Source of the DNA: a plasmid
Strand: one strand, 5' to 3'
Length of the DNA: 64,000 nt
NCBI RefSeq assembly: GCF_056712565.1
Contig: NZ_JBWXXM010000004.1
Part shown: in pieces, positions 1-64,000 of the stretch
How the letters are laid out: every line of letters begins with the position of its first letter
Numbering within the stretch: position 1 is the first letter of the stretch
Position numbers and translations under genes: made by a program
The notes under the pieces: model-generated
Databases searched by the model: none
What the model was told of the DNA's origin: nothing
The model's input: the letters and a program-made list of their open reading frames with translations, nothing else

Positions 1-1035
1 CTGCGCGATGTCAGGAAGTATGGTTTCGGTGAGATATTTCAGTGTCCGCCAGATAAATATGCGGACCCGCGTCGTGTAATCTCGCTGTATCGCGAGCTGC
101 CAGCACCGGTAGTGCCAGATGATTGGCAACTCGTACCTAAGAAAATAACACTGGAAATGGAATGTGCTCTATCAAAAGCTGATAGCTATGAAATTGGTTG
201 GCTATGGGCATTGGCAGCCGCACCTAAATACGAAGTACAGAACGCTAAACGCGTGCAAAACGCGCTTAACGCCTGCCGCGCCGCCATGCTTCAGTCCGGA
301 AACTTTCGGGAAAACAAGAATTCGTCAACCAATAATTTTCGGGAAATCGCGGAAACGTCAACCAACTATCCGGCAATTCCTAGTGAGGTGTTGTCCGCAA
401 TCCTGAAGGTTGCCAGGATTCGTGCCGATTTCGATGATTTTGACGGTGACAGGCGAGGTATCGGTGATTGTCTGGATGAGGCTGAGCAAGAGCTTATCGT
501 TACCATTAACAAATATGCCAGTCAGTTGGCAGCAGAACCGATAGCGACTAATGACGTTCGAGAGCAGCAGACAGCCGTTCCGCCAGTTCCGGAAATACAG
601 GATGATGTCGCGCAAGCAATTGAAAATCTCAAGCAGAAGTTAGTGGAATGCAATCGCTATAACTACTGCGCAGATGCAGTTAAAGGCGTAGAGGATGCCT
701 GCCACGCTGCCATGCTTCAGGGTAGGGAACGCCTTGTTCTGGATGCCGCTACCAGAACCGCCGCAGGAGGCGAAATGATGGATGTAAAAGAGAAGGTTTT
801 GCAGGTGATGCGTTCCCGGGCTGCCCTGCAAGATAAAGCTCTCGGCGGGGAATATCCATTCAGGATGGCAACCTGGAATCTGCGGTTGGCAATGGAGAAG
901 GAATTTCCTGATGAAGAATGGCGGTCGGCAGATTTGCGCAAAATTCTTATGGAGCTGGCTAAAGATGGAACAGTATCCAAAGATACCCATGCCAGCCGGA
1001 TTGGTCAGGCGGTATGGAGACTGGAGGTGAGGTAA
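1..1035 (+). CDS. hypothetical phage protein, 5' end outside the window
   Basis: Frame 1 is open from nt 1 to the stop at 1033-1035 (ORF track lists the GTG-started part 112-1035); no motif I can name; pmg-region position upstream of hot. Confidence 0.4.
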   Translation: MRDVRKYGFGEIFQCPPDKYADPRRVISLYRELPAPVVPDDWQLVPKKITLEMECALSKADSYEIGWLWALAAAPKYEVQNAKRVQNALNACRAAMLQSGNFRENKNSSTNNFREIAETSTNYPAIPSEVLSAILKVARIRADFDDFDGDRRGIGDCLDEAEQELIVTINKYASQLAAEPIATNDVREQQTAVPPVPEIQDDVAQAIENLKQKLVECNRYNYCADAVKGVEDACHAAMLQGRERLVLDAATRTAAGGEMMDVKEKVLQVMRSRAALQDKALGGEYPFRMATWNLRLAMEKEFPDEEWRSADLRKILMELAKDGTVSKDTHASRIGQAVWRLEVR

Positions 1036-1111
1036 TAAGCTGGCCTGAAGCATTTGCGATTGTAGGCGTAGCTATGGCGATTGCCGCTATTTTTATCTTC
1101 TGGGGGTAACG

Positions 1112-1345
1112 ATGGGAAAATTAACTTTTGTAGTCGAATTTGAGGATGGCAAAGAGCCACCTGTTAGCGCCAATCTTGATGTTGCTGGTGGCAGGCTGGT
1201 TTCGGTTCTATTTGGTGATTACCGCGACGACTTCTTTCAGCCTGAAGAAGTTGATGTAGTGCGAGAAGCATTAAACGAGCTAAGTGTTGATAACGATGAT
1301 GCTCATGCGGAAATCATCAAAAAAATGGAACTGCTAACTCACTAA
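1112..1345 (+). CDS. hypothetical small acidic protein (77 aa)
   Basis: ORF track; ATG start, same strand as neighbours; no motif. Confidence 0.3.
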   Translation: MGKLTFVVEFEDGKEPPVSANLDVAGGRLVSVLFGDYRDDFFQPEEVDVVREALNELSVDNDDAHAEIIKKMELLTH

Positions 1346-1427
1346 ATTATCAATTATGGTGCTATCACCTACGACACCGAGAGAAAATTTATAATGTCAA
1401 AAGTAAATGTTTTGATTTTTTCAGCAA

Positions 1428-1817
1428 TTGTTGGCTTTGGTTTTACTGCCGGAGTGCAGATTTATATTACGTGGGAAAAAATCATCAACTACGCATGGAG
1501 TTGTTTTATTAAGTGAGGTAAGTATGTGGAGAGGTAATAATCATGGCAAAAGCCAGATGATACTTACCGAATATAAGCTAGACCACAAAACCAATAAATC
1601 ACGCTCAGTATATTTGCTCCGGCACAATAGCCGCGTAAGAAATACCGTGCTGGAACAAAATCTGACAGTTGAAATGGATAATTGCGGGGGATTCAAGCCA
1701 ACAATTTCGCTTGATGATTTTCCTCGTGGTTTAAGCGAAAGAGAAGCAATGCTGAAATTAGCAGAATGGCTACAAAGATTAAGCATTGCTATTGAAGATA
1801 ACTGGTCTGAACCTTAA
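1428..1817 (+). CDS. hypothetical protein (129 aa; possible true start at ATG 1524 behind GAGGT)
   Basis: ORF track; internal ATG preceded by gtgaggtaagt. Confidence 0.3.
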   Translation: MLALVLLPECRFILRGKKSSTTHGVVLLSEVSMWRGNNHGKSQMILTEYKLDHKTNKSRSVYLLRHNSRVRNTVLEQNLTVEMDNCGGFKPTISLDDFPRGLSEREAMLKLAEWLQRLSIAIEDNWSEP

Positions 1818-1823
1818 ATTTAT

Positions 1824-2198
1824 ATGATGACACTAAAACATTTTCTTGACCGCCCATTATGGGCGGCAGCCGCAGGCTATGACTTTAATTATATGGATTG
1901 CATGTCTTATACTGCCAATGCATACGACCATTCGTTCATCCTGCTGTTTAATTCTTTAAGAATATTGCCGGAAACAGAAGTTGGAGAGCTTCATTTATGG
2001 CTATTGGGCTTTATCGCGGCTGTCGTTGGTATTGCTGTATGGCCTTTTATTTTCTGGCTGGTGGCTGTTGTAGTGTGGTTTAAGTGCAAGACATACCGGA
2101 AAAAGTATTTCTTAGGTGATGGAATGACTGATATTGCCAAAATGAACATTGAAGAATGGACTAAGGAATGTGAAAAGAAATGGCGCAAAAAGAAATGA
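1824..2198 (+). CDS. small membrane protein (124 aa)
   Basis: Long hydrophobic segment LHLWLLGFIAAVVGIAVWPFIFWLVAVVVWF followed by a Lys-rich tail. Confidence 0.35.
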   Translation: MMTLKHFLDRPLWAAAAGYDFNYMDCMSYTANAYDHSFILLFNSLRILPETEVGELHLWLLGFIAAVVGIAVWPFIFWLVAVVVWFKCKTYRKKYFLGDGMTDIAKMNIEEWTKECEKKWRKKK

Positions 2199-2830
2199 CC
2201 AGAATCACTGAAGAGCGCATATCAGAGATTATTTCCCGTATCGAAATGTATGGTCACGGTGCTGGATATACGGCAGATGAAGTATTGGAAATAGCCCAGC
2301 AGATGCTGGCCTTGAGACAAAAAGAGCAACATGAAAGTAATACGTGTAGATTGAATTTTGAGCATTGGCTGGAACAGCAACGCGGAAAAATCGATGTGGA
2401 CTGTGGTTGTGTGTCCACTGAAACATTCATGCACTGGCTGCGGGTAGCTTACGAGGCTGGCAACTATCCGGATATTCCGGATAGTTCGGTGCCAGCGCCA
2501 GGAAAGGGCGTCACCGGTGAACGTATCCGCATTAAGCCGCATGTTTATCGCGAACTGGTTAACCGTCTCCACGATACAGCGATCAAGTGTGCTGGCACCC
2601 AGCAATTACGAGAAAGAATTAGCCGTGTTTTGGGCGACGTTATTACACCAGATCATCATAAACAAGCCGAGAAAAGTGACCTGGAAAGGTGTCACCTTGA
2701 GGCGGCATTAAACATTAAGCCGGGGCATACGCTTGGCATTATTGATGCACTATTGGTTCATAAGATGGCCAGGGCTTTATTGCCGCTGGTGGCTGAAAAG
2801 CATGAGGTGGACCATGCCAACGAAAGCTGA
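2180..2830 (+). CDS. hypothetical protein (216 aa)
   Basis: ORF track; co-directional tight spacing with neighbours. Confidence 0.4.
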   Translation: MAQKEMTRITEERISEIISRIEMYGHGAGYTADEVLEIAQQMLALRQKEQHESNTCRLNFEHWLEQQRGKIDVDCGCVSTETFMHWLRVAYEAGNYPDIPDSSVPAPGKGVTGERIRIKPHVYRELVNRLHDTAIKCAGTQQLRERISRVLGDVITPDHHKQAEKSDLERCHLEAALNIKPGHTLGIIDALLVHKMARALLPLVAEKHEVDHANES

Positions 2831-3081
2831 ATTACAGGTGCGCGTAGATGAGCTGAAAAAGAGAACGCGAGCCTCAAAAAAATGCTGTCGCGGGCGGAAA
2901 GGGAATTATCAGGCAAATTATTGCCAGAAGAACTGCCACCAGCAGATATACTAGATCGAGTGTCCCAGTGGATGAAGTCTTTTGGTTTACCGTGGGAGGC
3001 TTTTTGGTGCTACGACCATCGCAGATGGTGTGATGAACTTGATAGCAATTTTCCCTACTTTGCGGAAGGGAACACCTGCCC

Positions 3082-3432
3082 TCAATGCAGGGGATAGCAT
3101 TTGACGAAATCGATCACCCTATCCTGAACTTCAGAAAGAAGGTCTTTTTCACGCGCCAGGACGTCAGGATATTGACGTTCTGGCCTTACCAGATGCCGGA
3201 GCTTCCCATTAAGCAGAATGGCCTCAGAAAACACTTTTACGCTGTGCTTTATCCCCTCTGTTTCACTTTTCAGCGTCAAAATAAAGCGCAATTGCTTATT
3301 AGCCTGATTCGGATTCAATACACGAATTTGCAGTTCGTCTATGCTGTTTCGCAATGGGATTGATGCCACCACACTGGTGCAGTCTCTGATTGTCTGAATT
3401 GAACGGCTAACATTGAGAACGTTATTGTGCAT
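3082..3432 (-). CDS. hypothetical protein (116 aa), lxr-position relative to hot/humD
   Basis: ORF track; position only. Confidence 0.3.
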   Translation of the reverse strand: MHNNVLNVSRSIQTIRDCTSVVASIPLRNSIDELQIRVLNPNQANKQLRFILTLKSETEGIKHSVKVFSEAILLNGKLRHLVRPERQYPDVLAREKDLLSEVQDRVIDFVKCYPLH

Positions 3433-3464
3433 GTGCCTGATCCACTAACTCCTGGAGGTTTCTT

Positions 3465-3716
3465 GTGTCAGATCGAAATATAGCAGCTAAAAGCCAGGAA
3501 GAGCGAGACAAGGTGAACGTAGACCTTGCCGCCAGCGGCGTTGCTTACAAAGAACGGCTGAATATACCTGTGATTGCAGAGCAGGTGGCCCGTGAGCAAC
3601 CGGAAAACCTGCGCGCCTATTTCATGGAACGGCTACGGCACTACCGGCAGTTAAGCCTCCAGTTGCCAAAAGGGAGCGATCCGGTGTATCAGAACGAGGA
3701 TGCACCAAAAAAATAA
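3465..3716 (+). CDS. hot: Hot, homologue of DNA polymerase III theta subunit (HolE)
   Basis: 83-aa product with [39 protein letters not shown] resembling theta subunit; P1-like synteny hot-humD-phd-doc. Confidence 0.75.
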
Positions 3717-3802
3717 CGGCAAGATGGGGGAGAAATGTGATTAGCCCCCAGCGTGGCGCGCCTACAAACCCCGCTTTCACAAACTATGCCTTTTCAATGT
3801 AT

Positions 3803-3822
3803 ACTGTATGAATAAACAGTAT
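3803..3822. promoter_or_regulatory. LexA box (SOS operator) upstream of humD
   Basis: tactgtatgaataaacagta = CTGT-N8-ACAG palindrome close to consensus TACTGTATATATATACAGTA, 18 nt upstream of the humD start. Confidence 0.6.
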
Positions 3823-3839
3823 CATTGAGGTAAAACGCT

Positions 3840-4229
3840 ATGGGCTTCCCTTCTCCTGCGGCGGATTATGTTGAAAGCCGAATTTCTCTTGATCAGCAGA
3901 TAATTAGACATCCATCAGCAACCTACTTCATGCGGGCAGCTGATAGCCATCACCGTGAGGGAATATTGCAGGGTGCTTTGCTGGTGGTTGATTCTTCGCT
4001 TACTCCAGTTGATGGTTCGCTGCTTGTGTGCGCTATGGAGGGTGAATATCGCATAAAGAGATACAGGAAGTATCCGCGCCAGCACCTGGAGGATTTAAGC
4101 ACCGGGAAGAAAGAGGCGTTACCAGTAGATGACGATGGATGCACGGGCAGTAATGCTGTTTTTGGTGTGATCACTCATGTCATCAATGATGCCCGAAGTG
4201 GGGAGTTTGATGATTGTCCGGTTATTTAA
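3840..4229 (+). CDS. humD: HumD, UmuD-like S24 peptidase-family SOS mutagenesis protein
   Basis: 129-aa product, LexA/UmuD-like C-terminal domain; LexA box upstream; P1 synteny. Confidence 0.8.
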   Translation: MGFPSPAADYVESRISLDQQIIRHPSATYFMRAADSHHREGILQGALLVVDSSLTPVDGSLLVCAMEGEYRIKRYRKYPRQHLEDLSTGKKEALPVDDDGCTGSNAVFGVITHVINDARSGEFDDCPVI

Positions 4230-4301
4230 GCTGCAAAGGGCTGGTGCTTTATGCCTGTGAGGTTTATAATTGTGTACACATAACGAGTACACGAGGTGTT
4301 T

Positions 4302-4523
4302 ATGCAATCCATTAACTTCCGTACCGCGCGCGGCAACCTTTCTGAAGTGCTCAACAATGTTGAAGCCGGGGAAGAGGTTGAAATCACCCGCAGAGGCCGT
4401 GAGCCAGCAGTAATTGTCAGCAAGGCTACTTTCGAAGCCTACAAAAAAGCGGCGCTGGATGCTGAATTTGCATCCCTGTTTGACACCCTGGACTCCACCA
4501 ACAAGGAACTGGTTAACCGATAA
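4302..4523 (+). CDS. phd: Phd antitoxin (prevents host death)
   Basis: Translation [73 protein letters not shown] matches P1 Phd as I recall it; stop overlaps doc ATG (taATGa). Confidence 0.9.
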
Positions 4524-4903
4524 TGAGGCATATATCACCGGAAGAACTTATTGCGCTTCATGATGCGAATATAAGCCGCTACGGCGGCCTGCCTGGCATG
4601 TCAGATCCGGGCAGGGCAGAGGCCATTATCGGGAGAGTTCAGGCCAGAGTTGCCTACGAAGAGATCACCGACCTTTTCGAAGTCTCCGCCACCTACCTGG
4701 TGGCTACAGCGAGAGGGCATATATTCAATGATGCCAATAAGCGTACCGCGCTAAACAGCGCGCTGCTATTTCTACGCCGTAACGGGGTGCAGGTATTTGA
4801 TTCACCTGAACTGGCAGACCTTACTGTAGGCGCTGCGACTGGCGAGATATCTGTATCTTCTGTCGCCGACACGTTACGTAGATTGTATGGTTCTGCGGAG
4901 TAG
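4523..4903 (+). CDS. doc: Doc toxin (death on curing; Fic-fold kinase)
   Basis: 126-aa product [22 protein letters not shown]...; translationally coupled to phd. Confidence 0.9.
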
Positions 4904-5087
4904 ATTAATGGCACGCAAATACAACAAATTGTCCCTTGAAGCGTTAAAGATGCTTCTTGATGGCGTGAGTCGCCGCAAGGTAAAGCAATACCTGGTTGGT
5001 AAGCAAATTGGAGTCAGGACCGCTATTGCTGTGTTATGCCGTCAGGAAATGGTTGTGCTTAAACAGAGAATGCCGGGCAGCAGATAA
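4887..5087 (+). CDS. hypothetical small protein (66 aa), post-doc position
   Basis: ORF track only. Confidence 0.25.
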
Positions 5088-5114
5088 AGCCCAATCAGTG
5101 ATTAAAGGTGTGAT

Positions 5115-6158
5115 GTGAAAGCCGTAATTACTCCCTTTGTACAGAAAGAGCTTGGCCTCGCCACGTTCAAAGTGGATCAGGAGGTCAGAAAACTGGTGGA
5201 GGCTGGCCGTAAATTTATCATGGAGCCGGTGCCGCGTGAGTTAATCGAGCACATGGAAGACGGCCTCGTTGTTACCGAGCAAACCATGGCAACAAATGAG
5301 GCGTTGCAGCCGTTTTTTAACAGCGATGAACTGTTTCGCCGTATTGGTGGAATTGACGCGCTGGTGGCGTGGTTGCGTAGGAAAGAGGGTCAATGCCAGG
5401 CCGCAGATCGTAGTTGGTGTGACAACCATATTGTCCACGCTGAACGAGACAATAGCGCGGTGTTGTTGTGCTGGCATCACGATAACCATTACCGGATGCG
5501 TGGTTTTAATGAGCTGAAAGAAACGCTGCACAATAATCGCGTTAACTGGATACTGGATGTCGCCCGTCAGGAAATGGGCCTTTCAAATAGCCATGATTTA
5601 AGTATTCAGGAGCTGTGCTGGTGGGCTTTCATGCGCAACATGATGCACCTGATGCCGGAAGAAGTCTGCCGCATATCAATAAATAAGATGAAGGCTACTC
5701 CGCAGGATAGCGGACCTCTGAAAGAGGCGGATATTCGCCCGTATGACGATCGCGCTACAGCATATGTTCAGATGATGGAAGAACGCGCCGCGCCGATGCG
5801 TGCAAAAGTATGCCCTGTGGATGTTGACTCCGACCCAGGTATGGCGCATTTCAAAATACCAAAACTTCAATCGCTAAAATTGCCCGAGTACATGGACTTT
5901 GTGGCTTCCCGTCCATGCTGTGGCTGTGGAGCTGCGGGAGCTGGCGCTCACATTACGCCTTATATCGTTCGTCATAGTCGATTATGCGCGCATGACATTT
6001 ATGCTATTCCTCTGTGCCAGTCATGCCAGCGTGATATTGAGCGTGACCGCGATAATTGGGAGAAGACGCACGGTAGGCTGGCGATGCATCAACGATTGTT
6101 CTTTGATTACGCGCTTGGAGTCGGCGCTATCACAAGTCACTCGTCGAGCGTTAGATAA
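5115..6158 (+). CDS. hypothetical protein with C-terminal Cys cluster (347 aa), post-doc position
   Basis: GTG start; C-terminal CCGCG...CAHD...CQSCQ metal-binding-like cluster. Confidence 0.45.
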
Positions 6159-6159
6159 A

Positions 6160-6176
6160 ATTGCTCTAATGTATTG
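6160..6176 (+). promoter_or_regulatory. C1 operator-like 17-mer upstream of lpa-position gene
   Basis: attgctctaatgtattg, 13/17 to the P1 C1 operator consensus ATTGCTCTAATAAATTT. Confidence 0.4.
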
Positions 6177-6246
6177 CTATTTCTTTAATCGAGGGTATTA
6201 TATTCCACGTTGATTAGTTGACATGGGCTAATCAGTAGGTGACAGG

Positions 6247-6699
6247 ATGTTACTTAACTGGCAGGGACGCCACTTCATGGAAATAAATCACTCACGAATA
6301 ACATCGTACGAGATTGCGGATTACATGATCCGCACTAAATCTCTTCTATCAGCGAAAGAACTCGCAGCAATTCTTGAAAAGGAATACCCGCATCTGGATG
6401 TCGATAAGCGCGATGTTTATCTGCGCTTAAAGGCTATCGCTGTGTCTAAGTATTCGTCTGTTTTGATTGATGACAGTACACGCCCACGTAGATTTCAGAT
6501 CCACTCTCTGAATCCTGAATTCTTTCGCCGCAGCCGCGCTCCGCGCCGGTTTGATGAAAAACTCCAGAACGAACTCTATATGACGCAGGACGAAAAGGAA
6601 CGCCGGGAGCACCAGCCTTGGGTGATGGCGCGTCAACTTTTCAATAAGGTGGTCCGTCAGCACCGTCATTACGGTAATGCCACATCCGCACGTATCTGA
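6247..6699 (+). CDS. late promoter activator (Lpa)-position protein, 150 aa
   Basis: Immediately upstream of pacA with a C1-operator-like site in front, as for P1 lpa; identity by synteny only. Confidence 0.45.
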   Translation: MLLNWQGRHFMEINHSRITSYEIADYMIRTKSLLSAKELAAILEKEYPHLDVDKRDVYLRLKAIAVSKYSSVLIDDSTRPRRFQIHSLNPEFFRRSRAPRRFDEKLQNELYMTQDEKERREHQPWVMARQLFNKVVRQHRHYGNATSARI

Positions 6700-6785
6700 T
6701 TGATTGCTTGCCCGTTCCGGGCCTTTTGACATGTGACTTTCGTTACCCTCGCGTCAAAAAGAGTTTTATACGAAAGGAAGCATAA

Positions 6786-7978
6786 GTGACCTGGGACGAT
6801 CACAAGAAGAATTTTGCTCGCCTGGCGCGAGATGGTGGTTACACCATCGCACAATATGCCGCCGAGTTTAATCTCAACCCAAACACCGCACGTCGTTATC
6901 TCCGTGCATTCAAAGAAGACACCGGAACAGCGGACAGCCGTAAGCCAAATAAGCCTGTCAGAAAACCACTAAAAAGCATGATCATTGATCACGCTAATGA
7001 TCAACGTGCAGGTGATCACATTGTGGCTGAAATGGCTGAAAAACAAAGAGTTAATGCTGTTGTCAGTGCCGCAGTCGAGAACGCGAAGCGCCAGAATAAG
7101 CGCATAAATGATCGTTCTGATGATCATGACGTGATCACCCGCGCCCACCGGACCTTACGTGATCGCCTGGAACGCGACACCCTGGATGATGATGGTGAAC
7201 GCTTTGAATTCGAAGCTGGCGATTACCTGATAGATAACGTTGAAGCGCGGAAGGCCGCGCGCGCTATGTTGCGTCGGTCCGGGGCTGATGTTCTGGAAAC
7301 CACTCTTCTGGAAAAGTCTCTCTCTCATCTCCTTATGCTGGAGAACGCCAGGGATACGTGTATTCGCTTGGTTCAGGAAATGCGCGATCAGCAAAAAGAC
7401 GATGATGAAGGAACTCCGCCTGAATACCGTATCGCGAGCATGCTAAACAGCTGTTCCGCGCAGATAAGCAGCCTGATCAACACCATTTACAGCATCCGGA
7501 ATAACTATCGAAAAGAAAGCCGGGAGGCGGAAAAGCACGCTTTGTCTATGGGGCAAGCTGGCATTGTAAGCTGGCATACGAACGAAAGCGTGAAAACAAC
7601 TGGTCAGTGCTGGAGGCAGCTGAATTCATCGAGGCGCATGGAGGGAAAGTACCGCCCCTGATGCTGGAGCAAATCAAAGCCGATCTGCGTGCTCCTAAGA
7701 CCAATACCGATGATGAGGAAAGGCAAACAGCCGTCGGTGGCCCTTCTCTTGAAGATCTGGACAAAGTTGCGCGAGAACGGGCCGCCAACCGCCGCGCCGA
7801 TGCCGCATTGTGGATTGAGCAGCGTAGGGAAGAAATCGCCGATATCGTTGATACAGGCGGTTATGGAGATGTTGATACTGAAGGTGTATCAAACGACCCA
7901 TGGCTGGAACAAGACCTGGACGAAGACGAGGAGGAAGACGAAGAAGTTACCCGCAAGCTATACGGGGATGATGATTAA
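6786..7978 (+). CDS. pacA: terminase small subunit PacA, reading frame broken in this sequence (ORFs 6786-7661 and 7607-7978)
   Basis: Contains the pac hexamer cluster; directly precedes pacB; total span 1193 nt (one short of a multiple of 3); the second frame reads continuously upstream to about 7580. Confidence 0.65.
6979..7137. other. pac packaging site: 4 + 3 TGATCA/G hexamers flanking the cleavage region
   Basis: TGATCA at 6979, 6986, 6998, 7013 and TGATCG/TGATCA at 7109, 7121, 7132; each contains a Dam GATC; the 4+3 layout is that of P1 pac. Confidence 0.75.
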
Positions 7979-9462
7979 TGGCCAGAAGTTGCGTAACGGA
8001 TCCACGTTGGCGCGAGCTGGTGGCGCTATATCGTTATGACTGGATTGCTGCCGCTGATGTTTTGTTCGGCAAAACACCTACCTGGCAGCAGGATCTGATT
8101 ATTGAGTCTGTGCAGGAACAGGGTAGCAAGACATCTGTTTCGTCTGGTCACGGTACCGGGAAATCAGACATGACTTCTATCATGATCATGTTGTTCATAA
8201 TCATGTATCCAGGTGCCCGTGCCATTATCGTTGCGAACAAAATTCAGCAGGTAATGACCGGTATATTCAAGTACATCAAGATAAACTGGGCTACTGCCAC
8301 CAGCCGTTTCCCATGGCTTGCTGATTATTTTGTTCTGACAGAAACCGCTTTCTATGAGATTACTGGTAAAGGTGTATGGACTGTAGTACCGAAGGGCTTT
8401 CGTCTGGGAAGTGAAGAAGCTCTCGCCGGTGAACACGCAGATCATCTTCTGTATATTATCGATGAAGCCTCCGGTGTCAGTGATAGAGCTTTCGGTATCA
8501 TCACCGGTGCTCTTACCGGACAGGATAACCGCATCTTATTGCTGTCACAGCCTACACGCCCAAGCGGCTATTTCTACGATACACACCATAAACTGGCCAA
8601 GCGTCCTGGTAACCCTGATGGCGTTTATACGGCGATCACGCTTAACAGTGAGGAATCACCGTTGGTAACGCCAGCATTTATCAAAATGAAGCTGGCGGAG
8701 TACGGCGGGCGTGATAACCCTATGTACATGATTAAGGTACGCGGCCTATTCCCTAAATCACAGGATGGCTTCCTTCTTGGACGTGATGAGGTTGAACGTG
8801 CGACGCGGCGGAAAGTCAAGATTGCCAAAGGATGGGGCTGGCTTGCATGTGTGGACGTTGCTGGTGGTACGGGACGGGATAAGTCCGTTATCAATATCAT
8901 GATGGTGTCCGGCCAGAGAAATAAACGCCGTGTAATCAACTATCGAATGCTGGAATACACAGACGTTACAGAAACGCAGCTTGCCGCCAAAATTTTCGCA
9001 GAATGTAATCCTGAGCGATTCCCAAATATCACCATAGCGATAGACGGCGATGGGCTGGGTAAAGCAACGGCGGATCTGATGTACGAGTATTATGGTATTA
9101 CCGTACAGCGTATACGCTGGGGTAAAAAGATGCATAGCCGTGAAGATAAGAGCCTGTACTTTGATAAACGTGCTTATGCCAACGTTCAAGCCGCAGAGGC
9201 CGTAAAATCTGGTCGTATGAGACTGGATAAGGGTAATGAAACTATTGAGGAAGCGTCGAAAATCCCTGTAGGGATTAACTCCGCAGGTCAATGGAAGGTG
9301 ATGAGTAAGGAGGATATGAAGAAAAAACTCAACCTGCACTCACCAGACCATTGGGATACATATTGTTTCGCTATGCTGGCGGATTATGTTCCCCAGGATG
9401 AAGTGCTTAGCGTCGAAGACGAAGCGCAGGTTGATGAAGCTCTGGCATGGCTTAATGAATAA
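7978..9462 (+). CDS. pacB: terminase large subunit PacB
   Basis: 494-aa product; follows pacA; terminase-like ATPase region. Confidence 0.85.
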
Positions 9463-9486
9463 CTCATTGACCATGCCGGATGGAAA

Positions 9487-10338
9487 CTATTGCGCGCTTT
9501 CGGGGTTGTCGTTTACTGGCTGCCCTTTCTTAGTTTTACGGCTGCGCGTAACTGATGCGGCTGATTTGACCTTTTTCTCTTCGCGAGTGATGGCAATTTG
9601 TTTTTTTACATTTTCAATATCTGCCAGGCGATATATTTTTGCCTGCGGCCAGCGGTCGCAGATGATCGGTTCTATAGAGTCATAAAGGCTAAATTTTGCT
9701 TTCTCGAATTCACCGTTGATGATAATTCCATCACGGAGAGTTTCATCGCAGATAAACACACCACATAGCGGCACATGGTAACTAACTGATTTACCATCAT
9801 TGTAGTTAGGGCTACTAGAAATGTAATGGACGCGCAGCATTGTTTCGCTAAAGCCGTGTACGCGCATACGGAATTTTTCATCCTCCGGGTACTGCTTCAT
9901 TAGCTCTTTTGTTGCTTCCAGGTTCTCTATGTATTTCGCACTGTGCTCATTGATCCCTGCGCTTTTCTGGATGCGAATGTCCTTATCAATCAGATGAATA
10001 ATGCGGCCAGCGGTCATGTTGACGCTGTTCACAGCTTCTGTCTGATAAGTCGTAACCTTACGCACACCGCGAAGGATGTTAGGTACTGGATATAAAATAG
10101 TCTTTGGGATATTGAGGTCTGGGTACTGTTCCAGTTCCCGCGCCATTAAAGTCCATTTATCAATTTCAGCCTGAATGCTGTCAGTTTCTTTGAACGGCAG
10201 AACGACAACCGGGCGTACAGGACGACCGTCGCTGGCGGCATCAACGTGTTGGGCGCGTGCAACAGCTTTTTTTAGAAAGAGATCCCTGAAGCTGACGAAC
10301 TCCTGGTACAGTTGTTCGCCGTAGACATAATTTATCAT
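9487..10338 (-). CDS. c1: C1 repressor of lysogeny
   Basis: 283-aa product (length of P1 C1); convergent with pacB, downstream of coi, operators nearby. Confidence 0.85.
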   Translation of the reverse strand: MINYVYGEQLYQEFVSFRDLFLKKAVARAQHVDAASDGRPVRPVVVLPFKETDSIQAEIDKWTLMARELEQYPDLNIPKTILYPVPNILRGVRKVTTYQTEAVNSVNMTAGRIIHLIDKDIRIQKSAGINEHSAKYIENLEATKELMKQYPEDEKFRMRVHGFSETMLRVHYISSSPNYNDGKSVSYHVPLCGVFICDETLRDGIIINGEFEKAKFSLYDSIEPIICDRWPQAKIYRLADIENVKKQIAITREEKKVKSAASVTRSRKTKKGQPVNDNPESAQ

Positions 10339-10360
10339 TGATCCTCCTCCAGAATTGACA

Positions 10361-10403
10361 TGGCCAACAACTCACAGCGGATTACACTGGGAGTTGTTGG
10401 CCA
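10361..10403 (-). promoter_or_regulatory. perfect 13-bp inverted repeat in the coi-c1 intercistronic region
   Basis: tggccaacaactc ...17 nt... gagttgttggcca. Confidence 0.35.
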
Positions 10404-10448
10404 CCATTATAGAAGGATCCAACGAAAATAATAGATTTATTAGTGCAT

Positions 10449-10658
10449 TTATTGTGAGTCTGGCTGGTTAGTGGCCATGAGATATTCGATTGTGTCAGTG
10501 AGATCATCCAGGTCGTCTTGGGTGATGCGGTACTCCTGATTGGATATCTTTGAGTAGTGTTCAGCAATGGCGCGGGCAGCGTCGGTTTCGGCGGGGTCTA
10601 CAGATAAAGCGTTAGAGCAATGTCTAACGTCGTCGATGGTTGGTGGAATGAAAGCCAT
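10449..10658 (-). CDS. coi: Coi, C1 inactivator
   Basis: 69-aa product directly upstream of c1 on the same strand. Confidence 0.75.
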   Translation of the reverse strand: MAFIPPTIDDVRHCSNALSVDPAETDAARAIAEHYSKISNQEYRITQDDLDDLTDTIEYLMATNQPDSQ

Positions 10659-10896
10659 AATTATGCCTCACTGTATTGACAACACAGAGCCTGAAGCTCT
10701 GACCTACTGTTTCACCCATGATCCATGCTGGGGTAATCTAACAACATTGCGCTGTGTGTAAGATGAGCAATGCATAGCTGTAATGCCGTTGTATAAGGTT
10801 TCCCTGTTTGCTCATTTCCTTCTGAGCCGCTCTACAACGCTGAAGACACATTAAATAGTGAATCCAAAGTCGTATTACGAAACGGCGGCAAAACTA

Positions 10897-10913
10897 TAAT
10901 TTATTAGAGCAAT
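10897..10913 (-). promoter_or_regulatory. C1 operator (Op99-type) upstream of coi-c1
   Basis: Plus strand taatttattagagcaat; reverse complement matches ATTGCTCTAATAAATT(A), 16/17. Confidence 0.55.
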
Positions 10914-10979
10914 TGTCAAACAACTATGAAAAACAATCCAGTTTTTGGCTGGTGGAGTGGGATTTTTCTCTCAAAATTT

Positions 10980-10996
10980 ATTGCTCTAATAATTCT
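10980..10996 (+). promoter_or_regulatory. C1 operator-like 17-mer
   Basis: attgctctaataattct, 15/17 to consensus. Confidence 0.5.
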
Positions 10997-11029
10997 TGAT
11001 TTTTATGCACAGCTGGACGTAAACTCCTC

Positions 11030-11063
11030 TTCAGACCTAATAACTTCGTATAGCATACATTAT
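11030..11063. other. loxP site-specific recombination site
   Basis: Exact 34-bp ATAACTTCGTATAGCATACATTATACGAAGTTAT (13-bp inverted repeats plus 8-bp spacer). Confidence 0.97.
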
Positions 11064-11171
11064 ACGAAGTTATCTTAAGGGTTATTGAACATGATCAATT
11101 TACCTGTAAATCCATACAGTTCAATACCTTATCAGGTCAAATAGTGATCACTTGATCATTTGATCAAGGTT

Positions 11172-11230
11172 GCGCTACGTAAAATCTGTGAAATGTTGGC
11201 AGTGTTAGTGCTCCAGATTTCGCGTAGCGC
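11172..11230. promoter_or_regulatory. 17-bp imperfect inverted repeat pair in the cra/cre leader
   Basis: gcgctacgtaaaatctg ...25 nt... cagatttcgcgtagcgc (15/17 complementary); preceded by four GATC within 85 bp. Confidence 0.4.
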
Positions 11231-11262
11231 ACTTAGCACCACCAATCAATCAGAGGTGAAAA

Positions 11263-11484
11263 ATGGGATATTCAGCTGCTAAAGTGTCCACTCATATTGA
11301 GCTTGAGAAAAACCGTGGTTACTGGCGGGCAAAAGGGTTTGATCGTGATAGTTGTCAACTGTCATTATCGCGCGGTGAAGAGAAAATAGAACGCACGCGC
11401 GGTCGCTGGCGTTTCTATGACGAGAACCATAAACAGGTAAAGGCAGAGCCGATCCTGTACACTTTACTTAAAACCATTATCTGA
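11263..11484 (+). CDS. Cra-position small protein (cre-associated function), 73 aa
   Basis: 73-aa ORF ending 8 nt before cre. Confidence 0.5.
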   Translation: MGYSAAKVSTHIELEKNRGYWRAKGFDRDSCQLSLSRGEEKIERTRGRWRFYDENHKQVKAEPILYTLLKTII

Positions 11485-11491
11485 GTGTTAA

Positions 11492-12523
11492 ATGTCCAAT
11501 TTACTGACCGTACACCAAAATTTGCCTGCATTACCGGTCGATGCAACGAGTGATGAGGTTCGCAAGAACCTGATGGACATGTTCAGGGATCGCCAGGCGT
11601 TTTCTGAGCATACCTGGAAAATGCTTCTGTCCGTTTGCCGATCGTGGGCGGCATGGTGCAAGTTGAATAACCGGAAATGGTTTCCCGCAGAACCTGAAGA
11701 TGTTCGCGATTATCTTCTATATCTTCAGGCGCGCGGTCTGGCAGTAAAAACTATCCAGCAACATTTGGGCCAGCTAAACATGCTTCATCGTCGGTCCGGG
11801 CTGCCACGACCAAGTGACAGTAATGCTGTTTCACTGGTCATGCGACGGATCCGAAAAGAAAACGTTGATGCCGGTGAACGTGCAAAACAGGCACTGGCGT
11901 TCGAACGCACTGATTTCGACCAGGTTCGTTCACTCATGGAAAATAGCGATCGCTGCCAGGATATACGTAATCTGGCATTTCTGGGGATTGCTTATAACAC
12001 CCTATTACGTATAGCCGAAATTGCCAGGATCAGGGTTAAAGATATCTCACGTACTGACGGTGGGAGAATGTTAATCCATATTGGCAGAACGAAAACGCTG
12101 GTTAGCACCGCAGGTGTAGAGAAGGCACTTAGCCTGGGGGTAACTAAACTGGTCGAGCGATGGATTTCTGTCTCTGGTGTGGCTGATGATCCGAATAACT
12201 ACTTGTTTTGCCGTGTCAGAAAAAATGGTGTTGCCGCGCCATCTGCCACCAGCCAGCTATCAACTCGCGCCCTGGAAGGGATTTTTGAAGCAACTCATCG
12301 ATTGATTTACGGCGCTAAGGATGACTCTGGTCAGAGATACCTGGCCTGGTCTGGACACAGTGCCCGTGTCGGAGCCGCGCGAGATATGGCCCGCGCCGGA
12401 GTTTCAATACCGGAGATCATGCAAGCTGGTGGCTGGACCAACGTAAATATTGTCATGAACTATATCCGTAACCTGGATAGTGAAACGGGGGCAATGGTGC
12501 GCCTGCTGGAAGATGGCGATTAG
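11492..12523 (+). CDS. cre: Cre tyrosine recombinase
   Basis: 343-aa product MSNLLTVHQNLPALPVDATSDEVRKNLMDMFRDRQAFSEHTWKMLLSVCRSWAAWCKL... with catalytic Tyr context NVNIVMNYIR; adjacent loxP. Confidence 0.97.
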   Translation: MSNLLTVHQNLPALPVDATSDEVRKNLMDMFRDRQAFSEHTWKMLLSVCRSWAAWCKLNNRKWFPAEPEDVRDYLLYLQARGLAVKTIQQHLGQLNMLHRRSGLPRPSDSNAVSLVMRRIRKENVDAGERAKQALAFERTDFDQVRSLMENSDRCQDIRNLAFLGIAYNTLLRIAEIARIRVKDISRTDGGRMLIHIGRTKTLVSTAGVEKALSLGVTKLVERWISVSGVADDPNNYLFCRVRKNGVAAPSATSQLSTRALEGIFEATHRLIYGAKDDSGQRYLAWSGHSARVGAARDMARAGVSIPEIMQAGGWTNVNIVMNYIRNLDSETGAMVRLLEDGD

Positions 12524-12540
12524 CCGTTCATTTGCGCTTG

Positions 12541-12557
12541 ATTGCTCTAATTATTTG
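12541..12557 (+). promoter_or_regulatory. C1 operator-like 17-mer downstream of cre
   Basis: attgctctaattatttg, 14/17. Confidence 0.45.
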
Positions 12558-12573
12558 ATATTTATGGTGACGC

Positions 12574-12885
12574 ATGCGGAAGGATTTCAAAATAGACGGA
12601 AAATATGTGGTGCTGTCTGTAAGCTCTCAAATTCAGTCACCATCTGTCATTGTCACCGTAAAGTTGAGCGATAGGATGCCTGATATCGACTCGATATCTG
12701 TTGCGTTCCCCGTTAAAAGCATGCGGAGTGCTGAACATTTTGTGATGAATGCAACGGAGGAGGAAGCGCGGCGCGGGCTTACTAGAGTGATGGTGGAATT
12801 TGGCGAACTCCTGGGTAAGGTAAACAATGCCCTTTCAATCAGTTCAGCAAGATCCAAAGCGTTAACAGCTTCCATGATGAAATAA
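12574..12885 (+). CDS. hypothetical protein (103 aa), c8-position
   Basis: ORF track; operator-like site upstream; position only. Confidence 0.35.
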   Translation: MRKDFKIDGKYVVLSVSSQIQSPSVIVTVKLSDRMPDIDSISVAFPVKSMRSAEHFVMNATEEEARRGLTRVMVEFGELLGKVNNALSISSARSKALTASMMK

Positions 12886-12909
12886 AAAAAGCCTGGCAAG
12901 GAGCCAGGC
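12884..12909 (-). terminator. hairpin with A7/T7 tract, intrinsic-terminator-like for leftward transcripts
   Basis: aaaaaaa gcctggc aagga gccaggc; the U-tract is on the minus-strand side. Confidence 0.35.
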
Positions 12910-13016
12910 TGCACAAAAGAGCGGGTTTGTATTCCGCATCCAATCAATCAAGAAGGAGTATAGCACACAGGTACTGAAGTGAAAAAATGTGATTCGCGAT
13001 TAACAAAATATCTGCC

Positions 13017-13046
13017 ATTGCTCTAATTGATTGCTATAATTAAGCC
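13017..13046 (+). promoter_or_regulatory. overlapping pair of C1 operator-like sites upstream of ref
   Basis: attgctctaattgattg (14/17) overlapping attgctataattaagcc (11/17). Confidence 0.45.
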
Positions 13047-13100
13047 GCAGTTTTTGTCAACTACGAAGACGTTGCCATTACTTAACTCCTTGACATCATT

Positions 13101-13127
13101 GGCGGCCATTAGGCCGCCTTTTTTTTT
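13101..13127 (+). terminator. intrinsic terminator-like hairpin 6 nt upstream of the ref start codon
   Basis: ggcggcc atta ggccgcc followed by T9. Confidence 0.55.
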
Positions 13128-13132
13128 GCCAT

Positions 13133-13693
13133 ATGAAAACAATCGAACAAAAACTTGAACAGCGCCGCGAGTGGCAGAAGGCAGCCAGAGAACGAGCGAT
13201 CGCTCGGCAACGGGAAAAGTTGGCTGACCCCGCCTGGCGAGAATCGCAATATCAGAAAATGCGGGATTCTATCGACCGCCGTATCGCTAAACAGAAAGAG
13301 CGCCCACCAGCCAGCAAAACGCGGAAAAGTGCGGTAAAGATAAAATCTCGTGGCTTGAAGGGGCGAACATCGACAGCGGAGGAACGGAGCATCGCCAATG
13401 CTCTTGGCGCTCTCCCCTGCATTGCCTGCTACATGCATGGAGTAATATCTGAAGAGGTATCTCTGCACCATATCTCCGGTCGTACCGCGCCGGGTTGTCA
13501 CAAAAAGCAATTGCCCCTTTGTAGATGGCACCACCAGCATGCAGCACCGGCTGAAGTAAGAGAAAAATACCCCTGGCTGGTCCCTGTTCATGCCGATGGT
13601 GTGGTTGGAGGCAAGAAAGAATTCACCTTGCTGAACAAGTCAGAGATGGAGTTGCTGGCTGACGCCTATGAGATGGCAAACATCATGCACTAA
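13133..13693 (+). CDS. ref: Ref, HNH-family recombination enhancement endonuclease
   Basis: 186-aa product; HNH-like CYMHGVISEEVSLHHISG...CRWHH; P1 position after cre/c8. Confidence 0.85.
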   Translation: MKTIEQKLEQRREWQKAARERAIARQREKLADPAWRESQYQKMRDSIDRRIAKQKERPPASKTRKSAVKIKSRGLKGRTSTAEERSIANALGALPCIACYMHGVISEEVSLHHISGRTAPGCHKKQLPLCRWHHQHAAPAEVREKYPWLVPVHADGVVGGKKEFTLLNKSEMELLADAYEMANIMH

Positions 13694-13735
13694 TAAATAT
13701 ATTATTTTTAATCTGAAATAATTGACAACTGACAA

Positions 13736-14524
13736 GTGACTTCAGTCAGAATCATCACATGCCCGGTACGGATGGATCCCTTTTCAAATATTCCATGGAC
13801 GGCACAGTCTGAGTACCGGGCGCTACCTTCAGTTGTATTGCTAAGCCGCCGCTGGTGGCTTTTCTTTTTTGTAGGGGGCGCTATGGATAAGAAAATATGC
13901 GTTGTTTCGATGAGCGTCGGCAAACCGGCGTCAATGACTGCTGCATGGATCAACAATGAGCTAATAATGGCTGAGCGGACCAGCTACCCTGAACGCCGCC
14001 GCGATATGGAACTCCAGCTGCTGCGCGAATTGCGAGAAAAAGAGGAAAAGGGTTTTATCGTGCTGGTGGAAGAGGAAAACAGCTTTATTACTGGTCGAGT
14101 TGGCCAGCGTGTAAGGTTGCGCGATCCCTTCATGAACGGCAGGCCGGTACTAATTGAGGCAATGCAGATTTATAAGGAGCTGGAACGCCAGAAAGCAATC
14201 AAGTTACCGCGCAAGGAATCCGGCAAATACATTCTCCACCAAAGCATCTTCGATTCCGAACACGATAAAAAAGGCGATGAGTTTTTCAACATCAACTGGA
14301 GCGAAATAACGACAGAGCATGTTCTGACGTTGTTATGCTGCTTCGCAACAGAATACAACAACGTGGTAAGCGCAGACTACATCAGGGCAATGGCTGGAGA
14401 AGTTGAGGCCCGCCAAGAACCATCGTTACTAAGTCCACTGATTAACATAATTCTGGGCACCCAGATACTGGAACAAAAAAAAGTGCCGAAAGGGGTATTA
14501 ACAGGCAAGCATAATTATTTTTAA
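13736..14524 (+). CDS. hypothetical protein, mat-position (likely true start ATG 13883 behind GGGGG)
   Basis: ORF track; internal Met MDKKICVV preceded by gtagggggcgct. Confidence 0.4.
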   Translation: MTSVRIITCPVRMDPFSNIPWTAQSEYRALPSVVLLSRRWWLFFFVGGAMDKKICVVSMSVGKPASMTAAWINNELIMAERTSYPERRRDMELQLLRELREKEEKGFIVLVEEENSFITGRVGQRVRLRDPFMNGRPVLIEAMQIYKELERQKAIKLPRKESGKYILHQSIFDSEHDKKGDEFFNINWSEITTEHVLTLLCCFATEYNNVVSADYIRAMAGEVEARQEPSLLSPLINIILGTQILEQKKVPKGVLTGKHNYF

Positions 14525-14617
14525 CAATTACATACAGTAATTTTGTGGTTACATTCTCCATTGATTTTCTAACCGCTTTATCATTAGATGTAACAGCATG
14601 TAAATCATTTAAAATGG

Positions 14618-15754
14618 ATGAAAGCAATGGGGAATGAAGTTTATCAAAGTCAAAAATGCAAGTTGAAATATTCAAAATCTCAAATTGATAGGGCTGCTCA
14701 ATTGATAAGGCACGGGTGTAGTGACGAAGAAAGGCAGCAATCTATTGAAATGATACAAAATTTCCGTGAGCTGCATCTTTATCCATTAATGCTCATGAAA
14801 AATCATTTAGCAAGAGCAGCTGCTAAGGTTGACAAGGACAAAAAGATTCTCGTTGCAAGAAGACTTAAGCGACTTTCTACCATAATAGATAAACTAGAGC
14901 GTCCTAGTCTTGATGGAGGCAGAACTAGCAATGCAATTAAATTAACACGGATGCAGGACGTTGGCGGATGTAGGGCCATTGTCAGAAACTTAGACCAGTT
15001 GATACAGCTAAAGGAACGTCTTTTAAAAAGCAAATCTGTTCATAGGATTGTTAAAGAGTATGATTATCTTACTCCCAAAGACAGCGGCTATAGTGGAATC
15101 CACCTTGCATACAGTTGCTTCGATCAGAAAGAGGATCAATATCCGTGGCGAAAAACAAAGATTGAGATACAGTTAAGAACTCAATTGCAGCATGCTTGGG
15201 CTACCAGCCTTGAAATAATTGATACCCTTGAAGGTATCAAGCTGAAAACTTCAAGTGAAGGGCATCCAGAATGGAGACGATTTTTCTATCTAGCCGGATG
15301 TCTTGTAGCGCACGACGAAAAAGCCTGCACTCTTGATGAGCTAGTTGTATCTCAGTATGAAGGCGAGCTTAAAGAGCTGGAACGGACTTTATCTGTACGG
15401 AGGAAACTAAGCACATACACCATCGCCTTAAATTTAACTTCTGACGCGAATTTGATTAAGAAGTTGCCAAAAAATCATAAGGGGCATTACTTAGTAACAA
15501 TGAGAAATGCAGAAAACAAGCCCAATACAAAAAACAAAAAAATGTTCCTAGTGTCTGTTCGCGCATTTAAAACAAAAGAAGCAGATGAAGCCCTTGAGGC
15601 CTTAAATAAAGACGATTCTAATCCTAATGTATTGATATCTGTTCTCGTTGCTACAGATAACATTAAGTCACTAAAAAAAGCCTACCCCAACTATTTTGGC
15701 TCAACAAACCAGTTTACAAAATTCTTAGATAAGCATCTTCGTAACGAAGGATAG
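14618..15754 (+). CDS. RelA/SpoT-domain nucleotidyltransferase (toxSAS-like), candidate fused toxin-antitoxin of the CapRel type
   Basis: 378-aa product with RLKRLSTIIDKLER, DVGGCRAIV (DxxGxR), DYLTPKDSGYSGIH and EIQLRTQLQHAWA (ExQxRT..HxW) motifs; no neighbouring antitoxin ORF; AT-rich flanks; Cys-poor Lys/Asn-rich C-terminal third. Confidence 0.7.
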   Translation: MKAMGNEVYQSQKCKLKYSKSQIDRAAQLIRHGCSDEERQQSIEMIQNFRELHLYPLMLMKNHLARAAAKVDKDKKILVARRLKRLSTIIDKLERPSLDGGRTSNAIKLTRMQDVGGCRAIVRNLDQLIQLKERLLKSKSVHRIVKEYDYLTPKDSGYSGIHLAYSCFDQKEDQYPWRKTKIEIQLRTQLQHAWATSLEIIDTLEGIKLKTSSEGHPEWRRFFYLAGCLVAHDEKACTLDELVVSQYEGELKELERTLSVRRKLSTYTIALNLTSDANLIKKLPKNHKGHYLVTMRNAENKPNTKNKKMFLVSVRAFKTKEADEALEALNKDDSNPNVLISVLVATDNIKSLKKAYPNYFGSTNQFTKFLDKHLRNEG

Positions 15755-15760
15755 TTGCTT

Positions 15761-15790
15761 AATTTTGCCCGGTAATTCCGGGCAAAATTG
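15761..15790. terminator. bidirectional intrinsic terminator between the toxSAS gene and the lxc-position gene
   Basis: aa ttttgcccgg taatt ccgggcaaaa tt (10-bp stem) between convergent stops. Confidence 0.6.
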
Positions 15791-16039
15791 TCAATCTGCA
15801 TTCAGGAGCAATGCGTTATCTATGATGATCTGCTCCCATTCTTCGAATGCCCGATCGCGGACGCCCTGGGGAACACTGTTAGTTTTGAAATCGACCACCG
15901 TCCGCCATTTCCCGTCCGGGCGGTACATGCGCAGAGCTTTACTTCCCCCTTCCCTGCGCACCTCAACGTTATGCTTATCAGCAAACTCTTGTAATGCTCG
16001 TAGCGTCCCATGCTTTACTGTGTAGTATCGCTTTTTCAA
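15791..16039 (-). CDS. small protein (82 aa), lxc-position (modulator of C1 repression in P1)
   Basis: 82-aa ORF immediately downstream of the ulx-position gene and darB on the same strand; identity by synteny only. Confidence 0.4.
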   Translation of the reverse strand: MKKRYYTVKHGTLRALQEFADKHNVEVRREGGSKALRMYRPDGKWRTVVDFKTNSVPQGVRDRAFEEWEQIIIDNALLLNAD

Positions 16040-16476
16040 GTTTTCTCTCCAGCCTGTGCCAAGGCTTCAACTTCCAAATCGTAAGACTCAAACTCATAGT
16101 CCTGGTCGTCAACTTCTTCAGGCACTGGCAGTAAATGCCAGGCTGAGTATATCTGACCATTATCAAAACGCTCCTGGCTGTAGAGCGTCGCGGCTATGAG
16201 TGTTAGCGCCGGGCGGTCATAACGGTAAATTTTGCGAACGTCACGGTCAACGAGACGACCGAAATTACCATAACCGCGCTCCAGTAATAATTTTTTAATT
16301 TCCGGCCAGTATGGACCATAGCTGCGGTACAGGCGGGGATTTTTCAGTAATCGCCCGCGTAGCCCTGACAGGAAGAAATCAACGTATTCGTCTTCTGTCT
16401 TTCCTAACAACGCTGTACGGAGTACCGCCTCAAGATATGTTTTATTCGGTTTTATTGTATCAGATAGTGTGGCCAT
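16036..16476 (-). CDS. hypothetical protein (146 aa), ulx-position
   Basis: ORF track; overlaps the next gene start by 4 nt (coupled). Confidence 0.4.
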   Translation of the reverse strand: MATLSDTIKPNKTYLEAVLRTALLGKTEDEYVDFFLSGLRGRLLKNPRLYRSYGPYWPEIKKLLLERGYGNFGRLVDRDVRKIYRYDRPALTLIAATLYSQERFDNGQIYSAWHLLPVPEEVDDQDYEFESYDLEVEALAQAGEKT

Positions 16477-16509
16477 ATTATGCGACGCCCGGCGAACCGG
16501 GCGCTCCTG

Positions 16510-19500
16510 TTATGCGTATTGTTGGATGACGGCCAGAACGTCCGCCACGTTGTGTTTTGTCTCGATAATCCACCAGTTACCCGGGAAATCGCTGTTCTTC
16601 GCCTTCGCTGGCAGCCAGCGAGCGCCGAATTTCGCCTTGATTGCGTCTTTCGCACGGAAAAGAACGCCTTTCATGCCTGAGGCTTCCTGAAGCCCAAATA
16701 CCTCGCCAGCGGCGAATTTTGGTGCGTACATCATCTTCAGGTCGGCGGTGGATACGCGATAATTCAGACCAAGAGACTGAGCTATGCTGGTGGCATCACC
16801 CTGTGTTGATGATAACTCTTCTTGTTTCTCGTTTCTGGCGGCAATCTCTTCCTCCGTGATGTTGCCAAGGGCTAGGTTTATCCGATCAGCGTCGGCCTGT
16901 TTCTCTTCATCGGTGCGCCCGGCAAGAACCGTGTTAATTCTCTGCAATATCTCCACATGATTCTTGCGCATGCTGAGCAATTCCGGCGTAACCTCGTTAA
17001 GATCCACCAGCCCAAGGATGGCAAGGTCGGAAAACATTGATACCAGGTTGTAGGTCATGCGATAGCTGAGTTGACCATAGGCTGATGGCAACTTCACAGC
17101 ATCCATTTGATAGGCATCCATAAATTTAGAGCCGTCGTTTACGACATCCGCTATTGCAGGTGTGATTTTCCCTGTGGTGGCGGCCTCCCTGATTGCTGTT
17201 ACCCACGATTGAGTCAGCGCGGCGACTGCATGATTCAGATTGGCTTCCCGTTCTGCTACGATGCGCGCGCTTGCTGCGTCCATTGCCTGCTTGATCTCGG
17301 CTTTATTGCTGTAAATGCCAATGGTGCCAAACTGTGCTGTGGTGATCTCATAATCTGACCCCCGGAACTCATTGGTACCGAAAATGGCATTGGTGACTTC
17401 AAGTTCAGAATCCCCGTTACGAGTAGCCCCCTGGCTTGTTTTTTCCGGCATTCTGGCGATCGCATCCGCTATTTTCTCCTGAATTGCTTCAGGGGATAGC
17501 GTATCTCCGTATGACGCGATTACATCGCCATAATTGGAGCCAAACAATTCAACCAGGAATGTTTCTGCCGAACGGATCTGGCGGTTATTCCCTTCCGACA
17601 TCATACCAAGCACCCATTTTGCAATTGACGACTTCAGCGCGTCGTCACGGCGATCCGGGTAAACCGCATGCTTCAGTGGGTCCGTATAGGTACCAACAAA
17701 ATCAATGCTATAGCCTGACTCTGTAGTCTGAACGCCGTACGAGTCAGTTATTTTGATCATGCCGCGCTGCTGGAAACGGTAGAAATCGTCACAGGAAATG
17801 ATGTCGTTAATCCCGGCGATGGAGACGCCACCACTGATTTTCTGCATAACAGCATCTTCATCGGGAGTTACATCCACCTGTTTATCCAGCGTCTTCACAT
17901 CCCAGTTACCCGATTTGGTGCCTTTGAAGGTAAAGATGATCTCCACGTCTGCGCGCTGGCTGTCGAAGTCCAGCGACTTAATGCGAACGATATCACCGGC
18001 ACAATCGTAGTATTGGCCTACACGCCATGAGCGATCGCCGATAACAAGGAACTCACTCGCATGGTTAACCAGGTCAGGATCAACATCCAGAATGCCTTTA
18101 TTTATTGCATCCTCCACCAGCGGGCGCAGGCGTTTGATATCCGTCGCGGCCTTCTGAGTACGGTTCAATAATTTCTCATAGCGGGAGATGGCTTGAGAGA
18201 TATTAGCCTTGCGCTGAATGGCGTTTTTCAACGACGCGCGATACTGTGCTAACAACATACGGTCTGTGTGATGGACGCTCCCCCAGCGGGCCTTCCAGTC
18301 TGCGTTATCAGCTGCTTTGGCCATTACCGCCTGTTTGAATTTGGCGACGTCGGCGGTGGTCTTTTCAAGTTCCGCTTTGCTTCGCTCTAATTCAGCGGTA
18401 AGTACCTCCACATCCTCGCCAGCTGCGTGCTGCGCCTTGATGTAGTTCTGAAGGTCGATAGTAGCCTGTTCTTTCTGGCGAGCGCGTTGCGCGGCTTTCG
18501 CCTTATCCATTTGAACCTGCATCATTGCCAGACGTTCGCCATCATCCTTAGCGGTATACATCTGCATTTCGATCATATCGTTGGCGTCGGCGTTCTCCAT
18601 TTCTGACTTATCTGAACGGAGGATATCGGAGATCCAGCCTGCTTTACGCTTCAGCGTCTTCAGTCGGTATTCATCGAAAGAACCCTTGCCGCAGTAGTAG
18701 TGAACGCGAACGCTTGCACGGTTGGAGCCAACTCGGGCACCGCGACCGTTACGCTGTGCGATACTGGCTGGTGTCCATGGCAACGTCAGATGATGGATGT
18801 CAGTCGTTCCTCGATGCAGGTTGATACCCACCTCTGCCTTTTTGTTGCAGATGATGATCGGAGTCCGGCCCTCCTGGAAGTCGGCAGCAATCTTTTCCAG
18901 CCCACCCAGCGACATTTCATTTTGCTGCGCGATATAGGCGTCATACAGAGCCATTTGCTCGTTGTATTTCGCTATCTGTGCATCTGTTGGTTCATCCGGT
19001 AGCTCTTTCGGCGGTTTAACCGCTTTCAGTTTCTTACCGGTTTTACCTGCCTCGGCAACCGTCTGAGCATTCAGGATCCCCACCTTTGAAGGTTCAAGGT
19101 TAAGAGCATTGCAGATAATGCGCTTGAGCTTCTGGTGTTGCGTTTTTTCATCGGTGAAGATGATTTGCTTACCTTCCGGGAAAAACTCCTTCAGCGTGGC
19201 AATCAGCTTCGCGTATTTGGGCGTAACGGGGTGAGTTACGGTCTGTTCGTCAATGCCAAACTTGGCCAGGCGCTTATTCACTTCCTGCTCGAACGCTTCC
19301 GGAACCTGCAACTGAATAAACTCGCCCTTATCTATCAGGGAGTATTGCGATTGCTGCGTGATTGAATCATCACTGTCGTCGTCTTCGCTGGTGGCTTGTT
19401 TAGGCAAACTGTCCGCCAGCTGCTGCACCGCATCGGCGTACTCCGGCAGGAAACGATAGGTGATCCGGCGATAGTACAGGTCCATGTCAGTACATACGCG

Positions 19501-22500
19501 GTCCATATCCCTGATTATTGAGAAGATCGGACGGGCTTTCTCGTGCTCAATCACGCCGTCTTCATTGACCGAGGTCGTTACGCCATTGTTGGCTTTGGCC
19601 GCCGCTTCCGCCTGCTGACGCAATTCTTCATACGCCGCCAGTTGTTCTTCAGTAAGTGGTGCATCCTGCTGGTGTTCGTCCAGCTCCGGGATCTCCACGG
19701 TATCCTTAACGTCTTCCGCCGTTTTAAGCGTTACCCAGCGATGGAATATACCGCGCAGCGCATCAAGGTTTTCAAAGCCCACCAGCGCCATTTTTTCTTC
19801 AACTTCACCGCTAATTTTCTGTACCGTTTCCAGCCTGGTCTTGCCGAAGAATTTAACGAAGTCATCAGGACCGTAGATCCCCATGTTCTGCCAGTATTCC
19901 TTCGGCAGAACATGAGAAAGCATGTTGTATGCATCGATCGGGGTGTTAACGACTGGCGTTGCAGTCAGGAGAACCGGCCCGCGCCCGCCATTCTTTTTCA
20001 TCAGGTACGCGTTTTTAATTGCCATATCTCGCGCCGATTGCGCCACCGCGCTGGTGGGCAGATAGGCCAGTTGTGACGCTTCGCGACCATTTTTATAGCT
20101 ATTGCGGTAGTTGTGACCTTCGTCGGCGATCACACTATCGAAGCCCATATCCTCAAAGTACGGATACTTCTCTGCTTTTTCGGTGCCGGTATCTGAATAC
20201 TCCGACAATACCCGGCGACGCGCGGCCTCTTTGCGGTGGGAGTCGGAGTCCATTGCGCTGGCTACGCGCCCGGCTGCAACGAAGTCATAAAGCATATCCT
20301 GTGCATGCTCATCTACGGTGTCATCACGTAGCGGAATGCGGGCGTATTGTTCTTTGGTAAACACGACTGCACGGTAATTTGAGTGCGGGATCGCGTTCAT
20401 CCGCGCCGTGATAGTGGCTTCATCTGCCAGTTTTAGGGCATCGCGCATAACTGGAGTGCCATCAGTACCAAGAACAGGTTTACCGTTCTCATCGAGCACC
20501 GGCACCTGGCGAATCTGATCGCCATCCATCAGCACATCAAGACCGACGAACAGGTAGTTACTGAATGCCTCTTCACTCAGGAATTCTTTTGCTTCGTAAT
20601 ACCAGTTTTCCAGCACTGATTTAGGCACTACATACGCAGTACGGGTGGAGCGACCGTTCTCATAGTTGAACGCCTCAAGCGCCAGCGCGGTCGTAGTTTT
20701 ACCCAGCCCGGTGCCGAAGCCCAGGATGCCGCGCCCATCTTCGGACAGTCGGCGCACTTCGCTATTCTGGTAATCAAATGGCTGGCGCTTACCGCTTAAT
20801 CCCTTCAACCCAAGCGGATCGCCAGAGTGTTCATACGGGATATTGCTATTGAACACATCGTTGTATTTGGCAACCAGTTCATCGTAGCGATCGTGCGTCT
20901 TGATCCACTTATTGAACTGGTCCTCAAGCAGTGCCATCTGCTCGCGGTAGCCGTTCGCCGTCGCGCTATCTTTGCCACCGATACGCGCACCATTGAGATA
21001 CTTTTCCAGCTGTGCCGGGAACCCGGTCGCGTTTTCACCTGATTTACGGTCCCACTCGTAGCGGATCTCGCCTGTTTCTTTATCCTTGCGCTGGACGACA
21101 CCGTATCGGTGCCCGACGAACAGACCATCACCACCGTGATAGGTGTCAGAAACCATTTCGTCGCCTTCCAGCTGCACTGACTGCACATAGCGAAGATCCG
21201 GATAGCCGTTTTCCTGCAAAAATTCCAGAATGACGGAACGGTCGAACCAACGGCTATTGAGCTTAAAGCGGATATTCTCTGCTGGCGTCTTGATGCGCTT
21301 CTCTTCGATCGCTGCCAGCTGATTAAGGACGTTGTTCTTTACTGGACCGTCGGGGAGTGTGGCAAGGAATTCCTGTTTTGGTGCCACTATCTCGTTAATG
21401 TCGCCGCTGGTGGCGCGGGCGAACGGAACAATCCCGCCATACGGTGAAACCGCAATGCCAGGGGTGCTGGCCAATAAATTAAGCAACTCGTCATCACTGG
21501 CTGGCAGTTCGCCGGTAAACGCAAGGCGGAAATCATCGAGCTGGATTGGATCGCGAGTGAGATCACTGTAGAGATAACGCAGGGTGTCCTGATAGCTGGT
21601 GGAGTCATAACTGGCGCTGGAATCATGCGTAACCAGTTTTCCTGTCAGCTCGTCAGAAATAGTGCCATCCAGCTTAATTGCACCACGGAAAGCAAACCAG
21701 GCGCGCGCACCGCTCCCCGATAATTTCGCTATCGGACCGCGACCGGGGTTACCAAAACGGTCAATCTCTGCCTGCAAACGGGATACCAGAGAAAGGCGCT
21801 GCTGTTCGATTTGTTCAGCACTATGCCCGGCGGCCTTCATGTCCTGATATTCAATTAACATCCGGCCAATCATCGCCCCGCGATACAAGCGTTCACGGTA
21901 TTTTTCAGGCTGGCTGTTAATCCAGTCCACCAGCTGCACCATATCGTCGCTGATTGATGTGGTGTACTTATCGCGGACATTTGCCATCTGGGTAAATGTC
22001 ATGCCGAGACGGCCTTCTGTTGTAGTCAGGTTACGCTGAAGAGCCTCCCAGCTATCCGCGCCATAACTGGCAGCATCGATCTTAAGTTCCTTCCCTGCAT
22101 CAGCTTCAATCCAGCGACCACCAGCATATTTTTGCCATACGCCATTAATCAGGCGCATTTCCCCTTCACCAACAACGTCTGCGGTCGGTGACGGTTCAGC
22201 CATATCGAGCAAAGACCAGTCGATACGGCTTTCGAAACGATGAATCAGCTTCGCTTTAAGAGCCTGGTTATCAATCTGACCGTCGGCACGAACCTCAATA
22301 CGCCCCTGGAAGCCCTTTTCCTGGGTGCCATGAACAAACCGGCGGCCATCCTTTTCAAACCACTTGCCAGAAATAAACGTTGACCAAAGCACATTTGCCG
22401 ATTCGAGAGTGCTTTCATCCACCAGGGGGATTTTCTCAGCCATCTCTGCCGGATGTTTGCGCATCAGCACCACATCTACGACCGTACTGGTCCCGTTAGC

Positions 22501-23277
22501 GTCAAAAGTACCGGTAGGCAAGCGGTGAGCGCCAAGAAATTCAGCTTTACGGGATAGGCGCAGGCGTAACCGCTTCATGTTTGAACCTGAAACAATGGAC
22601 GGCGGCACAATCACGCACATGAATCCGCCTGGCTTTATCTTGTCCAGCATGCGGAGCATGAAGTAAGAACCCATGTCCGTTTCTTCTGCGTAAGGCTTAT
22701 CGATGTTGCGTGTGTTATCACGACCACCGAACGGAACGTTACCCACAACATGGTCGAATGAATCGTTAGGCGTGCTTACAGCCAGCTGTTCGAACGGGGA
22801 AATCTGTACGCTGTCTTCCGGGTGTAACAGCTGGTTTATACGACCGGAAACACTGCTGATCTCAGTCGCAGTCATCACCGTACCAACCGGTTTTGTCTCA
22901 TTAAAAACGCCGGTGCCCGCCGATGGTTCCAGAGTGTTACCTACGTCCGCGCCGTAGAGCTTCATGATCTCCCAGACACCTTCAGCGATCGGCTTTGGTG
23001 TGTAATATTCGGAGACGGACCCGCCAATGCCGCCTTCACCGGTGTACCCAGCCAGGATCTGGCGCTGTTCATCTGTCAGTGTCGCGCCGTCCACCAGCGA
23101 ATTAAGCAAATCTATCGCCTTCTGATTCGCCTCCCGGCGCAGTCGGTCATAGCTTTTGCCTTCCACCTTTTCCACGCCGTATTTAATCGGCGCTCGGTGA
23201 GATGTTATTGCCCTAATGTATTTCAATATTTCGCTGACACTTGAACAGCGAAACACCCCCATAGATAGCTTGTTCAT
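16510..23277 (-). CDS. darB: DarB, antirestriction protein packaged in virions (N6-adenine methyltransferase plus DExH helicase domains)
   Basis: 2255-aa product (length of P1 DarB); MTase motif-IV-like HVVGNVPFGG; Walker A GFGTGLGKTTTALA; DExH VIADEGHNYRN. Confidence 0.9.
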   Translation of the reverse strand: MNKLSMGVFRCSSVSEILKYIRAITSHRAPIKYGVEKVEGKSYDRLRREANQKAIDLLNSLVDGATLTDEQRQILAGYTGEGGIGGSVSEYYTPKPIAEGVWEIMKLYGADVGNTLEPSAGTGVFNETKPVGTVMTATEISSVSGRINQLLHPEDSVQISPFEQLAVSTPNDSFDHVVGNVPFGGRDNTRNIDKPYAEETDMGSYFMLRMLDKIKPGGFMCVIVPPSIVSGSNMKRLRLRLSRKAEFLGAHRLPTGTFDANGTSTVVDVVLMRKHPAEMAEKIPLVDESTLESANVLWSTFISGKWFEKDGRRFVHGTQEKGFQGRIEVRADGQIDNQALKAKLIHRFESRIDWSLLDMAEPSPTADVVGEGEMRLINGVWQKYAGGRWIEADAGKELKIDAASYGADSWEALQRNLTTTEGRLGMTFTQMANVRDKYTTSISDDMVQLVDWINSQPEKYRERLYRGAMIGRMLIEYQDMKAAGHSAEQIEQQRLSLVSRLQAEIDRFGNPGRGPIAKLSGSGARAWFAFRGAIKLDGTISDELTGKLVTHDSSASYDSTSYQDTLRYLYSDLTRDPIQLDDFRLAFTGELPASDDELLNLLASTPGIAVSPYGGIVPFARATSGDINEIVAPKQEFLATLPDGPVKNNVLNQLAAIEEKRIKTPAENIRFKLNSRWFDRSVILEFLQENGYPDLRYVQSVQLEGDEMVSDTYHGGDGLFVGHRYGVVQRKDKETGEIRYEWDRKSGENATGFPAQLEKYLNGARIGGKDSATANGYREQMALLEDQFNKWIKTHDRYDELVAKYNDVFNSNIPYEHSGDPLGLKGLSGKRQPFDYQNSEVRRLSEDGRGILGFGTGLGKTTTALALEAFNYENGRSTRTAYVVPKSVLENWYYEAKEFLSEEAFSNYLFVGLDVLMDGDQIRQVPVLDENGKPVLGTDGTPVMRDALKLADEATITARMNAIPHSNYRAVVFTKEQYARIPLRDDTVDEHAQDMLYDFVAAGRVASAMDSDSHRKEAARRRVLSEYSDTGTEKAEKYPYFEDMGFDSVIADEGHNYRNSYKNGREASQLAYLPTSAVAQSARDMAIKNAYLMKKNGGRGPVLLTATPVVNTPIDAYNMLSHVLPKEYWQNMGIYGPDDFVKFFGKTRLETVQKISGEVEEKMALVGFENLDALRGIFHRWVTLKTAEDVKDTVEIPELDEHQQDAPLTEEQLAAYEELRQQAEAAAKANNGVTTSVNEDGVIEHEKARPIFSIIRDMDRVCTDMDLYYRRITYRFLPEYADAVQQLADSLPKQATSEDDDSDDSITQQSQYSLIDKGEFIQLQVPEAFEQEVNKRLAKFGIDEQTVTHPVTPKYAKLIATLKEFFPEGKQIIFTDEKTQHQKLKRIICNALNLEPSKVGILNAQTVAEAGKTGKKLKAVKPPKELPDEPTDAQIAKYNEQMALYDAYIAQQNEMSLGGLEKIAADFQEGRTPIIICNKKAEVGINLHRGTTDIHHLTLPWTPASIAQRNGRGARVGSNRASVRVHYYCGKGSFDEYRLKTLKRKAGWISDILRSDKSEMENADANDMIEMQMYTAKDDGERLAMMQVQMDKAKAAQRARQKEQATIDLQNYIKAQHAAGEDVEVLTAELERSKAELEKTTADVAKFKQAVMAKAADNADWKARWGSVHHTDRMLLAQYRASLKNAIQRKANISQAISRYEKLLNRTQKAATDIKRLRPLVEDAINKGILDVDPDLVNHASEFLVIGDRSWRVGQYYDCAGDIVRIKSLDFDSQRADVEIIFTFKGTKSGNWDVKTLDKQVDVTPDEDAVMQKISGGVSIAGINDIISCDDFYRFQQRGMIKITDSYGVQTTESGYSIDFVGTYTDPLKHAVYPDRRDDALKSSIAKWVLGMMSEGNNRQIRSAETFLVELFGSNYGDVIASYGDTLSPEAIQEKIADAIARMPEKTSQGATRNGDSELEVTNAIFGTNEFRGSDYEITTAQFGTIGIYSNKAEIKQAMDAASARIVAEREANLNHAVAALTQSWVTAIREAATTGKITPAIADVVNDGSKFMDAYQMDAVKLPSAYGQLSYRMTYNLVSMFSDLAILGLVDLNEVTPELLSMRKNHVEILQRINTVLAGRTDEEKQADADRINLALGNITEEEIAARNEKQEELSSTQGDATSIAQSLGLNYRVSTADLKMMYAPKFAAGEVFGLQEASGMKGVLFRAKDAIKAKFGARWLPAKAKNSDFPGNWWIIETKHNVADVLAVIQQYA

Positions 23278-23343
23278 TGGTAATCCTTAACAAGTGACTA
23301 GTGTTAAATTCCGTTCAAACACGATGTGAATTATTCTAATTAA

Positions 23344-26074
<2,731 letters not shown>

Positions 26075-26087
26075 CCATCAAAAATAA

Positions 26088-26113
26088 CCCCGGCGGCTGC
26101 CGGGGTTCTCGTT
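26088..26113 (+). terminator. intrinsic terminator after pro-position gene
   Basis: ccccggc ggct gccgggg followed by ttctcgtt. Confidence 0.55.
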
Positions 26114-26365
26114 AACTATTATCGCCTTCGTCTGCGTGCCATATATTTTCGCACCGCGCGACGTGGGCAATCTGAAGCGGTTTCTTTCTGCTGCATCAAT
26201 CTTGCAGCCATGCTCAAAAATGTCAGGCACAGCCGAAGCCCGGCATATAATAGCGGTTCCAGTGGCCACGTCTCATTGATCACATATACCGCCATGAAAA
26301 TCGAGTCGAAAACTATCGCCGCCAGCGATAACTTCATTGTCGAAAGTCGGCGGAGCTGCCGGAGT

Positions 26366-26923
26366 TTATTCATTGACCAGTCCCGTCAGGCAAAGCTGAC
26401 GTTCTTTTTCACGGCGAATCTTTAAGCCTCGCAGTGGCACGCCGTTACTGTTCACGAAATCAGGGAGATGGTTACACATATTCACCCATTCCCCTTTCTG
26501 CGCCCACTTGTGGATGGACGTTTCTACTCGCATGCCTCGCGCTTTGCTGTAGTAGGTCCGTAAACTATTGCATCCCATATTGAATGCCGCGCTTGTCATT
26601 GCACTGAAGGCATTATCGGGCATGTCTTTGCCCCGGAAGTGCTGATTAATACAGCGTTCAGCGATCAGGATATTCTTTTCCCAATCAGCGGCGATTTGCT
26701 GGTCGGTTTTTCGCACGCCTGGCGTTACCCCGTGTGTATTACCAATCCCGTCAGTCCATACACCCGCCGGGCACATGTATGGGTCACGTCGGCAACCTTC
26801 AGCGTTTCCGATAAGCTCAAGCCCCGCCTGGTTGGTTCGCACATTGCCATTACCCATCACGATGGTAATCATCACCGCGATAGCGCAAATTGCACCGCCT
26901 CCTGCGGCTGTTTTTCCCTTCAT
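26366..26923 (-). CDS. lyz: Lyz, SAR (signal-anchor-release) endolysin, T4-lysozyme fold
   Basis: Start MKGKTAAGGGAICAIAVMITIVMGNGNVRTNQAGLELIGNAEGCRRDPY: N-terminal weakly hydrophobic Gly/Ala-rich SAR segment followed by a catalytic Glu context; the ORF track starts 15 codons earlier. Confidence 0.85.
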   Translation of the reverse strand: MKGKTAAGGGAICAIAVMITIVMGNGNVRTNQAGLELIGNAEGCRRDPYMCPAGVWTDGIGNTHGVTPGVRKTDQQIAADWEKNILIAERCINQHFRGKDMPDNAFSAMTSAAFNMGCNSLRTYYSKARGMRVETSIHKWAQKGEWVNMCNHLPDFVNSNGVPLRGLKIRREKERQLCLTGLVNE

Positions 26924-27055
26924 AAAGACCTCATAAGCGAATTTTTTACGCTCCAGGACAACACCCATTCACAGCCAATACCGACTGACTCGATCCCTTT
27001 AGAAGGCACAGGATAATGCAAATCACTTGTTAGCTACGTTTCAAAGATATACATT

Positions 27056-27072
27056 ATTGCTCTAATTAATTT
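27056..27072 (+). promoter_or_regulatory. C1 operator upstream of ssb
   Basis: attgctctaattaattt, 16/17 to consensus, 20 nt before the ssb GTG. Confidence 0.5.
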
Positions 27073-27091
27073 ATTTTATTAGGTAAGATAA

Positions 27092-27580
27092 GTGGCACAA
27101 CGCGGTGTAAACAAAGTCATCCTGATTGGTACCCTGGGGCAAGACCCGGAGATCAGGTATATACCAAATGGCGGAGCGGTCGGAAGACTCAGCATCGCAA
27201 CGAATGAATCATGGCGCGACAAGCAAACGGGCCAACAGAAAGAGCAAACAGAATGGCATAAAGTCGTTTTGTTCGGAAAACTTGCTGAAATTGCGAGTGA
27301 GTATTTACGAAAAGGTTCTCAGGTCTACATCGAAGGGAAACTTAAAACCCGTAAGTGGACAGATGACGCCGGTGTAGAACGTTACACGACGGAAATTATC
27401 GTCAGCCAGGGCGGCACCATGCAAATGATCGGCGCTCGCCGTGACGATTCACAGTCCTCAAATGGCTGGGGGCAATCAAACCAACCTCAAAACCACCAGC
27501 AATACAGTGGTGGCGGTAAACCTCAGAGCAACGCCAATAACGAACCTCCAATGGACTTTGACGACGATATTCCGTTTTGA
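27092..27580 (+). CDS. ssb: single-stranded DNA-binding protein
   Basis: 162-aa product; OB-fold N-terminus [23 protein letters not shown], Gly/Gln-rich linker and acidic tail DFDDDIPF. Confidence 0.9.
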
Positions 27581-27657
27581 ATGTGTAAAAAACGACTGAA
27601 AGAAAAGCGGTGGTCCAGACGCCAACAAAAGCACGAACTCGCTAAAAAACGCCAAAG

Positions 27658-28566
27658 TTGGCAATGGCACGCGTTTTTAACGAACAGAACACCACGAGAT
27701 ATTGCTTTCGCTGGTGGGAAAACATTCCTAACCCACCTGAAGACGCAATACATCAGTTTTTAAGCAGAGAAAAGACTATGACAGCACAAAAAACTAAAAC
27801 CATTCAATACCGCCTACGTAATGGCCAGAGTGTCGAAGTGACCATCAATAATGATGGAGTACCTGGCGAAAAAGTTTCTATCTCTGATCTGGCTATCGAA
27901 AAAACCATCATGTGCCACCTTGGCTTTACTGAAGAAGTGAGCAAAAAGCATGGTGTAGCAATCTGGAGCGCAATGGATACTGGTATGCGCAAGTTCATTA
28001 CTGCTCGTACCCCAGGGATGACCATGATGGACCTCATGCAGATTGCGCCGCTGTTTGAATGTGAGCCTTTAGATGTATTCAGCAATCCAGCTATCTGCCA
28101 GCAGTTATATGGTGAGATGAAACTCGCGGTTACCCCCATTGTGCTGCATGAAGGATCGCTTGCTGGCGTGTGGAAAGTAGAGCGTATTTCAAGCTACATG
28201 CCTTTCCATGTCAACGGCGTAATCACTGGTGAAAATCAACCTGTTTCCGTTATAAAGTCAGACCTCAAGCGCGCAATTCTTGAAGCAAGTTGTCGAGTTG
28301 TCGGGCTGGGCAAACAGTCTTATGTTTCCTTCCCGGCTGGCCCTGAAGGCCCGGCAGAAATTCTGATTATGGATGCCGATCTGCTCTGGCAAATACAGTT
28401 TCTGATTGGCAAAAGCATCATCCGCGCTGAAGAACTCGATCAGTACATTACCTGCACGATGACGGATGAAGTCAAAAGTGTGGCTATAGCCAATGCCCGG
28501 AACCTATGTCGTGCTGCATTAACAGAACTGCAAGAAAACACCACGGAAGAAGTGGAAAGCGATTAA
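27658..28566 (+). CDS. hypothetical protein (isaA-position; probable true start ATG 27775, MTAQKTK...)
   Basis: ORF track; no motif. Confidence 0.35.
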   Translation: MAMARVFNEQNTTRYCFRWWENIPNPPEDAIHQFLSREKTMTAQKTKTIQYRLRNGQSVEVTINNDGVPGEKVSISDLAIEKTIMCHLGFTEEVSKKHGVAIWSAMDTGMRKFITARTPGMTMMDLMQIAPLFECEPLDVFSNPAICQQLYGEMKLAVTPIVLHEGSLAGVWKVERISSYMPFHVNGVITGENQPVSVIKSDLKRAILEASCRVVGLGKQSYVSFPAGPEGPAEILIMDADLLWQIQFLIGKSIIRAEELDQYITCTMTDEVKSVAIANARNLCRAALTELQENTTEEVESD

Positions 28567-28597
28567 AAAAAATCCCGCCGATTGGCGGGATTTCTTC
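28564..28597. terminator. bidirectional intrinsic terminator
   Basis: A8 atcccgcc gatt ggcgggat ttcttc between convergent genes. Confidence 0.65.
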
Positions 28598-28904
28598 AAT
28601 ATACGATCTGGTCTACATGATCACCAAAATCATCGTCGTCGTCCTCATCGCCACCATCTACTGCTGGCCAATCAACAAACCAGCCAGCGTAAAGATGCAG
28701 CGTTCGGAGAACATCACTTGCGGGAGCATCAAGGGTGTTAACGAATCCCATATAGCTATTGGGATTTGCTCCAGCTATGGCTTCAGCGATCATGTCCTCG
28801 GTAATGTCACCGGAGATAATGCTTAAACGCCCGGAAACTTCTTCATTATCATCAAATTCGATAATGGCATCTCCGCCTAATGGCGCTGCGATTTTAATCT
28901 GCAT
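28596..28904 (-). CDS. hypothetical acidic protein (102 aa), last gene of the dar operon
   Basis: ORF track; C-terminal DGGDEDDDDDFGD. Confidence 0.35.
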   Translation of the reverse strand: MQIKIAAPLGGDAIIEFDDNEEVSGRLSIISGDITEDMIAEAIAGANPNSYMGFVNTLDAPASDVLRTLHLYAGWFVDWPAVDGGDEDDDDDFGDHVDQIVY

Positions 28905-31881
28905 TATTTAGCTCCTTTGCCACACCTAATAACAGTTCCAGCAATCCGTCACCATTCATCAGTGATGCGGCAGCGGCCTCTTTGTCATGATACAACTGAA
29001 GAGCCATAGAGAATACTTCCGTTGCTGACGTTTTGGAAATAGTCGGTGATTTCTGCCGAATTTTCCCGGAATTACTCACTGAGGCTGGCGGGTATACCTT
29101 CGCCATATAAATATTACTCAATCGAGATCTGAAGCACCATTCAGGCTTGCCACGCCCACCGATATTAACGAAAGATGGCTTATCCCCTTCAACATTGGCC
29201 TTCAGGAATGACCGGGCTTTCTCTAACAAACCAGGGTTACTGTACTCAAGATGATGACCCAGCTCGTGCCACAGTGCACTTGCATTTTCATCGTTCAAAT
29301 TGACAGCAACAACACCATTAAGATTTGCATATGCCCTTCCCTGGTGGTGAACCACCTTTGTTAAGGTCGAAATTTTACCGCCGGTCAGGCGATAAATATC
29401 AGCAAGTTCCTTGCGCAGGTCTATCCCACCATTCTGTCCAGCGCGGGCTTCTTCCACTTCTTCCGTGATAAAAGAGTCGGCCCACTCAAGAGCTTTTTCT
29501 TCAGATACGGATGAGTTGGCGATCGCACTGTTCATGGCAGATAACACTTTCTCGTGGACCGAACCCATACTTCGCTGATTCATTTGCCAGCGTGTCTGCG
29601 GGTTATATGAGAATCGCTTAAGTAGTTGGTCAAGCTGCTCAAGTTCTTCTTCACTGACATACTTTTTAGCCTCACCAATAATGCCAGGGAGAATATTGCC
29701 GTTAGGATTAAACGCTCGCGAAAGGAAGAGTTTCAGCGCCCCCATGCCCTCCGATGCTTCAATATCACCAATAACCCGGTTAACAATGGCCGCACTCTTC
29801 GGATTAGCATCCGCCAACGCTCTGGCTACGATTTGCAGGGACGATACGACCTCACGCTGCATATCCGTCCTGATCTCATCAATAAACTCTGGCGTTATGC
29901 CGTGCTCTTTAAGGATATCCCGGCCTTCCGCCGTTACCCCATCGATATCACCGACATGTTTATTAACACGACTTTGCAATGCCTTAAATGCCTTCAGAAT
30001 TCCACGGGCATCATCCGCTTTACTAACGGCCTTCCTGAATGCTGGCAAGAAGTCAGAGTTAACCTCATTTTGTTGATCGGCCCACTGAATGGAGGCTTCT
30101 TTCATCTCGTCCAGAGTCAGATCACCCAACGCGGTATGGTCTGTGAATATGAGCGACAACCTCTGAACCATTTCTGCCAATGGTGATGCCGAATGCGCCG
30201 CGCTAAGGAATGCTTTCACCCTGGTTGGGCGAATGGAAAACCAGTCAATAGCTGGTGGCATATCTCCGTTTTTTATCGCCTGCGCTATCTCATCAAAGCC
30301 GTCGCGCCCAAGGGAGGATGCGTGATTTAACAATCCGCGAAGTAACGAATTGCTGATACCGAATAATCGGCACCATTTATTCACGTCGGCAACAGGCATT
30401 CGAACAAAATGCGCAAGCACTTGTACAAGCTGTTCATCCTGGGGATCTGTACGGGAAAGCAGCCTGATCAGATGAATAATGTCTTTGATGCCGGATGCCC
30501 GATGTAATAGCAAGCTGGTATATGGAGCAACACCGTTGTAACTACCGCCGGAAACGGACTCGAAAAGACCGCCGGATATCCCTTGCATGCCTTCGTTTTC
30601 CAGTTCCTGAGACACCTGGCGAAGGATATCCTGTAACGACACATCACCACCGCCAAACATATCCCCCAGCGCCTGGCCCTGGTGCTGTAACTCATCATTG
30701 ATACGTTGAGCCATCAATTTAAAGGCGGTGGCCATACGCTTCGCGCTACGGTTATTCGCGACGATGAACAACGCGAGAGCTTTCACTTCCGGGGCTGTTT
30801 CGCTGAACATATCCCCCTGAGCAATAACATCGGTAATATGTTGGCCTGACTCCTTCGATTGCCTTACCAGGTCTACCGCATCTTTCAATGCCGCCAGCGC
30901 CTTTTTATCGAGACTATCCGCTGTCTCAATACCATCAACAATAGTTGTCACAGCCTGCTTGTGCGCTTCTCCTGATAAAGCCTGCATCTGGACAAAATCA
31001 TTGGCTGCCGCATTAAGCGCCGTCAGAACATTACGCATATCCGGATCAGGTTCTTCTGCAACCATCCTTACCAGGCGCGCATCCTTATATGCCTTGGCAA
31101 AGATCGCGTTTTGTATACGGTCAACAAGTTGCCGCGTTGGTCGCCCATCTTCCGTTACAAGGCCAGCCGCCTGTGTGGCACCAACTTGCGTCATAAATCC
31201 GCGAATAAACGCGTCATTACTGCGGCTAAGCAGATCTCCGCTTTCTGACGGGTTAAAAAGCGCCATCATCGCCGGTGTTATGCTGTCGGCATCAACAAAA
31301 GCCTTTTCACTGGCTGCCATTTCCTGAAGATCAGAAATATTTGAGTCCTTGGCAAACTGAACGCGGTCAACCTTGGTTAACCGGCGGCGCACCAGTACCG
31401 GAGCCGTCATTGATTCAACCTTTTCAGGTCGTATGCCGAATTCGGTCGCATGATCAATCAGGTACTCACGATACCGATCCGCATTGCCGTCCTGATAGGC
31501 TTTGATGATCCCCATGGTCCGTCCATTACCTGACTCAACGGCATTGTCCTCACCAATTATCGGCGCACCATGGCTGGATAAACCGGAATCAGTAAGCTGA
31601 GCAGGCCGCAAATCTTTGGATATCTGGTTAACCTGAAGAAGGCTGGATGCGCGGGTCCGGTCGCGCGGCTGAAGTTCCTGGGGATAGTCAGGATTAATTT
31701 TCCCATCCAGAGTATTGGATACCAAAAGAGCTGAGGCATCGACGATATCAAACGCTGTTTTTACCTCGTCTCCCTTCGCTGTCACCACATACGAAACCCG
31801 CCCATAACCGGGCAGGTTCTTTAGCAGCTCGATCAGCGTTTCTATGCTGGTGGCCATTACCACCTGATCGCTTAAGCTCAT
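28894..31881 (-). CDS. DdrB-position protein (995 aa), dar operon
   Basis: Large ORF downstream of darA/ddrA on the same strand; identity by synteny. Confidence 0.45.
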   Translation of the reverse strand: MSLSDQVVMATSIETLIELLKNLPGYGRVSYVVTAKGDEVKTAFDIVDASALLVSNTLDGKINPDYPQELQPRDRTRASSLLQVNQISKDLRPAQLTDSGLSSHGAPIIGEDNAVESGNGRTMGIIKAYQDGNADRYREYLIDHATEFGIRPEKVESMTAPVLVRRRLTKVDRVQFAKDSNISDLQEMAASEKAFVDADSITPAMMALFNPSESGDLLSRSNDAFIRGFMTQVGATQAAGLVTEDGRPTRQLVDRIQNAIFAKAYKDARLVRMVAEEPDPDMRNVLTALNAAANDFVQMQALSGEAHKQAVTTIVDGIETADSLDKKALAALKDAVDLVRQSKESGQHITDVIAQGDMFSETAPEVKALALFIVANNRSAKRMATAFKLMAQRINDELQHQGQALGDMFGGGDVSLQDILRQVSQELENEGMQGISGGLFESVSGGSYNGVAPYTSLLLHRASGIKDIIHLIRLLSRTDPQDEQLVQVLAHFVRMPVADVNKWCRLFGISNSLLRGLLNHASSLGRDGFDEIAQAIKNGDMPPAIDWFSIRPTRVKAFLSAAHSASPLAEMVQRLSLIFTDHTALGDLTLDEMKEASIQWADQQNEVNSDFLPAFRKAVSKADDARGILKAFKALQSRVNKHVGDIDGVTAEGRDILKEHGITPEFIDEIRTDMQREVVSSLQIVARALADANPKSAAIVNRVIGDIEASEGMGALKLFLSRAFNPNGNILPGIIGEAKKYVSEEELEQLDQLLKRFSYNPQTRWQMNQRSMGSVHEKVLSAMNSAIANSSVSEEKALEWADSFITEEVEEARAGQNGGIDLRKELADIYRLTGGKISTLTKVVHHQGRAYANLNGVVAVNLNDENASALWHELGHHLEYSNPGLLEKARSFLKANVEGDKPSFVNIGGRGKPEWCFRSRLSNIYMAKVYPPASVSNSGKIRQKSPTISKTSATEVFSMALQLYHDKEAAAASLMNGDGLLELLLGVAKELNNAD

Positions 31882-31893
31882 CCCTGTTACGCC

Positions 31894-32259
31894 TTATGCT
31901 GCCTCTTTAATGTTGGCGGCTATCCATGCCGCCGTGTGCTGTTTAACCTGGTCCAGGTCGATGTATGTGCCAACATATTGACTCAAATCCTGCAAGGTAC
32001 CGATAAATGCATCGGTGCTCTGATCGACGAATTTATCAGCCAGGAAATCAGCAACCAGTTTTGGCACACCATCATGTACCGAAGGTTGTTTTTCCTCGCC
32101 ACTACTGCCGCCGGACACACCGTACCCCATCTGTTGCATGATCTGGTCAATTTCATCGCTGATATCCAGCAACTCCATGCCACTCGCGGTAGCCGCTTTG
32201 GACATCAAAGCATCCAACTTATCGCTGAGATCCATTAACTCAATAGCTGATAGTGTCAT
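31894..32259 (-). CDS. DdrA-position protein (121 aa)
   Basis: ORF track; overlaps darA stop; synteny. Confidence 0.4.
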   Translation of the reverse strand: MTLSAIELMDLSDKLDALMSKAATASGMELLDISDEIDQIMQQMGYGVSGGSSGEEKQPSVHDGVPKLVADFLADKFVDQSTDAFIGTLQDLSQYVGTYIDLDQVKQHTAAWIAANIKEAA

Positions 32260-34175
32260 GCCGCTACCCCCGCTTTCTGGATTGCTACCAGCAGATCAGC
32301 CAAGTGGCGAGCAGCGCCATTAACCAGCTCTTCGTTTTCCTCAAAACGCCCGGCAGCCTGAAGGGCTGCAATCGCTTCCCGGACATTACCCCGGGCGTTA
32401 CGGATCTCCGCCATGTCAGTGCTTTGCATATCCATCACGTTATTGAGATATTCAATGGCTTTATTAGCCTCTGCATCTGCTTCGCTAACCGTTTCATCAG
32501 GCTGTGCCGGGGCAGGTTCTGGCTGAGTAATCTCACCGACTTCGGCCTGCAATGCATTGATCATGCTCTGCACCATTTTCTCGGTGCCAGCGCCCCCCGG
32601 AAACGCAATATTGGGGAAAGTTTTTTGAAACTGAGTTTTCAGCATTACGCGGAACTCGTCTGGTGAGCTGGTGGCCAGCTCCAGAGCTTTTTGTGCATAT
32701 TTGCCAAACGGACCATTAGTAAGTGTCTTCGCCAGGAAGTCGAAAGAATCCTCGCGAGGCAATAACTTCAGGTCGTACTCACTCATTTGCTGATCAGAAA
32801 GCGGGGTATCGTAAGTAGCAATGCCGTAGCGTGCATATTCATAATACGGGTCACCTTCATCAGGGCGCGGCAGAATTGCTTTGTTACCTTCAGGTATTGC
32901 GCCAGGGGCCGCCGGACGCATTTGCAGGGCATATCGATATGCACCTACAGAGACTTCTGGTTCAGGCGAAGAGCTACCGGTATCCTCCGCTGGTTCAGGT
33001 TCGACGTTTTCCGGTTTATGTTCTTCTGGTTGGACCAGGTATTCCGATACATTACCCGCTTTATAGGCTTTAAACAGCTTGCCGATCGCATCTGCCATGT
33101 CCACACCCTGTATGGATTTAGCCTTGATCATGTACACGCTGCCATCCGAATCGGTTAACTGGATATACCCTTCGCCGTCCTCAATGAATTGCTTCATTGA
33201 TGCACCATTACTGAGCGTCACTTCCCCGTTCATATGCATACGATTTTTGATACTGGCAAGGCGATCCGTCATCGCGCGAGAGTGTCCACCAGTCATCCCC
33301 GCAGGAGCAATGGTATCGCGCCCACCAGTGCGATTGAGCTGATCAATCTCCGTCTGCAAACGCTCATTCTCTTCATAAAGAGAATCCGCTTCCGATGCAA
33401 CAGCGTTAATTTTCTGCTCCAGATCTACCTTCTGCCCTTCTACCGCTGCCACCTGATCCACGAGGTCGCTCATGGCATCCTCTTTCTGGTCACTGTCAGC
33501 CTGTAGTTGGGTTATTTCATCAACAAGGGCTTTTTTCTTCTTCTGCGCACGCTGAAATTTTGCCGAGTTTTTCTCTGCAAGGTTGGCAAGTTTCATGGTG
33601 ACCTGCGCCAGCGTCATATCACGTCCACTCATCGGAGCAACGGTGTGAGTAACGTCTTTTTTATTCAGTAAGAACTGGAAAGCAACCAGCGTATCGCTAT
33701 TGGTGATCCGGTTTTCCGCTGTCGGGCTATGAAACAGAATGCTGATAGTCTGACCATCACTGAGCGGAATAATGGCTGGCAGGACCGGCAGCCCGTTAAC
33801 GTTACGTGCCCGGCCAATTTCAGCACCGCCGATCGCGCGCGCGCCGCTCTGGGCCACATCCCCCGTTTTATCACTCCCCGCAGAGATTCCGGTACCATTC
33901 AGCTTCTGGTTCAATGCCCGGACAAATGCCTGCATGGTCCGGTGTAACTGCAAACGAGTAGAACTAATCGCCTCCAGTAAATCCGTAGCACACCAGTGGA
34001 TCGGCGTGTCATAGAAGAACGTAGCCTCGATTTCCTCCAGGGTGTTGGATTCCGTCATCAGATAGCGGTCCTCACCGGCCATTAATGCGCGATATTCATC
34101 ATCAGTCACTGGCGGGGGAAGCACGTCAAGCCCAGGCTTGATCGTCACCCCTTTATTGATATTGAACTGTTCCAT
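32256..34175 (-). CDS. darA: DarA, antirestriction/virion internal protein precursor
   Basis: 639-aa product; shares the KNSAKFQ segment with the adjacent 203-aa Hdf; operon context with lyd genes. Confidence 0.6.
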   Translation of the reverse strand: MEQFNINKGVTIKPGLDVLPPPVTDDEYRALMAGEDRYLMTESNTLEEIEATFFYDTPIHWCATDLLEAISSTRLQLHRTMQAFVRALNQKLNGTGISAGSDKTGDVAQSGARAIGGAEIGRARNVNGLPVLPAIIPLSDGQTISILFHSPTAENRITNSDTLVAFQFLLNKKDVTHTVAPMSGRDMTLAQVTMKLANLAEKNSAKFQRAQKKKKALVDEITQLQADSDQKEDAMSDLVDQVAAVEGQKVDLEQKINAVASEADSLYEENERLQTEIDQLNRTGGRDTIAPAGMTGGHSRAMTDRLASIKNRMHMNGEVTLSNGASMKQFIEDGEGYIQLTDSDGSVYMIKAKSIQGVDMADAIGKLFKAYKAGNVSEYLVQPEEHKPENVEPEPAEDTGSSSPEPEVSVGAYRYALQMRPAAPGAIPEGNKAILPRPDEGDPYYEYARYGIATYDTPLSDQQMSEYDLKLLPREDSFDFLAKTLTNGPFGKYAQKALELATSSPDEFRVMLKTQFQKTFPNIAFPGGAGTEKMVQSMINALQAEVGEITQPEPAPAQPDETVSEADAEANKAIEYLNNVMDMQSTDMAEIRNARGNVREAIAALQAAGRFEENEELVNGAARHLADLLVAIQKAGVAA

Positions 34176-34176
34176 G

Positions 34177-34788
34177 TTAATTTCCTGCTTTCAGTTGCTT
34201 AAGACGGCGTTTGAGTTCGCCATTTCGGGCCTTTTCGTTATTGAGTCGGCCTGTCTCCTTATCCAGCTTCGCCCGCAAATCAGTGATCTGCTGTTGATTG
34301 AAAGACACCGAGTTCTGCGCTGATTTATAAGCGGCAACCACCTGAGCATTCCGCTGTTTTGCCTCTTGCAGGCGCTGAAAGTTGGATTTTACTGCCGGTT
34401 TCTTGTCTACCGGATTGGCAACACGTTTCGCTTTGGCGATCAGTGATTTCTGGAATTTTGCGGAGTTTTTGCGGGCCGCTTGCCCCATGACGGTACCAAG
34501 CGTCTTGATATCCGGCGACTGAGCGTTAGGAATAGCTTTTCCATTCAGCCTCACAGACGATATATCGCCAGTATCGTTTACCTGTATGGCAAGAATTTGT
34601 CCGTCGTTAAGAACCAGCTTTGCGGTTTTAACTTTAACGCCATCTTTCGTTGTTGCGCGGTTGCTGGAGTCAACCTCAATTACCGTAACACCGGTTTTAT
34701 TGATCGCCGCGATAAGGGATTTCAGCCCCTTTTCATTAACCTGGTCAAAATCGACCGTTGCATACTTATTTTTCGTCATCTGACACAT
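34177..34788 (-). CDS. hdf: Hdf (homologue of DarA fragment)
   Basis: 203-aa product containing ARKNSAKFQKSLIAKAK, paralogous to DarA AEKNSAKFQRAQKKKK. Confidence 0.5.
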   Translation of the reverse strand: MCQMTKNKYATVDFDQVNEKGLKSLIAAINKTGVTVIEVDSSNRATTKDGVKVKTAKLVLNDGQILAIQVNDTGDISSVRLNGKAIPNAQSPDIKTLGTVMGQAARKNSAKFQKSLIAKAKRVANPVDKKPAVKSNFQRLQEAKQRNAQVVAAYKSAQNSVSFNQQQITDLRAKLDKETGRLNNEKARNGELKRRLKQLKAGN

Positions 34789-35209
34789 CCTGTGCGAGAT
34801 TTATTACGTAACTTCTGCGGATTTGCTGAGTAACAGGGAAAATCCGATACAACGGGTTAATGAACGAGTCGCCATGCGTAACCATGACGTTGAAATGCCA
34901 CAGTCGCTCTCCTTTACCCATATATTCAGTGGGTATGTACAACCATTCACTGTTTTCGCCCTGTTCAGCCGACGTCAAACAACGTTGTTCGCCTTCAATC
35001 ACTGTCGTCGGCTTCTGAACATCGCGGATCCAATATCTGACCGTTGCGCCGCGCAAAAACGGGAATTTAGACCGGTATTTGAACGGCACCCGGATGAAAC
35101 CCGGTTTAATTTCCACATCACCAAGTTCTAAATGCGTGATGTCCTTGCGTTTTAGCAAATAGCGATCGGCTAAGGCTAACGCAAGAACGCATACACCCCA
35201 GCCAATCAT
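34766..35209 (-). CDS. lysis-region protein with N-terminal hydrophobic segment (lyd position)
   Basis: N-terminus MIGWGVCVLALALADRYLL; overlaps neighbours by 4 nt. Confidence 0.35.
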   Translation of the reverse strand: MIGWGVCVLALALADRYLLKRKDITHLELGDVEIKPGFIRVPFKYRSKFPFLRGATVRYWIRDVQKPTTVIEGEQRCLTSAEQGENSEWLYIPTEYMGKGERLWHFNVMVTHGDSFINPLYRIFPVTQQIRRSYVINLAQDVSDDEK

Positions 35210-35535
35210 TTCCCGCCTCCCTTTTTCACCAAACTTGTAAGAACATTCAGAATGCTATCGATATTCACTCGTTTCATCCCTGAAATCACCTCATGACCGT
35301 TATTGCTGGCTATCGTTACCATTAAGTACGTAATTGATAACTCCCAGCCCTCGTGTTGCCCCAATAGGTACGCCACCGCGCCAGCTGTCACTGCAACAAA
35401 GATCTCCGTAACCAATCCCAACAAATTGCCAGACTGGCGACCGTCTCGGACATCCATCAGGAACGTGCCTATCCCACCAATTACTGAAAGCAGGAGCGCA
35501 ATAGCAACTGGAGCTAATTCCTGTGTGTCAAGCAC
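35206..35535 (-). CDS. holin-like membrane protein (lydA-like)
   Basis: 109-aa product with two or three hydrophobic helices (LAPVAIALLLSVIGGIGTFLM, IFVAVTAGAVAYLLG) and charged C-terminus. Confidence 0.5.
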   Translation of the reverse strand: MLDTQELAPVAIALLLSVIGGIGTFLMDVRDGRQSGNLLGLVTEIFVAVTAGAVAYLLGQHEGWELSITYLMVTIASNNGHEVISGMKRVNIDSILNVLTSLVKKGGGK

Positions 35536-35609
35536 AAGTTCCCTCCTACGTTGTCAGGAGGTAATGGTATGCAAAGTAACTTCTCAACCGGTTATGTTGC
35601 ATAAGAGAC

Positions 35610-35873
35610 TTACCTATTCAACCGACTTTTGGAACCTTCAATAATAAGCCTGCTATTGGCGCTGAAAATAAGAACCATGCAGCTCTGAAGGCTTTCATTC
35701 ATGTCCTTATATTCCGCGAGATACATGCCAATAAAGCCAGCAAGTACGGCGGAAATACATTCGGCCAGCAATTTCTTGCATGAAGACTCGTAACGGTTTT
35801 CACATAGCCCACTCAAATACGAATACACCCCACCAAGAAGGGATAACATCACGATATGTACATAAAATGTCAT
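35610..35873 (-). CDS. small membrane protein (87 aa), first gene of the lyd/dar operon
   Basis: Two hydrophobic segments (VHIVMLSLLGGVYSYLSGL, ISAVLAGFIGMYLA). Confidence 0.35.
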   Translation of the reverse strand: MTFYVHIVMLSLLGGVYSYLSGLCENRYESSCKKLLAECISAVLAGFIGMYLAEYKDMNESLQSCMVLIFSANSRLIIEGSKSRLNR

Positions 35874-36000
35874 TTTTTACCTATACAACAGTAAGTTGAA
35901 CAACATTTGAGAACGGTATGCACTTTGTGATTTCCACACACACTGGTTTTGTTAATTAAAACCTGTAGCTTGCAATAAATAACGATAGTGGGCAGAAAAT

Positions 36001-36185
36001 ATGCTAATAGGCTATGTACGCATATAGACAAATGAACAAAACACAGCTATGCAGTGAAAAGCACTTGAAAGCGCAGGATGTGAGCTAATTTTTGCGAATA
36101 AGGCGAGCAGCAAAAAAGCTGGGCACCCTGGGTTAAAAAAGGTTCTGCGTATGCTTTCCAGAGGTGATACCCTAGTCTCGGACTA
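36001..36185 (+). pseudogene. degenerate 5' fragment of a Cin/Gin/Hin-family serine invertase gene, inverted relative to the adjacent invertase
   Basis: Translation MLIGYVRI*TNEQNTAMQ*KALESAGCELIFANKASSKKAGHPGLKKVLRMLSRGDTLVSD* aligns to invertase residues 1-61 with two in-frame stops. Confidence 0.6.
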
Positions 36186-36212
36186 GGGACAACATTTCGA
36201 GAACAGTTTTCA

Positions 36213-36641
36213 TTAGCGGTCAGCAGGCGCTAGATACATCGAATTGATGTGCCGCGCGATAAATGTACCTATTCTATCAAGATAAATTACACCGACGCGG
36301 CAAGCACCCATGACATGAAAAAAGAAACGCCCCATGGGTGTTGATGTGTCAATACTGTCTGTCAGACTACGGAAATTAACACCTTTTTCCCGCAACTCCT
36401 CTATAAGCGTGATAAGGTGTTTCATACTTCTGCCAAGCCTATCCAGCTTCCAGACAACCAGCGTATCTCCTTCTGATAACGTTCTGAGCAGCTTTTTCAA
36501 GCCTGGTCTGGCTGACTTTGTTCCGCTTATTTTATCTTCAAAAATCAGTTCACATCCTGCGCAGTTCAGTGCATTTCTTTGTAAATCTGTGTTTTGGTCA
36601 TTTGTTGACACACGAATGTAGCCAATTTGCATGAAAAACAA
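36213..36641 (-). CDS. cin: Cin/Min-family serine DNA invertase, C-terminally truncated (homology ends after about residue 113 at about nt 36301)
   Basis: MQIGYIRVSTNDQNTDLQRNALNCAGCELIFEDKISGTKSARPGLKKLLRTLSEGDTLVVWKLDRLGRSMKHLITLIEELREKGVNFRSLTDSIDTSTPMGRFFFHVMGA matches the Gin/Hin/Cin catalytic domain; the next 29 residues are unrelated and the HTH domain is absent. Confidence 0.75.
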   Translation of the reverse strand: MFFMQIGYIRVSTNDQNTDLQRNALNCAGCELIFEDKISGTKSARPGLKKLLRTLSEGDTLVVWKLDRLGRSMKHLITLIEELREKGVNFRSLTDSIDTSTPMGRFFFHVMGACRVGVIYLDRIGTFIARHINSMYLAPADR

Positions 36642-36692
36642 CCTCTTTGTTTAGTTAAAAATACATCGTTGGTATAGGTAGGGATTAAGACT

Positions 36693-36717
36693 AAAACGTT
36701 GGTTTGGGGGAAGGCTC
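36693..36717 (+). other. invertase crossover site xs-1 (cix/mix-like), starts cassette tfc-1
   Basis: aaaacgTTggtttgggggaaggctc; core AACGTTGGTTT resembles the Hin/Gin/Cin family core AAACC-NN-GGTTT; 62 bp from the divergent invertase start. Confidence 0.55.
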
Positions 36718-37171
36718 GGCACTGCCCGTTGGTGTACCTGTTCCATGGCCCTCAGCCACACCACCAACGGGGTGGCTGAAATGCAATGGTGCAGCATTTT
36801 CTTCTGAAAAGTACCCAAATCTGGCAAAGGTTTACCCTACTAATAAATTGCCGGATCTACGGGGCGAATTTATTCGCGGCTGGGATGACGGGCGGGGGAT
36901 TGACTCTGGCCGTAATTTATTATCTGCACAGAATGATGCAATTCAGAATATTGTTGGTTCTTTCGGGCGTACTCAGCTTTTTAGAGATGTACTTAGTTCA
37001 GGGCCATTTAGTCAACATGGTCAAGTATTATCTACAGGCCTAAAGGAAACGGAAATTATTGAGGGTTATGGCTCTTATAACTGGACATTCGACGCCTCTC
37101 GCTCAGTTCGTACAGCATCTGAAACCCGCCCCCGTAATATTGCATTTAATTACATCGTAAGGGCGGCATAA
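36704..37171 (+). CDS. silent tail-fibre C-terminal cassette tfc-1 (TTG start, no promoter)
   Basis: Begins (M/L)GEGSALPVGVPVPWPSATPPTGWLKCNGAAFSSEKYPNLAKVYPTNKLPDLRGEFIRGWDDGRG, same as the junction of S, then a unique 80-aa core, ends ETRPRNIAFNYIVRAA. Confidence 0.65.
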   Translation: MGEGSALPVGVPVPWPSATPPTGWLKCNGAAFSSEKYPNLAKVYPTNKLPDLRGEFIRGWDDGRGIDSGRNLLSAQNDAIQNIVGSFGRTQLFRDVLSSGPFSQHGQVLSTGLKETEIIEGYGSYNWTFDASRSVRTASETRPRNIAFNYIVRAA

Positions 37172-37195
37172 AAACGTTGGTTTGGGGGAAGGCTC
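37171..37195 (+). other. crossover site xs-2
   Basis: aaaacgttggtttgggggaaggctc directly after the tfc-1 stop. Confidence 0.55.
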
Positions 37196-37658
37196 AGCAT
37201 TGCCCGTTGGCGTGCCCGTTCCGTGGCCCTTAGAAACACCGCCAACGGGGTGGCTGAAATGTAACGGAGCAGCATTTTCTTCTGAAATGTATCCCAAACT
37301 GGCAAAGGCCTACCCCACCAATAAATTACCGGATTTACGGGGAGAATTTATTCGCGGCTGGGATGATGGGCGCGGGGTGGATGCGGGACGTGCTTTATTG
37401 AGCATTCAGACAGGAATGCTGGAAAAGCACCGACATATTGTTGTAGCCAATGATGGTTACGACACAAAAGATGAATGGGAGCTGGCGACAATTTTCAAAA
37501 AAACATACACACAAGGACGGGGGCTTGATGCCTCAAATACAGGAGGGAATTTGATTCCATCACCGACACTTCATTCTCGAGGGAGTATTGGTAATACTGG
37601 CGGGAGTGAAACCCGTCCACGAAATATCGCATTTAATTACATCGTAAGGGCGGCATAA
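37182..37658 (+). CDS. silent tail-fibre C-terminal cassette tfc-2
   Basis: Same conserved head (PLETPP/SSEMYPKLAKAYPT allele) and tail ETRPRNIAFNYIVRAA, distinct core. Confidence 0.65.
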   Translation: MGEGSALPVGVPVPWPLETPPTGWLKCNGAAFSSEMYPKLAKAYPTNKLPDLRGEFIRGWDDGRGVDAGRALLSIQTGMLEKHRHIVVANDGYDTKDEWELATIFKKTYTQGRGLDASNTGGNLIPSPTLHSRGSIGNTGGSETRPRNIAFNYIVRAA

Positions 37659-37682
37659 AAACGTTGGTTTGGGGGAAGGCTC
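37658..37682 (+). other. crossover site xs-3
   Basis: aaaacgttggtttgggggaaggctc. Confidence 0.55.
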
Positions 37683-38133
37683 TGCACTGCCTGTTGGTGT
37701 GCCCGTTCCGTGGCCCTTAGAAACACCACCAACGGGCTGGCTAAAATGCAATGGTGCAGCATTTTCTTCTGAAATGTATCCCAAACTGGCAAAGGCCTAC
37801 CCCACCAATAAATTACCGGATTTACGCGGTGAGTTTATCCGTGGTTGGGATGATGGGCGAGGTGTGGATGCGGGAAGGGTCATCTTAAGCATACAGGGGT
37901 GGTTACAGGAAGTCATTATCATAATATTCGGTCATGGGACGCGTGGATAACACGGTATTGGTGCCATTAATTGACATGAGGGGGGGATAGTCTGTTGTCG
38001 ACAGATAACGCCGTCAGGCATTTTCAGCGATTAATGGTAAATTTCACCAGTCAACTCTGTAGGTGATGGTATAAATTTTGTTGCTGTCAGGCCGCGAAAT
38101 ATCGCATTTAATTACATCGTAAGGGCGGCATAA
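37669..38133 (+). pseudogene. degenerate duplicate of cassette tfc-4 (frameshifted cassette tfc-3)
   Basis: Near-identical to 38144-38602 at DNA level but with indels (ggttacagg vs ggttaacagg); ORF stops after 93 codons although the terminal RPRNIAFNYIVRAA coding block is present at 38090-38133. Confidence 0.55.
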
Positions 38134-38157
38134 AAACGTTGGTTTGGGGGAAGGCTC
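38133..38157 (+). other. crossover site xs-4
   Basis: aaaacgttggtttgggggaaggctc. Confidence 0.55.
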
Positions 38158-38602
38158 TGCACTGCCTGTTGGTGTGCCCGTTCCGTGGCCCTTAGAAACA
38201 CCACCAACGGGCTGGCTAAAATGCAATGGTGCAGCATTTTCTTCTGAAATGTATCCCAAACTGGCAAAGGCCTACCCCACCAATAAATTACCGGATTTAC
38301 GCGGTGAGTTTATCCGTGGTTGGGATGATGGGCGAGGTGTGGATGCGGGAAGGGTCATCTTAAGCATACAGGGGTGGTTAACAGGAAGTCATTATCATAA
38401 TATTCGGTCATGGGACGCGTGGGATAACACGGTATTGGTGCCAAATGACAGAGGGGGGGATAGTCTGTTGTCGACAGATAACGCCGTCCGGCAAGGAGCG
38501 ATTAATGGTAAATTTACCAGTCAATACAGAACGGAGTTATCTGGGGGGAATGAAACCCGCCCACGTAACATTGCCTTCAATTATATTGTGAGAGCAGCAT
38601 AA
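38144..38602 (+). CDS. silent tail-fibre C-terminal cassette tfc-4, coupled to a tail fibre assembly gene
   Basis: 152-aa cassette; stop overlaps the ATG of the following tfa gene (taATGg). Confidence 0.65.
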   Translation: MGEGSALPVGVPVPWPLETPPTGWLKCNGAAFSSEMYPKLAKAYPTNKLPDLRGEFIRGWDDGRGVDAGRVILSIQGWLTGSHYHNIRSWDAWDNTVLVPNDRGGDSLLSTDNAVRQGAINGKFTSQYRTELSGGNETRPRNIAFNYIVRAA

Positions 38603-39213
38603 TGGATAATGCGATATTAAATAGCGAACTTATAGCCATACAGGCAGGAAACATTATCGTTTATAACTATGATGGTGGTAATCGGGAATATATTTCTGCA
38701 TCAACTGAATATCTTGCTGTTGGCGTTGGTATTCCGGCAAATTCTTGTTTGGATGCTCCAGGCTCACATAAAGCAGGTTATGCGATTCTCCGTTCAGAGG
38801 ATTTAAGTTCATGGGAGTATGTGCCAGATCATCGTGGCGAAACTGTCTATAGCATTGACACTGGGAATCCCGAAGAAATCACGGTGTTGGGTGACTATCC
38901 GGAAAATACAACCACTATCGCCCCGCTAACACCATACGACAAATGGGATGGAGAGAAATGGGTGGTTGATACTGAGGCTCAACATAGTGCAGCTGTAGAG
39001 GCAGCAGAAACAAAACGTCAGTCATTGATTGATACTGCGATGGATTCCATTAGTCTGATTCAGTTGAAATTACGGGCTGGACGGAAGTTGACGCAGGCAG
39101 AAACCACGCAGCTTAACTCCGTGCTAGATTATATAGACGAGCTGAACGCGATGGATTTAACCACGGCACCAGATCTCAACTGGCCTGAAAAACAACTTTC
39201 TACAGCCAGTTGA
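38602..39213 (+). CDS. tail fibre assembly chaperone (Tfa / U-like)
   Basis: 203-aa product; Tfa-like C-terminal region DYIDELNAMD...WPE; translationally coupled to tfc-4, as U follows Sv in Mu/P1. Confidence 0.65.
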   Translation: MDNAILNSELIAIQAGNIIVYNYDGGNREYISASTEYLAVGVGIPANSCLDAPGSHKAGYAILRSEDLSSWEYVPDHRGETVYSIDTGNPEEITVLGDYPENTTTIAPLTPYDKWDGEKWVVDTEAQHSAAVEAAETKRQSLIDTAMDSISLIQLKLRAGRKLTQAETTQLNSVLDYIDELNAMDLTTAPDLNWPEKQLSTAS

Positions 39214-39218
39214 TATAA

Positions 39219-39716
39219 TTAATCCGCCCTCACAATATAATTAAATGCAATATTACGAGGGCGGGTTTCTAAGCCAGCAGTACCTAAATTAGCTACGGAC
39301 TGTTTATATGTTTTAAAAGTTCCATAATTAGGGGCTGGCAATCCTGCATCGCTTGTGTTCCCCCATCTGATAACTCCCGTATTACCACTAGTAGCCCATG
39401 CCTCGTCAAAGTAGAAATTAATTGAGCGGTCAGTTGCTACGGTTGATTTTGACGGTAATCCGTGAGCATGATCCTCCGTTGCATATCCTTGCTCGCTTAA
39501 AATAGAGCGACCAGAGTCAATCCCTCGCCCATCATCCCAGCCACGGATAAACTCACCGCGTAAATCAGGTAATTTTAACGTTGGGTAAACCTTTGCCAGA
39601 TTTGGGTACTTTTCAGAAGAAAATGCTGCACCATTGCATTTCAGCCACCCCGTTGGCGGTGTGGCTGAGGGCCATGGAATAGGTACACCAACGGGCAGCG
39701 CCGAGCCTTCCCCTAA
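39219..39716 (-). CDS. silent tail-fibre C-terminal cassette tfc-5 (no start codon: TTA at the crossover site)
   Basis: Open frame LGEGSALPVGVPIPWPSATPP...ETRPRNIAFNYIVRAD; missing from the ORF track because it begins TTA-GGG instead of TTG-GGG. Confidence 0.55.
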   Translation of the reverse strand, partial: LGEGSALPVGVPIPWPSATPPTGWLKCNGAAFSSEKYPNLAKVYPTLKLPDLRGEFIRGWDDGRGIDSGRSILSEQGYATEDHAHGLPSKSTVATDRSINFYFDEAWATSGNTGVIRWGNTSDAGLPAPNYGTFKTYKQSVANLGTAGLETRPRNIAFNYIVRAD

Positions 39717-39727
39717 ACCAACGTTTT
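39703..39727 (-). other. crossover site xs-5 (TTA variant, like the site in S)
   Basis: Plus strand gagccttcccctaaaccaacgtttt. Confidence 0.55.
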
Positions 39728-40155
39728 CATGCCGCCCTTACGATATAATTAAACGCAATGTTACGAGGACGAATGGTTACATAATTAACCCCATCACCTC
39801 GTGAAGGCCCTGCAAATGAAAAACGGGAAAATCCTGGTTGGTTAGAAACAATTTGGTCATAGTTATTGATTGAATGACCAGACCCAATGTCGAAATTACC
39901 TCCGTAATGAGAAAAACTTGTACCATCCTGCCCTGAAAGCAGGGTACGTCCCGCATCAATCCCGCGCCCATCATCCCAGCCACGGATAAATTCACCGCGT
40001 AAATCCGGTAATTTATTGGTGGGGTAGGCTTTTGCCAGTTTGGGATACATTTCAGAAGAAAATGCTGCACCATTGCATTTTAGCCAGCCCGTTGGTGGTG
40101 TTTCTAAGGGCCACGGAACGGGCACACCAACAGGCAATGCTGAGCCTTCCCCCAA
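39727..40155 (-). CDS. silent tail-fibre C-terminal cassette tfc-6
   Basis: 142-aa; conserved head and tail, unique core. Confidence 0.65.
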   Translation of the reverse strand: MGEGSALPVGVPVPWPLETPPTGWLKCNGAAFSSEMYPKLAKAYPTNKLPDLRGEFIRGWDDGRGIDAGRTLLSGQDGTSFSHYGGNFDIGSGHSINNYDQIVSNQPGFSRFSFAGPSRGDGVNYVTIRPRNIAFNYIVRAA

Positions 40156-40166
40156 ACCAACGTTTT
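40142..40166 (-). other. crossover site xs-6
   Basis: Plus strand gagccttcccccaaaccaacgtttt. Confidence 0.55.
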
Positions 40167-40669
40167 TATGCCGCCCTTACGATGTAATTAAATGCAACGT
40201 TGCGAGGGCGAGTTTCTGTACCTACATTTCCACTAATTTCACCATAACGTTTAACACTACGAGAGCTAATAGCTCGTAGTGAGGAAGGCACCTTATGACC
40301 GGGTTCGTCCGTTTTAACTATTCCCCCGTCACCGTATGTAGCTAGTATTCCTGGATTTACGCCTTCCCGTGCACTTCCTGCGGCGAGTCCGTCCCCTGTC
40401 CATAATTCCATATAGTGTGCATGGTCCAAAATTGTGTGTGGCTGCCAATTAAGCAAAGCGCGGCCAGCATCCACCCCGCGCCCATCATCCCAGCCACGGA
40501 TAAATTCACCGCGTAAATCAGGTAATTTTAACGTTGGGTAAACCTTTGCCAGATTTGGGTACTTTTCAGAAGAAAATGCTGCACCATTGCATTTCAGCCA
40601 CCCCGTTGGCGGTGTGGCTGAGGGCCATGGAATAGGTACACCAACGGGCAGCGCCGAGCCTTCCCCTAA
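40166..40669 (-). CDS. silent tail-fibre C-terminal cassette tfc-7 (no start codon; ORF track shows only its GTG-started distal 102 aa)
   Basis: Continuous frame LGEGSALPVGVPIPWPSATPP...GRGVDAGRALLNWQ...ETRPRNVAFNYIVRAA. Confidence 0.55.
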   Translation of the reverse strand, partial: LGEGSALPVGVPIPWPSATPPTGWLKCNGAAFSSEKYPNLAKVYPTLKLPDLRGEFIRGWDDGRGVDAGRALLNWQPHTILDHAHYMELWTGDGLAAGSAREGVNPGILATYGDGGIVKTDEPGHKVPSSLRAISSRSVKRYGEISGNVGTETRPRNVAFNYIVRAA

Positions 40670-40680
40670 ACCAACGTTTT
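40656..40680 (-). other. crossover site xs-7 (TTA variant)
   Basis: Plus strand gagccttcccctaaaccaacgtttt. Confidence 0.55.
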
Positions 40681-41141
40681 TATGCCGCCCTTACGATATA
40701 ATTAAAGGCAATATTACGAGGACGGTTTTCATTAGCTGTTGGCACGACACGAGAGGCGTCGAATCCAAGGTCATCGGTTTTGCCTATATCAGTTGTGTTA
40801 TTCGGCATTCTCGCAGATCGTGTTCCTGCATCATAAAAAGCCCCTCTGATTGCATCAAAAGACATGCCAATCCCGCCATCTGCGAACCCCTCAATATTTC
40901 TTATTGCATCCCCCTGTGAAGATAATAATTGTCGCCCGGCATCCACACCACGTCCGTCATCCCAGCCACGAATAAATTCACCGCGTAAATCCGGCAATTT
41001 ATTAGTAGGGTAAACCTTTGCCAGATTTGGGTACTTTTCAGAAGAAAATGCTGCTCCGTTACATTTCAGCCACCCCGTTGGCGGAGTGGCTGAGGGCCAC
41101 GGAACAGGTACGCCAACAGGCAATGCTGAGCCTTCCCCCAA
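40680..41141 (-). CDS. silent tail-fibre C-terminal cassette tfc-8
   Basis: 153-aa; conserved head and tail, unique core. Confidence 0.65.
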   Translation of the reverse strand: MGEGSALPVGVPVPWPSATPPTGWLKCNGAAFSSEKYPNLAKVYPTNKLPDLRGEFIRGWDDGRGVDAGRQLLSSQGDAIRNIEGFADGGIGMSFDAIRGAFYDAGTRSARMPNNTTDIGKTDDLGFDASRVVPTANENRPRNIAFNYIVRAA

Positions 41142-41152
41142 ACCAACGTTTT
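41128..41152 (-). other. crossover site xs-8
   Basis: Plus strand gagccttcccccaaaccaacgtttt. Confidence 0.55.
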
Positions 41153-41505
41153 TATGTGGCCCTTACAATGTAATTAAAAGCAACGTTGCGGGGGCGCATT
41201 GATATCCATGCCCCGGTAAAATTATCCTCTGCCGTCCTTTGAGTGCCTGTTATGGAGTTATCTGATGATGCTGGAACATAATCGCTATTATCTCCTGCTT
41301 TAGGATTAGCAGGGTTTCCAACAGTTATAACAGAATCAGCAGCGATACCTACTTTGACATTAGTAGTCAGATCGACACCGTAATAATCCTGCAAAGCTGT
41401 ACGAATAAATGTTGCAGTCTGACCACTTAGCAATGAACGCCCTGTATCAATCCCTCTCGAATCATCCCAACCACGGATAAACTCACCGCGTAAATCAGGT
41501 AATTT
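41152..41505 (-). CDS. distal part of the tail-fibre cassette now in expression position (tfc-9), in frame with S but separated from it by a TAA at 41506-41508
   Basis: Frame continues from the S stop: *KLPDLRGEFIRGWDDSRGIDTGRSLLSGQTATFIR...SMRPRNVAFNYIVRAT. Confidence 0.55.
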   Translation of the reverse strand, partial: KLPDLRGEFIRGWDDSRGIDTGRSLLSGQTATFIRTALQDYYGVDLTTNVKVGIAADSVITVGNPANPKAGDNSDYVPASSDNSITGTQRTAEDNFTGAWISMRPRNVAFNYIVRAT

Positions 41506-43155
41506 TTACGTGGGGTAAACCTTTGCCAGATTTGGGTACTTTTCAGAAGAAAATGCTGCTCCGTTACATTTCAGCCACCCCGTTGGTGGTGTGGCGGAGG
41601 GCCATGGAACAGGTACACCAACGGGCAGCGCCGAGCCTTCCCCTAAACCAAGGTAATCAAGAACGCTATGAATACTGGTCTTACCAAGAATGGCGCGTCC
41701 AACACTTGTCAATGCAGTTAACGCGGCACGATCAACACCTGTGAAATAAGGGAGTTTATCTGCTGCTGTAGCTAGTGCCGCTAGAGCAGTGAGCGTAGCG
41801 TCTGCCGCTTGCTTTCCATTAGCCAAATCATATGCAGCCTTGACAGCTTTCGGTGTGGCGGCCAGCACTTCAGACGTGCTGTTAGTGGCACTACTGAGCT
41901 GAGTGATGCCTTTCGCTGTCAATGAAGCTGTTGGCACACCAGTGATCTGATTCCAGGGATGTGTATGACTGGATGGTGCCTTTCCGGCTGCTAGATCGTA
42001 TGCAGCTTTAACCGCTTTTGGAGTTGCAGCTAATGTTTCAGAAGTGCTGTTGGTGTCGCTACTGAGCTGAACTATCCCTTTTTGTGTCGTGGTTGCATCC
42101 TGGGCTGTATACTTCCCGTTAGCCAAATCATATGCAGCCTTGACAGCTTTCGGTGTGGCGGCCAGCACTTCGGACGTACTGTTAGTGGCACTACTGAGCT
42201 GAGTGATGCCTTTCGCTGTCAATGAAGCTGTTGGCACACCAGTGATCTGATTCCAGGGATGTGTATGACTGGATGGTGCCTTTCCGGCTGCTAGATCGTA
42301 TGCAGCTTTAACCGCTTTTGGAGTTGCAGCTAATCTGTTGGTGTCGCTACTGAGCTGAACTATCCCTTTTTGTGTCGTGGTTGCATCCTGGGCTGTATAC
42401 TTCCCGTTAGCCAAATCATATGCAGCCTTGACAGCTTTCGGTGTGGCGGCCAGCACTTCGGACGTACTGTTAGTGGCACTACTGAGCTGAACTAATCCCT
42501 TTTGCGTTGTGCTTGCATCCTGCGCCGTATACTTGCTTTTCGCCAGATCGTAGGCTTTTTTAACTGCCAGCGAACTCGCAGCAACATCACTTCTGGTACT
42601 GGTTACAGAGTCTGAAATATCAATGCCGATCGTGCGGTTGATACGCTCGGATGTATCAATCATCTCTTGAGTAATGGTAGATACGCCAGCAGGGATATTC
42701 ACCGTACAAACCAGCAGTTCCCCATCACCTAACTGATATGAATCGGTATAGGTTCTGGCAACAAATTCAGCTGCATGAATATGTGACGCGGTATTAACCT
42801 GATAGGTATCTTCTCCAAGAAGGTATCTTCCCTTCAGCACAATTGCATATTTCTTGCCTGCGTTAAGTGCAAGAGAGATATCCTTACGATGCTGAATAGT
42901 TACCTGGTAGAATTCACCAATATCCACTGACGCCGCGCCAGCGGTTTTATCTCCATCCACTGAGGTGATTAACAGGTTCATCCCACCGCCAGGCTTAGGC
43001 AAGAAACCAGCATAAAATCCCGGGTCAACAATTCCCCTGAATTTTCGGTTTAGAGCGGCTGACAGATATGGTTCGTGGTATTGCACATCAGCCACCAGAG
43101 CCAACGACTCGGGTGATGGGTAAGTAACCGATGTAACAACTGTAACGTCATTCAT
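41506..43155 (-). CDS. tail fibre protein S (constant N-terminal part plus start of the expressed cassette), ends at an in-frame ochre codon inside the conserved cassette head
   Basis: Start MNDVTVV behind AAGGA; internal repeats of the phage tail-fibre repeat motif (SSATNSTSEVLAATPKAVKAAYDLA); ends ...LGEGSALPVGVPVPWPSATPPTGWLKCNGAAFSSEKYPNLAKVYPT*. Confidence 0.7.
   Translation of the reverse strand: MNDVTVVTSVTYPSPESLALVADVQYHEPYLSAALNRKFRGIVDPGFYAGFLPKPGGGMNLLITSVDGDKTAGAASVDIGEFYQVTIQHRKDISLALNAGKKYAIVLKGRYLLGEDTYQVNTASHIHAAEFVARTYTDSYQLGDGELLVCTVNIPAGVSTITQEMIDTSERINRTIGIDISDSVTSTRSDVAASSLAVKKAYDLAKSKYTAQDASTTQKGLVQLSSATNSTSEVLAATPKAVKAAYDLANGKYTAQDATTTQKGIVQLSSDTNRLAATPKAVKAAYDLAAGKAPSSHTHPWNQITGVPTASLTAKGITQLSSATNSTSEVLAATPKAVKAAYDLANGKYTAQDATTTQKGIVQLSSDTNSTSETLAATPKAVKAAYDLAAGKAPSSHTHPWNQITGVPTASLTAKGITQLSSATNSTSEVLAATPKAVKAAYDLANGKQAADATLTALAALATAADKLPYFTGVDRAALTALTSVGRAILGKTSIHSVLDYLGLGEGSALPVGVPVPWPSATPPTGWLKCNGAAFSSEKYPNLAKVYPT
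41633..41658 (-). other. crossover site xs-9 inside S (constant/variable junction)
   Basis: Plus strand gagccttcccctaaaccaaggtaatc; core ACCTTGGTTTAGG, reverse-complement-symmetric around TT like Hin/Gin/Cin-family sites. Confidence 0.55.
41815..42530. repeat. about 300-bp tandem direct repeats (2.4 copies) inside S
   Basis: 41821-42120 and 42121-42405 nearly identical (second copy lacks 15 bp near 42336), third partial copy to about 42530. Confidence 0.7.
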
Positions 43156-43166
43156 CAAGCATATCC

Positions 43167-43601
43167 TTATGCTGTAGTCGAGTTTATGGCCATAACTGCG
43201 GTATATGTTTTGCCCACATACAGCGAGTCTTCCTGGACACAAATAATGGCGATTGGCTTATTCTCGTTATCCAGAACAACCAGAGTGTTGAATGGGTAGT
43301 TTTTCCCTTCCTGCAACTGACTTTGATCAAGGTCCATTCGGACAGTAATTATCCCGCCTGAGTAGGTTGGGACGAGGTTGATGGTGCAAAATTGACTGGT
43401 CAGTTCTGCCAGATCGAAAGCCTTTGGCAGTTCTCCAATCTCATAAGTGCCATCTCCTTTCTTAGTAACCAGTGAACTGGTACCGAAAACGGCCTTGCTG
43501 ATTAAAAATCGAGAGCCTTTGTTAATGGACGATTCAGCGCGCCGCTGATAGTAATAGTCCAACAACTGACTCTTATAGAGGTTTGTTGAGACGTCAGACA
43601 T
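43167..43601 (-). CDS. tail fibre-associated protein (R-position), 144 aa
   Basis: Immediately upstream of S on the same strand; synteny. Confidence 0.45.
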   Translation of the reverse strand: MSDVSTNLYKSQLLDYYYQRRAESSINKGSRFLISKAVFGTSSLVTKKGDGTYEIGELPKAFDLAELTSQFCTINLVPTYSGGIITVRMDLDQSQLQEGKNYPFNTLVVLDNENKPIAIICVQEDSLYVGKTYTAVMAINSTTA

Positions 43602-43679
43602 GATTTTCCCTAATCAATGTTGTGAAGCCTCATTGTAAGATAAGTAACTTGTCACCCCGCCCTGCGGACGGGGTGATTG

Positions 43680-44519
43680 TCACGCATCGCTATCCAACAG
43701 CAAATCATCTGCGCGGGTGCGATCAAACGTAGGCGTTGCTTTCACAATAGTGCCGCCCGGCGTTGCAGTGATCGGGGCGTTAATCGACGTAACTTCAGTA
43801 AGCGAAGTTGTATCCGAAGTTTCAAACCAGCAGAATGCTTTTTCGGTATCAGAAATCTCATTCAAAGTGATCATGTCGGCCTGTTCATTTACAACAACCG
43901 ACAAATAGAGCGTAAGCCCATCAAACACTATATGCAGTGGCAGTAGAGGCTTTACGAACTGATTAAACTTTCTGAGAATTTCTTCTGTAATTGCGGACTG
44001 ATCTATCGTTCCAGTAATACCCATTGTCCGGGCCAGGTCGTTTATGGGAATACTGATCATTCCTCTGGAAGTCAGAAACATCTCGCCGAATGTGCCGCCG
44101 GTGGTTTCCAGTGTGCTTTCTGGAATCAGGACCGTGCCATAGGGATGACGTTCAAAGTCCACCGGAGCATATATGGGATCCCATAAAACCGATATACCGT
44201 TAAATTCGCGATAAATTGTCTGGTTTATAGGGCGTTCAGTACCCTTAAAATGGATCTCATCAAACCGCTGTTGTAACAACATCGGAACGGAAGATGAATT
44301 CGACGTTCTGATAGTAAAAAACTGGCCAAGTTCATTTGTCCTAGTCTCCAGATCCTCCTTGCTCATGGAGAAAATAGACTTCCGGTTGGTAATTCGCTCC
44401 AACCATGGGTCAACAAAGGTGTCCATCATTGACTGAACCAAATCAGCCAATGATTTATAAAGTAATGACTTTTGCTTAGCTGATGTAAGCCGGTTATTAA
44501 ACCAGGAACGCTGCATCAC
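43680..44519 (-). CDS. baseplate/tail structural protein (gene 16-position), 279 aa
   Basis: ORF track; synteny within tail gene block. Confidence 0.4.
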   Translation of the reverse strand: MMQRSWFNNRLTSAKQKSLLYKSLADLVQSMMDTFVDPWLERITNRKSIFSMSKEDLETRTNELGQFFTIRTSNSSSVPMLLQQRFDEIHFKGTERPINQTIYREFNGISVLWDPIYAPVDFERHPYGTVLIPESTLETTGGTFGEMFLTSRGMISIPINDLARTMGITGTIDQSAITEEILRKFNQFVKPLLPLHIVFDGLTLYLSVVVNEQADMITLNEISDTEKAFCWFETSDTTSLTEVTSINAPITATPGGTIVKATPTFDRTRADDLLLDSDA

Positions 44520-45949
44520 TCCTCCTCATACGAAATATTAAAGGTGGAGTTTTCTGTATCCAGATAAACGAAATCGTAAAAGCCGTTGGACTCATTCCAC
44601 TCGACAAATTCCAGATAAAAGTCGCGGAAATAACCCAGCGTTTCGATAAATGCCCAAGCGTCTTTTTTCTTGATTAGGATGTACTTGCCGACACGGTTCG
44701 GATCAAAGAAAGTTGAGTCACGCCCAAATTTTGTTTCCAGTGCCGACTTCAGCTCATCAGTCACGTTCTCAATGGTCAGGCTTGCCGATATCCGCCCAGT
44801 GATGGTGATCTTAAAGGGGAGTTTTCTGACCTCTTTATACGAGAATTTCTTGTTCAACTCATTCGGCACCTTCTTAAAGGCAGCCAGGATCATTTCTTCA
44901 AGCTCTGACTGGCTTTTGTTTGGATGCCATCCTGAAATAAATATCTTATTGATATTCCGAACATTATAAGCACCATCTAATTTCTCTTGCTGGCCTTCGC
45001 CCCATGCCTTTACCCAGGACAGTCCCGGGATGTTACGCACCAGAAAATACGTATAGTCCCCGCCCCATACGACCTGATCATCATAGGCAAGGTAATATTG
45101 TGCACGGTTACGTGTGATCTCCGTTGTTTCGGCATCGGTACCTGCGGTTATAGGTGTCGTTGTCTTAACTGAAATCAAATTAGCTAAATTAGCCGCAGAA
45201 TCGACAGGCGTCAGGTTTTGGCCAGCAACCAGGGTTATATCGCCGTTGGTGCACCATACCTTAAGCGTAATGGTCGAGCCTTCTGGCGGTATTTGCCCAA
45301 TTAGCCCATCACCGAATCGAACCCCCAACTGCTCGGATGGTTTATAAAACTCAACGTAGACCTGGCTTTTACTACCGGCTAACCGGAACATAGTGCTGGA
45401 AGACCACTGCGTGGTCTTACCATCGGTCGTCACGAATACTTCCAGCTTATAGCAGACAGCAGTGAGAGCCTTTGATAACACGACTTCCAGAAATTCTTTG
45501 GCTGCCGTAACGGTATATGTCACCTCCTGGATTTCCAACTGTGCCACTTCTACCGTACCGGTGCCGTCAACCAACCTGCATACATCCATAGTCATGTAAG
45601 GATACTGGTCGTCAGATATTAAAGGCATGTTTTTGGGGATTACCGCTGGGGCATCTTCACTTGTGGCGGTGATCTCAATCATCCCCGATGACGGTGTTGG
45701 CTTGGTACCAACGTAACTATTCGTTTCTGCCGCTGCCAGGATAGAAGAACGCCGCGTCGCGGTCGATATAAAGCCTTCAGCCAGCGCCGCATCGGCATAC
45801 TGAAAGCACCTGTAGACAATCTGGGTAATAAACAATGTCAGCATCGAGACAAATTGAGAGCCGACAAACTTCGACCAGAATGAATCTTTCTCGACAAGCT
45901 CTTCAAACTCTGCACGAATACTGTCTTTAGTAGGTGTTGTTTTACTCAT
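44516..45949 (-). CDS. baseplate protein (bplA-position), 477 aa
   Basis: ORF track; 4-nt overlap coupling with neighbours. Confidence 0.4.
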   Translation of the reverse strand: MSKTTPTKDSIRAEFEELVEKDSFWSKFVGSQFVSMLTLFITQIVYRCFQYADAALAEGFISTATRRSSILAAAETNSYVGTKPTPSSGMIEITATSEDAPAVIPKNMPLISDDQYPYMTMDVCRLVDGTGTVEVAQLEIQEVTYTVTAAKEFLEVVLSKALTAVCYKLEVFVTTDGKTTQWSSSTMFRLAGSKSQVYVEFYKPSEQLGVRFGDGLIGQIPPEGSTITLKVWCTNGDITLVAGQNLTPVDSAANLANLISVKTTTPITAGTDAETTEITRNRAQYYLAYDDQVVWGGDYTYFLVRNIPGLSWVKAWGEGQQEKLDGAYNVRNINKIFISGWHPNKSQSELEEMILAAFKKVPNELNKKFSYKEVRKLPFKITITGRISASLTIENVTDELKSALETKFGRDSTFFDPNRVGKYILIKKKDAWAFIETLGYFRDFYLEFVEWNESNGFYDFVYLDTENSTFNISYEEE

Positions 45950-46305
45950 AGCACCACGTCCTGTGTGATAGTTATATCCCTGATACGAATGGATATTTTC
46001 AACTTATCAAAAGCATCTCCCTCGGCTACTGACAAGCCAGAAATCGGTATGTCGGGTAAATCTACCGTCAGTTTTTGCAAAAGCATTGCCTCAACCGCAA
46101 TTTGAACATGCGACAAGTTGGTCGGTTCGTGTTTAAACTGCGGTAAAACATTGCCCCATGACGGATCTCCGTATACCTCACCCTGATAAGTGTTTAGCCA
46201 CTCATATAAACGAGCGCCCCAGGCCTCCTCCTGGGACTCATACGTTTTTACGCCGGATAACTCCAGCGTCAGCAAAGGATCAATTTCGTTATTGTTGGCC
46301 ATCAA
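45946..46305 (-). CDS. putative morphogenetic protein (pmgA-position), 119 aa
   Basis: ORF track; coupled to sit. Confidence 0.35.
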   Translation of the reverse strand: MMANNNEIDPLLTLELSGVKTYESQEEAWGARLYEWLNTYQGEVYGDPSWGNVLPQFKHEPTNLSHVQIAVEAMLLQKLTVDLPDIPISGLSVAEGDAFDKLKISIRIRDITITQDVVL

Positions 46306-49300
46306 TCAACTCTCGCGTAGTCATTCATCAACGGATCATCAATTGACAGTGGCACCGTGCGCATAACGCCCGGTTGAGGCGTGCTGACCTTTACGACAGT
46401 TCCCTGGCCTTTCGCCGAGTCTTTAGTGTGCTCTTCAATCCTGGCAAGCAATGAGGTCATCTGCGCAAACAGCCGCTTCGTTTCACCATCAAGTGAAACG
46501 GTATTATCAGCCAACTGCATTGTCGGCTTGGCACCGGAGCCGCCAAGGTCACTAATAACCTGTCCGTCTATCTGCATACGACCGGTTGGTTGCTGCAAAT
46601 CGTTGGCGGCAGTCGTCACCTGGGACGTGGAGGCTGGTTCAGGCGCATTATTTTTCCGCATCCCCGGCGAGTTGCGGAGTTTATCAAATAGTCCATCAAT
46701 CCCCATTTGTGCGCCGAGTTGGTCAAAGTAACTTGAGTTGCTGGCCACCGGACGCGCCTCTTCAACTGGCATCTGAGTATCAACATACACATTGCCAGCT
46801 GCTGTTGCGGTCCCCTTCCCTCGTGCACGTTCTTCGAGCGTTCCCTGAACGACTTCCCGACGCATACCCCGGCCATTCATGAATTTGTTGACCAGATCGT
46901 TAACGCCAACAGCATTGCCAATTTTGTCTACCAGACCGCCTTTCTCAAACGGGCTATCACCAGGGGTAAACGCCAGGCCAGTAGACTGATCGATAACAGC
47001 GTTATCAGGCAGTGGTCCCCTCACTCCATATTGCGCCCCACCCTGTGCTCCTGCTCCAGGTGTATAGATTTCACCACCTAAATAGCGAGCACGATGAGTA
47101 TTGACCTTGATCGCGTACTCACGGTTTTCTTTCGATAAGTCACCTGTGCCTTTTTTCCACTTATTAATAGTGCCAAACCCAGCGTTATATGCAGTGATGG
47201 CCTCGTTTAAGTCTCCATTGGCTTGCTTCAGATACTTGCTCATGAGAAGAGCCGCAGCTTCTGCCGATTTTTCCGGATTAAAAGAATCTTCCCGGGATAA
47301 TCCAGTTTCCTCACGAGCAACGCGCGTAAACTGGAACATCCCGAGTGCGCCACCACTTAACTTTCCATCTGGTGATCTTGTAAGCGGAGACTTTGCGTTA
47401 GGATCCCCTCCTGATTCAGTTGCAGCAATCGCGTAAAGAGTGCCTTCAGGAAGACCATATTTATTCTCTAGTTCAGCAAAATACGGAGCTAACTTATCGA
47501 GATTTGCCTTACCTTCAGCGCCAAGGCTTCCGACTTTTACATCTAAGTTGCCATTATTGTAGGTATCAGCAGCTTTCTGAATGTCATTCCCAGTGCCGGT
47601 GGTATTACGCGACGATGATGACGAGCTATTTTGTCCAATAGCTGAATCAATTTTCCGCACCGCGCTATTGCCCATTTCTACGGCATTTGCATTGATAATC
47701 TGATTGGCAGTTTCTTTAACTGTTTTATTGCTATCTTTCGCCGTGTCCAGTGCCGCATTTATCACGCGGGTAGCAATATTAGTCTGTTTAGCATCGGATT
47801 CAGTTTTAGAATCAGATGTCTCCTGGTGGCTATTAACCGGAGCTTTTAACTCTGGAGTGATTTCTTTTGCATTAGCCTCGCCGATCGGATTGGGTATTTT
47901 TGATACAATCATTGCCGCAGGGGTATTTTTAACGGCATCAACCGCTGCATCTAATGCTTTACCGGGTAAATTTTTAACCCCATCCCAAATATTACCAGCC
48001 GCCTCTTTAATGTGTTTCCCTGGGTTCTTAATGAAGTCAATTGCACTATCAATTGCATCACTGAAAACCTGTTTCAGGTTATCGACAGTAAAGAAGTCTT
48101 TGATGGCATCCAGCTTTTCAAGCAACTTATTAGATGTATCGCTAAACCATGCTGAAACAGCATCACCAATCTTTGCTGTGTAATCATCGAACTTGGTAGA
48201 AATGGTGTCGCCAAGGTTAGAAATATATGTTTCTAAGTTGGTAACCCCGCTATCAATGGCCTGGGCAATACTTTCCGTCGAAAATGATTGCAACATATTG
48301 CCGATATCCTCAAATCCAAGTGATTTGAGAACATCACCAATAGCACTGCTAATACCAGATACCAGTCCCCCCAAATCAAGAACATTGGCTAACGTATAAG
48401 CGGCTTTTTGCTGGAATGATGGATCTTGTCCTGATTTAAGCCCAAACGCTCGACGTTGCGCTTCTGTATCATTCCAACCGGTTACCGCATCATAAATACC
48501 TCCAGCCACTGTGCCGACTAGGGGAATTGCGCGTAACGCCCCTTTACCAACTGCCTTTAATCCAAGTTTACCTGCTGCCCGGGCAGCCAAATCTCCGCCT
48601 TCATGGGCGAGAGTCTTCTTGCCCCCACCGCGTAGCATTCCTACGAGTCTCTTTGCCCCCAGAGCGCCAAAAGCGAGTGCTCCAGCTTTTTTCAGCATGC
48701 CACGCCCCATTAACAACGACGCGACGCCACCGGCCCCCTTCCCTAACAGGCTAAATAGTTTAGACAGCAAGCCGCCCTTCTTTTTCCCGGTGTTTTTGGC
48801 TATCTGATCAAGGGCGCTGAGAATCTTGTCATTGCCCTCTTTAATTTCGCTGGTCTGCTCCTGAAGTTCCTGAACCGTCCGTTTTTGGGTGTTAACCTGA
48901 ACGACATCGGCACTATTTTGCGATTTACGCCTAAAAAAACCTTTTCTACGGCTGTTATCGTCATTGCCACGAATCACATCGGCAATAGACTTTCTGGCAC
49001 CATTAAGCGATCCACCAACTTCTTTTGATATCCCGCCAAGCTCCTTCCCTGCTGCCCACAATGGACCAGCAACAGCATAACCTAACGCATCGACGGCACG
49101 AGTCTCTGAAGGGTTACCTATGCCTTCAGCTACTTTTGACAGTTTTTTTAATAAACCTGATTCAGCATTTAGACGCTCATCATCCTCTTTGCGCCTGGCC
49201 TTTTCAGCACGTTCAGCACGGGCATCTTCCGCTGCGGCCTTACTCCCTGACTTTCCAATAAAACGACCACGCGCATCGCGTTGGTTTTGGCTTTTTTGCG

Positions 49301-49724
49301 CACCGCCTTTTTGACCGAACATTTCGCGAGCGTGTTCGGCTGCTTCGGTCCGTTGCGCCTTTACATCTTCTGTTATAGCCTTCTTGCGTCGTTTTTTACC
49401 CTTTCGCGTAGTTGATTTGGCCTGCGGTTCCTGTAGAGCAACATCCTCCTGAACTACACGAGAAACGTCCCCTAAATTAAGCCGTTTCATTGCCTCAACA
49501 ATAGGGTCCACTGATGGCGCATTGGCCACAAAGTCTGGCCGGGAATTTTCGATTGTGCGATTTAATGCCGACACACTGCGAGAGACAGGATCAACAGTTG
49601 CAACGCGTCCCCCTTTCAAATCTTCAACAGCTTCCCGGATACCTGCAAGCTCTTCCAGCTCTTTTGCGCTGGCGGTTTCAACCGTCCTTATCACATCGTC
49701 AATGTTGGCGTTTTTTCTTTCCAT
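46302..49724 (-). CDS. sit: Sit, tape-measure-like structural injection transglycosylase
   Basis: 1140-aa product (length of P1 Sit); soluble lytic transglycosylase motif AIAATESGGDPNAKSPLTRSPDGKLSGGALGMFQF; Ala/Gly/Lys-rich repetitive N-terminal half. Confidence 0.75.
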   Translation of the reverse strand: MERKNANIDDVIRTVETASAKELEELAGIREAVEDLKGGRVATVDPVSRSVSALNRTIENSRPDFVANAPSVDPIVEAMKRLNLGDVSRVVQEDVALQEPQAKSTTRKGKKRRKKAITEDVKAQRTEAAEHAREMFGQKGGAQKSQNQRDARGRFIGKSGSKAAAEDARAERAEKARRKEDDERLNAESGLLKKLSKVAEGIGNPSETRAVDALGYAVAGPLWAAGKELGGISKEVGGSLNGARKSIADVIRGNDDNSRRKGFFRRKSQNSADVVQVNTQKRTVQELQEQTSEIKEGNDKILSALDQIAKNTGKKKGGLLSKLFSLLGKGAGGVASLLMGRGMLKKAGALAFGALGAKRLVGMLRGGGKKTLAHEGGDLAARAAGKLGLKAVGKGALRAIPLVGTVAGGIYDAVTGWNDTEAQRRAFGLKSGQDPSFQQKAAYTLANVLDLGGLVSGISSAIGDVLKSLGFEDIGNMLQSFSTESIAQAIDSGVTNLETYISNLGDTISTKFDDYTAKIGDAVSAWFSDTSNKLLEKLDAIKDFFTVDNLKQVFSDAIDSAIDFIKNPGKHIKEAAGNIWDGVKNLPGKALDAAVDAVKNTPAAMIVSKIPNPIGEANAKEITPELKAPVNSHQETSDSKTESDAKQTNIATRVINAALDTAKDSNKTVKETANQIINANAVEMGNSAVRKIDSAIGQNSSSSSSRNTTGTGNDIQKAADTYNNGNLDVKVGSLGAEGKANLDKLAPYFAELENKYGLPEGTLYAIAATESGGDPNAKSPLTRSPDGKLSGGALGMFQFTRVAREETGLSREDSFNPEKSAEAAALLMSKYLKQANGDLNEAITAYNAGFGTINKWKKGTGDLSKENREYAIKVNTHRARYLGGEIYTPGAGAQGGAQYGVRGPLPDNAVIDQSTGLAFTPGDSPFEKGGLVDKIGNAVGVNDLVNKFMNGRGMRREVVQGTLEERARGKGTATAAGNVYVDTQMPVEEARPVASNSSYFDQLGAQMGIDGLFDKLRNSPGMRKNNAPEPASTSQVTTAANDLQQPTGRMQIDGQVISDLGGSGAKPTMQLADNTVSLDGETKRLFAQMTSLLARIEEHTKDSAKGQGTVVKVSTPQPGVMRTVPLSIDDPLMNDYARVD

Positions 49725-49805
49725 GATCTTATCGCCTACCGCTTCGGTTTAAGTTTTTCTTCCAGTTTCTCCAACAGGAAAAACGCATAGGATTCAGTGA
49801 GCCTT

Positions 49806-50687
49806 TCAGCGTCCTGAATCGGTATACCCCCATACAAAACCAGGTTGGACACTAAGGTCTGATAGCTTTTCAATCCCCACCTGTGGAATGAAGTCGGTAG
49901 CCCGAAAGGGCACCCACAGACGGGTATACGCACCCTCTGTGGACTCCTTTGTATCCTGGTTTGGGCATTTGTGCGGCGGGAGACGAAGACGCATTTCGCC
50001 TTTATCGATGTAGCACGGTAAACCATGTTCGAGCTTTTCATGAGCCACCCGGATGTGTGCCGCCAGCTTCATAAATTCAGTATCAATGGCCATCCGTTTG
50101 ATCGTTTCATAACGACGCTCAGCCTGCTCTTCACGAGTACCGCTAACATCGTTATAAAGTTCACACTGATAAGCGAATTCCCAAAAACGCAAATCAACGA
50201 TCGCTTCTTTGAATTCCGCGTCGTCTTCAGGTGGCAATGCTGCACGGCGCATCTCCAGCATTTCCATTGCCCAACCATCAAGCGGCACGATACGCCATTG
50301 ATAAGGCACGCCCTCTACAGACACCTCAATATCGTCAATGAACGGTTCCACTTCCAGGACCTGGATATCTTCAGCCAGAGCATTCATATCGCAATCGTAA
50401 TAATGCTCTTTACCGCAATGTTTACAGGTGTAGGTGAATGTCTCGACCGGTGTTTCACGGGAGCCAGTAAATATCCACCATAACGCGGTAATCCGGTCCT
50501 GCGCCGTCCATGTCAGGGGATCATATTTCGCGGGTTCAGCCAGCAAGGCTTTTAAATACGCCGTTGTCTGTTGTTCTTGTTCCTCCGGTGTTATCGAGTT
50601 GAAACGCATCGCATCAGCAATATTTGGCTGACGGAACTGGATCAATTCAGTTGGCCGCGATGGTAGCGGGAAAAGAGGTAAAAGCAT
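49806..50687 (-). CDS. putative morphogenetic protein (pmgB-position), 293 aa
   Basis: ORF track; synteny. Confidence 0.35.
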   Translation of the reverse strand: MLLPLFPLPSRPTELIQFRQPNIADAMRFNSITPEEQEQQTTAYLKALLAEPAKYDPLTWTAQDRITALWWIFTGSRETPVETFTYTCKHCGKEHYYDCDMNALAEDIQVLEVEPFIDDIEVSVEGVPYQWRIVPLDGWAMEMLEMRRAALPPEDDAEFKEAIVDLRFWEFAYQCELYNDVSGTREEQAERRYETIKRMAIDTEFMKLAAHIRVAHEKLEHGLPCYIDKGEMRLRLPPHKCPNQDTKESTEGAYTRLWVPFRATDFIPQVGIEKLSDLSVQPGFVWGYTDSGR

Positions 50688-50701
50688 CCTTGCTCCTTAA
50701 T

Positions 50702-51313
50702 TTAAAGCGAAAAACTAAAGCCCAGAAGGGAAGCTAAAGAACTTGAGGATTGGTTAAACGTGCTGTGCAATGCGAAGGTCATTGGGAATGACTTAAATTC
50801 CGTAACCTGATCCCGCGCATAGGTGACATCGCCGGTAGTGACCGGGAATACCGTCATCTCATTTTCCAGTTTGGTTAAACCGGAGGACAGCAACCGATAA
50901 ATACGCACATTGAGCAAATATTTAGACGGTATATTCCCGGTACCGTCCGGATTGATCACCCGACTTTTTGCCGTCTTAAACCAGTCCAAAACGAGGCCAT
51001 CAACGGTATCCCTGACCATCATTGTTATCTGCCCAGGCGAACGCTCCGTTGGCTGAAGGATATTCCCTCCGCCGATTTTAATCGTTTCATATTCGATGCT
51101 GTAATCGTGGTAGGTAATGTCTTTAGCAAAGAAGTCTGCCCCCTCCAGACCATCAACTTCGACAGAGAACTGCCATCCTTGCGCGAACAGCATTTTGTTC
51201 ATGATGATTGACGTCAGCTTACCAACTTCCCGCTCACCAACGCCGGAGCCAAATAATGTCGTCGTTAATGCCGAAGATACATAAGACTTTACTGAAGCAA
51301 CATTAAGCCCCAT
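50702..51313 (-). CDS. tail tube protein (tub-position), 203 aa
   Basis: ORF track; synteny. Confidence 0.4.
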   Translation of the reverse strand: MGLNVASVKSYVSSALTTTLFGSGVGEREVGKLTSIIMNKMLFAQGWQFSVEVDGLEGADFFAKDITYHDYSIEYETIKIGGGNILQPTERSPGQITMMVRDTVDGLVLDWFKTAKSRVINPDGTGNIPSKYLLNVRIYRLLSSGLTKLENEMTVFPVTTGDVTYARDQVTEFKSFPMTFALHSTFNQSSSSLASLLGFSFSL

Positions 51314-51323
51314 ATCAGCCCCC

Positions 51324-51914
<591 letters not shown>

Positions 51915-52043
51915 TTACCCGATTCTACGAGTTGTCATTTGTTACCGGTCAGTCTACACATTTCAGATGCTGCGTTAAAAAACCCAAGTACTTCAAGTAG
52001 CACATCGTCATCAACACCCAGCCCCAAGATACGGTGATAAAAT

Positions 52044-53078
52044 TCAAGCCTTAAGAGGCTTTGTGTATGTTCGTGTAATCCATCCAGTAATAAACTCGTC
52101 CCCTGATTTAACCTGCACGAAAAGCCATTGGCGATCTTTTTTATCTAAAACAGCCACTATAGTATTTTTGCCAATGCATTCAATCACCTCACTATTTATA
52201 GAAGGACTGACGTGTAATCTTACGTTCTCACCAGTTATAAAACGAAAACCATTGAGATCTTCCCAACTAATTTCTTTGTTTTCTTTAATTAATTGTTGTT
52301 TTGATATTGGTTTATCCTCAAACAGAGATATAAAATATGATTCTGCCTTGTGTATTCCCAGCAAGGTTTTCTCTTTTCCGTAATCAATAAAAGCACCAAA
52401 CACAACTTGAGAAAATATAACCATTAGTAACCATTGCAGTGGATAAGGAAGCTCTTTAAATGAATCAACAAACTTTGAGCTAGGTTTATTTAATCCTTTA
52501 TTTTGAACATTACTTTTGGTGTGTGATGTTTCAGTAGCACCTTCAGCATAAGCCTGCGCAATAGATGAAATCCCCTGCTCTATTATTTGATGTAATGAAG
52601 CATTTCTTGTTCTAGCATAGTGATCTAGTACTTTCTTTATGTCTTGGCTTACATCTATTTTATAACTTGCACTTTGTTGTAATTCTTTAAGTATCGCTTG
52701 CATGTTATTTAAACCAGCTTGCTTATTAAGCACCTCAAGCTGTTTTCGTAATGGCATAGCTATTTCGGCCTGTTTCCTTAGCATTTGAATATATCTATTT
52801 GCATCATGAGGGAAAAGAGCCTGAGTCTGTTTCTGTAAAATCGCGATATGTTCACGATACTTGCTGCCTATTCCAGCCAAGTTCGGTATACTAGCCAATT
52901 GTTTTCGAAGAGAGTTACTAATTACAGCTTGTCTATTCAATCTTGGCATATTTTGAAAAGAATGTTTTTCTATTCCTAATTGTTTTTGCAAGATCGCTAC
53001 GTGATCTTTGTATGATGGAATGAGCACTGACTGTTTATACAGCAACTTCAACTCATTAGAATTAGTAATTTTTGTCAT
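52044..53078 (-). CDS. membrane-anchored protein with N-terminal ILQKQ-type repeats and C-terminal SH3-like domain (sim-position cluster)
   Basis: 344-aa; repeats HVAILQKQ / HIAILQKQ / LRKQ; TM segment LPYPLQWLLMVIFSQVVFGAFIDYG; C-terminal GENVRLHVSPSINSEVIECIGKNTIVAVLDKKDRQWLFVQVKSGDEFITGWITRTY; AT-rich codon usage. Confidence 0.5.
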   Translation of the reverse strand: MTKITNSNELKLLYKQSVLIPSYKDHVAILQKQLGIEKHSFQNMPRLNRQAVISNSLRKQLASIPNLAGIGSKYREHIAILQKQTQALFPHDANRYIQMLRKQAEIAMPLRKQLEVLNKQAGLNNMQAILKELQQSASYKIDVSQDIKKVLDHYARTRNASLHQIIEQGISSIAQAYAEGATETSHTKSNVQNKGLNKPSSKFVDSFKELPYPLQWLLMVIFSQVVFGAFIDYGKEKTLLGIHKAESYFISLFEDKPISKQQLIKENKEISWEDLNGFRFITGENVRLHVSPSINSEVIECIGKNTIVAVLDKKDRQWLFVQVKSGDEFITGWITRTYTKPLKA

Positions 53079-53152
53079 ATTATTCCATTTCTATAATAGA
53101 ATATTACGCAACCAATGTTTTATTGATTGCGTTAATCTTTAACACAGAAAGA

Positions 53153-53629
53153 TCATTTGCCTCGTTTAATACATCCATCCATTTTGGCTTGTTGATACAA
53201 CTTACTTAGCCCAGAAAGAGGGAATGTAGCAATTTTTTCATTATCAACATAAGCATCAATCATATTAGCATTTGAATCTGCTGCATCTTGCCAAAAGGCA
53301 TACCACCAAGAATCTCCAACCATTGATCCAAGATTGCTAAAAGGATATTGATCACCATCTATAGTTAATACTATTTTATTCTTGTCAGCATTATACTCTT
53401 TTTTATTATTCGACGAACTTAGCAACAAGCCTAAACTACCTGCACTATCTGGTGAACCATACATGAATCCCATATCACATAAAAAACTTATCTTATCACC
53501 ATTATGATTATGGATTGTATATTCTCTCCCCCCTCTCTCTTCAATTACATTCCATTGTAGAGGATCAATTTTTGCAAATGTTCCTGCTGAAACTAACGAT
53601 ACAAATAATAAAAACCATCTCATATTCAT
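53153..53629 (-). CDS. secreted/periplasmic protein with signal peptide (sim-position cluster)
   Basis: N-terminus MNMRWFLLFVSLVSAGTFAKIDP (n-h-c signal peptide with AxA-like cleavage context). Confidence 0.5.
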   Translation of the reverse strand: MNMRWFLLFVSLVSAGTFAKIDPLQWNVIEERGGREYTIHNHNGDKISFLCDMGFMYGSPDSAGSLGLLLSSSNNKKEYNADKNKIVLTIDGDQYPFSNLGSMVGDSWWYAFWQDAADSNANMIDAYVDNEKIATFPLSGLSKLYQQAKMDGCIKRGK

Positions 53630-53651
53630 TCTTTTCGCTTCTTATCTGTAA

Positions 53652-54002
53652 TTATTCTGCAATATCATTTGCCCATTGCACGGCAGCAAAATGAGTACCC
53701 AAACCACTCAGGAAAGCAATTACCCCCAAAACAATACTTGCTGCTGTTGATTCAAACAAAGTACCAATACTATAGCCAATAGCTCCCCATACTAAGCTAA
53801 ATACAATCATCAATGGTATTGCTAGAAATTTTATTCTTAAACTAAAAATCAGTCCAAGAAAAGAACCGCCAAAGGCCCACCATGATTTAGACATTAAACC
53901 TATCAGTATTGACAGAATTCCTATTTCAATAAAGAGAATATTAGATTGCTCTTCATTGAATTTCGCATTTGTTACACCTTTACGAACATGTTCAGATGAC
54001 AT
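53652..54002 (-). CDS. small polytopic membrane protein (sim-position cluster)
   Basis: 116-aa, three hydrophobic helices (ILFIEIGILSILIGLM, FLGLIFSLRIKFLAIPLMIVFSLVWGAIGY, AASIVLGVIAFLSGLG). Confidence 0.45.
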   Translation of the reverse strand: MSSEHVRKGVTNAKFNEEQSNILFIEIGILSILIGLMSKSWWAFGGSFLGLIFSLRIKFLAIPLMIVFSLVWGAIGYSIGTLFESTAASIVLGVIAFLSGLGTHFAAVQWANDIAE

Positions 54003-54148
54003 GATTAACTATCTCCTGCCACAGATAAAACGCCTTAAAATAACATTTTGTAGCATAAAGTTTCACCATGCAATGGTCAAAATCTTTGACCCATATCAAT
54101 TAAACTCATACATTTTAGTTACCAGAGAAATAATTTACATGGTTGCAA

Positions 54149-54165
54149 GTTGCTCTAATTATTTT
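54149..54165 (+). promoter_or_regulatory. C1 operator-like 17-mer in the promoter region of the sim-position cluster
   Basis: gttgctctaattatttt, 14/17. Confidence 0.4.
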
Positions 54166-54292
54166 ATTTTTTTAGCTTCATATGCTACATTAACTTGCTT
54201 GCGTGCTAATGCATTTTCGGTTTATCCTAAACAGGCATCTTAGTAAAACGGATGCCGGGATTGGAACCCCGGATAATGCAAAAGGCGACATA

Positions 54293-54314
54293 GACGCCAA
54301 AAGCGTCTTTTTTT
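54293..54314 (+). terminator. intrinsic terminator on the plus strand with no protein gene upstream
   Basis: gacgc caaaa gcgtc followed by T7. Confidence 0.5.
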
Positions 54315-54717
54315 GTGTCATGCCATCGCACAACCATACGTAGCACATAGCTCCGAGATCAATGGTAGTGCTGGCTGGGCTGCCGAAAGGCAGGCCGGTT
54401 CCCTTTTGCGCCGGTAGTTCCAACCCAGTCAGTGCTACCGCCATTGAGATTGGAACCTCACGCGGTAGCTCCTTAAATTAGCAAAAGGAGGCTGCCATTG
54501 TGGCTACTATCCCTACCCCTACTCATCCTGAATTTATCTGGCGCTTTTACTCCTGCCAAAAACACCACTATCACTTCGTTATCGCAGCAACAGAAGACGA
54601 AGCACGCTCTCAATTGCCTGATGGCCCCTGCATTTTTACTGCCCGTTTTTCAACTAACTCGCGCAATTCACTTAGTTACTGGAGCCTCCCCTTCTCTGCC
54701 GACGTTCAGGGGGGTTT

Positions 54718-55755
54718 ATGAAAACACCTCTCGTCACCCGTAATGAAATAGCCGAAGCGATCGCCTTGCATACTGCCTGTATGCCGACACGGGAGATCCC
54801 CGGCGCAATTGCTAACTATTTCATGATAACCAGACGTTTTTATACCCGAACAGATAAGGCTGTGATCAACAGGCTACTGATAGCCGAGATCAGGGATTAT
54901 TTGATTGAACAAGGACGTCTACGTTACGCAACAGTGGCAGCAGAAATGAGAAAGGAGGCACATAGAATGACCGGTAATAATTTAAATGTTGAAAAAACAG
55001 CACCTGTTGCTTCAGCTACGCCATCACCAGCTGTGAATGTTATCTCCAACACTGGAGACACAATCGACAGCCAGACACTGTTAAAGATGGTCAATGAAGC
55101 GCGTAAGTTATGTGGGGAACCAGAGGTTCGGAACAACAAATTCATCGAAAAAATACTCGATGAGCTTGATGGTGAGCACTACACAAAAAGTGTAGTGGAA
55201 AAAATGAACAAAACATCAATGCTTGTCATAACCATGACTTTCAAACAAGCCCTGCGAGTCGCCGCGCGCGAGTCAAAAGCGGTCCGCCGTTCGCTGATCG
55301 ACAAACTGGAAGAATTACAGCAGGCAAACTCCCCTACCCCATCGATCCCCCAGACATTACCAGAAGCCCTACGCCTGGCTGCCGAGTTAGCAGAACAGAA
55401 AATGCAGTTGGAACAACAGCTGGTGGCCGCAGCCCCTAAAGTCGATTTTGCCGACCGGGTATCAGTGGCCAATGGAATCCTGATCGGGAACTTTGCAAAG
55501 GTCGTTGGACTTAAGCAAAACGCCCTTTTCTCATGGTTGCGCCAGAACGGCATTCTCATGGCTTTTGGTGCGCGCAAAAACGTACCGCGCCAGCAGTACA
55601 TTAACGCCGGGTATTTCACGGTGAAAGAAGTGGTGCTGGATGATGAAAATGGCTACCAGATACGGCTGACGCCCCAATTAACGGGTAAAGGCCAGCAGTG
55701 GTTAACTCGCAAGCTACTTGATGCTGGTTTGTTAAAACCAGTAGCAATAGGTTAA
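54718..55755 (+). CDS. KilAC-domain antirepressor-like protein (rlfA-position)
   Basis: 345-aa; C-terminal 130 aa (PQTLPEALRLAAELAEQK...GKGQQWLTRKLLDAGLL) paralogous to the C-terminus of the next gene; GGGG-ATG start context. Confidence 0.55.
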   Translation: MKTPLVTRNEIAEAIALHTACMPTREIPGAIANYFMITRRFYTRTDKAVINRLLIAEIRDYLIEQGRLRYATVAAEMRKEAHRMTGNNLNVEKTAPVASATPSPAVNVISNTGDTIDSQTLLKMVNEARKLCGEPEVRNNKFIEKILDELDGEHYTKSVVEKMNKTSMLVITMTFKQALRVAARESKAVRRSLIDKLEELQQANSPTPSIPQTLPEALRLAAELAEQKMQLEQQLVAAAPKVDFADRVSVANGILIGNFAKVVGLKQNALFSWLRQNGILMAFGARKNVPRQQYINAGYFTVKEVVLDDENGYQIRLTPQLTGKGQQWLTRKLLDAGLLKPVAIG

Positions 55756-55776
55756 CAAAAGAAAAAACCTGCCAGC

Positions 55777-55800
55777 AAACTGGCAGGTTTCTGAGCAGAT
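55777..55800 (+). terminator. intrinsic terminator after rlfA-position gene
   Basis: A6 cctgccag caaa ctggcagg tttctg. Confidence 0.65.
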
Positions 55801-55832
55801 CGTCCAACCCGATCTGGATCGGGTCAGAAAAA

Positions 55833-55849
55833 TTTGCTCTAATAAATTT
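55833..55849 (+). promoter_or_regulatory. C1 operator upstream of rlfB-position gene
   Basis: tttgctctaataaattt, 16/17 to consensus. Confidence 0.55.
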
Positions 55850-55918
55850 CGTTTTCTAAGTGCAAAGAATCACCTTTTCGAGCTGGTGATTGAAGGTTGA
55901 TGCAAATTTGGAGAAAAA

Positions 55919-56719
55919 ATGCAACAAACATTCAATGCGGATATGAATATATCAAACCTTCATCAAAATGTCGATCCTTCAACCACTCTGCCTGTTATTT
56001 GTGGTGTTGAAATTACGACCGACCGCGCTGGCCGTTACAACCTTAATGCTCTACACAGAGCGAGCGGACTCGGTGCCCATAAAGCGCCAGCTCAATGGCT
56101 AAGAACGCTGTCAGCCAAACAGCTTATCGAAGAGCTTGAAAAAGAAACTATGCAGAATTGCATAGTTTCGTTCGAAGGCCGTGGCGGCGGTACGTTTGCC
56201 CATGAATTGCTCGCTGTGGAGTACGCAGGCTGGATTTCTCCCGCGTTTCGGCTGAAGGTAAACCAGACATTTATCGACTATCGAGCCGGAAGATTACAAC
56301 CTGCTATTCCGCAGAGTCTCCCTGAAGCTCTCCGTTTGGCTGCCGACCTGGCAGAGCAAAAGCAACGGCTGGAGCAAAAAATGCTTATGGATGCGCCTAA
56401 AGTCGAATTCGCCGAACGCGTTGCTACCGCCAGCGGGGTTCTAATCGGCAACTATGCCAAAGTGCTCGGCCTGGGCCAAAACTATCTCTTCACCTGGTTG
56501 CGTGATAACGGAATTCTGATCGCAACCGGTGAACGCAGGAACGTCCCCAAACAAGAATACATATCCCGTGGGTATTTCACCCTTAAAGAAACCGTGATCG
56601 ATACAAGCAATGGAAGCAGGATTTCTTTCACGACTCGTATAACCGGCAAAGGTCAGCAGTGGCTGATGAAGCGATTGCTTGATGCTGGTGTGCTGGTACC
56701 TGTCGCGGCAACGCGCTAA
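55919..56719 (+). CDS. KilA-N / KilAC antirepressor-like protein (rlfB-position)
   Basis: 266-aa; N-terminal KilA-N-like region (GRYNLNALHRASGLGAHKAPAQWLRT) plus KilAC-like C-terminus shared with the preceding gene. Confidence 0.55.
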   Translation: MQQTFNADMNISNLHQNVDPSTTLPVICGVEITTDRAGRYNLNALHRASGLGAHKAPAQWLRTLSAKQLIEELEKETMQNCIVSFEGRGGGTFAHELLAVEYAGWISPAFRLKVNQTFIDYRAGRLQPAIPQSLPEALRLAADLAEQKQRLEQKMLMDAPKVEFAERVATASGVLIGNYAKVLGLGQNYLFTWLRDNGILIATGERRNVPKQEYISRGYFTLKETVIDTSNGSRISFTTRITGKGQQWLMKRLLDAGVLVPVAATR

Positions 56720-56748
56720 CAGACGTAGTAAGAACCACCAGCATTGTA

Positions 56749-57594
56749 ATGCTGGCTAAAGTCACTTTCCTGAGCTGTATAACGATGAGCGATTTTACTT
56801 TTTCTGGCTATGAATTGGCCTGCTTTGTAACACACTCCGGTCTATCTCGTAGCGCCGGGCATATCCTGTCGCAATGTGCAAATCTAGCGGCAACAACCAG
56901 TGAATACTTCATTCACAAGCCTCACCGCCTGATCGCGGCAGAAACTGGTTATAGCCAATCAACCGTCGTTCGTGCATTCCGTGAAGCTGTAAACAAAGGA
57001 ATTCTGTCTGTAGAGATTGTTATCGGCGATCACCATGAACGTCGTGCTAACCTGTACCGGTTTACACCATCCTTTTTGGCCTTCGCACAACAAGCCAAAA
57101 ATGCGCTGATTGAAAGCAAATTAAAGATCTCTTCAGCGGCAACCAAGGTTAAAGCTGTTCTCGCTAAGACATTGGCTTTATTTAATTTTTTATCCACACC
57201 CCCATGTCAAAATGATACCCCCTCCCCCTGTCAGGATGACGTGGCAATAAAGAATAAGAAGTCACAAGTTAAAAAAACAAAAAGATCAGTTTCCGGCGGT
57301 GCCGGAACGACCAGACTCAAAAAATTGACTTCATGGATCGCTGAGGTAAAAGCAAAGGCTGACAATCTGCGGTTATCCAAAAAACGCGCTCAAAAACATG
57401 AGTTCAAGCAGAAAGTAGAGGCGGCAGCGCGGAAATATGCTTACCTGAAGAACAAGCGTTCTCCTGATATTGGCGGGGTATCAAACTTCGATAATCTGCC
57501 GCATTGCATGACGGTAAACGAAGCTCTTAATGCGGTTTTAGCCAAAAATAAAGATAACGAACAATGGGGTATACCGGCAGGATTCAGAGGGTGA
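56749..57594 (+). CDS. putative DNA-binding protein with N-terminal winged-helix/HTH (pmgF-position)
   Basis: 281-aa; HTH-like GYSQSTVVRAFREAVNKGIL; Lys-rich C-terminal half. Confidence 0.4.
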   Translation: MLAKVTFLSCITMSDFTFSGYELACFVTHSGLSRSAGHILSQCANLAATTSEYFIHKPHRLIAAETGYSQSTVVRAFREAVNKGILSVEIVIGDHHERRANLYRFTPSFLAFAQQAKNALIESKLKISSAATKVKAVLAKTLALFNFLSTPPCQNDTPSPCQDDVAIKNKKSQVKKTKRSVSGGAGTTRLKKLTSWIAEVKAKADNLRLSKKRAQKHEFKQKVEAAARKYAYLKNKRSPDIGGVSNFDNLPHCMTVNEALNAVLAKNKDNEQWGIPAGFRG

Positions 57595-57890
57595 TAGATT
57601 GCTCTAATCTGGAGTCACCTGGCGTTTTCAGTTTGAGGTCGGAGATGCAATCTGATTTTTTACAGTTAGCGATCGCTTTTGCAGGATATGTTTGTATTGG
57701 CTTCTGTGTATACATGATCAGCCGAAAAATGCTTGTCGATATCGACCGCAAAGAACGAGCAGAGGAGATCTTAGTATGGATTTTCTTTGGCGCGGTCTGG
57801 CCATTAGGGATCATGTTTGCTGCTACATTTCTTCTGATGTGGATATTCACCCTTCCAGGTGATTTCTATAGAAAAAAAGCCAGACATTGA
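57564..57890 (+). CDS. small membrane protein (probable true start ATG 57645), preceded by an ATTGCTCTAAT operator half-match at 57598
   Basis: MQSDFLQLAIAFAGYVCIGFCVYMI...WIFFGAVWPLGIMFAATFLLMWIF: two or three TM helices. Confidence 0.4.
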   Translation: MGYTGRIQRVIDCSNLESPGVFSLRSEMQSDFLQLAIAFAGYVCIGFCVYMISRKMLVDIDRKERAEEILVWIFFGAVWPLGIMFAATFLLMWIFTLPGDFYRKKARH

Positions 57891-58072
57891 TACAATCGTT
57901 GCGGGTGCTTGAGGCTATCTGCTTCAGGCATTACCCGAAAAGCAGATAGAAGAAAGCCCCAGATAACATTACGCGTCCTGCAAGACGCTTAACATTAATC
58001 TGAGGCCATATCTATGCTTAGCATACGTAGATTAACCCTCTCCCATTTTAAGGAGCAAGGAATTTTTTACTG

Positions 58073-58705
58073 CTATGCCGCATTTCCAATTATGGATTCA
58101 GCGACCAGAACAACCCCATGCTTACTTCGATCTGGGTGTTCACTCCATATCTCGGATTCAGGAATACTTACCCCGTCATAGCAAACACGTTCGCCGTCAA
58201 ACGGGTAATACTGAGCGGCATCGGTGTCGAGGATAAACACTTTTAGCTCGGAAGAGCGACGGGCGATATGTTGCCAAAGAGCTTTTCCACCTTCGTATTG
58301 CTCATTATCACTGAGCAAAACAACACCAGCTTTTGAGGCTACGGTTTCGTAAACAAAAGTAGCTAAACCGACATCCCGGACAGTTCCATCAACCACGATA
58401 CCTTCAATCTGGGCAACATCGCTATCCTCCCAGAACTTCCTTACCAGTACGCCTTCAAGCTGCGGGCGACGTTGAAGTTCAAGAGTAGCGACAACCTTAT
58501 GCCGCATATCACCATCGATAACAGAAGGCGCAGCCTCTATTACAGCTGCAAATGGGGTTTTGGAATCCCATATAACCTGGTAAAGCACACCCTGGATGGT
58601 AACTCCGTCCAGGATCGAAAATCGACGAGCGACAGTACCCGGGGAGTACGACATTGGAATCACAGCCATTTTAGAGTCCCCCTTTAACAGTACAGGCACA
58701 AACAT
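58073..58705 (-). CDS. hypothetical structural-block protein (210 aa)
   Basis: ORF track; AT-rich promoter-like region upstream. Confidence 0.35.
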   Translation of the reverse strand: MFVPVLLKGDSKMAVIPMSYSPGTVARRFSILDGVTIQGVLYQVIWDSKTPFAAVIEAAPSVIDGDMRHKVVATLELQRRPQLEGVLVRKFWEDSDVAQIEGIVVDGTVRDVGLATFVYETVASKAGVVLLSDNEQYEGGKALWQHIARRSSELKVFILDTDAAQYYPFDGERVCYDGVSIPESEIWSEHPDRSKHGVVLVAESIIGNAA

Positions 58706-58800
58706 CTACCTCAATAATTGTAGTTTATTAGAACATTAATAATCTAACATAAAACTCCAGACAATGTTATCGATGCATGTTTATATAAAATAGTTATAAA

Positions 58801-58822
58801 AAAAGCTCCCGAAGGAGCTTTA
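58801..58822 (-). terminator. bidirectional intrinsic terminator
   Basis: A7 agctcc cgaa ggagct ttaaaa; on the minus strand the hairpin is followed by T7. Confidence 0.65.
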
Positions 58823-58840
58823 AAATACAAGGGATGACTC

Positions 58841-59350
58841 TTAATCCCACTCAATCCAGTTGTAGACGATACGAAGTGACGGGCGCACAGCGGCAGTCAC
58901 ATCTTCGGTACTAAAGTCGATTGCATCACTGTAGATTTTGCAGTCCAACATTTCAATTGTTGTAGCAGCTTTTGTTACAGCGTTAACCCCGGAAGATTTG
59001 GATTCAGGGGTAGCAGCCATCGTGATATCAACATAGTCCTTCGCCGCAATGCGATCCTTGATGAACTGAAGAATATCGCCTTCGATAGTCTCCACGCACT
59101 GGACCTGGATTTCCCCAGAGTTTCGAATTGGTCCGTGCTGGTTGAACTTCACACCATTCGGACCATAGTCCTCCACATCCTCGCGGGTCATTTCAGGAAT
59201 TTGCGACGTGCGAACCAGTACGCTGATATCTTCATGGCCTGCAAAAGTGAGCTGGAATTCAGAAGATACCAGTCGTTCGCCTTTGGCCGCGTTGGCAGTA
59301 TAGCGGCCCTTAATAAATTTACGGTTTCCCTTAGTGTTATTGTGCCCCAT
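58841..59350 (-). CDS. tail/baseplate structural protein (169 aa)
   Basis: ORF track; synteny with P1 bplB/pmgG/21 block. Confidence 0.35.
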   Translation of the reverse strand: MGHNNTKGNRKFIKGRYTANAAKGERLVSSEFQLTFAGHEDISVLVRTSQIPEMTREDVEDYGPNGVKFNQHGPIRNSGEIQVQCVETIEGDILQFIKDRIAAKDYVDITMAATPESKSSGVNAVTKAATTIEMLDCKIYSDAIDFSTEDVTAAVRPSLRIVYNWIEWD

Positions 59351-59361
59351 ATAAAATCCTT

Positions 59362-59943
59362 TTACTGGAACGCCCGAACAATATCGGAGCTGTTATATAT
59401 CGAAGAACCGGTCAACTGGAGGTTGACGGTGTTTTTCAGGAAATATCCATTACTGTCCCTTGGCGCATCGAGATCAAAACTTAAGTCCTGGATAGCGACA
59501 TCGGTGATGTTGATCCGGCGACCAATGTTTAGCGTCACACGTTCCGGGATTCGACCACCAACATTGGCCGCTTTTAGTTCCGGGCTAATCATGGCTGTCA
59601 ACGCGGCGATAGCGCCTGAAACTTCAATGAATGGATTGTTCAAAGCAATGAAAGTTACGGGCAGCGTGAACGTCGGCGGTGTCCCCCCTTCCCAAACCAT
59701 TAAGCTGTTCCAACGGGCAACCGACGTTGTTTCAGTACCTACTTGCACAAACCCCCCCAGAGCGCCAGAAACAGACCCCATGGACATACCAGTAAACGGT
59801 GCTTCCCAATTCTGGGCCATGTTCATTGCCGCCCCCTGGCTGATATATCCGGTAACCTGATACTGAGAGTTCGTTAAAGTAACTTTCAGAAATGGCGATA
59901 CACCGTCAGCCTGGCTGTAAACCCCATAAGGTATAGGTGCCAT
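59362..59943 (-). CDS. tail/baseplate structural protein (193 aa)
   Basis: ORF track; synteny. Confidence 0.35.
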   Translation of the reverse strand: MAPIPYGVYSQADGVSPFLKVTLTNSQYQVTGYISQGAAMNMAQNWEAPFTGMSMGSVSGALGGFVQVGTETTSVARWNSLMVWEGGTPPTFTLPVTFIALNNPFIEVSGAIAALTAMISPELKAANVGGRIPERVTLNIGRRINITDVAIQDLSFDLDAPRDSNGYFLKNTVNLQLTGSSIYNSSDIVRAFQ

Positions 59944-59978
59944 TCAAGTTAAAGGCCGGAGTTCTCCGGCCTCCTCCT

Positions 59979-60794
59979 TTAGCCAAGGCGCTTACGGCGC
60001 AGTTTCATTGACTTTTTGCGGGCAAGTTTTGCCGCGCCGGTCTGGGCTTTTCGACGCGCTTTTTTCAGCGCCGATTTTTGAGCCGCAGTCAGACGTTTTT
60101 TACGCAGGCGTTTACGGATGAGTTTGATCTCACCATTACGAACAACCTTCTTAAATGCTTCAGTCAGCATTTCATCAGAAGTGCCAGCAACAACAAACGC
60201 CGCTTCCAGTTCGTCGCGGTCGTCGCTATCTAAACCAGCGATAGAGGCACCAACATCAGCAGCTGCGTCGTCGTCTTCATCGTCAGCCAGTGCTTCGATC
60301 AGGTCATCATCTACACCGCATGCTGCGAGGAAGTCAGCAACATTTGCCCATGCTTCGTTATAGGCATCGTCCTGTTCTTCTGTAACTTCGGAGTCGTCGT
60401 CATCAGAGATACCAGCGATAGCCTGAACGAAACCATCAAGGGAGTCGAAAGTCAGATCACCGCTATCAGCCCAGGCGAAAACGGCGTCGGCCGCATCACT
60501 CAACGCATTCTGCATAGCACTTCGATTTGCAGCTTCCAGAATCATCTGGTGCGCCTGTTCGACGGTCCATTCTTTACCGTCTTTCCCTTCCAGGATTTGC
60601 TCAGGAGCCGGGGCAGATGGAACGTTATCGTTAGTCTGTGCCGCCGGTTCCGGATTATTATTAATAACCGGATCTGTTGGCGGTTCAGCGCTTGCTCGGG
60701 CAGACTCCATCAGCTGCACAGGATCAGAGTTCAAAGCGAAACGAGACAGTCCATTCCCCAAAAATGCCCCGGATTGAAAAAAGTTTTTGCTCAT
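59979..60794 (-). CDS. structural-module protein with acidic centre and Lys/Arg-rich C-terminus (271 aa)
   Basis: DDDSEVTEEQDD...; C-terminal RKRLRKKRLTAAQKSALKKARRKAQ. Confidence 0.35.
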   Translation of the reverse strand: MSKNFFQSGAFLGNGLSRFALNSDPVQLMESARASAEPPTDPVINNNPEPAAQTNDNVPSAPAPEQILEGKDGKEWTVEQAHQMILEAANRSAMQNALSDAADAVFAWADSGDLTFDSLDGFVQAIAGISDDDDSEVTEEQDDAYNEAWANVADFLAACGVDDDLIEALADDEDDDAAADVGASIAGLDSDDRDELEAAFVVAGTSDEMLTEAFKKVVRNGEIKLIRKRLRKKRLTAAQKSALKKARRKAQTGAAKLARKKSMKLRRKRLG

Positions 60795-60803
60795 TGTATT
60801 CCC

Positions 60804-62393
60804 TTACTTAATAAGCAGCGGTACGCCCTGGATACGACGGGCTACGCCAGTCGGGCAGCAGGCCCAGACTACTTCCCATTTATCGAATTCCGCCTGCGTA
60901 ACTTTCAGCACATACGGTTCTGTACCGTCAGCATCAGGATCACGAGGAGCCACCAGAGCGCCGGAGGCGACAAAGCGATCTAAAAGTTTGGTCATCCCTT
61001 TAGTCAGGCCAGCCGCAGTAATACCGTCCGGGTTATGCTTCATCTGTCGGGCTAACTGGACAAAGAAACGGCTGATTGCGTTCATCAGGGATGGGACGTG
61101 CTGGAAGTGCAGATAGTTGTCCTGCGTGCAGCAAGTTAAAGCATCATCGATGATCATCTGGCCCGAAGTACCTACAGATACTTTATTGAGTCGGCCCTTG
61201 ACCATAGCTTCTTCGTCCGGGGTGTCTTCAGGATACAGCGGCTGAAGTGATGCACGAGCTATGACGGCACGTTCTTCACCAGCCGGTGAGTAATGCCAAC
61301 CGCCGACATCGGAGTTTTTCTTGACGCCACGAGCTTTCGCCGCATACGCCGCGCCAGACAGACCGAAGACCACGCGGGATTGGGTCCATTTGTCTTTGCA
61401 GGAGAACGGGAAATGATAGACAGCACAGCTTACATAATCGGTACCAAGTAAACCGGTATCTTCAACAGCAGAGATCGCTTCCGTGTACGTCAATGTCGGT
61501 TTGACATCAAAGAAGCCATCAATCAGGCGATCAGAACAGATATTACCTAACGCAGTGATCGCCGCATTGTCATAGCACCCCAGGCCGAGAACAGCGGTGT
61601 ACATGTACGGCGCATTGTTCAGCACTTTCACCGCACGCAGGTACGCAGCGGTTGAGATTTTCGACTGATCGCCGTTGGTACCGCCAGTGAACGCCAACGA
61701 TTTTTTGTTTGTTACTTTCGCTGTCGAAATCAGCTCTTCATTAACAACCGCGCGCAGATATTTAGAACGGGCTTCCAGAGCCGTAGGCAGATAACACAAG
61801 CGGCCCATGTCATCTTTCGCTTCTTCCGCCAAAGACACAGTGTGTGTCTCCAGGGTCGTTACCACGCCGAGCGAAGTCGTCTGGGTCAGTTTTAAGAGGA
61901 AGCGTTCATTACCCGCGCTGTCCGCTGTTGCCGTTTCGATGGTTAACTCACGGGTAGGTGAAATACACGGATCACCATCATCAACGTAGATAGCAAAGGC
62001 TTCGCCACTATCAAGTTCAATTTCAGAACCGTATGGCAACGCACTGTAAGCCGGTTCGCCTGATTCATCGAACATAATAATCGGGAACTTCGCATCATCC
62101 GGAACAGCGCGAACAACATAACCAGATGTTTGCTGAATAGCTTCGTATACATGGCGAATTGGTTCGAACTGTGAGCCGGAAGACGGCTTCAGCGGTTCGC
62201 CGAGAACATCTTCGTAATTGGACTCAGTAACCGCAAGAACAGTAAACGGCTTGCCACGCGCAAATACGCCAATACCAGCCCACAAGCTGCTATTTAATGC
62301 AACACCGGTAGATAACGTCGCATCGGCATTGATCGGGCTAACCGCGACGCCGGATGCATTACCTAATGACTGTTGAATTGAATATTGAGACAT
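60804..62393 (-). CDS. tail sheath protein (gene 22-position), 529 aa
   Basis: Size and position upstream of the tube/baseplate genes; identity by synteny. Confidence 0.45.
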   Translation of the reverse strand: MSQYSIQQSLGNASGVAVSPINADATLSTGVALNSSLWAGIGVFARGKPFTVLAVTESNYEDVLGEPLKPSSGSQFEPIRHVYEAIQQTSGYVVRAVPDDAKFPIIMFDESGEPAYSALPYGSEIELDSGEAFAIYVDDGDPCISPTRELTIETATADSAGNERFLLKLTQTTSLGVVTTLETHTVSLAEEAKDDMGRLCYLPTALEARSKYLRAVVNEELISTAKVTNKKSLAFTGGTNGDQSKISTAAYLRAVKVLNNAPYMYTAVLGLGCYDNAAITALGNICSDRLIDGFFDVKPTLTYTEAISAVEDTGLLGTDYVSCAVYHFPFSCKDKWTQSRVVFGLSGAAYAAKARGVKKNSDVGGWHYSPAGEERAVIARASLQPLYPEDTPDEEAMVKGRLNKVSVGTSGQMIIDDALTCCTQDNYLHFQHVPSLMNAISRFFVQLARQMKHNPDGITAAGLTKGMTKLLDRFVASGALVAPRDPDADGTEPYVLKVTQAEFDKWEVVWACCPTGVARRIQGVPLLIK

Positions 62394-62453
62394 AACTTTC
62401 CCTGTTATGCGCCCCGCACGGGGGCGCTATGTTAAACGGAGAACTTCCCCTGA

Positions 62454-64000
62454 TTACTCAGAGTCACCGGCATCAATCGTGTCGCCGCTAATGAAGTTAA
62501 GCCCGCCTTTTTTGGCCATTGTCAGCGTTACACGAGTGAAGTAATCAGCGCCGTTGCGTGGGTGCATATCGTTGATAGCCGAACCCCACAGTGTGGTACG
62601 GTTGACCAGCGCCGGAGTGGTCGGATGCTGGAACGGGATAGCCGGGACAGCATCACCAGTCACGAAGCCTGCTTTACCCGGATTTTCATCACGGACGTAG
62701 CACAGCACATCCATCGAGCTGAACTGAATGTTCTCTGTCGTTAAGTTCTTACAAATACCAGCAGGTACTTCGTACACTTTCACGTTACCGAACAGGGTAC
62801 CGATGTAGTGAACATACGGAGTCTGGATATAGTCTTCGGCTGGCTGGAAGAAATCCTTCGGCAACTGTTTGAAGAAAGATGCTGCATCAGCACCAGCAAA
62901 CATCCCCATCGCACCAGAAGATTTAACGCGCTCAATAATGTCGCGATATACAGTCTGGAATTTGCCACGAATGATGGTTGCCCATACATCAAAGGACTGG
63001 TTAACCGGCAGAGCGATGTCAAAGGTGTCGGTCGCAAGAGTACGCCAGATCATGATGCGAAGACGCAGCATATCCTGTTCATGAGACAGGTATTCCTTCA
63101 GGGTGCGGAACTGTAGGGAACCCAGGTCCAGACCAAATTCACGCTGTGCTTCATACGCCGCCTGTACCGTGTGCTCAGCCGCGATAACGAACTGGCTTGG
63201 GAACAGGGTGTATTTCTTCATTTCGTGGTTGATCAGCGGGATCAGCTCAGGAGCGGCTTCAATATTGATTTCCGTCTCAATTGCGATCTCAGTGCCTTTA
63301 TCCGGCGCTTTGGAGAACGACAGGGCAATCTGACCAATGTTGTAGTTCAGAGAGCAGGTAACAGTGATTTGCTCACCAGCAGCATTAGTAAACGAGTGAA
63401 GTAGGCTGCCGGAACCGTTATCAACAACAGACTTAATACGGTTAACGTAGATATTAGTGCGACCTTTTCGGATTGGTACATTCTGGCCTTCGAAGTCTTC
63501 CATCTTGAAGGTTGCGGTTTTGCTGGTGCCATCGGAGCTTGCCACCAGCACATAGCGGCGGCGTAACTGGCTGTACACACCGACGGATTGCATGTCCAGA
63601 ACATCACCAGCAGCATAAGAACCAAAAGAGGAACCTGCCACGTTAAAGACTTCATAGATGTCGGACTGGTCACGCGTAACCGGAATGAAGGTACACGCAT
63701 CAGCGGTAGCTGCCCCCAACTGAACAGGCAGGATCATCGCGAGGAATAAAGGCAGACGCATAACACCGTCAGAAACGCTCATCATCTCTGCTGCGACGGA
63801 TTCCAGCATCGCTTTATTAGTGGCATCCATGCTATTGCGGGTGGACTCAATCAGGCAGTTTTCCAGCGTCTGGTGGCAGGAGGCCAGAATTTCCGGACGC
63901 GGCATAGATTTATGTGCTGCGGCGTAGTCAGCCAGTGCACTTGCCCACGCTGTAGCGATTTGAGCGGTGGCATTATCAGAGATACCCGCAAAAACCGGGT
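62454..64000 (-). CDS. major head protein (gene 23-position), N-terminus outside the window
   Basis: ORF track lists 62454-63905, but the frame stays open upstream of the ATG to the window edge (...PVFAGISDNATAQIATAWASALADYAAAHKSM...). Confidence 0.4.
   Translation of the reverse strand, partial: PVFAGISDNATAQIATAWASALADYAAAHKSMPRPEILASCHQTLENCLIESTRNSMDATNKAMLESVAAEMMSVSDGVMRLPLFLAMILPVQLGAATADACTFIPVTRDQSDIYEVFNVAGSSFGSYAAGDVLDMQSVGVYSQLRRRYVLVASSDGTSKTATFKMEDFEGQNVPIRKGRTNIYVNRIKSVVDNGSGSLLHSFTNAAGEQITVTCSLNYNIGQIALSFSKAPDKGTEIAIETEINIEAAPELIPLINHEMKKYTLFPSQFVIAAEHTVQAAYEAQREFGLDLGSLQFRTLKEYLSHEQDMLRLRIMIWRTLATDTFDIALPVNQSFDVWATIIRGKFQTVYRDIIERVKSSGAMGMFAGADAASFFKQLPKDFFQPAEDYIQTPYVHYIGTLFGNVKVYEVPAGICKNLTTENIQFSSMDVLCYVRDENPGKAGFVTGDAVPAIPFQHPTTPALVNRTTLWGSAINDMHPRNGADYFTRVTLTMAKKGGLNFISGDTIDAGDSE

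Follow-up and report, generated by a model that had tools for sequence, protein, structure and literature searches.

A P1-like plasmid prophage carrying, as assembled, private lesions in pacA, an invertase gene and the tail-fibre gene S

Defective P1-like elements are already known: pSvP1, pTZ20_1P and pJIE250-3 have been described as such (PMC6906374), and P1-like elements converted to plasmids are described as well (PMC10879196). The stretch of plasmid DNA analysed here (in the following, the window, 64,000 nucleotides in full length) resembles them in its P1 backbone, in its truncated cin-type invertase, and in a fibre switch and a phage life cycle that would be impaired and lost, respectively. 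The main difference lies in the way of breakage: the described elements were broken by IS-mediated insertions, rearrangements and multi-gene deletions, whereas the window bears three small private lesions, with the rest complete and showing the marks of selection. It represents an ordinary, already known kind of phage-plasmid inactivation.

The closest relatives are the Punavirus phage-plasmids SJ46, E. coli E17 p1 and pGD27-62. According to megablast and tblastn comparisons with P1, SJ46 and E17 p1, the window is collinear with SJ46 and P1 and contains the P1-type set of pacAB, c1, cre, dar, lysis, tail and baseplate genes; judged by this gene content, it is a P1-like (Punavirus, SJ46-type) plasmid prophage, otherwise complete. 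Gene order and content over the whole window are the same as in SJ46, E17 p1 and pGD27-62 at 96-99% nucleotide identity (about 99.0% to E17 p1 across 24 kb), and phd-doc, lpa-pacAB-c1, cre/loxP, a toxSAS gene, darB, the lysis genes, the tail genes and a dead cin remnant are common to all of them. Cre (343 aa), Phd, Doc, C1, Coi and the RelA/SpoT protein are full length, DarB is a single ORF of 2255 aa (darB, 6768 nt), and loxP (11040-11073) matches at 34 of 34 positions, in agreement with a preceding sequence-only reading, which had considered the maintenance and defence genes (phd-doc, c1, cre/loxP, the toxSAS gene, DarB) to be intact. ParA and ParB of E17 p1 have no match within the window, whose end falls inside gene 23. 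Found in the window only are a deletion of one T in pacA, a 249-bp deletion in the invertase gene and an ochre codon in S.

Concerning pacA, which encodes subunit A of the P1 pacase (6786..7978, + strand), the T is lost at 7566/7567 (TT -> T, codon 261 of 397) compared with SJ46, phiW39 and E17 p1. The frame then runs into a premature stop at 7659-7661, such that the ORF (6786..7661) comprises 291 aa instead of the expected 397, and the native C-terminal frame persists as an ORF at 7607-7978. This deletion is absent from all 555 matching E. coli records and is probably a real and recent mutation. The lost base belongs to a 2-nt run situated between two 10-nt direct repeats (AAGCTGGCAT), where a consensus error is conceivable. 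The pac site of P1 is built of 4+3 hexamers; that of the window (6979..7137, + strand) lies within pacA on the 5' side of the frameshift and is apparently intact, with four TGATCA (6979-7018) and three TGATCR hexamers (7109-7137). The large terminase gene pacB (7978..9462, + strand), whose start overlaps the native pacA stop, is intact as well, its protein being 100% identical to SJ46 PacB. Cut at residue 260 of 397, PacA would keep its N-terminal HTH region together with the cis-acting pac site and lose its C-terminal third; its translation would probably be uncoupled from that of pacB, which may thereby be lowered, and pac cleavage and headful packaging would be expected to fail.

The invertase gene (36213..36632, - strand) is of the Min/Pin/Gin serine type and truncated, with 110 native residues (36632 to 36302) followed by 29 out-of-frame residues. 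Its nucleotides 1-331 are common to the window and the 190-aa reference allele (pGD27-62, p31B22CPO057_B); the deletion comprises exactly 249 nt, covering codons 111-190 together with the stop codon and a further 7 nt. Its junction is 36302|36301, with 36302 as the last native base, and 81 nt are present in the window where other records span 330 nt; all 12 records listed, out of 170 matching at the junction, span it in two pieces. The remaining product matches the resolvase domain (PF00239, E = 3.3e-40, residues 3-111) and retains the YIRVSTNDQ motif with the active-site serine, the Pfam match ending at profile position 120 of 145, and Pfam finds no HTH_7 domain in it, whereas the full allele has one at residues 138-180. 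The HTH_7 domain and the greater part of helix E are thus gone, owing to the 249-bp deletion. The full allele, identical to UniRef entry Q05517_ECOLX ('DNA-invertase'), is closely similar to Gin of Mu, aligning with the Gin structures 4m6f and 3uj3 over residues 1-185. At its 5' end, which is retained, the invertase gene can be aligned gap-free with the recombinational enhancer region annotated in P1 cin, and a recombinational enhancer is predicted there by homology. The most probable reading of the deletion is a genuine mutation of recent date, by which the plasmid would be unable to shuffle unaided the adjoining array of fibre-tip cassettes.

This multiple-inversion array (36699..41651) consists of nine crossover sites and nine tip cassettes. 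The crossover sites all match TTGGTTTRGGGGAAGG (0.06 matches expected by chance) and are situated at 36699, 37177, 37664 and 38139 on the + strand and at 39706, 40145, 40659, 41131 and 41636 on the - strand. Each of them opens in frame into a cassette of about 150 aa, namely A (36701-37171), B (37179-37658), C (37666-38138) and D (38141-38602) on the + strand and F (39219-39719), E (39727-40158), G (40166-40672), H (40680-41144) and I (41152-41649) on the - strand; seven of the nine are open, cassette I carries the ochre codon, and cassette C is a frameshifted, silent hybrid. A single U-like tail-fibre assembly gene (Caudo_TAP, 38602..39213, + strand) follows cassette D on its 3' side and is inverted relative to S in the assembled isomer. 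The first 289 nt of cassette C are 100% identical to cassette D and its last approximately 95 nt are 100% identical to another known cassette, with a patchy middle part containing 1-nt run contractions. The defect of this silent cassette constitutes a fourth lesion, for which a repeat artefact is a live option. Similar arrays with recombinase genes are found at 3687 chromosomal places, in many E. coli chromosomes.

The array is organized like the Min system of p15B, a multiple DNA inversion system reportedly comprising six sites in the work attributed to Sandmeier, Iida and Arber (1990-92). In both, a serine invertase gene adjoins a cluster of crossover sites, numbering more than two, where the constant part of the tail-fibre gene meets the variable part, and the alternative C-terminal cassettes are distributed over both strands; the window possesses nine sites and nine cassettes against those six sites of p15B. 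Unlike Min of p15B, the invertase of the window lacks its DNA-binding domain, such that the system would not run unaided. Gin, Cin, Pin and Hin, which cross-complement one another, represent the wider group of invertase switches of tail-fibre genes. The annotation of P1 notes homology to p15B on either side of the fibre/invertase region, and the invertase of a related P1-like plasmid is 98.5% identical to p15B Min (PMC6906374).

As assembled, the S tail-fibre ORF (41506..43155, - strand) comprises 549 codons, in which 47 residues from the start of cassette I follow a constant part bearing Phage_fiber_2 repeats, and ends at an ochre (TTA -> TAA, 41506-41508), where four relatives have TTA (Leu). 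Past the ochre, the frame stays open for a further 117 codons up to the conserved end ...RPRNVAFNYIVRAT, such that S would otherwise run to 41152 and measure about 667 aa. Among 309 E. coli records no record shares the ochre, the best match at the site being 97.5%. The exchange falls inside the tail-collar domain, and a fibre made from the assembled isomer would be devoid of its receptor-binding tip. Cassette I exhibits two further private changes, a synonymous CCA -> CCC at 41512 and an in-frame 9-nt deletion at 41342/41343 between GCT repeats. Both private substitutions correspond to the base of the paralogous cassettes (E/B/C/D state; p about 0.002-0.01), whereas three differing sites between them stay unswitched, and 2 of the 26 sites distinguishing cassette I from the E/B/C/D type are switched in total. 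Either ectopic gene conversion between cassettes or a consensus blended across the repeat would account for the ochre; the pattern of cassettes I and C resembles such a blended consensus more than one conversion tract.

The sequence-only reading had placed these lesions at about 7585 (pacA), at about 36301 (invertase) and at 41506 (S); the invertase position proved exact, the ochre is where it had been placed, and the pacA break lies at most 20 nt away. It had further regarded the lesions as independent, each impairing the production of infectious particles. A functional phage would be expected to encode full-length PacA and S; in the window, PacA is shifted at codon 261 and S stops at codon 550, and the element as assembled would be unable to form infectious particles. 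To this extent the earlier view holds, but loss of the invertase alone would not block particle production, and functional independence has to be given up: with the invertase lost, the nine-cassette switch would be frozen on the one cassette with the ochre, which would be fatal only because the invertase is broken, seven other cassettes being intact. A Gin/Pin-family invertase provided by the host might in principle restore the switch, the crossover sites being intact along with the region homologous to the enhancer.

Concerning the origin of the lesions, we favour, with slightly more confidence than doubt, a complete P1-like prophage that was until recently under normal purifying selection and bears three private lesions as assembled, of which the invertase deletion would be the one most likely to be real, followed by the pacA frameshift. 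None of the three lesions occurs in the matching E. coli records (555 for pacA, the 12 listed of 170 for the invertase junction, 309 for S), the junctions have no exact match in IMG/VR, and none of the truncated proteins, including the exact 291-aa PacA and the shortened invertase, is found as an ORF in a collection of 15 billion proteins. The same private status would be expected if all three had arisen in sequencing or assembly and the plasmid were in reality a fully functional phage. This reading draws on the small changes, which alter run lengths or run boundaries (TT -> T in pacA; TTAAAA -> TAAAAA and CCCAA -> CCCCA in S), on the blend-like mosaics of the cassette array, and on split genes resembling assembly errors in other P1-like records (pacA of vB_EcoM-813R1, darB of SJ46). 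It is unlikely nonetheless: consensus errors do not usually take the form of a clean 249-bp deletion outside repeats, about 55 other CDS (about 50 kb of coding sequence) are free of frameshifts and stops, and 2 of the 3 private 1-nt indels lie in intergenic DNA, which makes up 9%, as after selection and not as from random error. Across 24 kb, 5 indels stand against 231 substitutions, no fewer than six independent plasmids are 100% identical to the window at 2150-3480, and GTTAA sites are changed at the background rate (2 of 49), which argues against a motif-linked systematic error. The suspicion, raised earlier, of errors concentrated in homopolymers and repeats does not apply to runs, as no lesion lies inside a run of at least three bases and the invertase deletion is in unique sequence, but a repeat artefact is live for the S ochre and cassette C only. 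A corresponding mixed origin, in which the invertase deletion is real, alone or together with the pacA frameshift, and the ochre and cassette C are consensus artefacts from blended isomer reads or cross-mapped paralogous cassettes, is possible though doubtful. In its favour, the ochre and the synonymous change close to it match the E/B/C/D state non-contiguously, and the make-up of cassette C points the same way. These same features, as well as the pacA single-base loss, conceivable as a consensus error, weigh against the explanation favoured here. On the other hand, only 2 of 26 sites are switched, the 9-nt deletion resembles true slippage and suggests a cassette with a real history of its own, and frameshifted cassettes marked by PGAP in relatives indicate that defective cassettes occur naturally. 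Heterogeneous isomers, moreover, require an active invertase, which is awkward alongside a real deletion unless the enzyme is supplied by the host.

The substitution pattern bears on whether the element has been decaying for long. Codon changes private to the window are 115 synonymous and 20 non-synonymous (85% synonymous), compared with 152:29 in E17 p1 and 191:46 in SJ46; for the lytic and structural genes the ratio is 94:18, i.e., 16% non-synonymous (E17 p1 17%, SJ46 19%), against roughly 75% expected without selection. Since this ratio is the same as in relatives, purifying selection appears to have been maintained on the phage genes up to a very recent time, and together with the intact other genes it argues against both general sequencing error and long-term decay. 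The three lesions would accordingly be either very recent or artefacts. Relaxed selection, in the form of many pseudogenes or a non-synonymous excess, was not found, nor any further broken CDS in the window. Long-standing domestication of an old phage-derived plasmid, retained for its cargo or defence genes while slowly eroding, is therefore very improbable, despite the documented passage of P1-like phage-plasmids to plain plasmids by gene inactivation (PMC10879196), the reported plasmids with truncated cin and altered fibre switches (PMC6906374) and the intact phd-doc, toxSAS and Dar genes; none of the three lesions is found in any relative compared, and no resistance or similar cargo is found within the window. 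From the earlier notion of a decaying plasmid-prophage kept for its cargo, only the broken phage production of the assembled element is retained. Real lesions might also be bypassed in a helper-dependent transducible plasmid, with a host invertase of the Gin/Pin family flipping an intact cassette behind Sc and a P1-like phage, co-resident or superinfecting, supplying PacA and/or fibres and acting on pac. The intact pac site, the nine crossover sites with the enhancer-homologous region, the seven open cassettes and the chromosomal arrays with recombinase genes would fit this, but P1 immunity (c1 is intact) would normally exclude a homoimmune helper and the sequence shows no sign of adaptation to such a lifestyle, such that we consider it improbable. 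Not much more can be said for real lesions as first steps from a phage-plasmid towards a plain or helper-dependent plasmid, with the fibre nonsense codon having arisen by patchy ectopic conversion among the silent tip cassettes of the plasmid and having been fixed by the loss of the invertase, a rather unlikely course; if true, a multi-cassette switch would be a source of self-inflicted loss-of-function mutations.

For the explanation favoured here, a recently intact prophage with three private lesions, the value of the window lies chiefly in annotation and caution. pacA, the invertase gene and S are to be annotated as pseudogenes, and neither transduction nor phage-like spread of any cargo should be taken for granted for this plasmid unless reads disprove the lesions. 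Apparent nonsense mutations in tail-fibre genes need to be judged in the context of the entire multi-cassette inversion array, and such arrays are where consensus sequences deserve least trust. If the lesions are real, the window would show a phage-plasmid right after inactivation and before secondary decay, a stage rarely caught, yet expected from published work.

Compared with SJ46, the window is without the Tn1721/CTX-M-27 block and the IS605-family insertions, and its toxSAS allele is just 74% identical to that of SJ46. The P1-type cin remnant (36001..36177, + strand), which is also present in relatives, is old and dead; it comprises the first 59 codons and has TAG in place of the catalytic Ser codon.

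The sequence of the window belongs to a P1-like plasmid prophage. For a 3-kb probe from the pacA region, identity is 99.7% to Salmonella phage SJ46 and 88% to P1, and SJ46 is collinear with the whole window in opposite orientation. Of the relatives found, E. coli plasmids like E17 p1 come nearest (99.0% across 24 kb). Comparison with these relatives bears out the three lesions noticed in the sequence-only reading, i.e., those in pacA, in the invertase gene and in the tail-fibre gene S, and no sibling sharing them was found among phages, in PLSDB (best match 98.5%), among 5426 E. coli genomes (best 99.0%), in IMG/VR or in the protein collection. Two insertions of SJ46 are absent from the window, namely a Tn1721/IS903/CTX-M-27 block of around 8.6 kb between mat and ref (corresponding to 13665-13671) and an IS605-family insQ element between ddrA and ddrB (31897/31898); no resistance gene was seen within the window.

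The pacA reading frame opening at 6786 stops at 7661 after 291 codons, and the native C-terminal frame is kept in a second ORF (7607-7978). According to the alignment with SJ46, phiW39 and phage vB_EcoM-813R1, with which the comparison with E17 p1 agrees, one T is missing in ...CATTG[T]TAAGC..., in a run of 2 nt situated between two copies of AAGCTGGCAT, and the frame breaks at codon 261 of 397. The deletion is found in none of the 555 E. coli records covering the site, all of which are at most 98.8% identical over 81 nt; its junction has no exact match in IMG/VR, and the 291-aa product is absent among the 15 billion proteins of the protein collection. The pac site (four TGATCA hexamers at 6979-7018 and three TGATCR hexamers at 7109-7137) lies upstream of the frameshift and is intact, as is pacB, the protein of which is 100% identical to PacB of SJ46. 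From P1 genetics, pac cleavage requires both PacA and PacB; truncation of PacA should therefore block packaging, and the frameshift alone, independently of the other two lesions, would be sufficient to stop the phage cycle. We regard it as likely to be real. In the record of vB_EcoM-813R1 (ON470617.2, 787-2039), pacA is likewise annotated in two pieces, with the split at a different position, so that split pacA genes do occur among public P1-like records, where they may often be assembly errors.

Concerning the invertase region, a dead 59-codon 5' remnant of a P1-type cin gene (36001-36177, plus strand), in which the active-site Ser codon has become TAG, is common to the window, SJ46, pGD27-62 and p31B22CPO057_B. 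It is adjoined, head-to-tail-inverted, by a Min/Pin-type invertase gene on the minus strand, and was left behind as a scar when the cin/C-segment module was replaced long ago. The 123 nt between remnant and invertase, which contain a perfect hairpin, were considered as a mobile-element end and rejected as such, being conserved ordinary sequence in the relatives. Across the entire invertase region, the window differs from pGD27-62 and p31B22CPO057_B solely by lacking 249 nt, which extend from codon 111 through codon 190 and the stop codon to 7 nt further on; the ends of this deletion exhibit essentially no microhomology. The full allele of 190 aa contains both a resolvase domain and HTH_7 (Pfam), and structures of Mu Gin align with its residues 1-185, whereas in the truncated protein the match to the resolvase catalytic domain ends at profile position 120 of 145 and HTH_7 is missing. 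The 5' part of the gene, which aligns with the annotated cin enhancer, is retained. The two halves of an 81-nt junction probe lie 330 nt apart in the other E. coli records listed, the junction has no exact match in IMG/VR, and the truncated protein was not found among the 15 billion proteins of the collection. That this deletion is real appears highly probable.

The TTGGTTTRGGGGAAGG motif occurs in nine copies between 36699 and 41651 (0.06 expected by chance), four on the plus and five on the minus strand. From every one of these crossover sites, the reading frame continues (…GLGEGSALPVG…) into a cassette of around 150 aa, which contains a tail-collar domain and has RPRNIAFNYIVRAA as its conserved end. 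The array is a multiple inversion system of the p15B Min type, not the two-state C segment of P1; the multi-site system of p15B is classical, and the P1 annotation cites p15B homology. Such arrays are found in hundreds of E. coli P1-like plasmids, with a different arrangement in each. A U-like tail-fibre assembly gene is present in a sole copy 3' of cassette D (38602-39213, plus strand), inverted relative to S in the present isomer. Seven cassettes are open (A, B, D, E, F, G and H), cassette C is frameshifted, and cassette I, currently joined to the constant part of S, exhibits an ochre codon TAA in place of the TTA of four relatives; in the AR_0372 unnamed4 plasmid, the same cassette forms the expressed, intact tip. 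The fibre repeats are preserved in truncated S, but its collar domain is cut back to 33 of 57 positions. At the ochre site, identity over 81 nt reaches no more than 97.5% among 309 E. coli records, such that the ochre codon and a synonymous change CCA to CCC at 41512, 5 nt away, are both private to the window; the ochre site has no match in IMG/VR. Cassette I furthermore carries a private in-frame deletion of 9 nt at 41342/41343, by which Tyr-Ala-Thr is lost between GCT repeats. We lean only slightly towards a real ochre codon.

Loss of a Cin-type invertase by itself freezes the switch and does not stop particle production, and the ochre codon affects one of nine alternative tips; defects in silent cassettes are routine, several being marked as frameshifted by PGAP in E17 p1 and p31B22CPO057_B. 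The two lesions matter jointly, the switch being frozen on a broken tip. As neither the crossover sites nor the enhancer-like region is damaged, rescue of the fibre by an invertase acting in trans is conceivable in principle, Gin, Cin, Pin and Hin being known to cross-complement each other.

The sequence-only reading had explained the lesions either by decay or by assembly error, of which only a part can be upheld. A generally low assembly quality is rejected by the intactness of around 55 other CDS, the small number of indels and a 1.3-kb stretch that is shared at 100% identity with at least six independent plasmids. Within the 24 kb compared, 23 of 24 CDS are intact and only five indels stand against 231 substitutions; the remaining CDS for which E17 p1 and SJ46 served as comparison, including darB and the portal, sheath, baseplate and lysis genes, are all intact as well. 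Intergenic DNA makes up 9% of this stretch and contains two of its three private 1-nt indels. Private 1-nt indels in intergenic runs are T8 to T9 upstream of ref (around 13118-13126) and AAA to AA (around 26959-26961), the latter 37 nt before the lysozyme gene begins. GTTAA is the common context of the small changes in pacA, S and cassette C, as might be expected from a systematic error linked to methylation or to this motif; however, E17 p1 has a different sequence at only two of the 49 GTTAA/TTAAC sites, the background being 4.7%, and the shared context is therefore a coincidence. Long-term decay, in turn, is rejected by the codon changes private to the window, 115 of which are synonymous and 20 non-synonymous (94:18 in the lytic and structural genes only), the corresponding private counts being 152:29 for E17 p1 and 191:46 for SJ46. 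With neither general error nor long decay, the lesions are either very recent or not real.

Within the repeat array, a blended consensus is a possible source of error. Both private substitutions of cassette I show the base of the paralogous cassettes E, B, C and D, for which the chance is around 0.002-0.01, and the three differing sites between them retain the state of cassette I. The silent cassette C (37664-38138) is a frameshifted hybrid of three zones: its first 289 nt (5') are 100% identical to cassette D, the last 95 nt or so (3') are 100% identical to another cassette type, intact in pEc-050-T0_3, and in the middle part of around 150 nt, a backbone of cassette D is interrupted by short patches from the other type and by runs contracted by 1 nt. 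No E. coli record contains this cassette in one piece, and it represents either a fourth private defect or a blend. Such fine-scale, non-contiguous mosaics are hard to obtain by one conversion tract and typically arise when heterogeneous reads, e.g., of different inversion isomers, are merged into one consensus, although repeated ectopic conversion could also produce them. If isomer reads were blended, an invertase was active in the culture, which would point to a host-encoded enzyme or cast doubt on the invertase deletion.

Truncated cin-type genes and disabled fibre switches have been described in P1-like plasmids (PMC6906374), as has the transition of P1-like phage-plasmids to plasmids through gene inactivation (PMC10879196), and nothing in the window falls outside these categories. 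The window is set apart by how few and small its lesions are and by their private character, the genome being pristine in all other respects, and the element is probably a just-inactivated P1-like phage-plasmid.

Four further candidate lesions were rejected. The indel around 26960 in 'lys' of SJ46 lies upstream of the true lysozyme ORF (185 aa), which is intact; pmgG is intact, the gene being split in E17 p1 instead; and Ant is a full-length mosaic allele. At 2150-3480, where SJ46 and E17 p1 have genes of 310 aa and 120 aa, the window carries an alternative module with a 216-aa ORF (2180-2830) and different downstream sequence; this is a common allele, shared at 100% identity with one chromosome and at least six further P1-like plasmids of E. 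coli. The darB gene (16510-23277, minus strand, 6768 nt) forms a single intact ORF of 2255 codons, likewise single in E17 p1, whereas the SJ46 record splits it into two CDS, which may reflect a lesion or an error in that record. The intact RelA/SpoT-domain gene (toxSAS, CapRel-like; 14627-15754, plus strand) encodes a protein 100% identical to the E17 p1 allele and only 74% to that of SJ46, and its locus is strongly diversified among plasmids that are otherwise around 99% identical.

Follow-up and report, generated by a model that had tools for sequence, protein, structure and literature searches.

The 64-kb stretch of DNA analysed here (the window) is phage P1-like, as loxP (11041-11074) and cre adjoin the coi and c1 genes. 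In its coi-c1 segment the window matches phage P1 records at 99.7-99.8% identity, and the assignments of coi and c1 made in an earlier sequence-only reading of this DNA are correct. P1-like coi-c1 loci are carried by 715 of 5426 complete E. coli genomes (13%), mostly on plasmids. Whereas coi is expressed from the P1coi promoter only, c1 is expressed from both P1coi and the nearer promoter Pc1 (PMC8546580). Annotation from the curated P1 record AF234172 was transferred by mapping, with locus position x corresponding to window position 11057 - x. The features of the region are as follows.

9487 to 10338, minus strand: c1 repressor gene, 283 aa (open reading frame; PF27008)
10338-10336, minus strand: c1 ATG (sequence)
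10343 to 10350, minus strand: c1 Shine-Dalgarno sequence GGAGGAGG (sequence)
10361 to 10373, minus strand: 3' arm, lower stem of the RNA hairpin, GAGUUGUUGGCCA (repeat and fold)
10374 to 10390, minus strand: top of the hairpin, with a 1x1 mismatch, a 5-bp upper stem and a 5-nt loop (fold)
10390 and 10374, minus strand: the 1x1 mismatch in the hairpin top, C at 10390 opposite U at 10374 (fold)
10385-10389 with 10375-10379, minus strand: upper stem, 5 bp (fold)
10380-10384, minus strand: loop UAAUC, 5 nt (fold)
10391 to 10403, minus strand: 5' arm, lower stem of the RNA hairpin, UGGCCAACAACUC on the c1-sense strand (repeat and fold)
10398 to 10399, minus strand: predicted Pc1 transcription start, within the 5' arm, from sigma-70 spacing (7th-8th nt past the annotated -10)
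10406 to 10411, minus strand: Pc1 -10 hexamer, a perfect TATAAT (AF234172 annotation, verified in the sequence)
10412 to 10418, minus strand: pyrimidine motif ATCCTTC, directly 5' of the Pc1 -10, a candidate anti-Shine-Dalgarno sequence complementary to the c1 Shine-Dalgarno sequence
10422 to 10449, minus strand: bivalent C1 operator Oc1ab (Oc1a and Oc1b), overlapping the Pc1 -35 (AF234172 annotation)
10430-10435, minus strand: -35 of Pc1, formerly P99a (AF234172 annotation)
10449 to 10658, minus strand: coi, encoding the C1 inactivator (69 aa) and transcribed from P1coi farther upstream (open reading frame; PMC8546580)
11492-12523, plus strand: cre

The gap between coi and c1 is 110 nt long and contains a perfect 13-bp inverted repeat, TGGCCAACAACTC (10361-10373) and its exact reverse complement GAGTTGTTGGCCA (10391-10403), with a spacer of 17 nt. 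The sequence-only reading had reported this repeat exactly as it occurs, and the distance given there, 23 nt upstream of the c1 start, matches the 22 nt that separate the repeat from the ATG. A repeat search lengthens each arm to 17 nt and leaves a 9-nt gap; the longer arms contain one mismatch (94% complementarity). Only one other perfect inverted repeat of at least 13 bp with a spacer of 3-30 nt occurs in the whole window, and it is loxP. First-order Markov simulations yield a mean of 0.08 such repeats per window, with at least one in 7% of the simulations.

The c1-sense RNA is predicted to fold into a hairpin with 14 pairs, a 1x1 mismatch, 5 further pairs and a 5-nt loop, which amounts to 19 pairs and a free energy of -31.5 kcal/mol. 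This fold has a z score of -7.6 to -8.8 relative to dinucleotide shuffles, and none of 200 shuffles folds as well. The hairpin does lie between the two cistrons, as had been proposed, but the description as intercistronic needs qualification since the gap also holds Pc1 and Oc1ab, which makes the hairpin the promoter-proximal part of the c1 leader. Its 5' arm begins at 10403, the third nt past the Pc1 -10 (2 nt lie between), and its 3' arm stops 10 nt 5' of the c1 Shine-Dalgarno sequence, which is outside the stem. Because c1 is transcribed from P1coi as well as Pc1, two RNAs have to be considered, a read-through RNA that can form the whole hairpin and a Pc1 RNA that is predicted to start inside it.

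Conservation of the hairpin was examined in 80 IMG/VR loci whose C1 is 99-100% identical, in annotated phage and plasmid relatives, and in contigs with C1 homologues at 71-79% identity. Wider searches added few true loci: C1 alignment to genome contigs gave only 4 loci, all of the P1 or RCS47 type, a c1 5' pattern gave one locus in metagenomes, and an operator pattern gave 27 loci in viral contigs of which only 4 were true. The comparative set therefore stayed at nine lineages (P1, RCS47, Cronobacter JK004, L096, L098, L100, L103, L105 and L135) in which C1 is 71-100% identical. C1 homologues at 53-59% identity (L092-L095) were left out, as they have a different upstream architecture with no equivalent hairpin.

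All of the collected loci share one layout, in which coi is followed by an Oc1a-like operator, TATAAT, about 63-70 nt, and then c1. The operator, the TATAAT and the Shine-Dalgarno region are near-invariant across the lineages, and the Pc1 -10 itself shows no variation in those examined. The segment between TATAAT and the Shine-Dalgarno sequence is unrelated in sequence from one lineage to another, yet it forms a single hairpin at the same position in all nine. These hairpins have 14-19 pairs, free energies of -19 to -31.5 kcal/mol and z scores of -2.5 to -8.8, and their foot lies 0-3 nt past TATAAT. In most lineages a long lower stem is topped by a 1x1 mismatch or bulge and then by a short upper stem that carries a loop of 5-7 nt, and the 1x1 mismatch under the short upper stem recurs in P1, RCS47, L096/L098, L100 and L103. 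In P1, RCS47, L096/L098 and L100 the stem reaches 3-6 pairs upstream of the predicted Pc1 start.

Loci with essentially identical C1 fall into two hairpin alleles, the P1 type and the RCS47 type. The alleles differ at about 20 of the roughly 45 hairpin positions versus about 2% of positions in the flanks, where coi and c1 have 0-3 differences per 50 nt and none at all across 10200-10349. Among 16 distinct P1/RCS47-type variants, 91.8% of hairpin cells are paired and 6 of the 19 pairs change on both sides. The double changes are C-G to U-A (twice), U-A to G-C, A-U to G-C, G-C to U-A, and conversion of the mismatch column to C-G or A-U. When a candidate outer helix (described below) is included, the whole structure is 92.6% paired, as opposed to 34-56% with the 3' partners slid; sliding leaves 0-1 double changes, and no shuffle attains the observed covariation score. 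Comparison of L096 with L098 adds two further compensatory pairs. Of the stem polymorphisms found within alleles, about half disrupt a pair, which indicates that the stem is not under strong purifying selection in the population. The two outer pairs (columns 24-25), which lie upstream of the predicted Pc1 start, account for three of the five distinct pair-breaking polymorphisms, a pattern that favours the reading as a Pc1 leader given below.

The strand on which the structure is maintained can be judged from G-U pairs: the sense-strand folds contain 23 of them and the antisense folds 4. In 8 of 10 lineages the sense fold is also the more stable of the two. The concentration of G-U pairs on the c1-sense strand indicates that selection acts on RNA rather than on a DNA palindrome or an antisense RNA. 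Together with the conserved structure and the compensatory changes in divergent P1-like loci, it upholds the earlier proposal of an RNA hairpin on the coi/c1-sense strand, for which the comparative support is unusually clear. The first ~45 nt of the c1 leader thus very probably constitute a structured RNA element, with selection on the c1-sense RNA fold and not on its sequence.

This element is missing from the annotation of five records (P1, P7, RCS47, P7-immC and phiW39-immC), none of which has a stem-loop at this place. No Rfam family matches it, the best scores being 15-19 bits against thresholds of 58-100, with E values of at least 2.8. Literature searches found no description of the hairpin, no mapped Pc1 start and no P1 TSS data. 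Since its shape is maintained in related phage-plasmids through a complete change of sequence, it is probably an mRNA control element of a common sort that had escaped description, belonging to the class of cis-acting leader or intergenic stem-loops.

How much C1 is made relative to Coi is believed to govern whether P1 enters lysis or lysogeny (PMC8546580). It is a reasonable hypothesis that the hairpin sets the C1:Coi ratio, and there are several distinct mechanisms by which it might do so. Published models treat the lysis-lysogeny choice in terms of promoters, operators and protein-protein binding. A covarying RNA element between the c1 promoter and the ribosome site would be an easily mutable handle on post-transcriptional control of C1 and Coi. 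It would also matter for engineering of P1 phagemids or c1-Pc1 cassettes, where a leader trimmed at the "promoter end" would cut the hairpin.

The best available explanation, which we hold tentatively and rate at somewhat below an even chance, is that the leader stem-loop provides Pc1 transcripts with a base-paired 5' end, resulting in a protected, well-translated repressor message. In E. coli, 5'-terminal stem-loops protect mRNAs from the 5'-end-dependent decay pathway of RppH and RNase E, the ompA leader being the type example of such a stabiliser. Pc1 transcripts are predicted to start about 7-8 nt past the -10, within the 5' arm, and each Pc1 mRNA would then be born with a flush base-paired 5' end, consisting in P1 of 8 + 5 pairs with a stability of about -18 to -21 kcal/mol. 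In predicted folds, RNAs begun at the 7th-9th nt past the -10 refold as a hairpin with 0-2 unpaired 5' nt, with the exception of the latest start tried in L100. Such a stem-loop could shield the Pc1 mRNA from RppH and RNase E in the ompA manner, and by locking away the upstream sequence it could keep the strong Shine-Dalgarno sequence in a defined context. The expected outcome is a long-lived and well-translated c1 message from a weak, autorepressed promoter. In the P1coi read-through RNA, the full 19-pair helix would form between coi and c1 and could act there only as an intercistronic structure, and with either RNA the element would bias the output of C1 relative to Coi.

The resemblance to the ompA 5' UTR lies in a predicted stable hairpin at the extreme 5' end, upstream of an accessible Shine-Dalgarno sequence, with the sequence free to vary and the structure constrained. 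The c1 leader differs in that its 5' end is predicted from promoter spacing, and in that its helix of 19 pairs has many more than a 5' stabiliser requires and continues past the predicted start on the upstream side. This surplus length, the two compensatory changes upstream of the predicted start (described below) and the frequency of broken pairs within alleles count against the stabiliser as the whole explanation.

Alternatively, the hairpin could be the core of a two-state leader in which translation of c1 depends on which promoter made the RNA. In the read-through RNA the hairpin would nucleate a larger structure, with the pyrimidine stretch CGUUGgAUCCUUCU (10424-10411) paired to the c1 Shine-Dalgarno sequence and AUG (GGAGGAGGAUCAAUG), an arrangement that we consider unlikely on balance. 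P1coi read-through RNA would yield Coi and little C1 if its Shine-Dalgarno sequence and AUG were clamped in this way, and Pc1 RNA, which starts past the anti-Shine-Dalgarno strand, would be freely translated and make C1; the two-state leader as a whole is equally doubtful. If it were true, the promoter from which the RNA came, and not only the amount of RNA, would determine the lysis-lysogeny ratio. The order of elements recalls the T4 e and I-TevI transcripts, in which an inhibitory 5' strand is followed by an internal promoter and then the ribosome-binding site (PMC3014915). Similarly, the Pc1 -10 (10411-10406) is downstream of ATCCTTC (10418-10412), and Pc1 transcripts consequently lack the 5' strand.

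Several predictions are consistent with such a switch. The MFE structure of a 151-nt segment of the P1 read-through RNA includes the outer helix (-47.8 kcal/mol, z -5.1). Pairing of the Shine-Dalgarno sequence with the 15 nt that precede the -10 has a predicted probability of 0.96 in P1, 0.93-0.98 in L005, L007, L096 and L098, and 0.57-0.95 in JK004, L100, L103 and L105, but only 0.27-0.51 in RCS47-type alleles. For RNAs started at Pc1, total pairing of the Shine-Dalgarno sequence amounts to 0.3-0.6 in most lineages, with L100 higher at 0.7-0.8. ATCCTYN directly 5' of TATAAT, which is outside Oc1b, is kept in nearly all variants while the preceding 6 nt vary, and the whole 90-nt segment is a quasi-palindrome as judged by reverse-strand CM matches. 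These same matches contaminated the CM-based alignment, which was used for inspection only.

The covariation that marks the hairpin is not seen in the outer helix, however, as its 13 pairs have no double changes among the 16 variants. Three of these pairs are lost in subsets of variants, for example through a C-A in the abundant RCS47 allele and through GATCACTT in another RCS47-type variant. Any pyrimidine-rich stretch can pair with a GGAGG Shine-Dalgarno sequence, and cognate anti-Shine-Dalgarno duplexes (-9.6 kcal/mol) have no stability advantage over non-cognate ones (-9.0 kcal/mol), with composition-preserving shuffles giving p = 0.004-0.31 per lineage. Moreover, a very strong Shine-Dalgarno sequence may out-compete a helix of -10 kcal/mol. 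The leaders of T4 gene e, soc and I-TevI share with the c1 leader the order of elements and the prediction that long transcripts hide the ribosome-binding site and short ones cannot (PMC3014915). They differ in that the c1 leader has a large independent hairpin between promoter and ribosome-binding site and an anti-Shine-Dalgarno helix that is weak, lacks covariation and is degraded in the RCS47 allele. In addition, Pc1 is a repressor-controlled promoter of the sigma-70 type and not a late promoter.

It is also possible, with a probability that we again put low, that the full helix of 16-20 pairs with its internal mismatch, which only the read-through RNA can form, is a processing or decay signal that is either cut by RNase III or serves as a 3' barrier after cleavage or termination, so that the lifetimes of the coi and c1 segments would be uncoupled. 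In every lineage the helix comprises about 14-19 pairs, and a 1x1 mismatch or bulge recurs in it, a shape reminiscent of phage RNase III sites such as T7 R1.1 and the lambda N leader. RNase III sites have about 20 bp of double-stranded RNA, often with an internal loop, and by that measure the length of the helix is suggestive but marginal. The pairs upstream of the predicted Pc1 start, which a Pc1 transcript would lack, are kept and include two compensatory changes, one at column 26-62 (P1 vs RCS47) and the other at the 5th nt past the -10 (L096 vs L098), and this suggests that the complete helix has a function in the read-through RNA. The Pc1-truncated form, with 13 pairs, would escape RNase III and processing would thereby be selective for one transcript. 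On the other hand, the hairpins of L103, L135 and JK004, with 14-16 pairs, G-U pairs and asymmetric loops, are short for E. coli RNase III, and no link of RNase III to P1 immC was found in literature searches. Like the phage RNase III hairpins (T7 R1.1, lambda N leader, sib), the c1 element is a hairpin with an internal mismatch, about 14-19 pairs long, that lies in a leader or between genes in a regulatory transcript of a phage, and it differs from them in that its length is variable and at the low end.

Two other roles for the structure are far less probable. An intrinsic terminator or attenuator that halts P1coi transcription before c1 would account for the stable GC-containing hairpin found where coi ends, which satisfies the GC-rich stem-loop part of a terminator, and L096 has UUUAGUUUUUU past its stem. 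The P1 stem, however, is followed by UGUCAAUUCUGG with no U-tract, a U run is found in only one of the nine lineages and is absent from L098, the sister of L096, and c1 is reported to be expressed from P1coi too (PMC8546580). A terminator scan gave nothing at the hairpin, and with no U-tract in P1 or most lineages this role was rejected.

A DNA-level element is just as hard to sustain, whether a palindrome bound by a protein or a cruciform in the Pc1 start region, or a functionless quasi-palindrome kept by template-switch mutation. The perfect palindrome does overlap the start region of the promoter, and template switching can mimic compensatory change where selection is absent. The strand-specific excess of G-U pairs, however, is expected from neither DNA symmetry nor template switching, and nine lineages keep a hairpin at this position with no sequence common to them despite the same or similar C1, Coi and host. 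The C1 operators are asymmetric 17-mers, and the annotated Oc1a-e lie elsewhere, none of them overlapping 10361-10403.

Other candidates were rejected. An antisense RNA would require a plus-strand promoter, and no convincing one is present; the TTGACA at 10355-10360 lacks a -10 at a spacing of 16-18 bp, and a promoter scan found none. Pairing of the 3' arm with c1 codons 7-10 (10310-10320) is lost in the RCS47 allele and is probably due to chance. Two short leader peptides can be read in P1, of which MVANNSQCNPL* (10407-10372) is absent from the RCS47 type and MSILEEDQ* (10361-10335) is absent from all of the distant lineages. No other match or complement to the 19-nt arm at up to 3 mismatches occurs in the 64-kb window, and a partner acting in trans was set aside.

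RNA-level control of immunity with structure kept while allele sequences differ is already represented in this phage by the c4 antisense RNA of P1/P7 immI and its ant targets. The c1 leader is unlike that system in that no antisense promoter or complementary partner was found, and in that P1 and P7 have the identical hairpin allele. The two alleles of the c1 leader are most simply explained if a more distant lineage donated a short tract, with the conserved flanks as recombination anchors. Diversifying selection is not required for this, though it may have taken part. In a still more speculative extension of the two-state leader, the alleles would be specificity variants recognised in trans. 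The two are present at about 50:50 in E. coli plasmids: PLSDB has 330 records at 99% identity or above and 318 at 90-95%, and among complete E. coli genome records the corresponding counts are 354 and 335.

The region of strong divergence between the two hairpin alleles found in coi-c1 loci, P1-type and RCS47-type, is narrow. Over window positions 10350-10449, which include the hairpin (10361-10403), there are approximately 22 differences per 100 nt from the RCS47-type loci L009 and L003, compared with 0 to 3 for every 50 nt of coi or c1, and this sharp hotspot does not extend beyond the hairpin. Among the plasmids of PLSDB, as among complete E. coli genomes, each allele has a frequency near 50%. 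Candidate origins for the hotspot are a short recombination tract and diversifying selection.

Other features in and around coi and c1 are as follows (window positions).
7978-9462, plus strand: 494-aa ORF in the region downstream of c1
10335-10361, minus strand: uORF of eight codons, MSILEEDQ followed by a stop
10372-10407, minus strand: ORF of eleven codons, MVANNSQCNPL followed by a stop
10412-10418: ATCCTTC, in the spacer of the c1 promoter Pc1, directly before TATAAT
10444-10476: 33-nt stretch with a match in a CRISPR array, covering the 3' end of coi and the start of operator Oc1a
10610-10629, minus strand: terminator-like inverted repeat inside coi, CGTTAGACATTGCTCTAACG then CTTTATCTGT

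Codons 7-10 of c1 (10310-10320; mRNA sequence GGCGAACAACU) are similar to the hairpin's 5' arm, with 10 of 11 positions able to pair with its 3' arm. This pairing is probably due to chance since only 7 of the 11 pairs, by our count, are left with the RCS47 allele. The inverted repeat inside coi overlaps the annotated C1 operator Oc1c.

The pyrimidine motif ATCCTTC is conserved even though it lies outside the annotated operator and the adjacent spacer bases are variable. Nearly all variants carry it in the form ATCCTYN, while one RCS47-type variant has GATCACTT. We know of no promoter rule that explains this conservation. The motif is complementary to the Shine-Dalgarno sequence of c1.

Of the two small ORFs in the c1 leader, MSILEEDQ has its start codon (AUG) where the hairpin stem ends, lacks a Shine-Dalgarno sequence of its own and terminates at a stop codon that overlaps the c1 start (AUGA). 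Inspection of the sequences by eye found it to be invariant among P1/RCS47-type loci and missing in distant lineages. MVANNSQCNPL starts within the Pc1 -10 element (TATAAUG) and its reading frame crosses the hairpin, but it is probably meaningless because it is missing from the RCS47 allele. In the L098/L099 lineage the gene caller took the equivalent ATG, which lengthened C1 to 304 aa.

Contigs L092-L095 encode C1 homologues with 53-59% identity and constitute a distant clade in which the region upstream of c1 differs and includes a divergent HTH_3 gene. Both coi and a large leader hairpin are absent from this upstream region, which contains an operator-like palindrome (CTCTAAAAAA...TTTTTTAGAG) and a -10-like hexamer, TACTAT.

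The 33-nt stretch at 10444-10476 is 100% identical to positions 1048247-1048279 of E. coli ETEC1701 (NZ_CP122938.1), which fall inside an annotated chromosomal CRISPR array (1048036-1048431), and a second match occurs at NZ_CP134663.1 3681424-3681456. These look like host spacers directed against P1 immC.

Downstream of c1, positions 8300-9490 align poorly to L009, with approximately 45% mismatches plus gaps, despite c1 itself being approximately 98% identical. The poor alignment may reflect a divergent allele or a failure of the alignment.

Follow-up and report, generated by a model that had tools for sequence, protein, structure and literature searches.

An inverted repeat in the cra/cre leader of a P1/P7-type phage-plasmid and its conservation among Cre-family loci

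Cre/loxP is among the most widely used genetic tools, and to our knowledge the native control of cre has hardly been revisited since 1986. The question raised by the locus studied here is what an imperfect inverted repeat, placed downstream of a cluster of GATC sites in the leader between loxP and the cra and cre genes, is likely to do. The stretch of plasmid DNA analysed (64,000 nucleotides, here called the window) is of the P1/P7 phage-plasmid type.

The leader between loxP and cra

The leader (11074-11270) is 100% identical to that of RCS47, 99% to that of P7 and 96% to that of P1, which makes the locus orthologous to the experimentally characterised cre locus of P1. The comparison with the P1 cre upstream region that the preliminary description had called for thus bore fruit: the locus is the same as in the records AF234172, AF503408 and X03453, and the Dam sites, the LexA box, P2coi and P3cre all map across. 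Because P1 coordinate 1, the central A of lox, corresponds to window position 11057, features of P1 and P7 could be transferred by adding 11056. The LexA box is annotated in both the P1 and the P7 record, P2coi and P3cre in only the P1 record of the two. The features are as follows.

11040-11073, no strand: loxP (13-8-13), perfect, read directly from the sequence and also found as inverted repeat I5
11093-11096, no strand: GATC, the first Dam site of the cre regulatory region (37-40 in the P1 and P7 records)
11097-11124, minus strand: P2coi promoter, -35 TTGAAC and -10 TAAATT, transferred from P1 annotation 41-68, reading leftward through loxP
11102-11121, no strand: LexA box, annotated in P1 and P7 at 46-65
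11145-11166, no strand: three TGATCA hexamers, 8 bp apart, with GATC at 11146, 11154 and 11162, Dam sites 2-4 of P7
11160-11185, plus strand: P3cre (Sternberg's pR1), annotated sigma-70 promoter, from P1 104-129 and X03453 155-180
11171-11188, plus strand: left arm of the repeat, TGCGCTACGTAAAATCTG, forward copy of the motif, holding the P3cre -10
11189-11213, no strand: spacer of the repeat, 25 nt, fixed in length and free to vary in sequence
11214-11231, minus strand: right arm of the repeat, CAGATTTCGCGTAGCGCA, inverted copy of the motif
11242-11252, plus strand: conserved block CCAATCAATCA, between the repeat and the cra Shine-Dalgarno sequence
11263-11484, plus strand: cra, 73 aa, reading frame with Shine-Dalgarno sequence GAGGTG, the element starting at 11254
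11492-12523, plus strand: cre, 343 aa, 3' of cra

The genes c1 and coi are located on the opposite strand upstream of loxP, and Cra gave no match in Pfam. In the P1 record, the hexamers of P3cre are placed at 104-109 (-35) and 124-129 (-10), and the promoter is stated to be identical to Sternberg's pR1. They correspond to TTGATC at 11160-11165 and TAAAAT at 11180-11185 in the window, are both labelled as putative in the source records and are separated by an odd spacer of only 14 bp. A consensus promoter scan of the region returned no matches, P3cre included.

The LexA operator pattern CTGT-N8-ACAG is present as CTGTAAATCCATACAG at 11104-11119. This box, which presumably controls the divergent promoter P2coi next to the GATC cluster, is kept in diverged lineages too and is an element distinct from the inverted repeat, the arms of which do not fit the LexA consensus. 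It lies at the centre of a 21-nt imperfect palindrome (11083-11103 / 11106-11126, 76% complementary), which gives a -35-like TTGAAC hexamer on each strand. One of these is that of P2coi; its mirror image at 11084-11089 on the plus strand might be the -35 of a rightward promoter under LexA control, from which the whole repeat would be transcribed.

The four GATC sites of the leader are located at 11093, 11146, 11154 and 11162 and span 73 bp. The preliminary description had counted four sites within 85 bp; the number and the last three positions hold, while the first site is at 11093 and not at 11083. Its placing of Dam-sensitive sites in the cra/cre leader is borne out, since these GATCs are the sites annotated for cre regulation in P1 and P7. 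The P1 record lists Dam methylation sites 1-3 at 37, 98 and 106 and the P7 record four at 37, 90, 98 and 106, so that the window has the exact pattern of P7, whereas P1 lacks the first TGATCA site. One GATC (11162-11165) lies inside the annotated -35 hexamer of P3cre and another, at 11154, within an alternative -35. Dam methylation at the cluster overlapping the -35 of P3cre (pR1) presumably lowers the activity of the promoter. The window contains three GATCs within 16 bp at this locus only. Since 0.19 such runs are expected per simulated window (P ~0.18), the count is weak evidence by itself, and we consider the cluster as real because of its conservation and the existing annotation. The cre promoters pR1-pR3 and their regulation by DNA methylation were reportedly treated by Sternberg, Sauer, Hoess and Abremski in 1986 (J Mol Biol 187:197), as can be seen from the title and the GenBank annotation. 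The GATC part of the finding is thus correct and nothing new, because the P1 and P7 records already annotate Dam sites for cre.

Other tight GATC clusters in the window are a run of three at 55798-55817 and two groups of four at 6980-7014 and 7110-7164, just upstream of a 494-aa frame (7978-9462). The latter two (6980-7164) look like the P1 pac site, and their TGATCA/G hexamers resemble the TGATCA of the cre leader.

The inverted repeat has arms of 18 nt, of which 16 of 18 positions are complementary (with one T.G and one A.C), around the 25-nt spacer, and is thereby slightly longer than the 17 bp with 15 matches that had been described previously. Only two repeats with at least 16 of 18 complementary positions and a loop of at most 40 nt are present in the window, compared to 0.03 expected from Markov simulations, and the repeat is no chance feature. 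The other one (10360-10404, 16/18, loop of 5-9 nt) is located between the start of c1 and the end of coi. None of the records AF234172, AF503408 and X03453 annotates the inverted repeat; in the P1 record, which holds 535 features, nothing is annotated at this position. In the cre sequence of 1986 (X03453), the right arm differs from AF234172 at about 11227-11229 by a 2-nt deletion and a G-to-C change, which cut the repeat to 13 of 18. These differences look like compression errors at the hairpin, and they would have hidden the repeat.

One earlier suggestion was that the hairpin could terminate or attenuate transcription and thereby insulate loxP. The repeat has the length and the ability to fold, but an intrinsic terminator with a GC-rich stem, a loop of 3-8 nt and a run of T or U is not what was found: no T-run follows the stem on either strand, the loop has 25 nt, and a scan for terminators returned zero matches. 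The transcript from P3cre lacks the left arm and cannot form the hairpin, because the -10 of this promoter (11180-11185) lies inside that arm. For rightward transcription the repeat is downstream of loxP, and it cannot shield loxP from P2coi, because P2coi, which reads through loxP, lies between the two. We therefore consider termination or insulation here to be highly improbable. The other alternative in the preliminary description, a protein-binding site, is consistent with the findings presented below.

Conservation of the repeat in Cre-family loci

In 50 distinct leaders of the P1 type, the arms are nearly invariant, with three rare variants, while 13 of the 25 spacer columns vary, and all five differences between the P1-type and P7-type sequences across the repeat are located in the spacer. 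A protein search added contigs with Cre homologs of 81% to 36% identity, and the diverged sample included a Salmonella plasmid lineage, the Cronobacter phage JK004 and further viral contigs. A scan of genome contigs with Cre as the query returned only two near-identical loci, and a LexA-box scan of viral contigs returned mostly unrelated phages. The repeat, with the same arm sequence and the same 18-25-18 layout, is present upstream of a Cre-like gene in 121 of 127 loci, so that the loss of conservation that had been named in advance as an argument against its importance was not seen. This layout spans about 20 lineages, in which Cre identity ranges from 100% to 36%. Every variant has a 25-nt spacer with no insertion or deletion, yet the spacer sequences of different lineages are unrelated to one another. 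Across 18 lineages, each arm has a mean pairwise identity of 0.79, compared to 0.39 for the spacer and 0.32-0.34 for the flanks. Judging from these sequence comparisons, the repeat is a real element, probably a control element, that is missing from the annotation of P1 and is unexpectedly deeply conserved.

The surroundings of the repeat are conserved to different degrees. GATC or TGATCA clusters are found at most 120 nt upstream of the repeat in 20 of the 22 Cre-like lineages, and two to four GATCs are located upstream of it in 16 of the 22, compared to 0.47 expected. The block CCAATCAATCA is kept at Cre identities of 64-100%, also where a different gene follows, and is absent from the lineages with 36-46% identity. 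In the P1-type loci and the lineages with 64-81% identity, other genes are placed between the right arm and the Cre-like gene, while the distant lineages lack cra, and in these a gap of roughly 11-41 nt, mostly of about 25-36 nt, separates the right arm from the start of the recombinase. Phage D6, which has the Dre/rox system, has lost the left arm and retains the core of the right arm only, TTTCGCGTAGCG, 27 nt before the start of dre.

The conservation pattern bears on the possibility that the arms are weak lox-like half-sites bound by Cre, which would then regulate its own expression. Compared by eye, the core of the arm, CTACGTAAA, and the lox arm, CTTCGTATA, agree at seven of nine positions. 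Over the whole lox arm, however, the match is 7 of 13, which is about the level of chance once every offset is allowed. Moreover, an arm of the lox type would change together with the recombinase and its lox site. The lox-like arms are indeed changed at 44-46% Cre identity (AACTTTATATAA, TTACTATAGATAA, ACATTACATAA, AACTTGATATAA), whereas the arms of the repeat are not, and the repeat is therefore no Cre site. The arm motif is also present in T7-like phages, which have no Cre. We give this explanation hardly any weight.

Another explanation is that the repeat is a palindromic module with no function of its own, in which the arms are homogenised by gene conversion or template switching, or which is a relic of a translation-start cassette like that of T7 gene 18.5. 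In line with this, the cre-antisense spacers in lineages L216 (...GGGGGGTTGCCCAT) and L225 (...GGAGGGTGATTGCCCAT) resemble the spacer of the T7-like phages, that of L216 having ATC where the T7-like sequence has ATG. The orientation of the spacer also seems to be flipped between the P1 type and the D6 type, as assessed by eye, as if the arms recombine. Yet, neutral DNA would not hold an identity of 79% next to flanks of about 33% and a Cre identity of 36-46%, nor would it keep the length of the spacer fixed, and the right-arm core in D6 survives with no partner arm to copy. We find a functionless module improbable, though less so than self-regulation by Cre.

Some of the diverged loci have features of their own. 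In lineages with about 80% Cre identity (L084 1167-2695; L085 2733-4015; L213 and L214), a 356-aa gene is placed between the leader and the cra homolog, so that the operon reads leader, in some cases a 68-aa gene, the 356-aa gene, the cra-like gene and cre; neither the 356-aa nor the 68-aa gene product matched Pfam. In L216 (6151-8353), which is P1-like with a Cre identity of 46%, a colicin Ia-type gene and a microcin-type immunity gene follow shortly downstream of the cre-like gene. The L252 family had no match among named phages. In two of the 50 P1-type leaders, all similarity to the other leaders breaks off leftward of about 11074, at or close to the right end of loxP, and these could represent recombinant junctions made at lox or an alignment artefact.

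Selection on arm sequence or on pairing

The main alternative, which we take seriously but hold to be rather unlikely, is that the repeat acts as a leader hairpin at the RNA level. Transcripts that start upstream of 11171 would hold both arms, fold, and alter the stability or translation of the first downstream gene; their possible sources are a promoter in the GATC cluster, the LexA region and read-through across loxP. Variants of this explanation are a fold-back mechanism as in IS10 and IS50, or a hairpin around the translation start, as the layout in T7 suggests. Structure prediction gives the hairpin -37.6 kcal/mol in the long transcript, the folding z-scores of the whole region are -2.4 on the plus strand and -3.8 on the minus strand, and the two outer pairs show some compensatory change, with U-A in seven sequences and G-C in five. 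The short distance between the right arm and the start of the Cre-like gene in the distant lineages also speaks for a role in the transcript.

The alignment of 22 lineages, however, provides no covariation beyond the conservation of the sequence, although its absence is weak evidence where both arms hardly vary. In this alignment, 87.6% of the cells are paired, compared to 86.1 +/- 0.9% with shuffled partners, and four pairs are changed on both sides, compared to 4.8 expected. The mismatches are not biased towards wobble pairs (28 G.U, 18 A.C and 31 of the transversion type). Pairing is down to 12-13 of 18 positions in some lineages while the arm sequences persist, the inner 5 bp are unpaired in L214 with the right arm intact, and arms survive where they have no partner. 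A strictly invariant 25-nt loop of free sequence would be unexpected for a simple hairpin. We rejected a structured spacer, since the z-scores from spacer shuffling were not consistent between sequences (+0.9 to -2.8). The Shine-Dalgarno sequence of cra, 23 nt downstream of the right arm, is not sequestered, and a covariance-model search of the repeat region against Rfam 15 gave chance-level matches only, with E above 1. Taken together, the results for pairing, covariation, L214 and the spacer suggest that selection maintains the sequence of each arm and the distance between the arms rather than pairing itself.

The transposases of IS10 and IS50 (Tn10 and Tn5) are controlled by Dam sites in the promoter, in IS50 also by a LexA site, and by fold-back inhibition, which silences read-through transcripts. 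The cre leader shares with them a gene for a DNA-rearranging enzyme, GATC in the promoter, a nearby LexA box and an inverted repeat, as well as a layout with the promoter inside the repeat, in which the left arm is placed upstream of, or overlaps with, the transcription start of the gene. This similarity favours the hairpin. In contrast to IS10 and IS50, in which the fold-back sequesters the ribosome-binding site, the arms in the cre leader lie clear of it and are conserved in sequence with no covariation.

We also considered a small upstream reading frame, since the variable positions in the right-arm frame CAG-AWT-TCR-CGT-AGC-GCN looked like third-codon positions. In the Salmonella lineage (L084 ~1113-1169), such a frame starts in the spacer, with ATG at positions 20-22, encodes MSQNSRSAREKPINQATT and overlaps the start of the next gene, and in the window (11193-11282) a frame of 29 codons begins with the ATG at 11193 and overlaps with the start of cra. 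The frame was rejected, as spacer positions 23-25 are stop codons in JK004 and L088, and a start codon is missing from P1. The put antiterminator RNA of HK022 was also rejected, since the HK022 genome contains no copy of the motif at up to three mismatches, a comparison by sequence similarity only.

The arm motif in other phages and the proposed binding sites

A phage regulator with several targets would predict further copies of the arm motif, but none was found elsewhere in the window. The 16-mer CAGAWTTCACGTAGCG has 113 exact matches in viral contigs, compared to seven for the reversed sequence of the same composition. In T7-like phages, the forward motif CGCTACGTGAAATCTG is placed 19 nt upstream of gene 18.5, which encodes the inner-membrane spanin, and 317 phage records match this leader region. 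The copy in T7 itself, CCTACGTGAAATCTG, is located at 36885-36899, between the E. coli promoter E / RNase III site R18.5 and gene 18.5. Next come exactly 25 nt, which include the Shine-Dalgarno sequence and the ATG (spacer positions 20-22), after which codons 3-8 of gp18.5 form a partial inverted copy. The T7 leader is thus similar to the P1 repeat in the motif, the length of the spacer and the partial inverted copy, but different in that the spacer holds the translation start, the right arm is coding and the region is transcribed by T7 RNA polymerase. Two further phage families have the motif 45 and 66 nt upstream of Rz-like genes, so that the motif has the orientation of the gene in three separate spanin contexts. 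No published function was found for the motif in the gene 18.5 leader, and a full-text search of a library of papers for the motif returned primers and construct sequences only, with no functional context.

These spanin leaders cut both ways. The shared orientation of the motif and the gene favours an RNA-level role in the spanin contexts, and in T7 the motif and its partial copy bracket the ribosome-binding site and start codon of gene 18.5, as a hairpin around the translation start would do. On the other hand, the minimum-energy fold of the T7 sequence does not use the proposed arms (z -1.1).

The reading that we put forward, with rather less than even confidence, is that a sequence-specific recognition site is present in two inverted copies around the cre promoter and that a candidate factor binds to both. 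The repeat would then be two inverted copies of a 16-18-nt motif with the consensus TGCGCTACGTGAAATCTG, exactly 25 nt apart, and no thermodynamic hairpin signal. The centres of the arms are 43 bp apart, or about four helical turns, so that the two copies would share one face of the helix. Counted from the annotated start of P3cre, one copy would be located at about -21 to -4, covering the -10, and the other at +23 to +40. A sequence-specific factor that binds both copies might clamp the promoter and set the level of expression of the cre operon, and the arms may work alongside the Dam cluster and the LexA box. The arrangement resembles gal OE/OI and lac O1/O3, where two recognition copies flank the RNA polymerase site at a fixed spacing and on the same face of the helix, but differs from these in the separation of only 43 bp and in that the copies are inverted 18-mers and not each a small palindrome. 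The factor is probably encoded by the host, because the same motif is present in unrelated phages of the Enterobacterales. What the sequences show is the motif with its geometry and conservation; that a factor binds, which factor this is and in which direction it regulates are what we infer. Some observations limit this proposal. In several lineages, the left arm has no usable -10 (TGAATT). The position of the operator relative to the promoter depends on P3cre hexamers that are labelled as putative and have an odd spacer. Finally, late DNA of the T7 type is an unlikely place for a host DNA-binding site, which counts against two operators.

A broader version of the proposal, about which we are doubtful, treats the arms as copies of a 16-nt cis-element that has not been described before, CGCTACGTGAAATCTG. 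This element, in most cases present as an 18-25-18 palindromic module, would be read by one conserved factor of the Enterobacterales, either protein or RNA, and would have been recruited by unrelated phages. P1-like and D6-like phage-plasmids would use this element in the leader of the Cre/Dre-family operon, always beside clusters of Dam sites, while T7-like and other phages would use it in the leaders of spanin (lysis) genes. The occurrence in the spanin leaders hints at a common host factor. If such a shared input exists, it would be a new piece of phage-host regulation, in which one host input is wired into both recombinase expression and lysis. The coupling of the element to Dam clusters in about 20 lineages suggests that the state of replication may be read jointly with a second signal. 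An unannotated element between loxP and cre that is better conserved than the Cre protein itself may also provide a handle on how phage-plasmids time cyclisation and dimer resolution.

The consensus sequences of known binding sites were compared to the motif by eye, and these leads were dismissed by inspection. None of the sites for LexA, CRP, FNR, IHF, DnaA, OxyR, ArgR, PurR, MetR or TyrR fits, nor do matS, ops/RfaH, the class II pause signal of T7 or the sigma-54, sigma-E and sigma-32 promoters. Cra was rejected as the binding factor, since it has no match in Pfam and since distant lineages without cra have retained the repeat. There is no resemblance either between the arms and the 17-mer operator of the P1 C1 repressor (ATTGCTCTAATAAATTT-like).

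Sequences of the latter kind are found on both sides of the locus. A perfect 13-nt inverted pair, TTATTAGAGCAAT / ATTGCTCTAATAA, is located upstream of loxP at 10901-10913 / 10980-10992, and ATTGCTCTAATTATTT is located near 12540-12556, just after cre; both match ATTGCTCTAATAAATTT, which we take to be the consensus of the C1 operator. These sites probably represent the Op99-type operators and the operator preceding c8.

Follow-up and report, generated by a model that had tools for sequence, protein, structure and literature searches.

The plasmid-borne stretch of DNA analysed here (64,000 nucleotides, hereafter the window) carries a strong terminator hairpin between operator-like repeats and the start codon of ref, which raises the question of what a terminator does in front of the gene that is to be expressed. 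The original prediction read the hairpin either as an attenuator, or as a terminator of the transcript arriving from the c8 position that doubles as a translation-initiation structure for ref. The features on which the answer depends are the following.

11492-12523, open reading frame list: cre
12574-12885, open reading frame list: c8
12884-12909, minus strand: intrinsic terminator after the c8 stop codon (stem-loop 12909-12891, T7 to 12884)
13012-13040, plus strand: promoter P2ref (-35 CTGCCA at 13012-13017, 17-nt spacer, extended -10 TGC-TATAAT at 13032-13040)
13017-13033, plus strand: Oref, a single (monovalent) C1 operator, by consensus match and by P1 and P7 annotation, overlapping the -35 and the spacer of P2ref
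13047-13100, plus strand: untranslated leader of the P2ref transcript, including the conserved block GTCAACTACGAAGAC
13072-13099, plus strand: predicted second promoter P1ref (-35 TTGCCA, 16-nt spacer, -10 TGA-CATCAT, the -10 at 13094-13099)
13101-13127, plus strand: intrinsic terminator, the putative attenuator (stem-loop 13101-13118, T9 13119-13127)
13133-13693, plus strand: ref, encoding the RecA-dependent HNH nuclease Ref, 186 aa

Locus identity and earlier work

The window is P1-like phage with the gene order cre, c8, ref. Between 12860 and 13720 its DNA shares 99.8% identity with phage RCS47 and 96% with P1, and homology and synteny identify the segment as the P1 ref control region (P1 coordinates 1957-2077, between c8 and ref). 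The product of the open reading frame at 13133-13693 matches Pfam PF16786 (RecA-dependent nuclease Ref, E = 1e-49). The elements Oref, P2ref and P1ref, as given for P1 in the deposited annotation (Lobocka et al. 2004, GenBank AF234172), correspond at 96% identity to window positions 13017-13033, 13012-13040 and 13072-13099, respectively. The P7 record likewise gives all three at equivalent places. A comparison with the P1 ref leader had been suggested as a check, and it finds the same operator, promoters, hairpin and cre-c8-ref context in P1, with allelic differences only: T9 in the window versus T8, CGATTAA versus CGATAAA, and a few leader substitutions. CGATAAA is the H-NS site described in the P1 ref 5' region (PMC4713147); its equivalent at 12997-13003 (plus strand) reads CGATTAA in the window, in RCS47 and in some relatives.

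A ref control region with a leader terminator is thus real, conserved and already known from phage P1 (1988), and is not new. Windle, Laufer and Hays (1988, J Bacteriol 170:4881) ascribe "attenuator-antiterminator control" to P1 ref, and fragments M23246 (Windle et al. 1988) and M27041 (Lu et al. 1989) span the region in the P1 record. The curated P1 record annotates no terminator at this position; the element at 13101-13127 is presumably the published attenuator, because it is the only terminator between P2ref and ref. Deletion of the terminator is said to have raised Ref activity in the 1988 work. A 2023 paper that cites Windle et al. 1988 speaks of "no direct experimental evidence" for antitermination in P1 but of "strong indications".

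Farther along, downstream of mat, a 378-aa open reading frame at 14618-15754 (plus strand) contains a RelA_SpoT domain (PF04607, E = 3e-12) and takes the place of res/mod in P1 and of lxc in RCS47. It may resemble the CapRel-type fused toxin-antitoxin defence proteins of the P1-like prophage SJ46.

Anatomy of the leader hairpin

The hairpin at 13101-13118 (GGCGGCC-ATTA-GGCCGCC) consists of seven G-C pairs closed by a 4-nt loop (dG -15.0 kcal/mol). It is followed by T9 (13119-13127), by GCCAT and by the ref ATG at 13133, which leaves 5 nt between the end of the terminator and the start codon. Hairpin, T9 and spacing to the ATG are as originally described; the gap from the second of the two operator-like 17-mers to the stem is 54 nt (13047-13100). 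The 96-nt leader region folds with a z-score of -3.1 relative to shuffled sequences. Strict intrinsic terminators, defined by a perfect stem of at least six pairs, at least four G-C pairs and T6 or longer, number four on the two strands of the 64 kb; among these the element at 13101-13127 ranks first in stem stability and in T-run length, and no other lies on the plus strand. None of 200 dinucleotide-matched simulated sequences contained a stem of seven G-C pairs followed by T8 or longer, which puts the element far outside chance expectation. The element combines a G-C stem-loop with a U-tract, as an intrinsic terminator should, and is unidirectional, with no T-run after the stem on the minus strand.

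The T-run at 13119-13127 is polymorphic in close relatives, where it ranges from T7 to T10 (T9 in the window, T8 in P1) and is followed by a spacer GCCAT, GACCAT or ACCTT before ref. Such a homopolymer resembles a slippage-prone tract, and its length could tune termination strength or the spacing to the ATG.

One operator and an extended -10

Two overlapping operator-like 17-mers had been proposed upstream of the leader. Both strings are present, ATTGCTCTAATTGATTG at 13017-13033 and ATTGCTATAATTAAGCC at 13030-13046, but only the first is an operator, namely Oref. It matches the C1 consensus ATTGCTCTAATAAATTT at 14 of 17 positions and is the only one of the pair with three mismatches or fewer. 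With a position weight matrix built from nine other sites in the window it scores 20.7 bits, within the range of those sites, and it has the form of a C1 operator, a 17-bp asymmetric site that overlaps a promoter. Its mean pairwise diversity is 0.034.

The second 17-mer reaches 12/17 and 12.1 bits, and the window contains 16 sites at exactly 12/17 and 16 sites that score at least as high with the matrix. Position 13034 (the C of the second ATTGC, position 5 of this 17-mer) varies among 78 relatives (C in 62, A in 8, T in 8), while TATAAT at 13035-13040 does not vary and the G ahead of it, at 13033, is fixed in 77 of them; a fixed hexamer and G beside a variable 13034 form the conservation pattern of an extended -10, not of an operator. 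JK004-type leaders contain neither a second 17-mer nor a second ATTGCT repeat, and the curated P1 and P7 records give one monovalent operator, Oref, overlapping P2ref. A second C1 operator forming a bivalent pair with Oref is rejected on the match, the matrix score, the variable core position and the monovalent annotation. By its pattern of conservation, the string at 13030-13046 is the extended -10 (TGnTATAAT) of P2ref, whose position predicts a transcript start at about 13047.

The resemblance of the second 17-mer to an operator arises because an operator core and an extended -10 differ by one base, as a site upstream of c8 illustrates. There, at 12541-12557 (plus strand), the window carries the C1-operator-like ATTGCTCTAATTATTTG (14/17; 23.5 bits, above Oref), which ends 16 nt before the c8 ATG. 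The equivalent P1 sequence, ATTGCTATAATTATTTG, is a TATAAT -10, and no operator is annotated there in P1. Between the window (ATTGCTCTAAT) and P1 (ATTGCTATAAT), a single base turns this site from an operator core into an extended (TATAAT) -10.

In two loci (L086 and L087), the end of a mobile element (...TTTCCGTTTTCTGAGACGACCCC), presumably a Tn21-family inverted repeat, is inserted inside Oref, upstream of ref. The insertion takes away the P2ref -35 together with the operator's 5' half, and spares TATAAT, leader and hairpin; ref in these elements may be free of C1 control.

Conservation and covariation of the stem

Two scans of viral contigs yielded 94 loci with the first 21 nt of ref. Three were set aside (L094 and L102, chance anchor matches in an unrelated protein, and L008, which has no intergenic DNA), leaving 91 genuine loci. 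L195, L199 and L007 are transposon-truncated, and L192 is a remnant with no clear start codon. The entry L008 (OQ595196.1, Salmonella phage SJ1) is a 24.5-kb "complete genome" in which coding sequences are joined end to end and ref carries a frameshift; an error of assembly or deposition seems likely, and the record is unfit for regulatory comparisons.

All 91 genuine ref loci, which make up the P1 group, have the hairpin. Mean pairwise diversity is 0.004 in each stem arm, against 0.106 in the loop (variants ATTA, ATCA, TAAA and GAAA) and 0.088 at ref third-codon positions, and amounts to 0.063 in each of the leader segments 13047-13055 and 13071-13089. The stem, about 20 times less variable than the loop or the third-codon positions, is under strong purifying selection.

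The search for related loci returned close relatives only, and diverged homologues were found by tblastn with Ref. Cronobacter phage JK004, whose Ref is 65% identical, and three Salmonella plasmids are laid out alike, with an operator core followed by TGTATAAT, about 60 nt of leader, a hairpin, T7-8, 11-13 nt, and the start codon. Their hairpin, GACGGTC-TTCG/TTAG-GACCGTC, differs from that of the window in two pairs, where both partners have been exchanged (G-C to A-U and C-G to U-A). Pairing is retained in 98.8% of stem cells among 12 distinct sequences, versus 14-70% in slid registers. The compensatory changes probably go back to no more than one or two events in evolution, and taken alone they would fit a DNA palindrome as well, the stem being an inverted repeat. 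Where a change is one-sided it gives a G-U wobble, a pair formed in plus-strand RNA only, and this weakly favours an RNA structure over a DNA palindrome. Taken together, conservation and covariation indicate that the hairpin structure is maintained by selection, and on these evolutionary grounds the element is functional.

The genes upstream of the JK004 and Salmonella cassette are unrelated to c8; thus the segment from operator to ref travels as a unit. Relatives that bear ref and lack the hairpin had been named as evidence that would count against the proposed role. Within the P1 group there are none, and they appear only among more distant types, D6 (Ref 50-56% identical) and Vibrio (47%), in which ref has an ordinary Shine-Dalgarno sequence, no leader terminator and a wholly different upstream region.

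Probable insulation from cre and c8

Transcripts from upstream provide the hairpin with a possible second task. Three promoters of cre and one predicted for c8 are listed in the P1 record, and all of them point toward ref. The hairpin adjoining c8 (12891-12909) has only an upstream A-run on its plus-strand side; lacking a T-run there, it offers no obvious stop for cre and c8 transcripts. The first canonical plus-strand terminator for such read-through is the one at 13101-13127, which probably also protects ref against transcription arriving from upstream. In JK004 and the Salmonella plasmids, the operator begins just past the end of the upstream gene, and no other terminator lies between that gene and the leader. 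The suggestion that the hairpin terminates the transcript from the c8 position is therefore plausible as a second role, the T-run of the c8 hairpin lying on the minus strand only, but it fails as the sole role, because the JK004 and Salmonella cassettes adjoin genes unrelated to c8.

On the minus strand, a consensus scan finds a promoter-like site at 12985-12957 (TTTTCA/TATACT with TG) that faces the terminator at 12909-12884. The pair could produce a minus-strand RNA of about 65 nt with a 3' end overlapping the c8 stop codon.

Search for a switch within the leader RNA

Attenuators of the trp/his leader-peptide, riboswitch and T-box types likewise interpose a terminator, located in the 5' leader, between promoter and start codon. 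The ref leader differs from them in having no maintained leader open reading frame, no antiterminator hairpin and no Rfam match. Folding covered the P2ref transcript (81 nt), a read-through transcript from upstream (213 nt), and P1-type, diverged and ant-class leaders (the last from loci where an antirepressor gene replaces ref). In every context and lineage tested the pair probability of the hairpin is about 1.0, and in none of the lineages folded is there an alternative fold or a mutually exclusive antiterminator hairpin. Apart from the terminator, no conserved secondary structure was found in the leader. A 5' hairpin predicted in the window at 13050-13070 is rejected, with three of its eight pairs broken in diverged leaders. 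Rejected too is an antiterminator pairing of GCCGC (13044-13048) with the 5' arm: this pentamer lies at or before the transcript start, and reads GCGGT, GCCGT or GAGGT in relatives. Indels in the T-run and the spacer among relatives mean that no reading frame is maintained across the leader, which disposes of a leader peptide encoded by the TTG open reading frame at 13027-13158. A permissive search of Rfam 15 gave nothing at the gathering threshold (best scores 15-24 bits versus thresholds of 37-75), and the sub-threshold matches look like generic small-RNA models matching the terminator hairpin.

With no competing fold and no leader peptide, regulated read-through, if there is any, needs a factor acting in trans. 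Parts of the leader are conserved in a way that might suit one. The 15-nt block GTCAACTACGAAGAC (13056-13070, plus strand) is nearly invariant (mean pairwise diversity 0.009), even where its flanks have diverged. In JK004 most of the leader sequence has changed; TGTCAAC, which is part of the block and recurs in the Salmonella leaders, and CTCCYTGAC are the motifs common to P1-type and JK004-type leaders. The block has no second copy on either strand of the window, and neither it nor CTCCYTGAC recurs elsewhere in the window. GTCAACTACGAAGAC and CTCCTTGAC are candidate recognition motifs for a putative antiterminator.

The 1988 question of a P1-encoded antiterminator is thereby narrowed, though not answered: the terminator is under selection and covaries, there is no RNA-intrinsic switch, and the arrangement is common to relatives whose Ref is 65% identical.

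A probable attenuator that also insulates

The observations are probably best accounted for if the hairpin acts both as an attenuator and as an insulator of ref. The C1 repressor bound at Oref (13017-13033) would occlude P2ref, and C1 inactivation would release transcripts starting at about 13047. After an untranslated leader of 54 nt these would meet the terminator at 13101-13127, which ends 5 nt before the ref ATG, and most transcripts, including read-through from cre and c8, would stop there. Ref would be encoded only by the fraction that reads through, so that a host-damaging nuclease would be kept low and tied to lytic growth. Read-through might be constitutive leakage, or might depend on a trans-acting phage factor, the antiterminator hypothesized by Windle et al. 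1988. The control of ref by C1 and the attenuator-antiterminator model are taken from the literature, and C1 binding at Oref from literature and P1 annotation; that termination takes place at the hairpin in vivo, and how large a fraction reads through, we infer from the sequence. The attenuation originally suggested is supported by these data: a conserved, covarying intrinsic terminator lies between a C1-controlled promoter and the ref start, which matches the interpretation published by Windle et al. 1988.

Published expression data fit C1 control. The ref mRNA rises 73-fold after C1 inactivation (Ronayne et al. 2016, PMC4713147), which shows that substantial read-through or bypass of the terminator does occur. 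It peaks at 30 min, later and lower than the mRNAs of ssb, dmt and kilA, which are likewise under C1 control (PMC4713147). A P1vir RNA-seq paper does not discuss ref. Since the RecA-dependent nuclease Ref is harmful to the host and enhances the lethality of ciprofloxacin (PMC4713147), the tightness of ref control is of practical relevance.

The ref leader may be likened to a known system. In phage lambda, PR'-tR' with Q antitermination (6S RNA) combines a constitutive promoter with a strong intrinsic terminator, and expression needs read-through; a terminator follows the promoter within about 100-200 nt, ahead of the controlled genes, much as in the ref leader. P2ref is repressor-controlled, whereas lambda PR' is constitutive, and no Q-like protein, Q-binding element or sigma-dependent pause signal is known in P1.

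Possible bypass by a second promoter

The terminator could also be bypassed, with ref expressed mainly from P1ref and only P2ref and upstream transcripts blocked by the hairpin. P1ref is annotated in P1, scores 9/12 matches with a TG extended -10 in a promoter scan, and includes TTGACATCAT (13090-13099), which is highly conserved in the P1 group. Its expected start at 13105-13108 lies inside or just past the 5' arm, so its transcripts cannot form the terminator, and they fold with only -2.6 to -4.1 kcal/mol and no hairpin. However, the P1ref hexamers are absent from the JK004 and Salmonella leaders, which keep operator, P2ref and terminator; the -10, CATCAT, is weak; and the promoter is only "predicted" in the P1 record. 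As P1ref lies at least 40 bp from Oref, it would leave the C1 dependence and the 73-fold induction of ref unexplained. Expression mainly from P1ref therefore seems unlikely.

It is similarly improbable that the terminator is the cis target of a P1 antiterminator recognizing TGTCAAC and CTCCYTGAC, or else that the unit of some 80 nt which P2ref and the terminator delimit is a C1-controlled small RNA. A functional RNA of this kind, if true, would explain the survival of the unit in plasmids that have lost ref.

The hairpin in the absence of ref

Such loci form a class of plasmids and viral contigs (the ant class, a P1-like plasmid lineage: L003-L005, L035, L042, L062, L063 and L080; AP026456.1, 19837-21516). 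Their homology to the window continues through the hairpin and ends after T6, and the stop codon of a converging antirepressor gene lies two bases past T6, at the common junction TTTTTTAATCA. What has been replaced begins immediately behind the T-run and stops 8 nt short of the ref end. In pMTY1886_NA2, an icd-ant cassette facing the opposite way replaces window positions 13125-13684, and no Ref homologue is found anywhere in the plasmid. Operator, TATAAT and stem are intact in seven of the eight ant-class leaders; the exception, L004, has a 13-bp promoter deletion that removes the -10, and an A-C mismatch in the stem. An inversion between repeated hairpins is rejected as the origin of the junction, because the window contains a single copy of the hairpin sequence and its own ant gene has a different terminator. 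The junction has the structure of a cassette replacement, and the terminator behaves as a module boundary.

These plasmids bear on the suggestion that the hairpin serves translation, in its stronger form that hairpin and U-run are mainly an S1-binding or standby site for a ref ATG that lacks a Shine-Dalgarno sequence. An obvious one is indeed missing: the best anti-Shine-Dalgarno duplex of ref reaches -2.0 kcal/mol and uses an AGG buried in the hairpin stem. U9 immediately precedes the ATG, and the start region is for the most part unpaired (mean unpaired probability 0.70). A/U-rich enhancers that act via ribosomal protein S1 are established, a point for which the rnd paper of Zhang and Deutscher is cited (PMC2176067). 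The weak duplex is not unusual here, however, as cre (-2.5 kcal/mol) and c8 (-2.8) are similarly weak, against -9.3 for mat, and have no such hairpin. The missing Shine-Dalgarno is also not a conserved feature, since the Salmonella relatives have GGAG 7 nt before a GTG start, after the same terminator.

The nearest parallel is the leader of E. coli rnd (RNase D), where, as in ref, a GC hairpin and a U-run stand immediately upstream of the start codon. Zhang and Deutscher reportedly found in 1992 that the terminator-like hairpin and U8 are needed for translation of rnd, which is said to have its own Shine-Dalgarno sequence and a non-terminating element. Unlike the rnd element, that of ref is kept in the absence of its gene and in relatives with a normal Shine-Dalgarno sequence. 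Because hairpin and T-run stay intact in seven of eight ant-class genomes, where a converging gene has replaced ref, and because of the GGAG in Salmonella, the hairpin is not mainly, and not solely, a translation element of ref. A necessary role as a translation-initiation structure finds no support, and the stronger form is very unlikely, although the U-run may help translation as a secondary benefit.

Least probable of all is that the segment from Oref through P2ref and the leader to the terminator is a C1-controlled gene for a functional RNA of about 80 nt, with ref as a read-through passenger: the unit does persist where ref is gone (in one plasmid with no Ref homologue at all), keeps its 15-nt block across diverged leaders and is bracketed by two outward-blocking terminators, but it has no Rfam match above threshold, no conserved structure apart from the terminator and no complementary target found in the window, its leader has largely turned over in JK004, and the lost -10 and mismatched stem of L004 look like decay.

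Follow-up and report, generated by a model that had tools for sequence, protein, structure and literature searches.

A window of 64,000 nucleotides of plasmid DNA (the whole stretch analysed; contig NZ_JBWXXM010000004.1, assembly GCF_056712565.1) carries a gene that very probably encodes an intact CapRel-family fused toxin-antitoxin, the defence cargo of a P1-like phage-plasmid, with its activity assigned by homology. In this phage-plasmid, from E. coli, the gene is the sole ORF separating mat from lxc; judged by its sequence, it is a distinct allele, being none of the four CapRels tested experimentally in the searchable literature (SJ46, EcHT, Ebc and Kp). Published work (PMC9712102; PMC11578894; bioRxiv 10.1101/2025.09.12.675607) already covers the CapRel family, how it acts and its occurrence in E. 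coli P1-like phage-plasmids, and a search of the literature open without subscription found no experiments on this allele. For the allele or the mat-lxc hotspot the same search returned only the CapRel/P1-like survey and a general hotspot-tool paper.

A first-pass annotation had proposed a fused toxin-antitoxin of the CapRel family on the strength of RelA/SpoT-type motifs, and the database searches bear this out. Pfam RelA_SpoT (PF04607) matches residues 82-196 in 378-aa numbering with an E value of 7e-12, and the protein aligns end-to-end with the crystal structures of CapRel-SJ46 (7ZTB and 9ERV; E ~1e-185) at an overall identity of 73.7%; there are also matches to PADLOC PDC-S33 (E 7e-86) and PHROG 4773 (E 9e-148). 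Non-conservation of the named catalytic residues was looked for in 69 homologues, and D111, G114, C115, R116, E180, Q182 and R184 (375-aa numbering) proved to be invariant. Twelve residues have mutant phenotypes in SJ46 (A77, R79, R116, Y155, L280, L307, V338, L339, A341, A351, Y352 and Y355 in SJ46 numbering, relative to which the present protein is shifted by +1 after residue 298; PMC9712102), and all twelve are kept here and are invariant or nearly so across the 69 homologues. The CapRel assignment is also supported by a single 375-aa ORF that aligns along its full length with the 373-aa SJ46 protein, by a Cys-free C-terminal domain with a predicted pseudo-zinc-finger domain (pseudo-ZFD), and by the occupation of the same genomic slot as in SJ46.

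The ORF from 14618 to 15754 on the plus strand, of 378 aa, is present exactly as first described, although its first codon is probably not the one used. An ATG at 14627, the fourth codon of that ORF (M4), is the likelier start because it has a GGA ~8 nt upstream, gives the 375-aa length of the database cluster representative, and corresponds to the first Met of both the SJ46 protein and chain 7ZTB. Three of the four motifs quoted in the first-pass annotation were placed correctly (D114, Y148 and E183 in 378-aa numbering), and the fourth, RLKRL, begins at R82 rather than R81. The AT-rich character of the cargo is evident from a GC content of 0.381 at 14525-15790, compared with 0.482 in the left flank and 0.519 in the right, and the C-terminus is as rich in Lys and Asn and as poor in Cys as had been remarked: its final 130 residues include 18 Lys and 14 Asn and lack Cys altogether. 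The interval from the mat stop (14524) to the lxc stop (15791-15793) has room for no second ORF, in keeping with the earlier observation that an adjacent antitoxin ORF is lacking. Inside the CapRel gene there are only short out-of-frame ORFs. The coordinates of the gene, its domains and its flanks are collected in the Table.

Table. Features of the mat-lxc interval and its borders in the window.
Feature	Position	Strand	Evidence or remark
Last 60 nt of mat, left border of the swapped cassette	14465..14524	+	Identity to P1-like phages falls here
CapRel gene leader, with presumed native promoter and ribosome-binding site	14525..14626	+	Homology; hexamers inferred
Predicted CapRel-family fused toxin-antitoxin gene	14627..15754	+	375 aa plus stop
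Predicted toxSYNTH toxin domain, RelA/SpoT-type pyrophosphokinase, aa 1-240	14627..15346	+	PF04607, SJ46 alignment
Linker and anchor-1 helices α8-α9, aa 241-285	15347..15481	+	Model helices, SJ46 alignment
Predicted pseudo-zinc-finger sensor/antitoxin domain, aa 286-343	15482..15655	+	AF2 model, Foldseek
Allele-specific β6-β7 loop, aa 295-306	15509..15544	+	Comparison with 19 relatives
C-terminal anchor helices with YXXY autoinhibition motif	15656..15751	+	SJ46 alignment, 69 homologues
Perfect 12-bp inverted repeat (hairpin)	15761..15789	.	Folding; scan
lxc, right-hand backbone flank	15791..16039	-	ORF; alignment

The predicted toxin domain is 79% identical to that of SJ46 (dN 0.156) and has R79 and R116, which coordinate ATP, and the G-loop residue Y155 at the same positions as SJ46; these three and A77 are invariant or nearly so in the 69 homologues, and the substitution Y155A abolishes defence by SJ46 (PMC9712102). 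It is highly improbable that the protein is instead a housekeeping-type small alarmone synthetase like RelQ, RelP or YjbM, or a (pp)pApp-making toxSAS like FaRel, that alters host nucleotide pools. The RelA_SpoT core is common to all of these, and there are weak matches to YjbM (NCBIfam, E 8e-9) and to RelP and RelQ structures, but identity to RelQ, RelP and YjbM is ~20% and confined to the core; these enzymes also lack a pseudo-ZFD and act on GDP/GTP, not on tRNA. The YjbM equivalog NF053588 scores 35.5 bits, far below its curated cut-off of 320, and matches only residues 78-196, the alarmone synthetase structures cover a core of 120-200 residues with E ~1e-7 as against 2e-41 for CapRel, and the structural match to FaRel2/ATfaRel2 (8PU3) is weak (E 7.6e-4), whereas the enzyme to which the toxin domain is 79% identical pyrophosphorylates tRNA (PMC9712102). 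A bicistronic toxSAS of the FaRel/PhRel type was also considered and rejected, given the absence of a separate adjacent antitoxin gene and the same poor match to 8PU3.

The remainder of the protein has the organisation of a CapRel sensor. An AF2 model (mean pLDDT 83, pTM 0.80) places helices at 238-255, 257-270 and 274-279 in the linker and anchor-1 segment, followed by a β-β-α-β pseudo-ZFD made of β6 (286-294), β7 (307-315), α10 (316-330) and β8 (335-343), and its top Foldseek matches are 9ERV_A and 7ZTB (TM 0.70-0.76 over ~361 columns, E 2e-41). The model is weakest at anchor-1 (270-274) and in the β6-β7 loop (298-303), and its global rmsd from the open crystal forms is ~10 Å despite the full-length alignment, which hints at a different domain orientation in the prediction. 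The pseudo-ZFD is only 57% identical to that of SJ46, with a dN of 0.313, twice that of the toxin domain, and contains no Cys. Its β6-β7 loop is Lys/Asn-rich (RNAENKPNTKNK inside RNAENKPNTKNKKMF) and is at most 33% identical to that of any of 19 compared relatives, including SJ46, EcHT and Ebc. Towards the C-terminus, V339, L340, A342, A352, Y353 and Y356 match SJ46 V338, L339, A341, A351, Y352 and Y355; the YXXY motif is Y353-P-N-Y356, encoded at 15683-15694, and in the 69 homologues A352, Y353, P354 and N355 never vary, while conservation of Y356 is 90% or more.

The location of the gene is informative, and the earlier statement that P1 carries res-mod in this slot is right. P1 has the order mat-res-mod(IS5)-lxc and P7 the order mat-res-mod-lxc, with type III res-mod genes at the same position; SJ46 has mat-RelA/SpoT-lxc, holding the founding CapRel; RCS47 has no cargo between mat and lxc; and a PDC-S34-like gene also occurs as cargo of this slot. 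The EcoP1I/EcoP7 systems of P1 and P7 thus share the slot and a presumed lysogen-protecting role with the CapRel gene, but consist of two genes on the opposite strand that occupy ~6 kb rather than 1.27 kb and encode unrelated proteins with a different mechanism. That the gene is a plasmid-addiction module, stabilising the phage-plasmid by post-segregational killing and not mainly serving phage defence, seems very improbable. A toxin-antitoxin on a low-copy plasmid prophage, with a high prevalence on P1-like plasmids, would suit such a role, but toxin and antitoxin are here one polypeptide and so lack the differential decay that addiction requires, the slot otherwise houses defence cargo (type III restriction-modification and the PDC-S34-like gene), substitutions accumulate faster in the sensor than in the toxin domain, in line with a pathogen-facing surface, and RCS47-type plasmids manage with an empty slot.

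The borders of the cassette emerge from alignment with other P1-like phages. The body of mat is 94% identical to that of SJ46 and its last 60 nt are 77% identical; over those 60 nt identity is 70% to RCS47 and 67% to P1. Homology to all P1-like phages restarts exactly at the lxc stop codon, with lxc being 97% identical to SJ46 and RCS47 and 96% to P1. Between these points the CapRel cassette and SJ46 DNA are 67-69% identical, and because synonymous sites of the CapRel gene are saturated with respect to SJ46 while the flanks are 94-100% identical, we conclude that the cassette was swapped in whole. The leader is homologous (67%) to the SJ46 leader only, and not to those of P1, P7 or RCS47; in the published construct TZ-1 (pBR322-capRel-SJ46), the equivalent ~110 bp of SJ46 supplied what was termed the 'native promoter', and from this homology we presume that the leader holds a native promoter here too. 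It contains a candidate -35 hexamer, TTGATT, with TTAGAT 17 nt further on, and a consensus (sigma-70) promoter scan of the leader called no site. A search for C1 operators found 10 sites in the window, none of them near the cargo or leader; the lack of a nearby C1-operator-like site is consistent with expression in the lysogen, without proving it.

At the 3' end, the 36-nt gap between the convergent stops of the CapRel gene and lxc is filled by a hairpin, described in the first-pass annotation as a bidirectional terminator. The stem-loop is real, with perfect 12-bp arms (AATTTTGCCCGG at 15761-15772 and CCGGGCAAAATT at 15778-15789) around a TAATT loop, and folds with -24 kcal/mol on the plus strand and -21 on the minus strand (z -3.5 and -4.8). 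On both strands the stem has a T-run on its 5' side and an A-run on its 3' side, and neither transcript would therefore have a U-tail; a consensus terminator scan of the cargo did not call the hairpin, and a canonical intrinsic (Rho-independent) bidirectional terminator is rejected. Other hairpins occupy this position in SJ46 and RCS47.

The first-pass annotation had left undecided whether the gene is a known CapRel allele or a variant, and sequence comparison with the four tested alleles answers this in favour of a distinct one: SJ46 is 74% identical, EcHT ~70%, Ebc lower still, and Kp distant. CapRel-SJ46 (Salmonella phage SJ46 J46_0058; Zhang et al. Nature 2022 and 2024; 7ZTB, 9ERV) has the same single-ORF plan, mat-lxc slot, strand and predicted fold and a homologous leader, but differs in its sensor and at two anchor-1 positions (K277I and S279K here). 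CapRel-EcHT (E. coli HT2012018; Zhang et al. 2022, Extended Data Fig. 6h), which we identified by matching the synthetic TZ-92 and TZ-93 sequences of the 2022 supplement to database clusters, is also a fused CapRel, 75% identical in the toxin domain and with the sensor segments LIKKLPKN and KEADEALEAL in common with the window allele; its pseudo-ZFD is only 59% and its β6-β7 loop 25% identical, however, and its genomic context differs, with upstream DNA that bears no relation to the P1 leader. Since EcHT corresponds to database cluster P0012, ~70% identical to the window protein, identity of the two alleles was rejected. CapRel-Ebc (Enterobacter chengduensis) shares the domain plan and has a β6 strand, 'PKNHKGHYLVTM', nearly identical to that of the window allele, but in its machine-read construct sequence (TZ-2 and TZ-3, with frameshifts that leave only the C-terminal frame usable) the pseudo-ZFD is ~52%, anchor-1 40% and the β6-β7 loop 8% identical, and it too was rejected as the same allele.

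What the sensor recognises is a question on which these comparisons pull in two directions. The protein may possibly be functionally the same as CapRel-SJ46, although we regard this as somewhat doubtful; its triggers would then be those of SJ46, either the major capsid protein of phages of the SECPhi27/Bas5/Bas8 type or Gp54 of Bas11, or both. L280 and L307 (here L308), which SJ46 needs for capsid sensing, are conserved. Helix α9, LTSDANLIKK at aa 270-279, is 80% identical to the SJ46 helix whose residues touch Gp54-Bas11 (PMC11578894), with L270, D273, N275, L276 and K278 kept. EcHT, about equally diverged from SJ46, still answers the Bas8 capsid protein, through which it defends against Bas8 (Zhang et al. 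2022). Set against this are the low identity of the pseudo-ZFD and of the β6-β7 loop, which in SJ46 touches the A-domain of the capsid protein (PMC9712102) and is here 33% identical and one residue longer; the Lys that replaces S279, a position at which S279P reduced Gp54 sensing by SJ46; and the fact that single substitutions in trigger or sensor abolish SJ46 recognition. Ebc, moreover, senses T7 Gp0.4 together with FtsZ, and Ebc and SJ46, 70% identical overall, sense unrelated proteins (PMC13423816); with a trigger class so wholly different, family membership cannot predict specificity. We put forward, tentatively and at less than even confidence, a trigger specificity unlike that of any characterised CapRel (SECPhi27-type capsid, Gp54-Bas11 and T7 Gp0.4 with FtsZ), which would be read via the unique Lys/Asn-rich β6-β7 loop. 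Because anchor-1 and L280/L308 are SJ46-like, the first candidate triggers would be a SECPhi27-type capsid protein or one resembling Gp54-Bas11, but a sensor only 57% identical to that of SJ46, a divergence at which homologues sense unrelated proteins, argues against assigning either.

Whatever its trigger, the gene product is most likely a phage-protein-triggered tRNA pyrophosphokinase causing abortive infection; we infer tRNA pyrophosphorylation, autoinhibition and the abortive outcome from homology to CapRel-SJ46. In SJ46, and in SJ46 only, the N-terminal fragment was found to be toxic and to be neutralised in trans by the C-terminal fragment (PMC9712102). By analogy, the protein would be made from its own promoter in an uninfected lysogen and would silence itself, the C-terminal pseudo-ZFD folding back on the N-terminal RelA/SpoT-type pyrophosphokinase domain and the YXXY motif (Y353/Y356) wedging between R79 and R116 to block the ATP site. 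Upon infection by another phage, a newly made phage protein would bind the pseudo-ZFD and anchor helices and hold the protein open, such that the toxin domain could move pyrophosphate from ATP onto the 3'-CCA end of tRNAs; translation would then halt and the infection abort, protecting the clonal population and the resident phage-plasmid.

The distribution of the gene and the pattern of substitution within it both bear on whether it is functional. With pN of 0.14-0.26 against a pS that is saturated (0.81-1.0), such that a dN/dS ratio is not computable and domains can be compared by pN and dN only, the substitutions indicate purifying selection. Among complete E. coli genomes, 83 records contain DNA at least 99% identical, as do 52 PLSDB plasmids, and among the matches listed at least 24 E. 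coli plasmids have 100% identical DNA. The allele occurs in ~1.5% of complete E. coli genomes, clinical isolates included, ~5 times as commonly as that of SJ46 (83 versus 15 records), and no other CapRel is as common on the P1-like phage-plasmids of E. coli, a group in which a survey found CapRel to be common. We note that two single-A deletions break up the gene in phage vB_EcoM-673R5 and that a truncated 3' fragment of the gene lies in one E. coli chromosome, and these could be taken as signs of a decaying or inactive remnant. That reading is improbable in the extreme for the window copy, which is intact, retains all catalytic and regulatory residues and is identical to those in the plasmids just mentioned; both 673R5 deletions fall within homopolymer runs, where they may have arisen as errors of sequencing.

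Conceptually there is nothing new in this gene, as its architecture, mechanism and hotspot logic are established; what is new is a common CapRel allele, experimentally uncharacterised in the searchable literature, within a well-understood family. CapRel is the textbook example of bacterial immunity by a protein that recognises a structural component of the phage directly, and the four alleles tested so far in that literature already represent three unrelated trigger classes. Because this allele is the commonest, the range of phages that it stops matters for phage therapy and for host susceptibility as shaped by phage-plasmids, and because it combines an SJ46-like toxin domain, anchor-1 and slot with a different sensor, it amounts to a natural chimera, ready to use for mapping what determines specificity. 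If its trigger specificity does differ as proposed, the window and SJ46 alleles would be a naturally occurring sensor pair that is exchanged by cassette at a single phage-plasmid locus, and would offer a direct handle on the natural diversification of CapRel specificity.

Over its first 25 kb the window shares 97-99% identity with phage-gene-bearing E. coli plasmids of ~93-100 kb, and we therefore regard the window as derived from a P1-like phage-plasmid. The cargo gene occupies, as the first-pass annotation described, a 378-aa reading frame between a mat-position gene and the lxc/darB block, and comparison with annotated P1-like phages identifies its neighbors as mat and lxc. Translation probably starts at the second ATG (14627), yielding 375 aa (the numbering used here): a GGA lies ~8 nt 5' of this codon, the representative of its database cluster has this length, and CapRel-SJ46, the founding family member from Salmonella phage SJ46, begins at the equivalent Met. 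The cargo DNA is indeed AT-rich, with a GC content of 0.381 against 0.482 and 0.519 in the flanks. Another island of strong AT bias (GC 0.34-0.35) adjoins a PmgC-like gene, and none of its three minus-strand reading frames has a PADLOC match.

Features of the window, with DNA identity to phage SJ46 by segment
Feature	Coordinates	Strand	Identity to SJ46	Remarks
cre	11492..12523			upstream of mat
ref	13133..13693			upstream of mat
mat, body			94%	whole mat ORF 262 aa
mat, last 60 nt	ends 14524		77%	
Cargo region	14525-15790			between mat and lxc
Leader	14525-14626		67%	
Cargo ORF	14618..15754	+	69% (CDS)	378 aa
3' spacer			49%	
3' hairpin	15761-15789			
lxc	15791..16039	-	97%	82 aa
ulx	16036..16476		100%	downstream of lxc
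darB	16510..23277			downstream of lxc; 2255 aa
AT-rich island	52000-54000			
Island ORF 1	52044-53078			PHROG 7086, function not known to PHROGs
Island ORF 2	53153-53629			PHROG 3429, function not known to PHROGs
Island ORF 3	53652-54002			PHROG 15014, function not known to PHROGs

The junction between mat and lxc (window 14465-15790) is a hotspot of cargo swapping, because its content differs among P1, P7, RCS47, SJ46, JL22 and Ro157c2YLVW. P1 carries res and mod (IS5-interrupted) there on the opposite strand, in agreement with the first-pass annotation, and P7 is arranged like P1, with res and mod genes of its own; in RCS47 the slot is empty, with a gap of only 39 nt. The SJ46 slot holds a gene for a 373-aa 'RelA/SpoT family protein', in the window's orientation. 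JL22 has a gene of 316 aa there that PADLOC matches to PDC-S34, and Ro157c2YLVW an EAL-like and an AraC/YdeO-like gene. At least six states occur among the P1-like phages compared (type III restriction-modification, empty, two CapRel alleles, PDC-S34-like, and EAL-like plus AraC/YdeO-like), and multiple alignment places the right cassette edge precisely at the stop codon of lxc and the left within the last ~60 nt of mat. The MH445380 slot holds an unannotated 346-aa ORF (L007:1512-2552, minus strand). In SJ46 (KU760857.1; L001 1723-5067 and 7948-13154), Tn1721 (tnpR, tnpA) lies directly 5' of mat, and darB is annotated as two CDSs where the window has one intact ORF.

The cargo gene very probably encodes a CapRel-type sensor-effector. 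Pfam finds a RelA_SpoT domain (E 7e-12), as anticipated, PADLOC gives a full-length match to candidate family PDC-S33 (E 7e-86), and PHROGs assigns phrog_4773 (E 9e-148). A PDB sequence search matches 7ZTB_A and 9ERV_A end to end (E ~1e-185), which at the sequence level is decisive for membership of the CapRel family; these entries are labeled 'Salmonella tRNA pyrophosphokinase CapRel' and 'CapRel bound to Bas11 Gp54' in Foldseek. An AlphaFold2 model (pLDDT 83, pTM 0.80) has 9ERV and 7ZTB as its best Foldseek matches (E 2e-41, TM 0.70-0.76, ~361 columns aligned). That the protein is a housekeeping small alarmone synthetase (SAS) or a (pp)pApp synthetase is unlikely: SAS structures come next (E ~1e-7) but cover the catalytic core only, and the sole NCBIfam match, YjbM, scores 35.5 bits where the cut-off is 320. 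The model predicts two strands (286-294 and 307-315), then a helix (316-330) and a third strand (335-343), an order that corresponds to the published topology of the pseudo-zinc-finger sensor domain (pseudo-ZFD); the last 130 residues contain no Cys. Its global rmsd of ~10 Å from the CapRel crystal structures, at 70% identity, suggests a relative domain orientation different from the crystal form, and the AlphaFold closed state of Zhang et al. likewise differs in domain orientation from the open crystal form (PMC9712102).

In CapRel-SJ46, R79 and R116 coordinate ATP, the G-loop tyrosine Y155 is needed for defence (abolished by Y155A), the YXXY motif consists of Y352 and Y355, mutants of YXXY or of the interface (A77, V338, L339, A341, A351) are constitutively toxic, and L280 and L307 are required for capsid protein sensing (PMC9712102). 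All 12 mapped residues are kept in the window protein by pairwise alignment. In an alignment of 69 homologues, which covers the nucleotidyltransferase residues singled out in the first-pass annotation, the catalytic residues and Y353 of YXXY are invariant, and Y356, A77, V339 and L340 are at least 90% conserved; three of the motif positions quoted there were correct and the first was off by one (R82, not R81). On this reading, docking of the pseudo-ZFD and YXXY would keep the protein autoinhibited until a phage protein binds directly and opens it, whereupon it would pyrophosphorylate tRNA 3' ends and abort infection. A role of the gene as a plasmid-addiction module instead is unlikely.

Pairwise alignment with the KU760857 translation gives 73.7% identity overall, 79% over aa 1-240 (toxin domain), 64% over aa 241-373, and 57% in the pseudo-ZFD. 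In the openly available literature, tests cover four CapRels: SJ46, Ebc, Kp and EcHT. CapRel-Ebc is triggered by T7 Gp0.4 together with FtsZ (PMC13423816), and CapRel-EcHT defends against Bas8 via the capsid protein. With construct sequences from the 2022 supplement (Zhang et al.), EcHT falls in cluster P0012 (99% identity, sensor region), which shares 70% identity with the window protein, and the Ebc sensor is ~52% identical; the window allele is distinct from every one of those tested. Its sensor is a mosaic by segment. Helix alpha9 of anchor-1 (LTSDANLIKK) is SJ46-like, being 80% identical and keeping L270, D273, N275, L276 and K278, which in SJ46 contact Gp54-Bas11; beta6 resembles Ebc and alpha10 EcHT. 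The beta6-beta7 loop (aa 295-306), which in SJ46 contacts the capsid A-domain (PMC9712102), is at most 33% identical to each of 19 relatives compared. An SJ46-like trigger specificity is possible if doubtful, and a trigger outside the known set is a serious contender, somewhat short of probable.

Synonymous sites are saturated between the window and SJ46 genes (pS 0.81-1.0), and pN rises from 0.14 (toxin domain) to 0.26 (pseudo-ZFD). These values indicate purifying selection throughout with a faster-evolving sensor. A pseudogene is unlikely. DNA identity shifts abruptly at both cassette edges, and divergence of the two alleles in place was rejected on these jumps; entire cassettes, leader included, were swapped on a conserved backbone.

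Among the P1-like phages aligned, the leader is homologous only to that of SJ46, the equivalent fragment of which is the 'native promoter' of published constructs (2022 supplement). TTGATT-N17-TTAGAT is a plausible promoter pair in the leader, not called by a consensus promoter scan. The P1 C1-operator consensus ATTGCTCTAATAAATTT has 10 matches at up to 3 mismatches (window 6160-55849; 0.2 expected by chance), among them a site at 13017, ahead of ref, and one at 12541, past the end of cre. The stretch from 13034 to 23206, with the cassette, lxc, ulx and the greater part of darB, has no C1-operator-like site at this stringency, which would fit expression in the lysogen. The bidirectional terminator proposed at the 3' end is a real and significantly stable hairpin with a perfect 12-bp stem; on both strands its T-run is at the 5' side and its A-run at the 3' side, and it is therefore by definition not an intrinsic terminator, nor was it called by a terminator scan. 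Each cargo state has its own GC-rich hairpin abutting the lxc stop (window 15755-15790, AATTTTGCCCGG/CCGGGCAAAATT; SJ46, GCCTGGCT/AGCCAGGC; RCS47, GCCCGG/CCGGGC), and a 3' U-tract is absent from all three. These hairpins could stabilize RNA 3' ends of convergent transcripts or be recombination scars.

The copy in vB_EcoM-673R5 (ON470615.2; L002:6001-7264) is otherwise 99.8% identical to the window and lacks a single A in each of two homopolymer runs (window-equivalent 15128 and 15673), because of which the gene is annotated as two CDSs; they reflect either sequencing error or recent inactivation. In the E. coli AHM9C61I chromosome (NZ_CP125883.1, 3480475-3480924), a match of 99.3% identity is confined to the last 450 nt of the cargo (query 817-1266). 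This fragment (H66), whose annotation reads hypothetical protein, is apparently a truncated remnant and may stem from a P1-like element that integrated or was rearranged.

Across 5,426 complete E. coli genomes, 83 records, nearly all plasmids, have the window allele (at least 99% identity) and 15 the SJ46-type allele; the former is also in 52 PLSDB plasmids, and the 90% clusters have 313 and 122 members respectively. CapRel was already reported as common on E. coli P1-like phage-plasmids in a 2025 surveillance preprint (10.1101/2025.09.12.675607), and the finding is the correct identification of a common allele in a well-characterised family.
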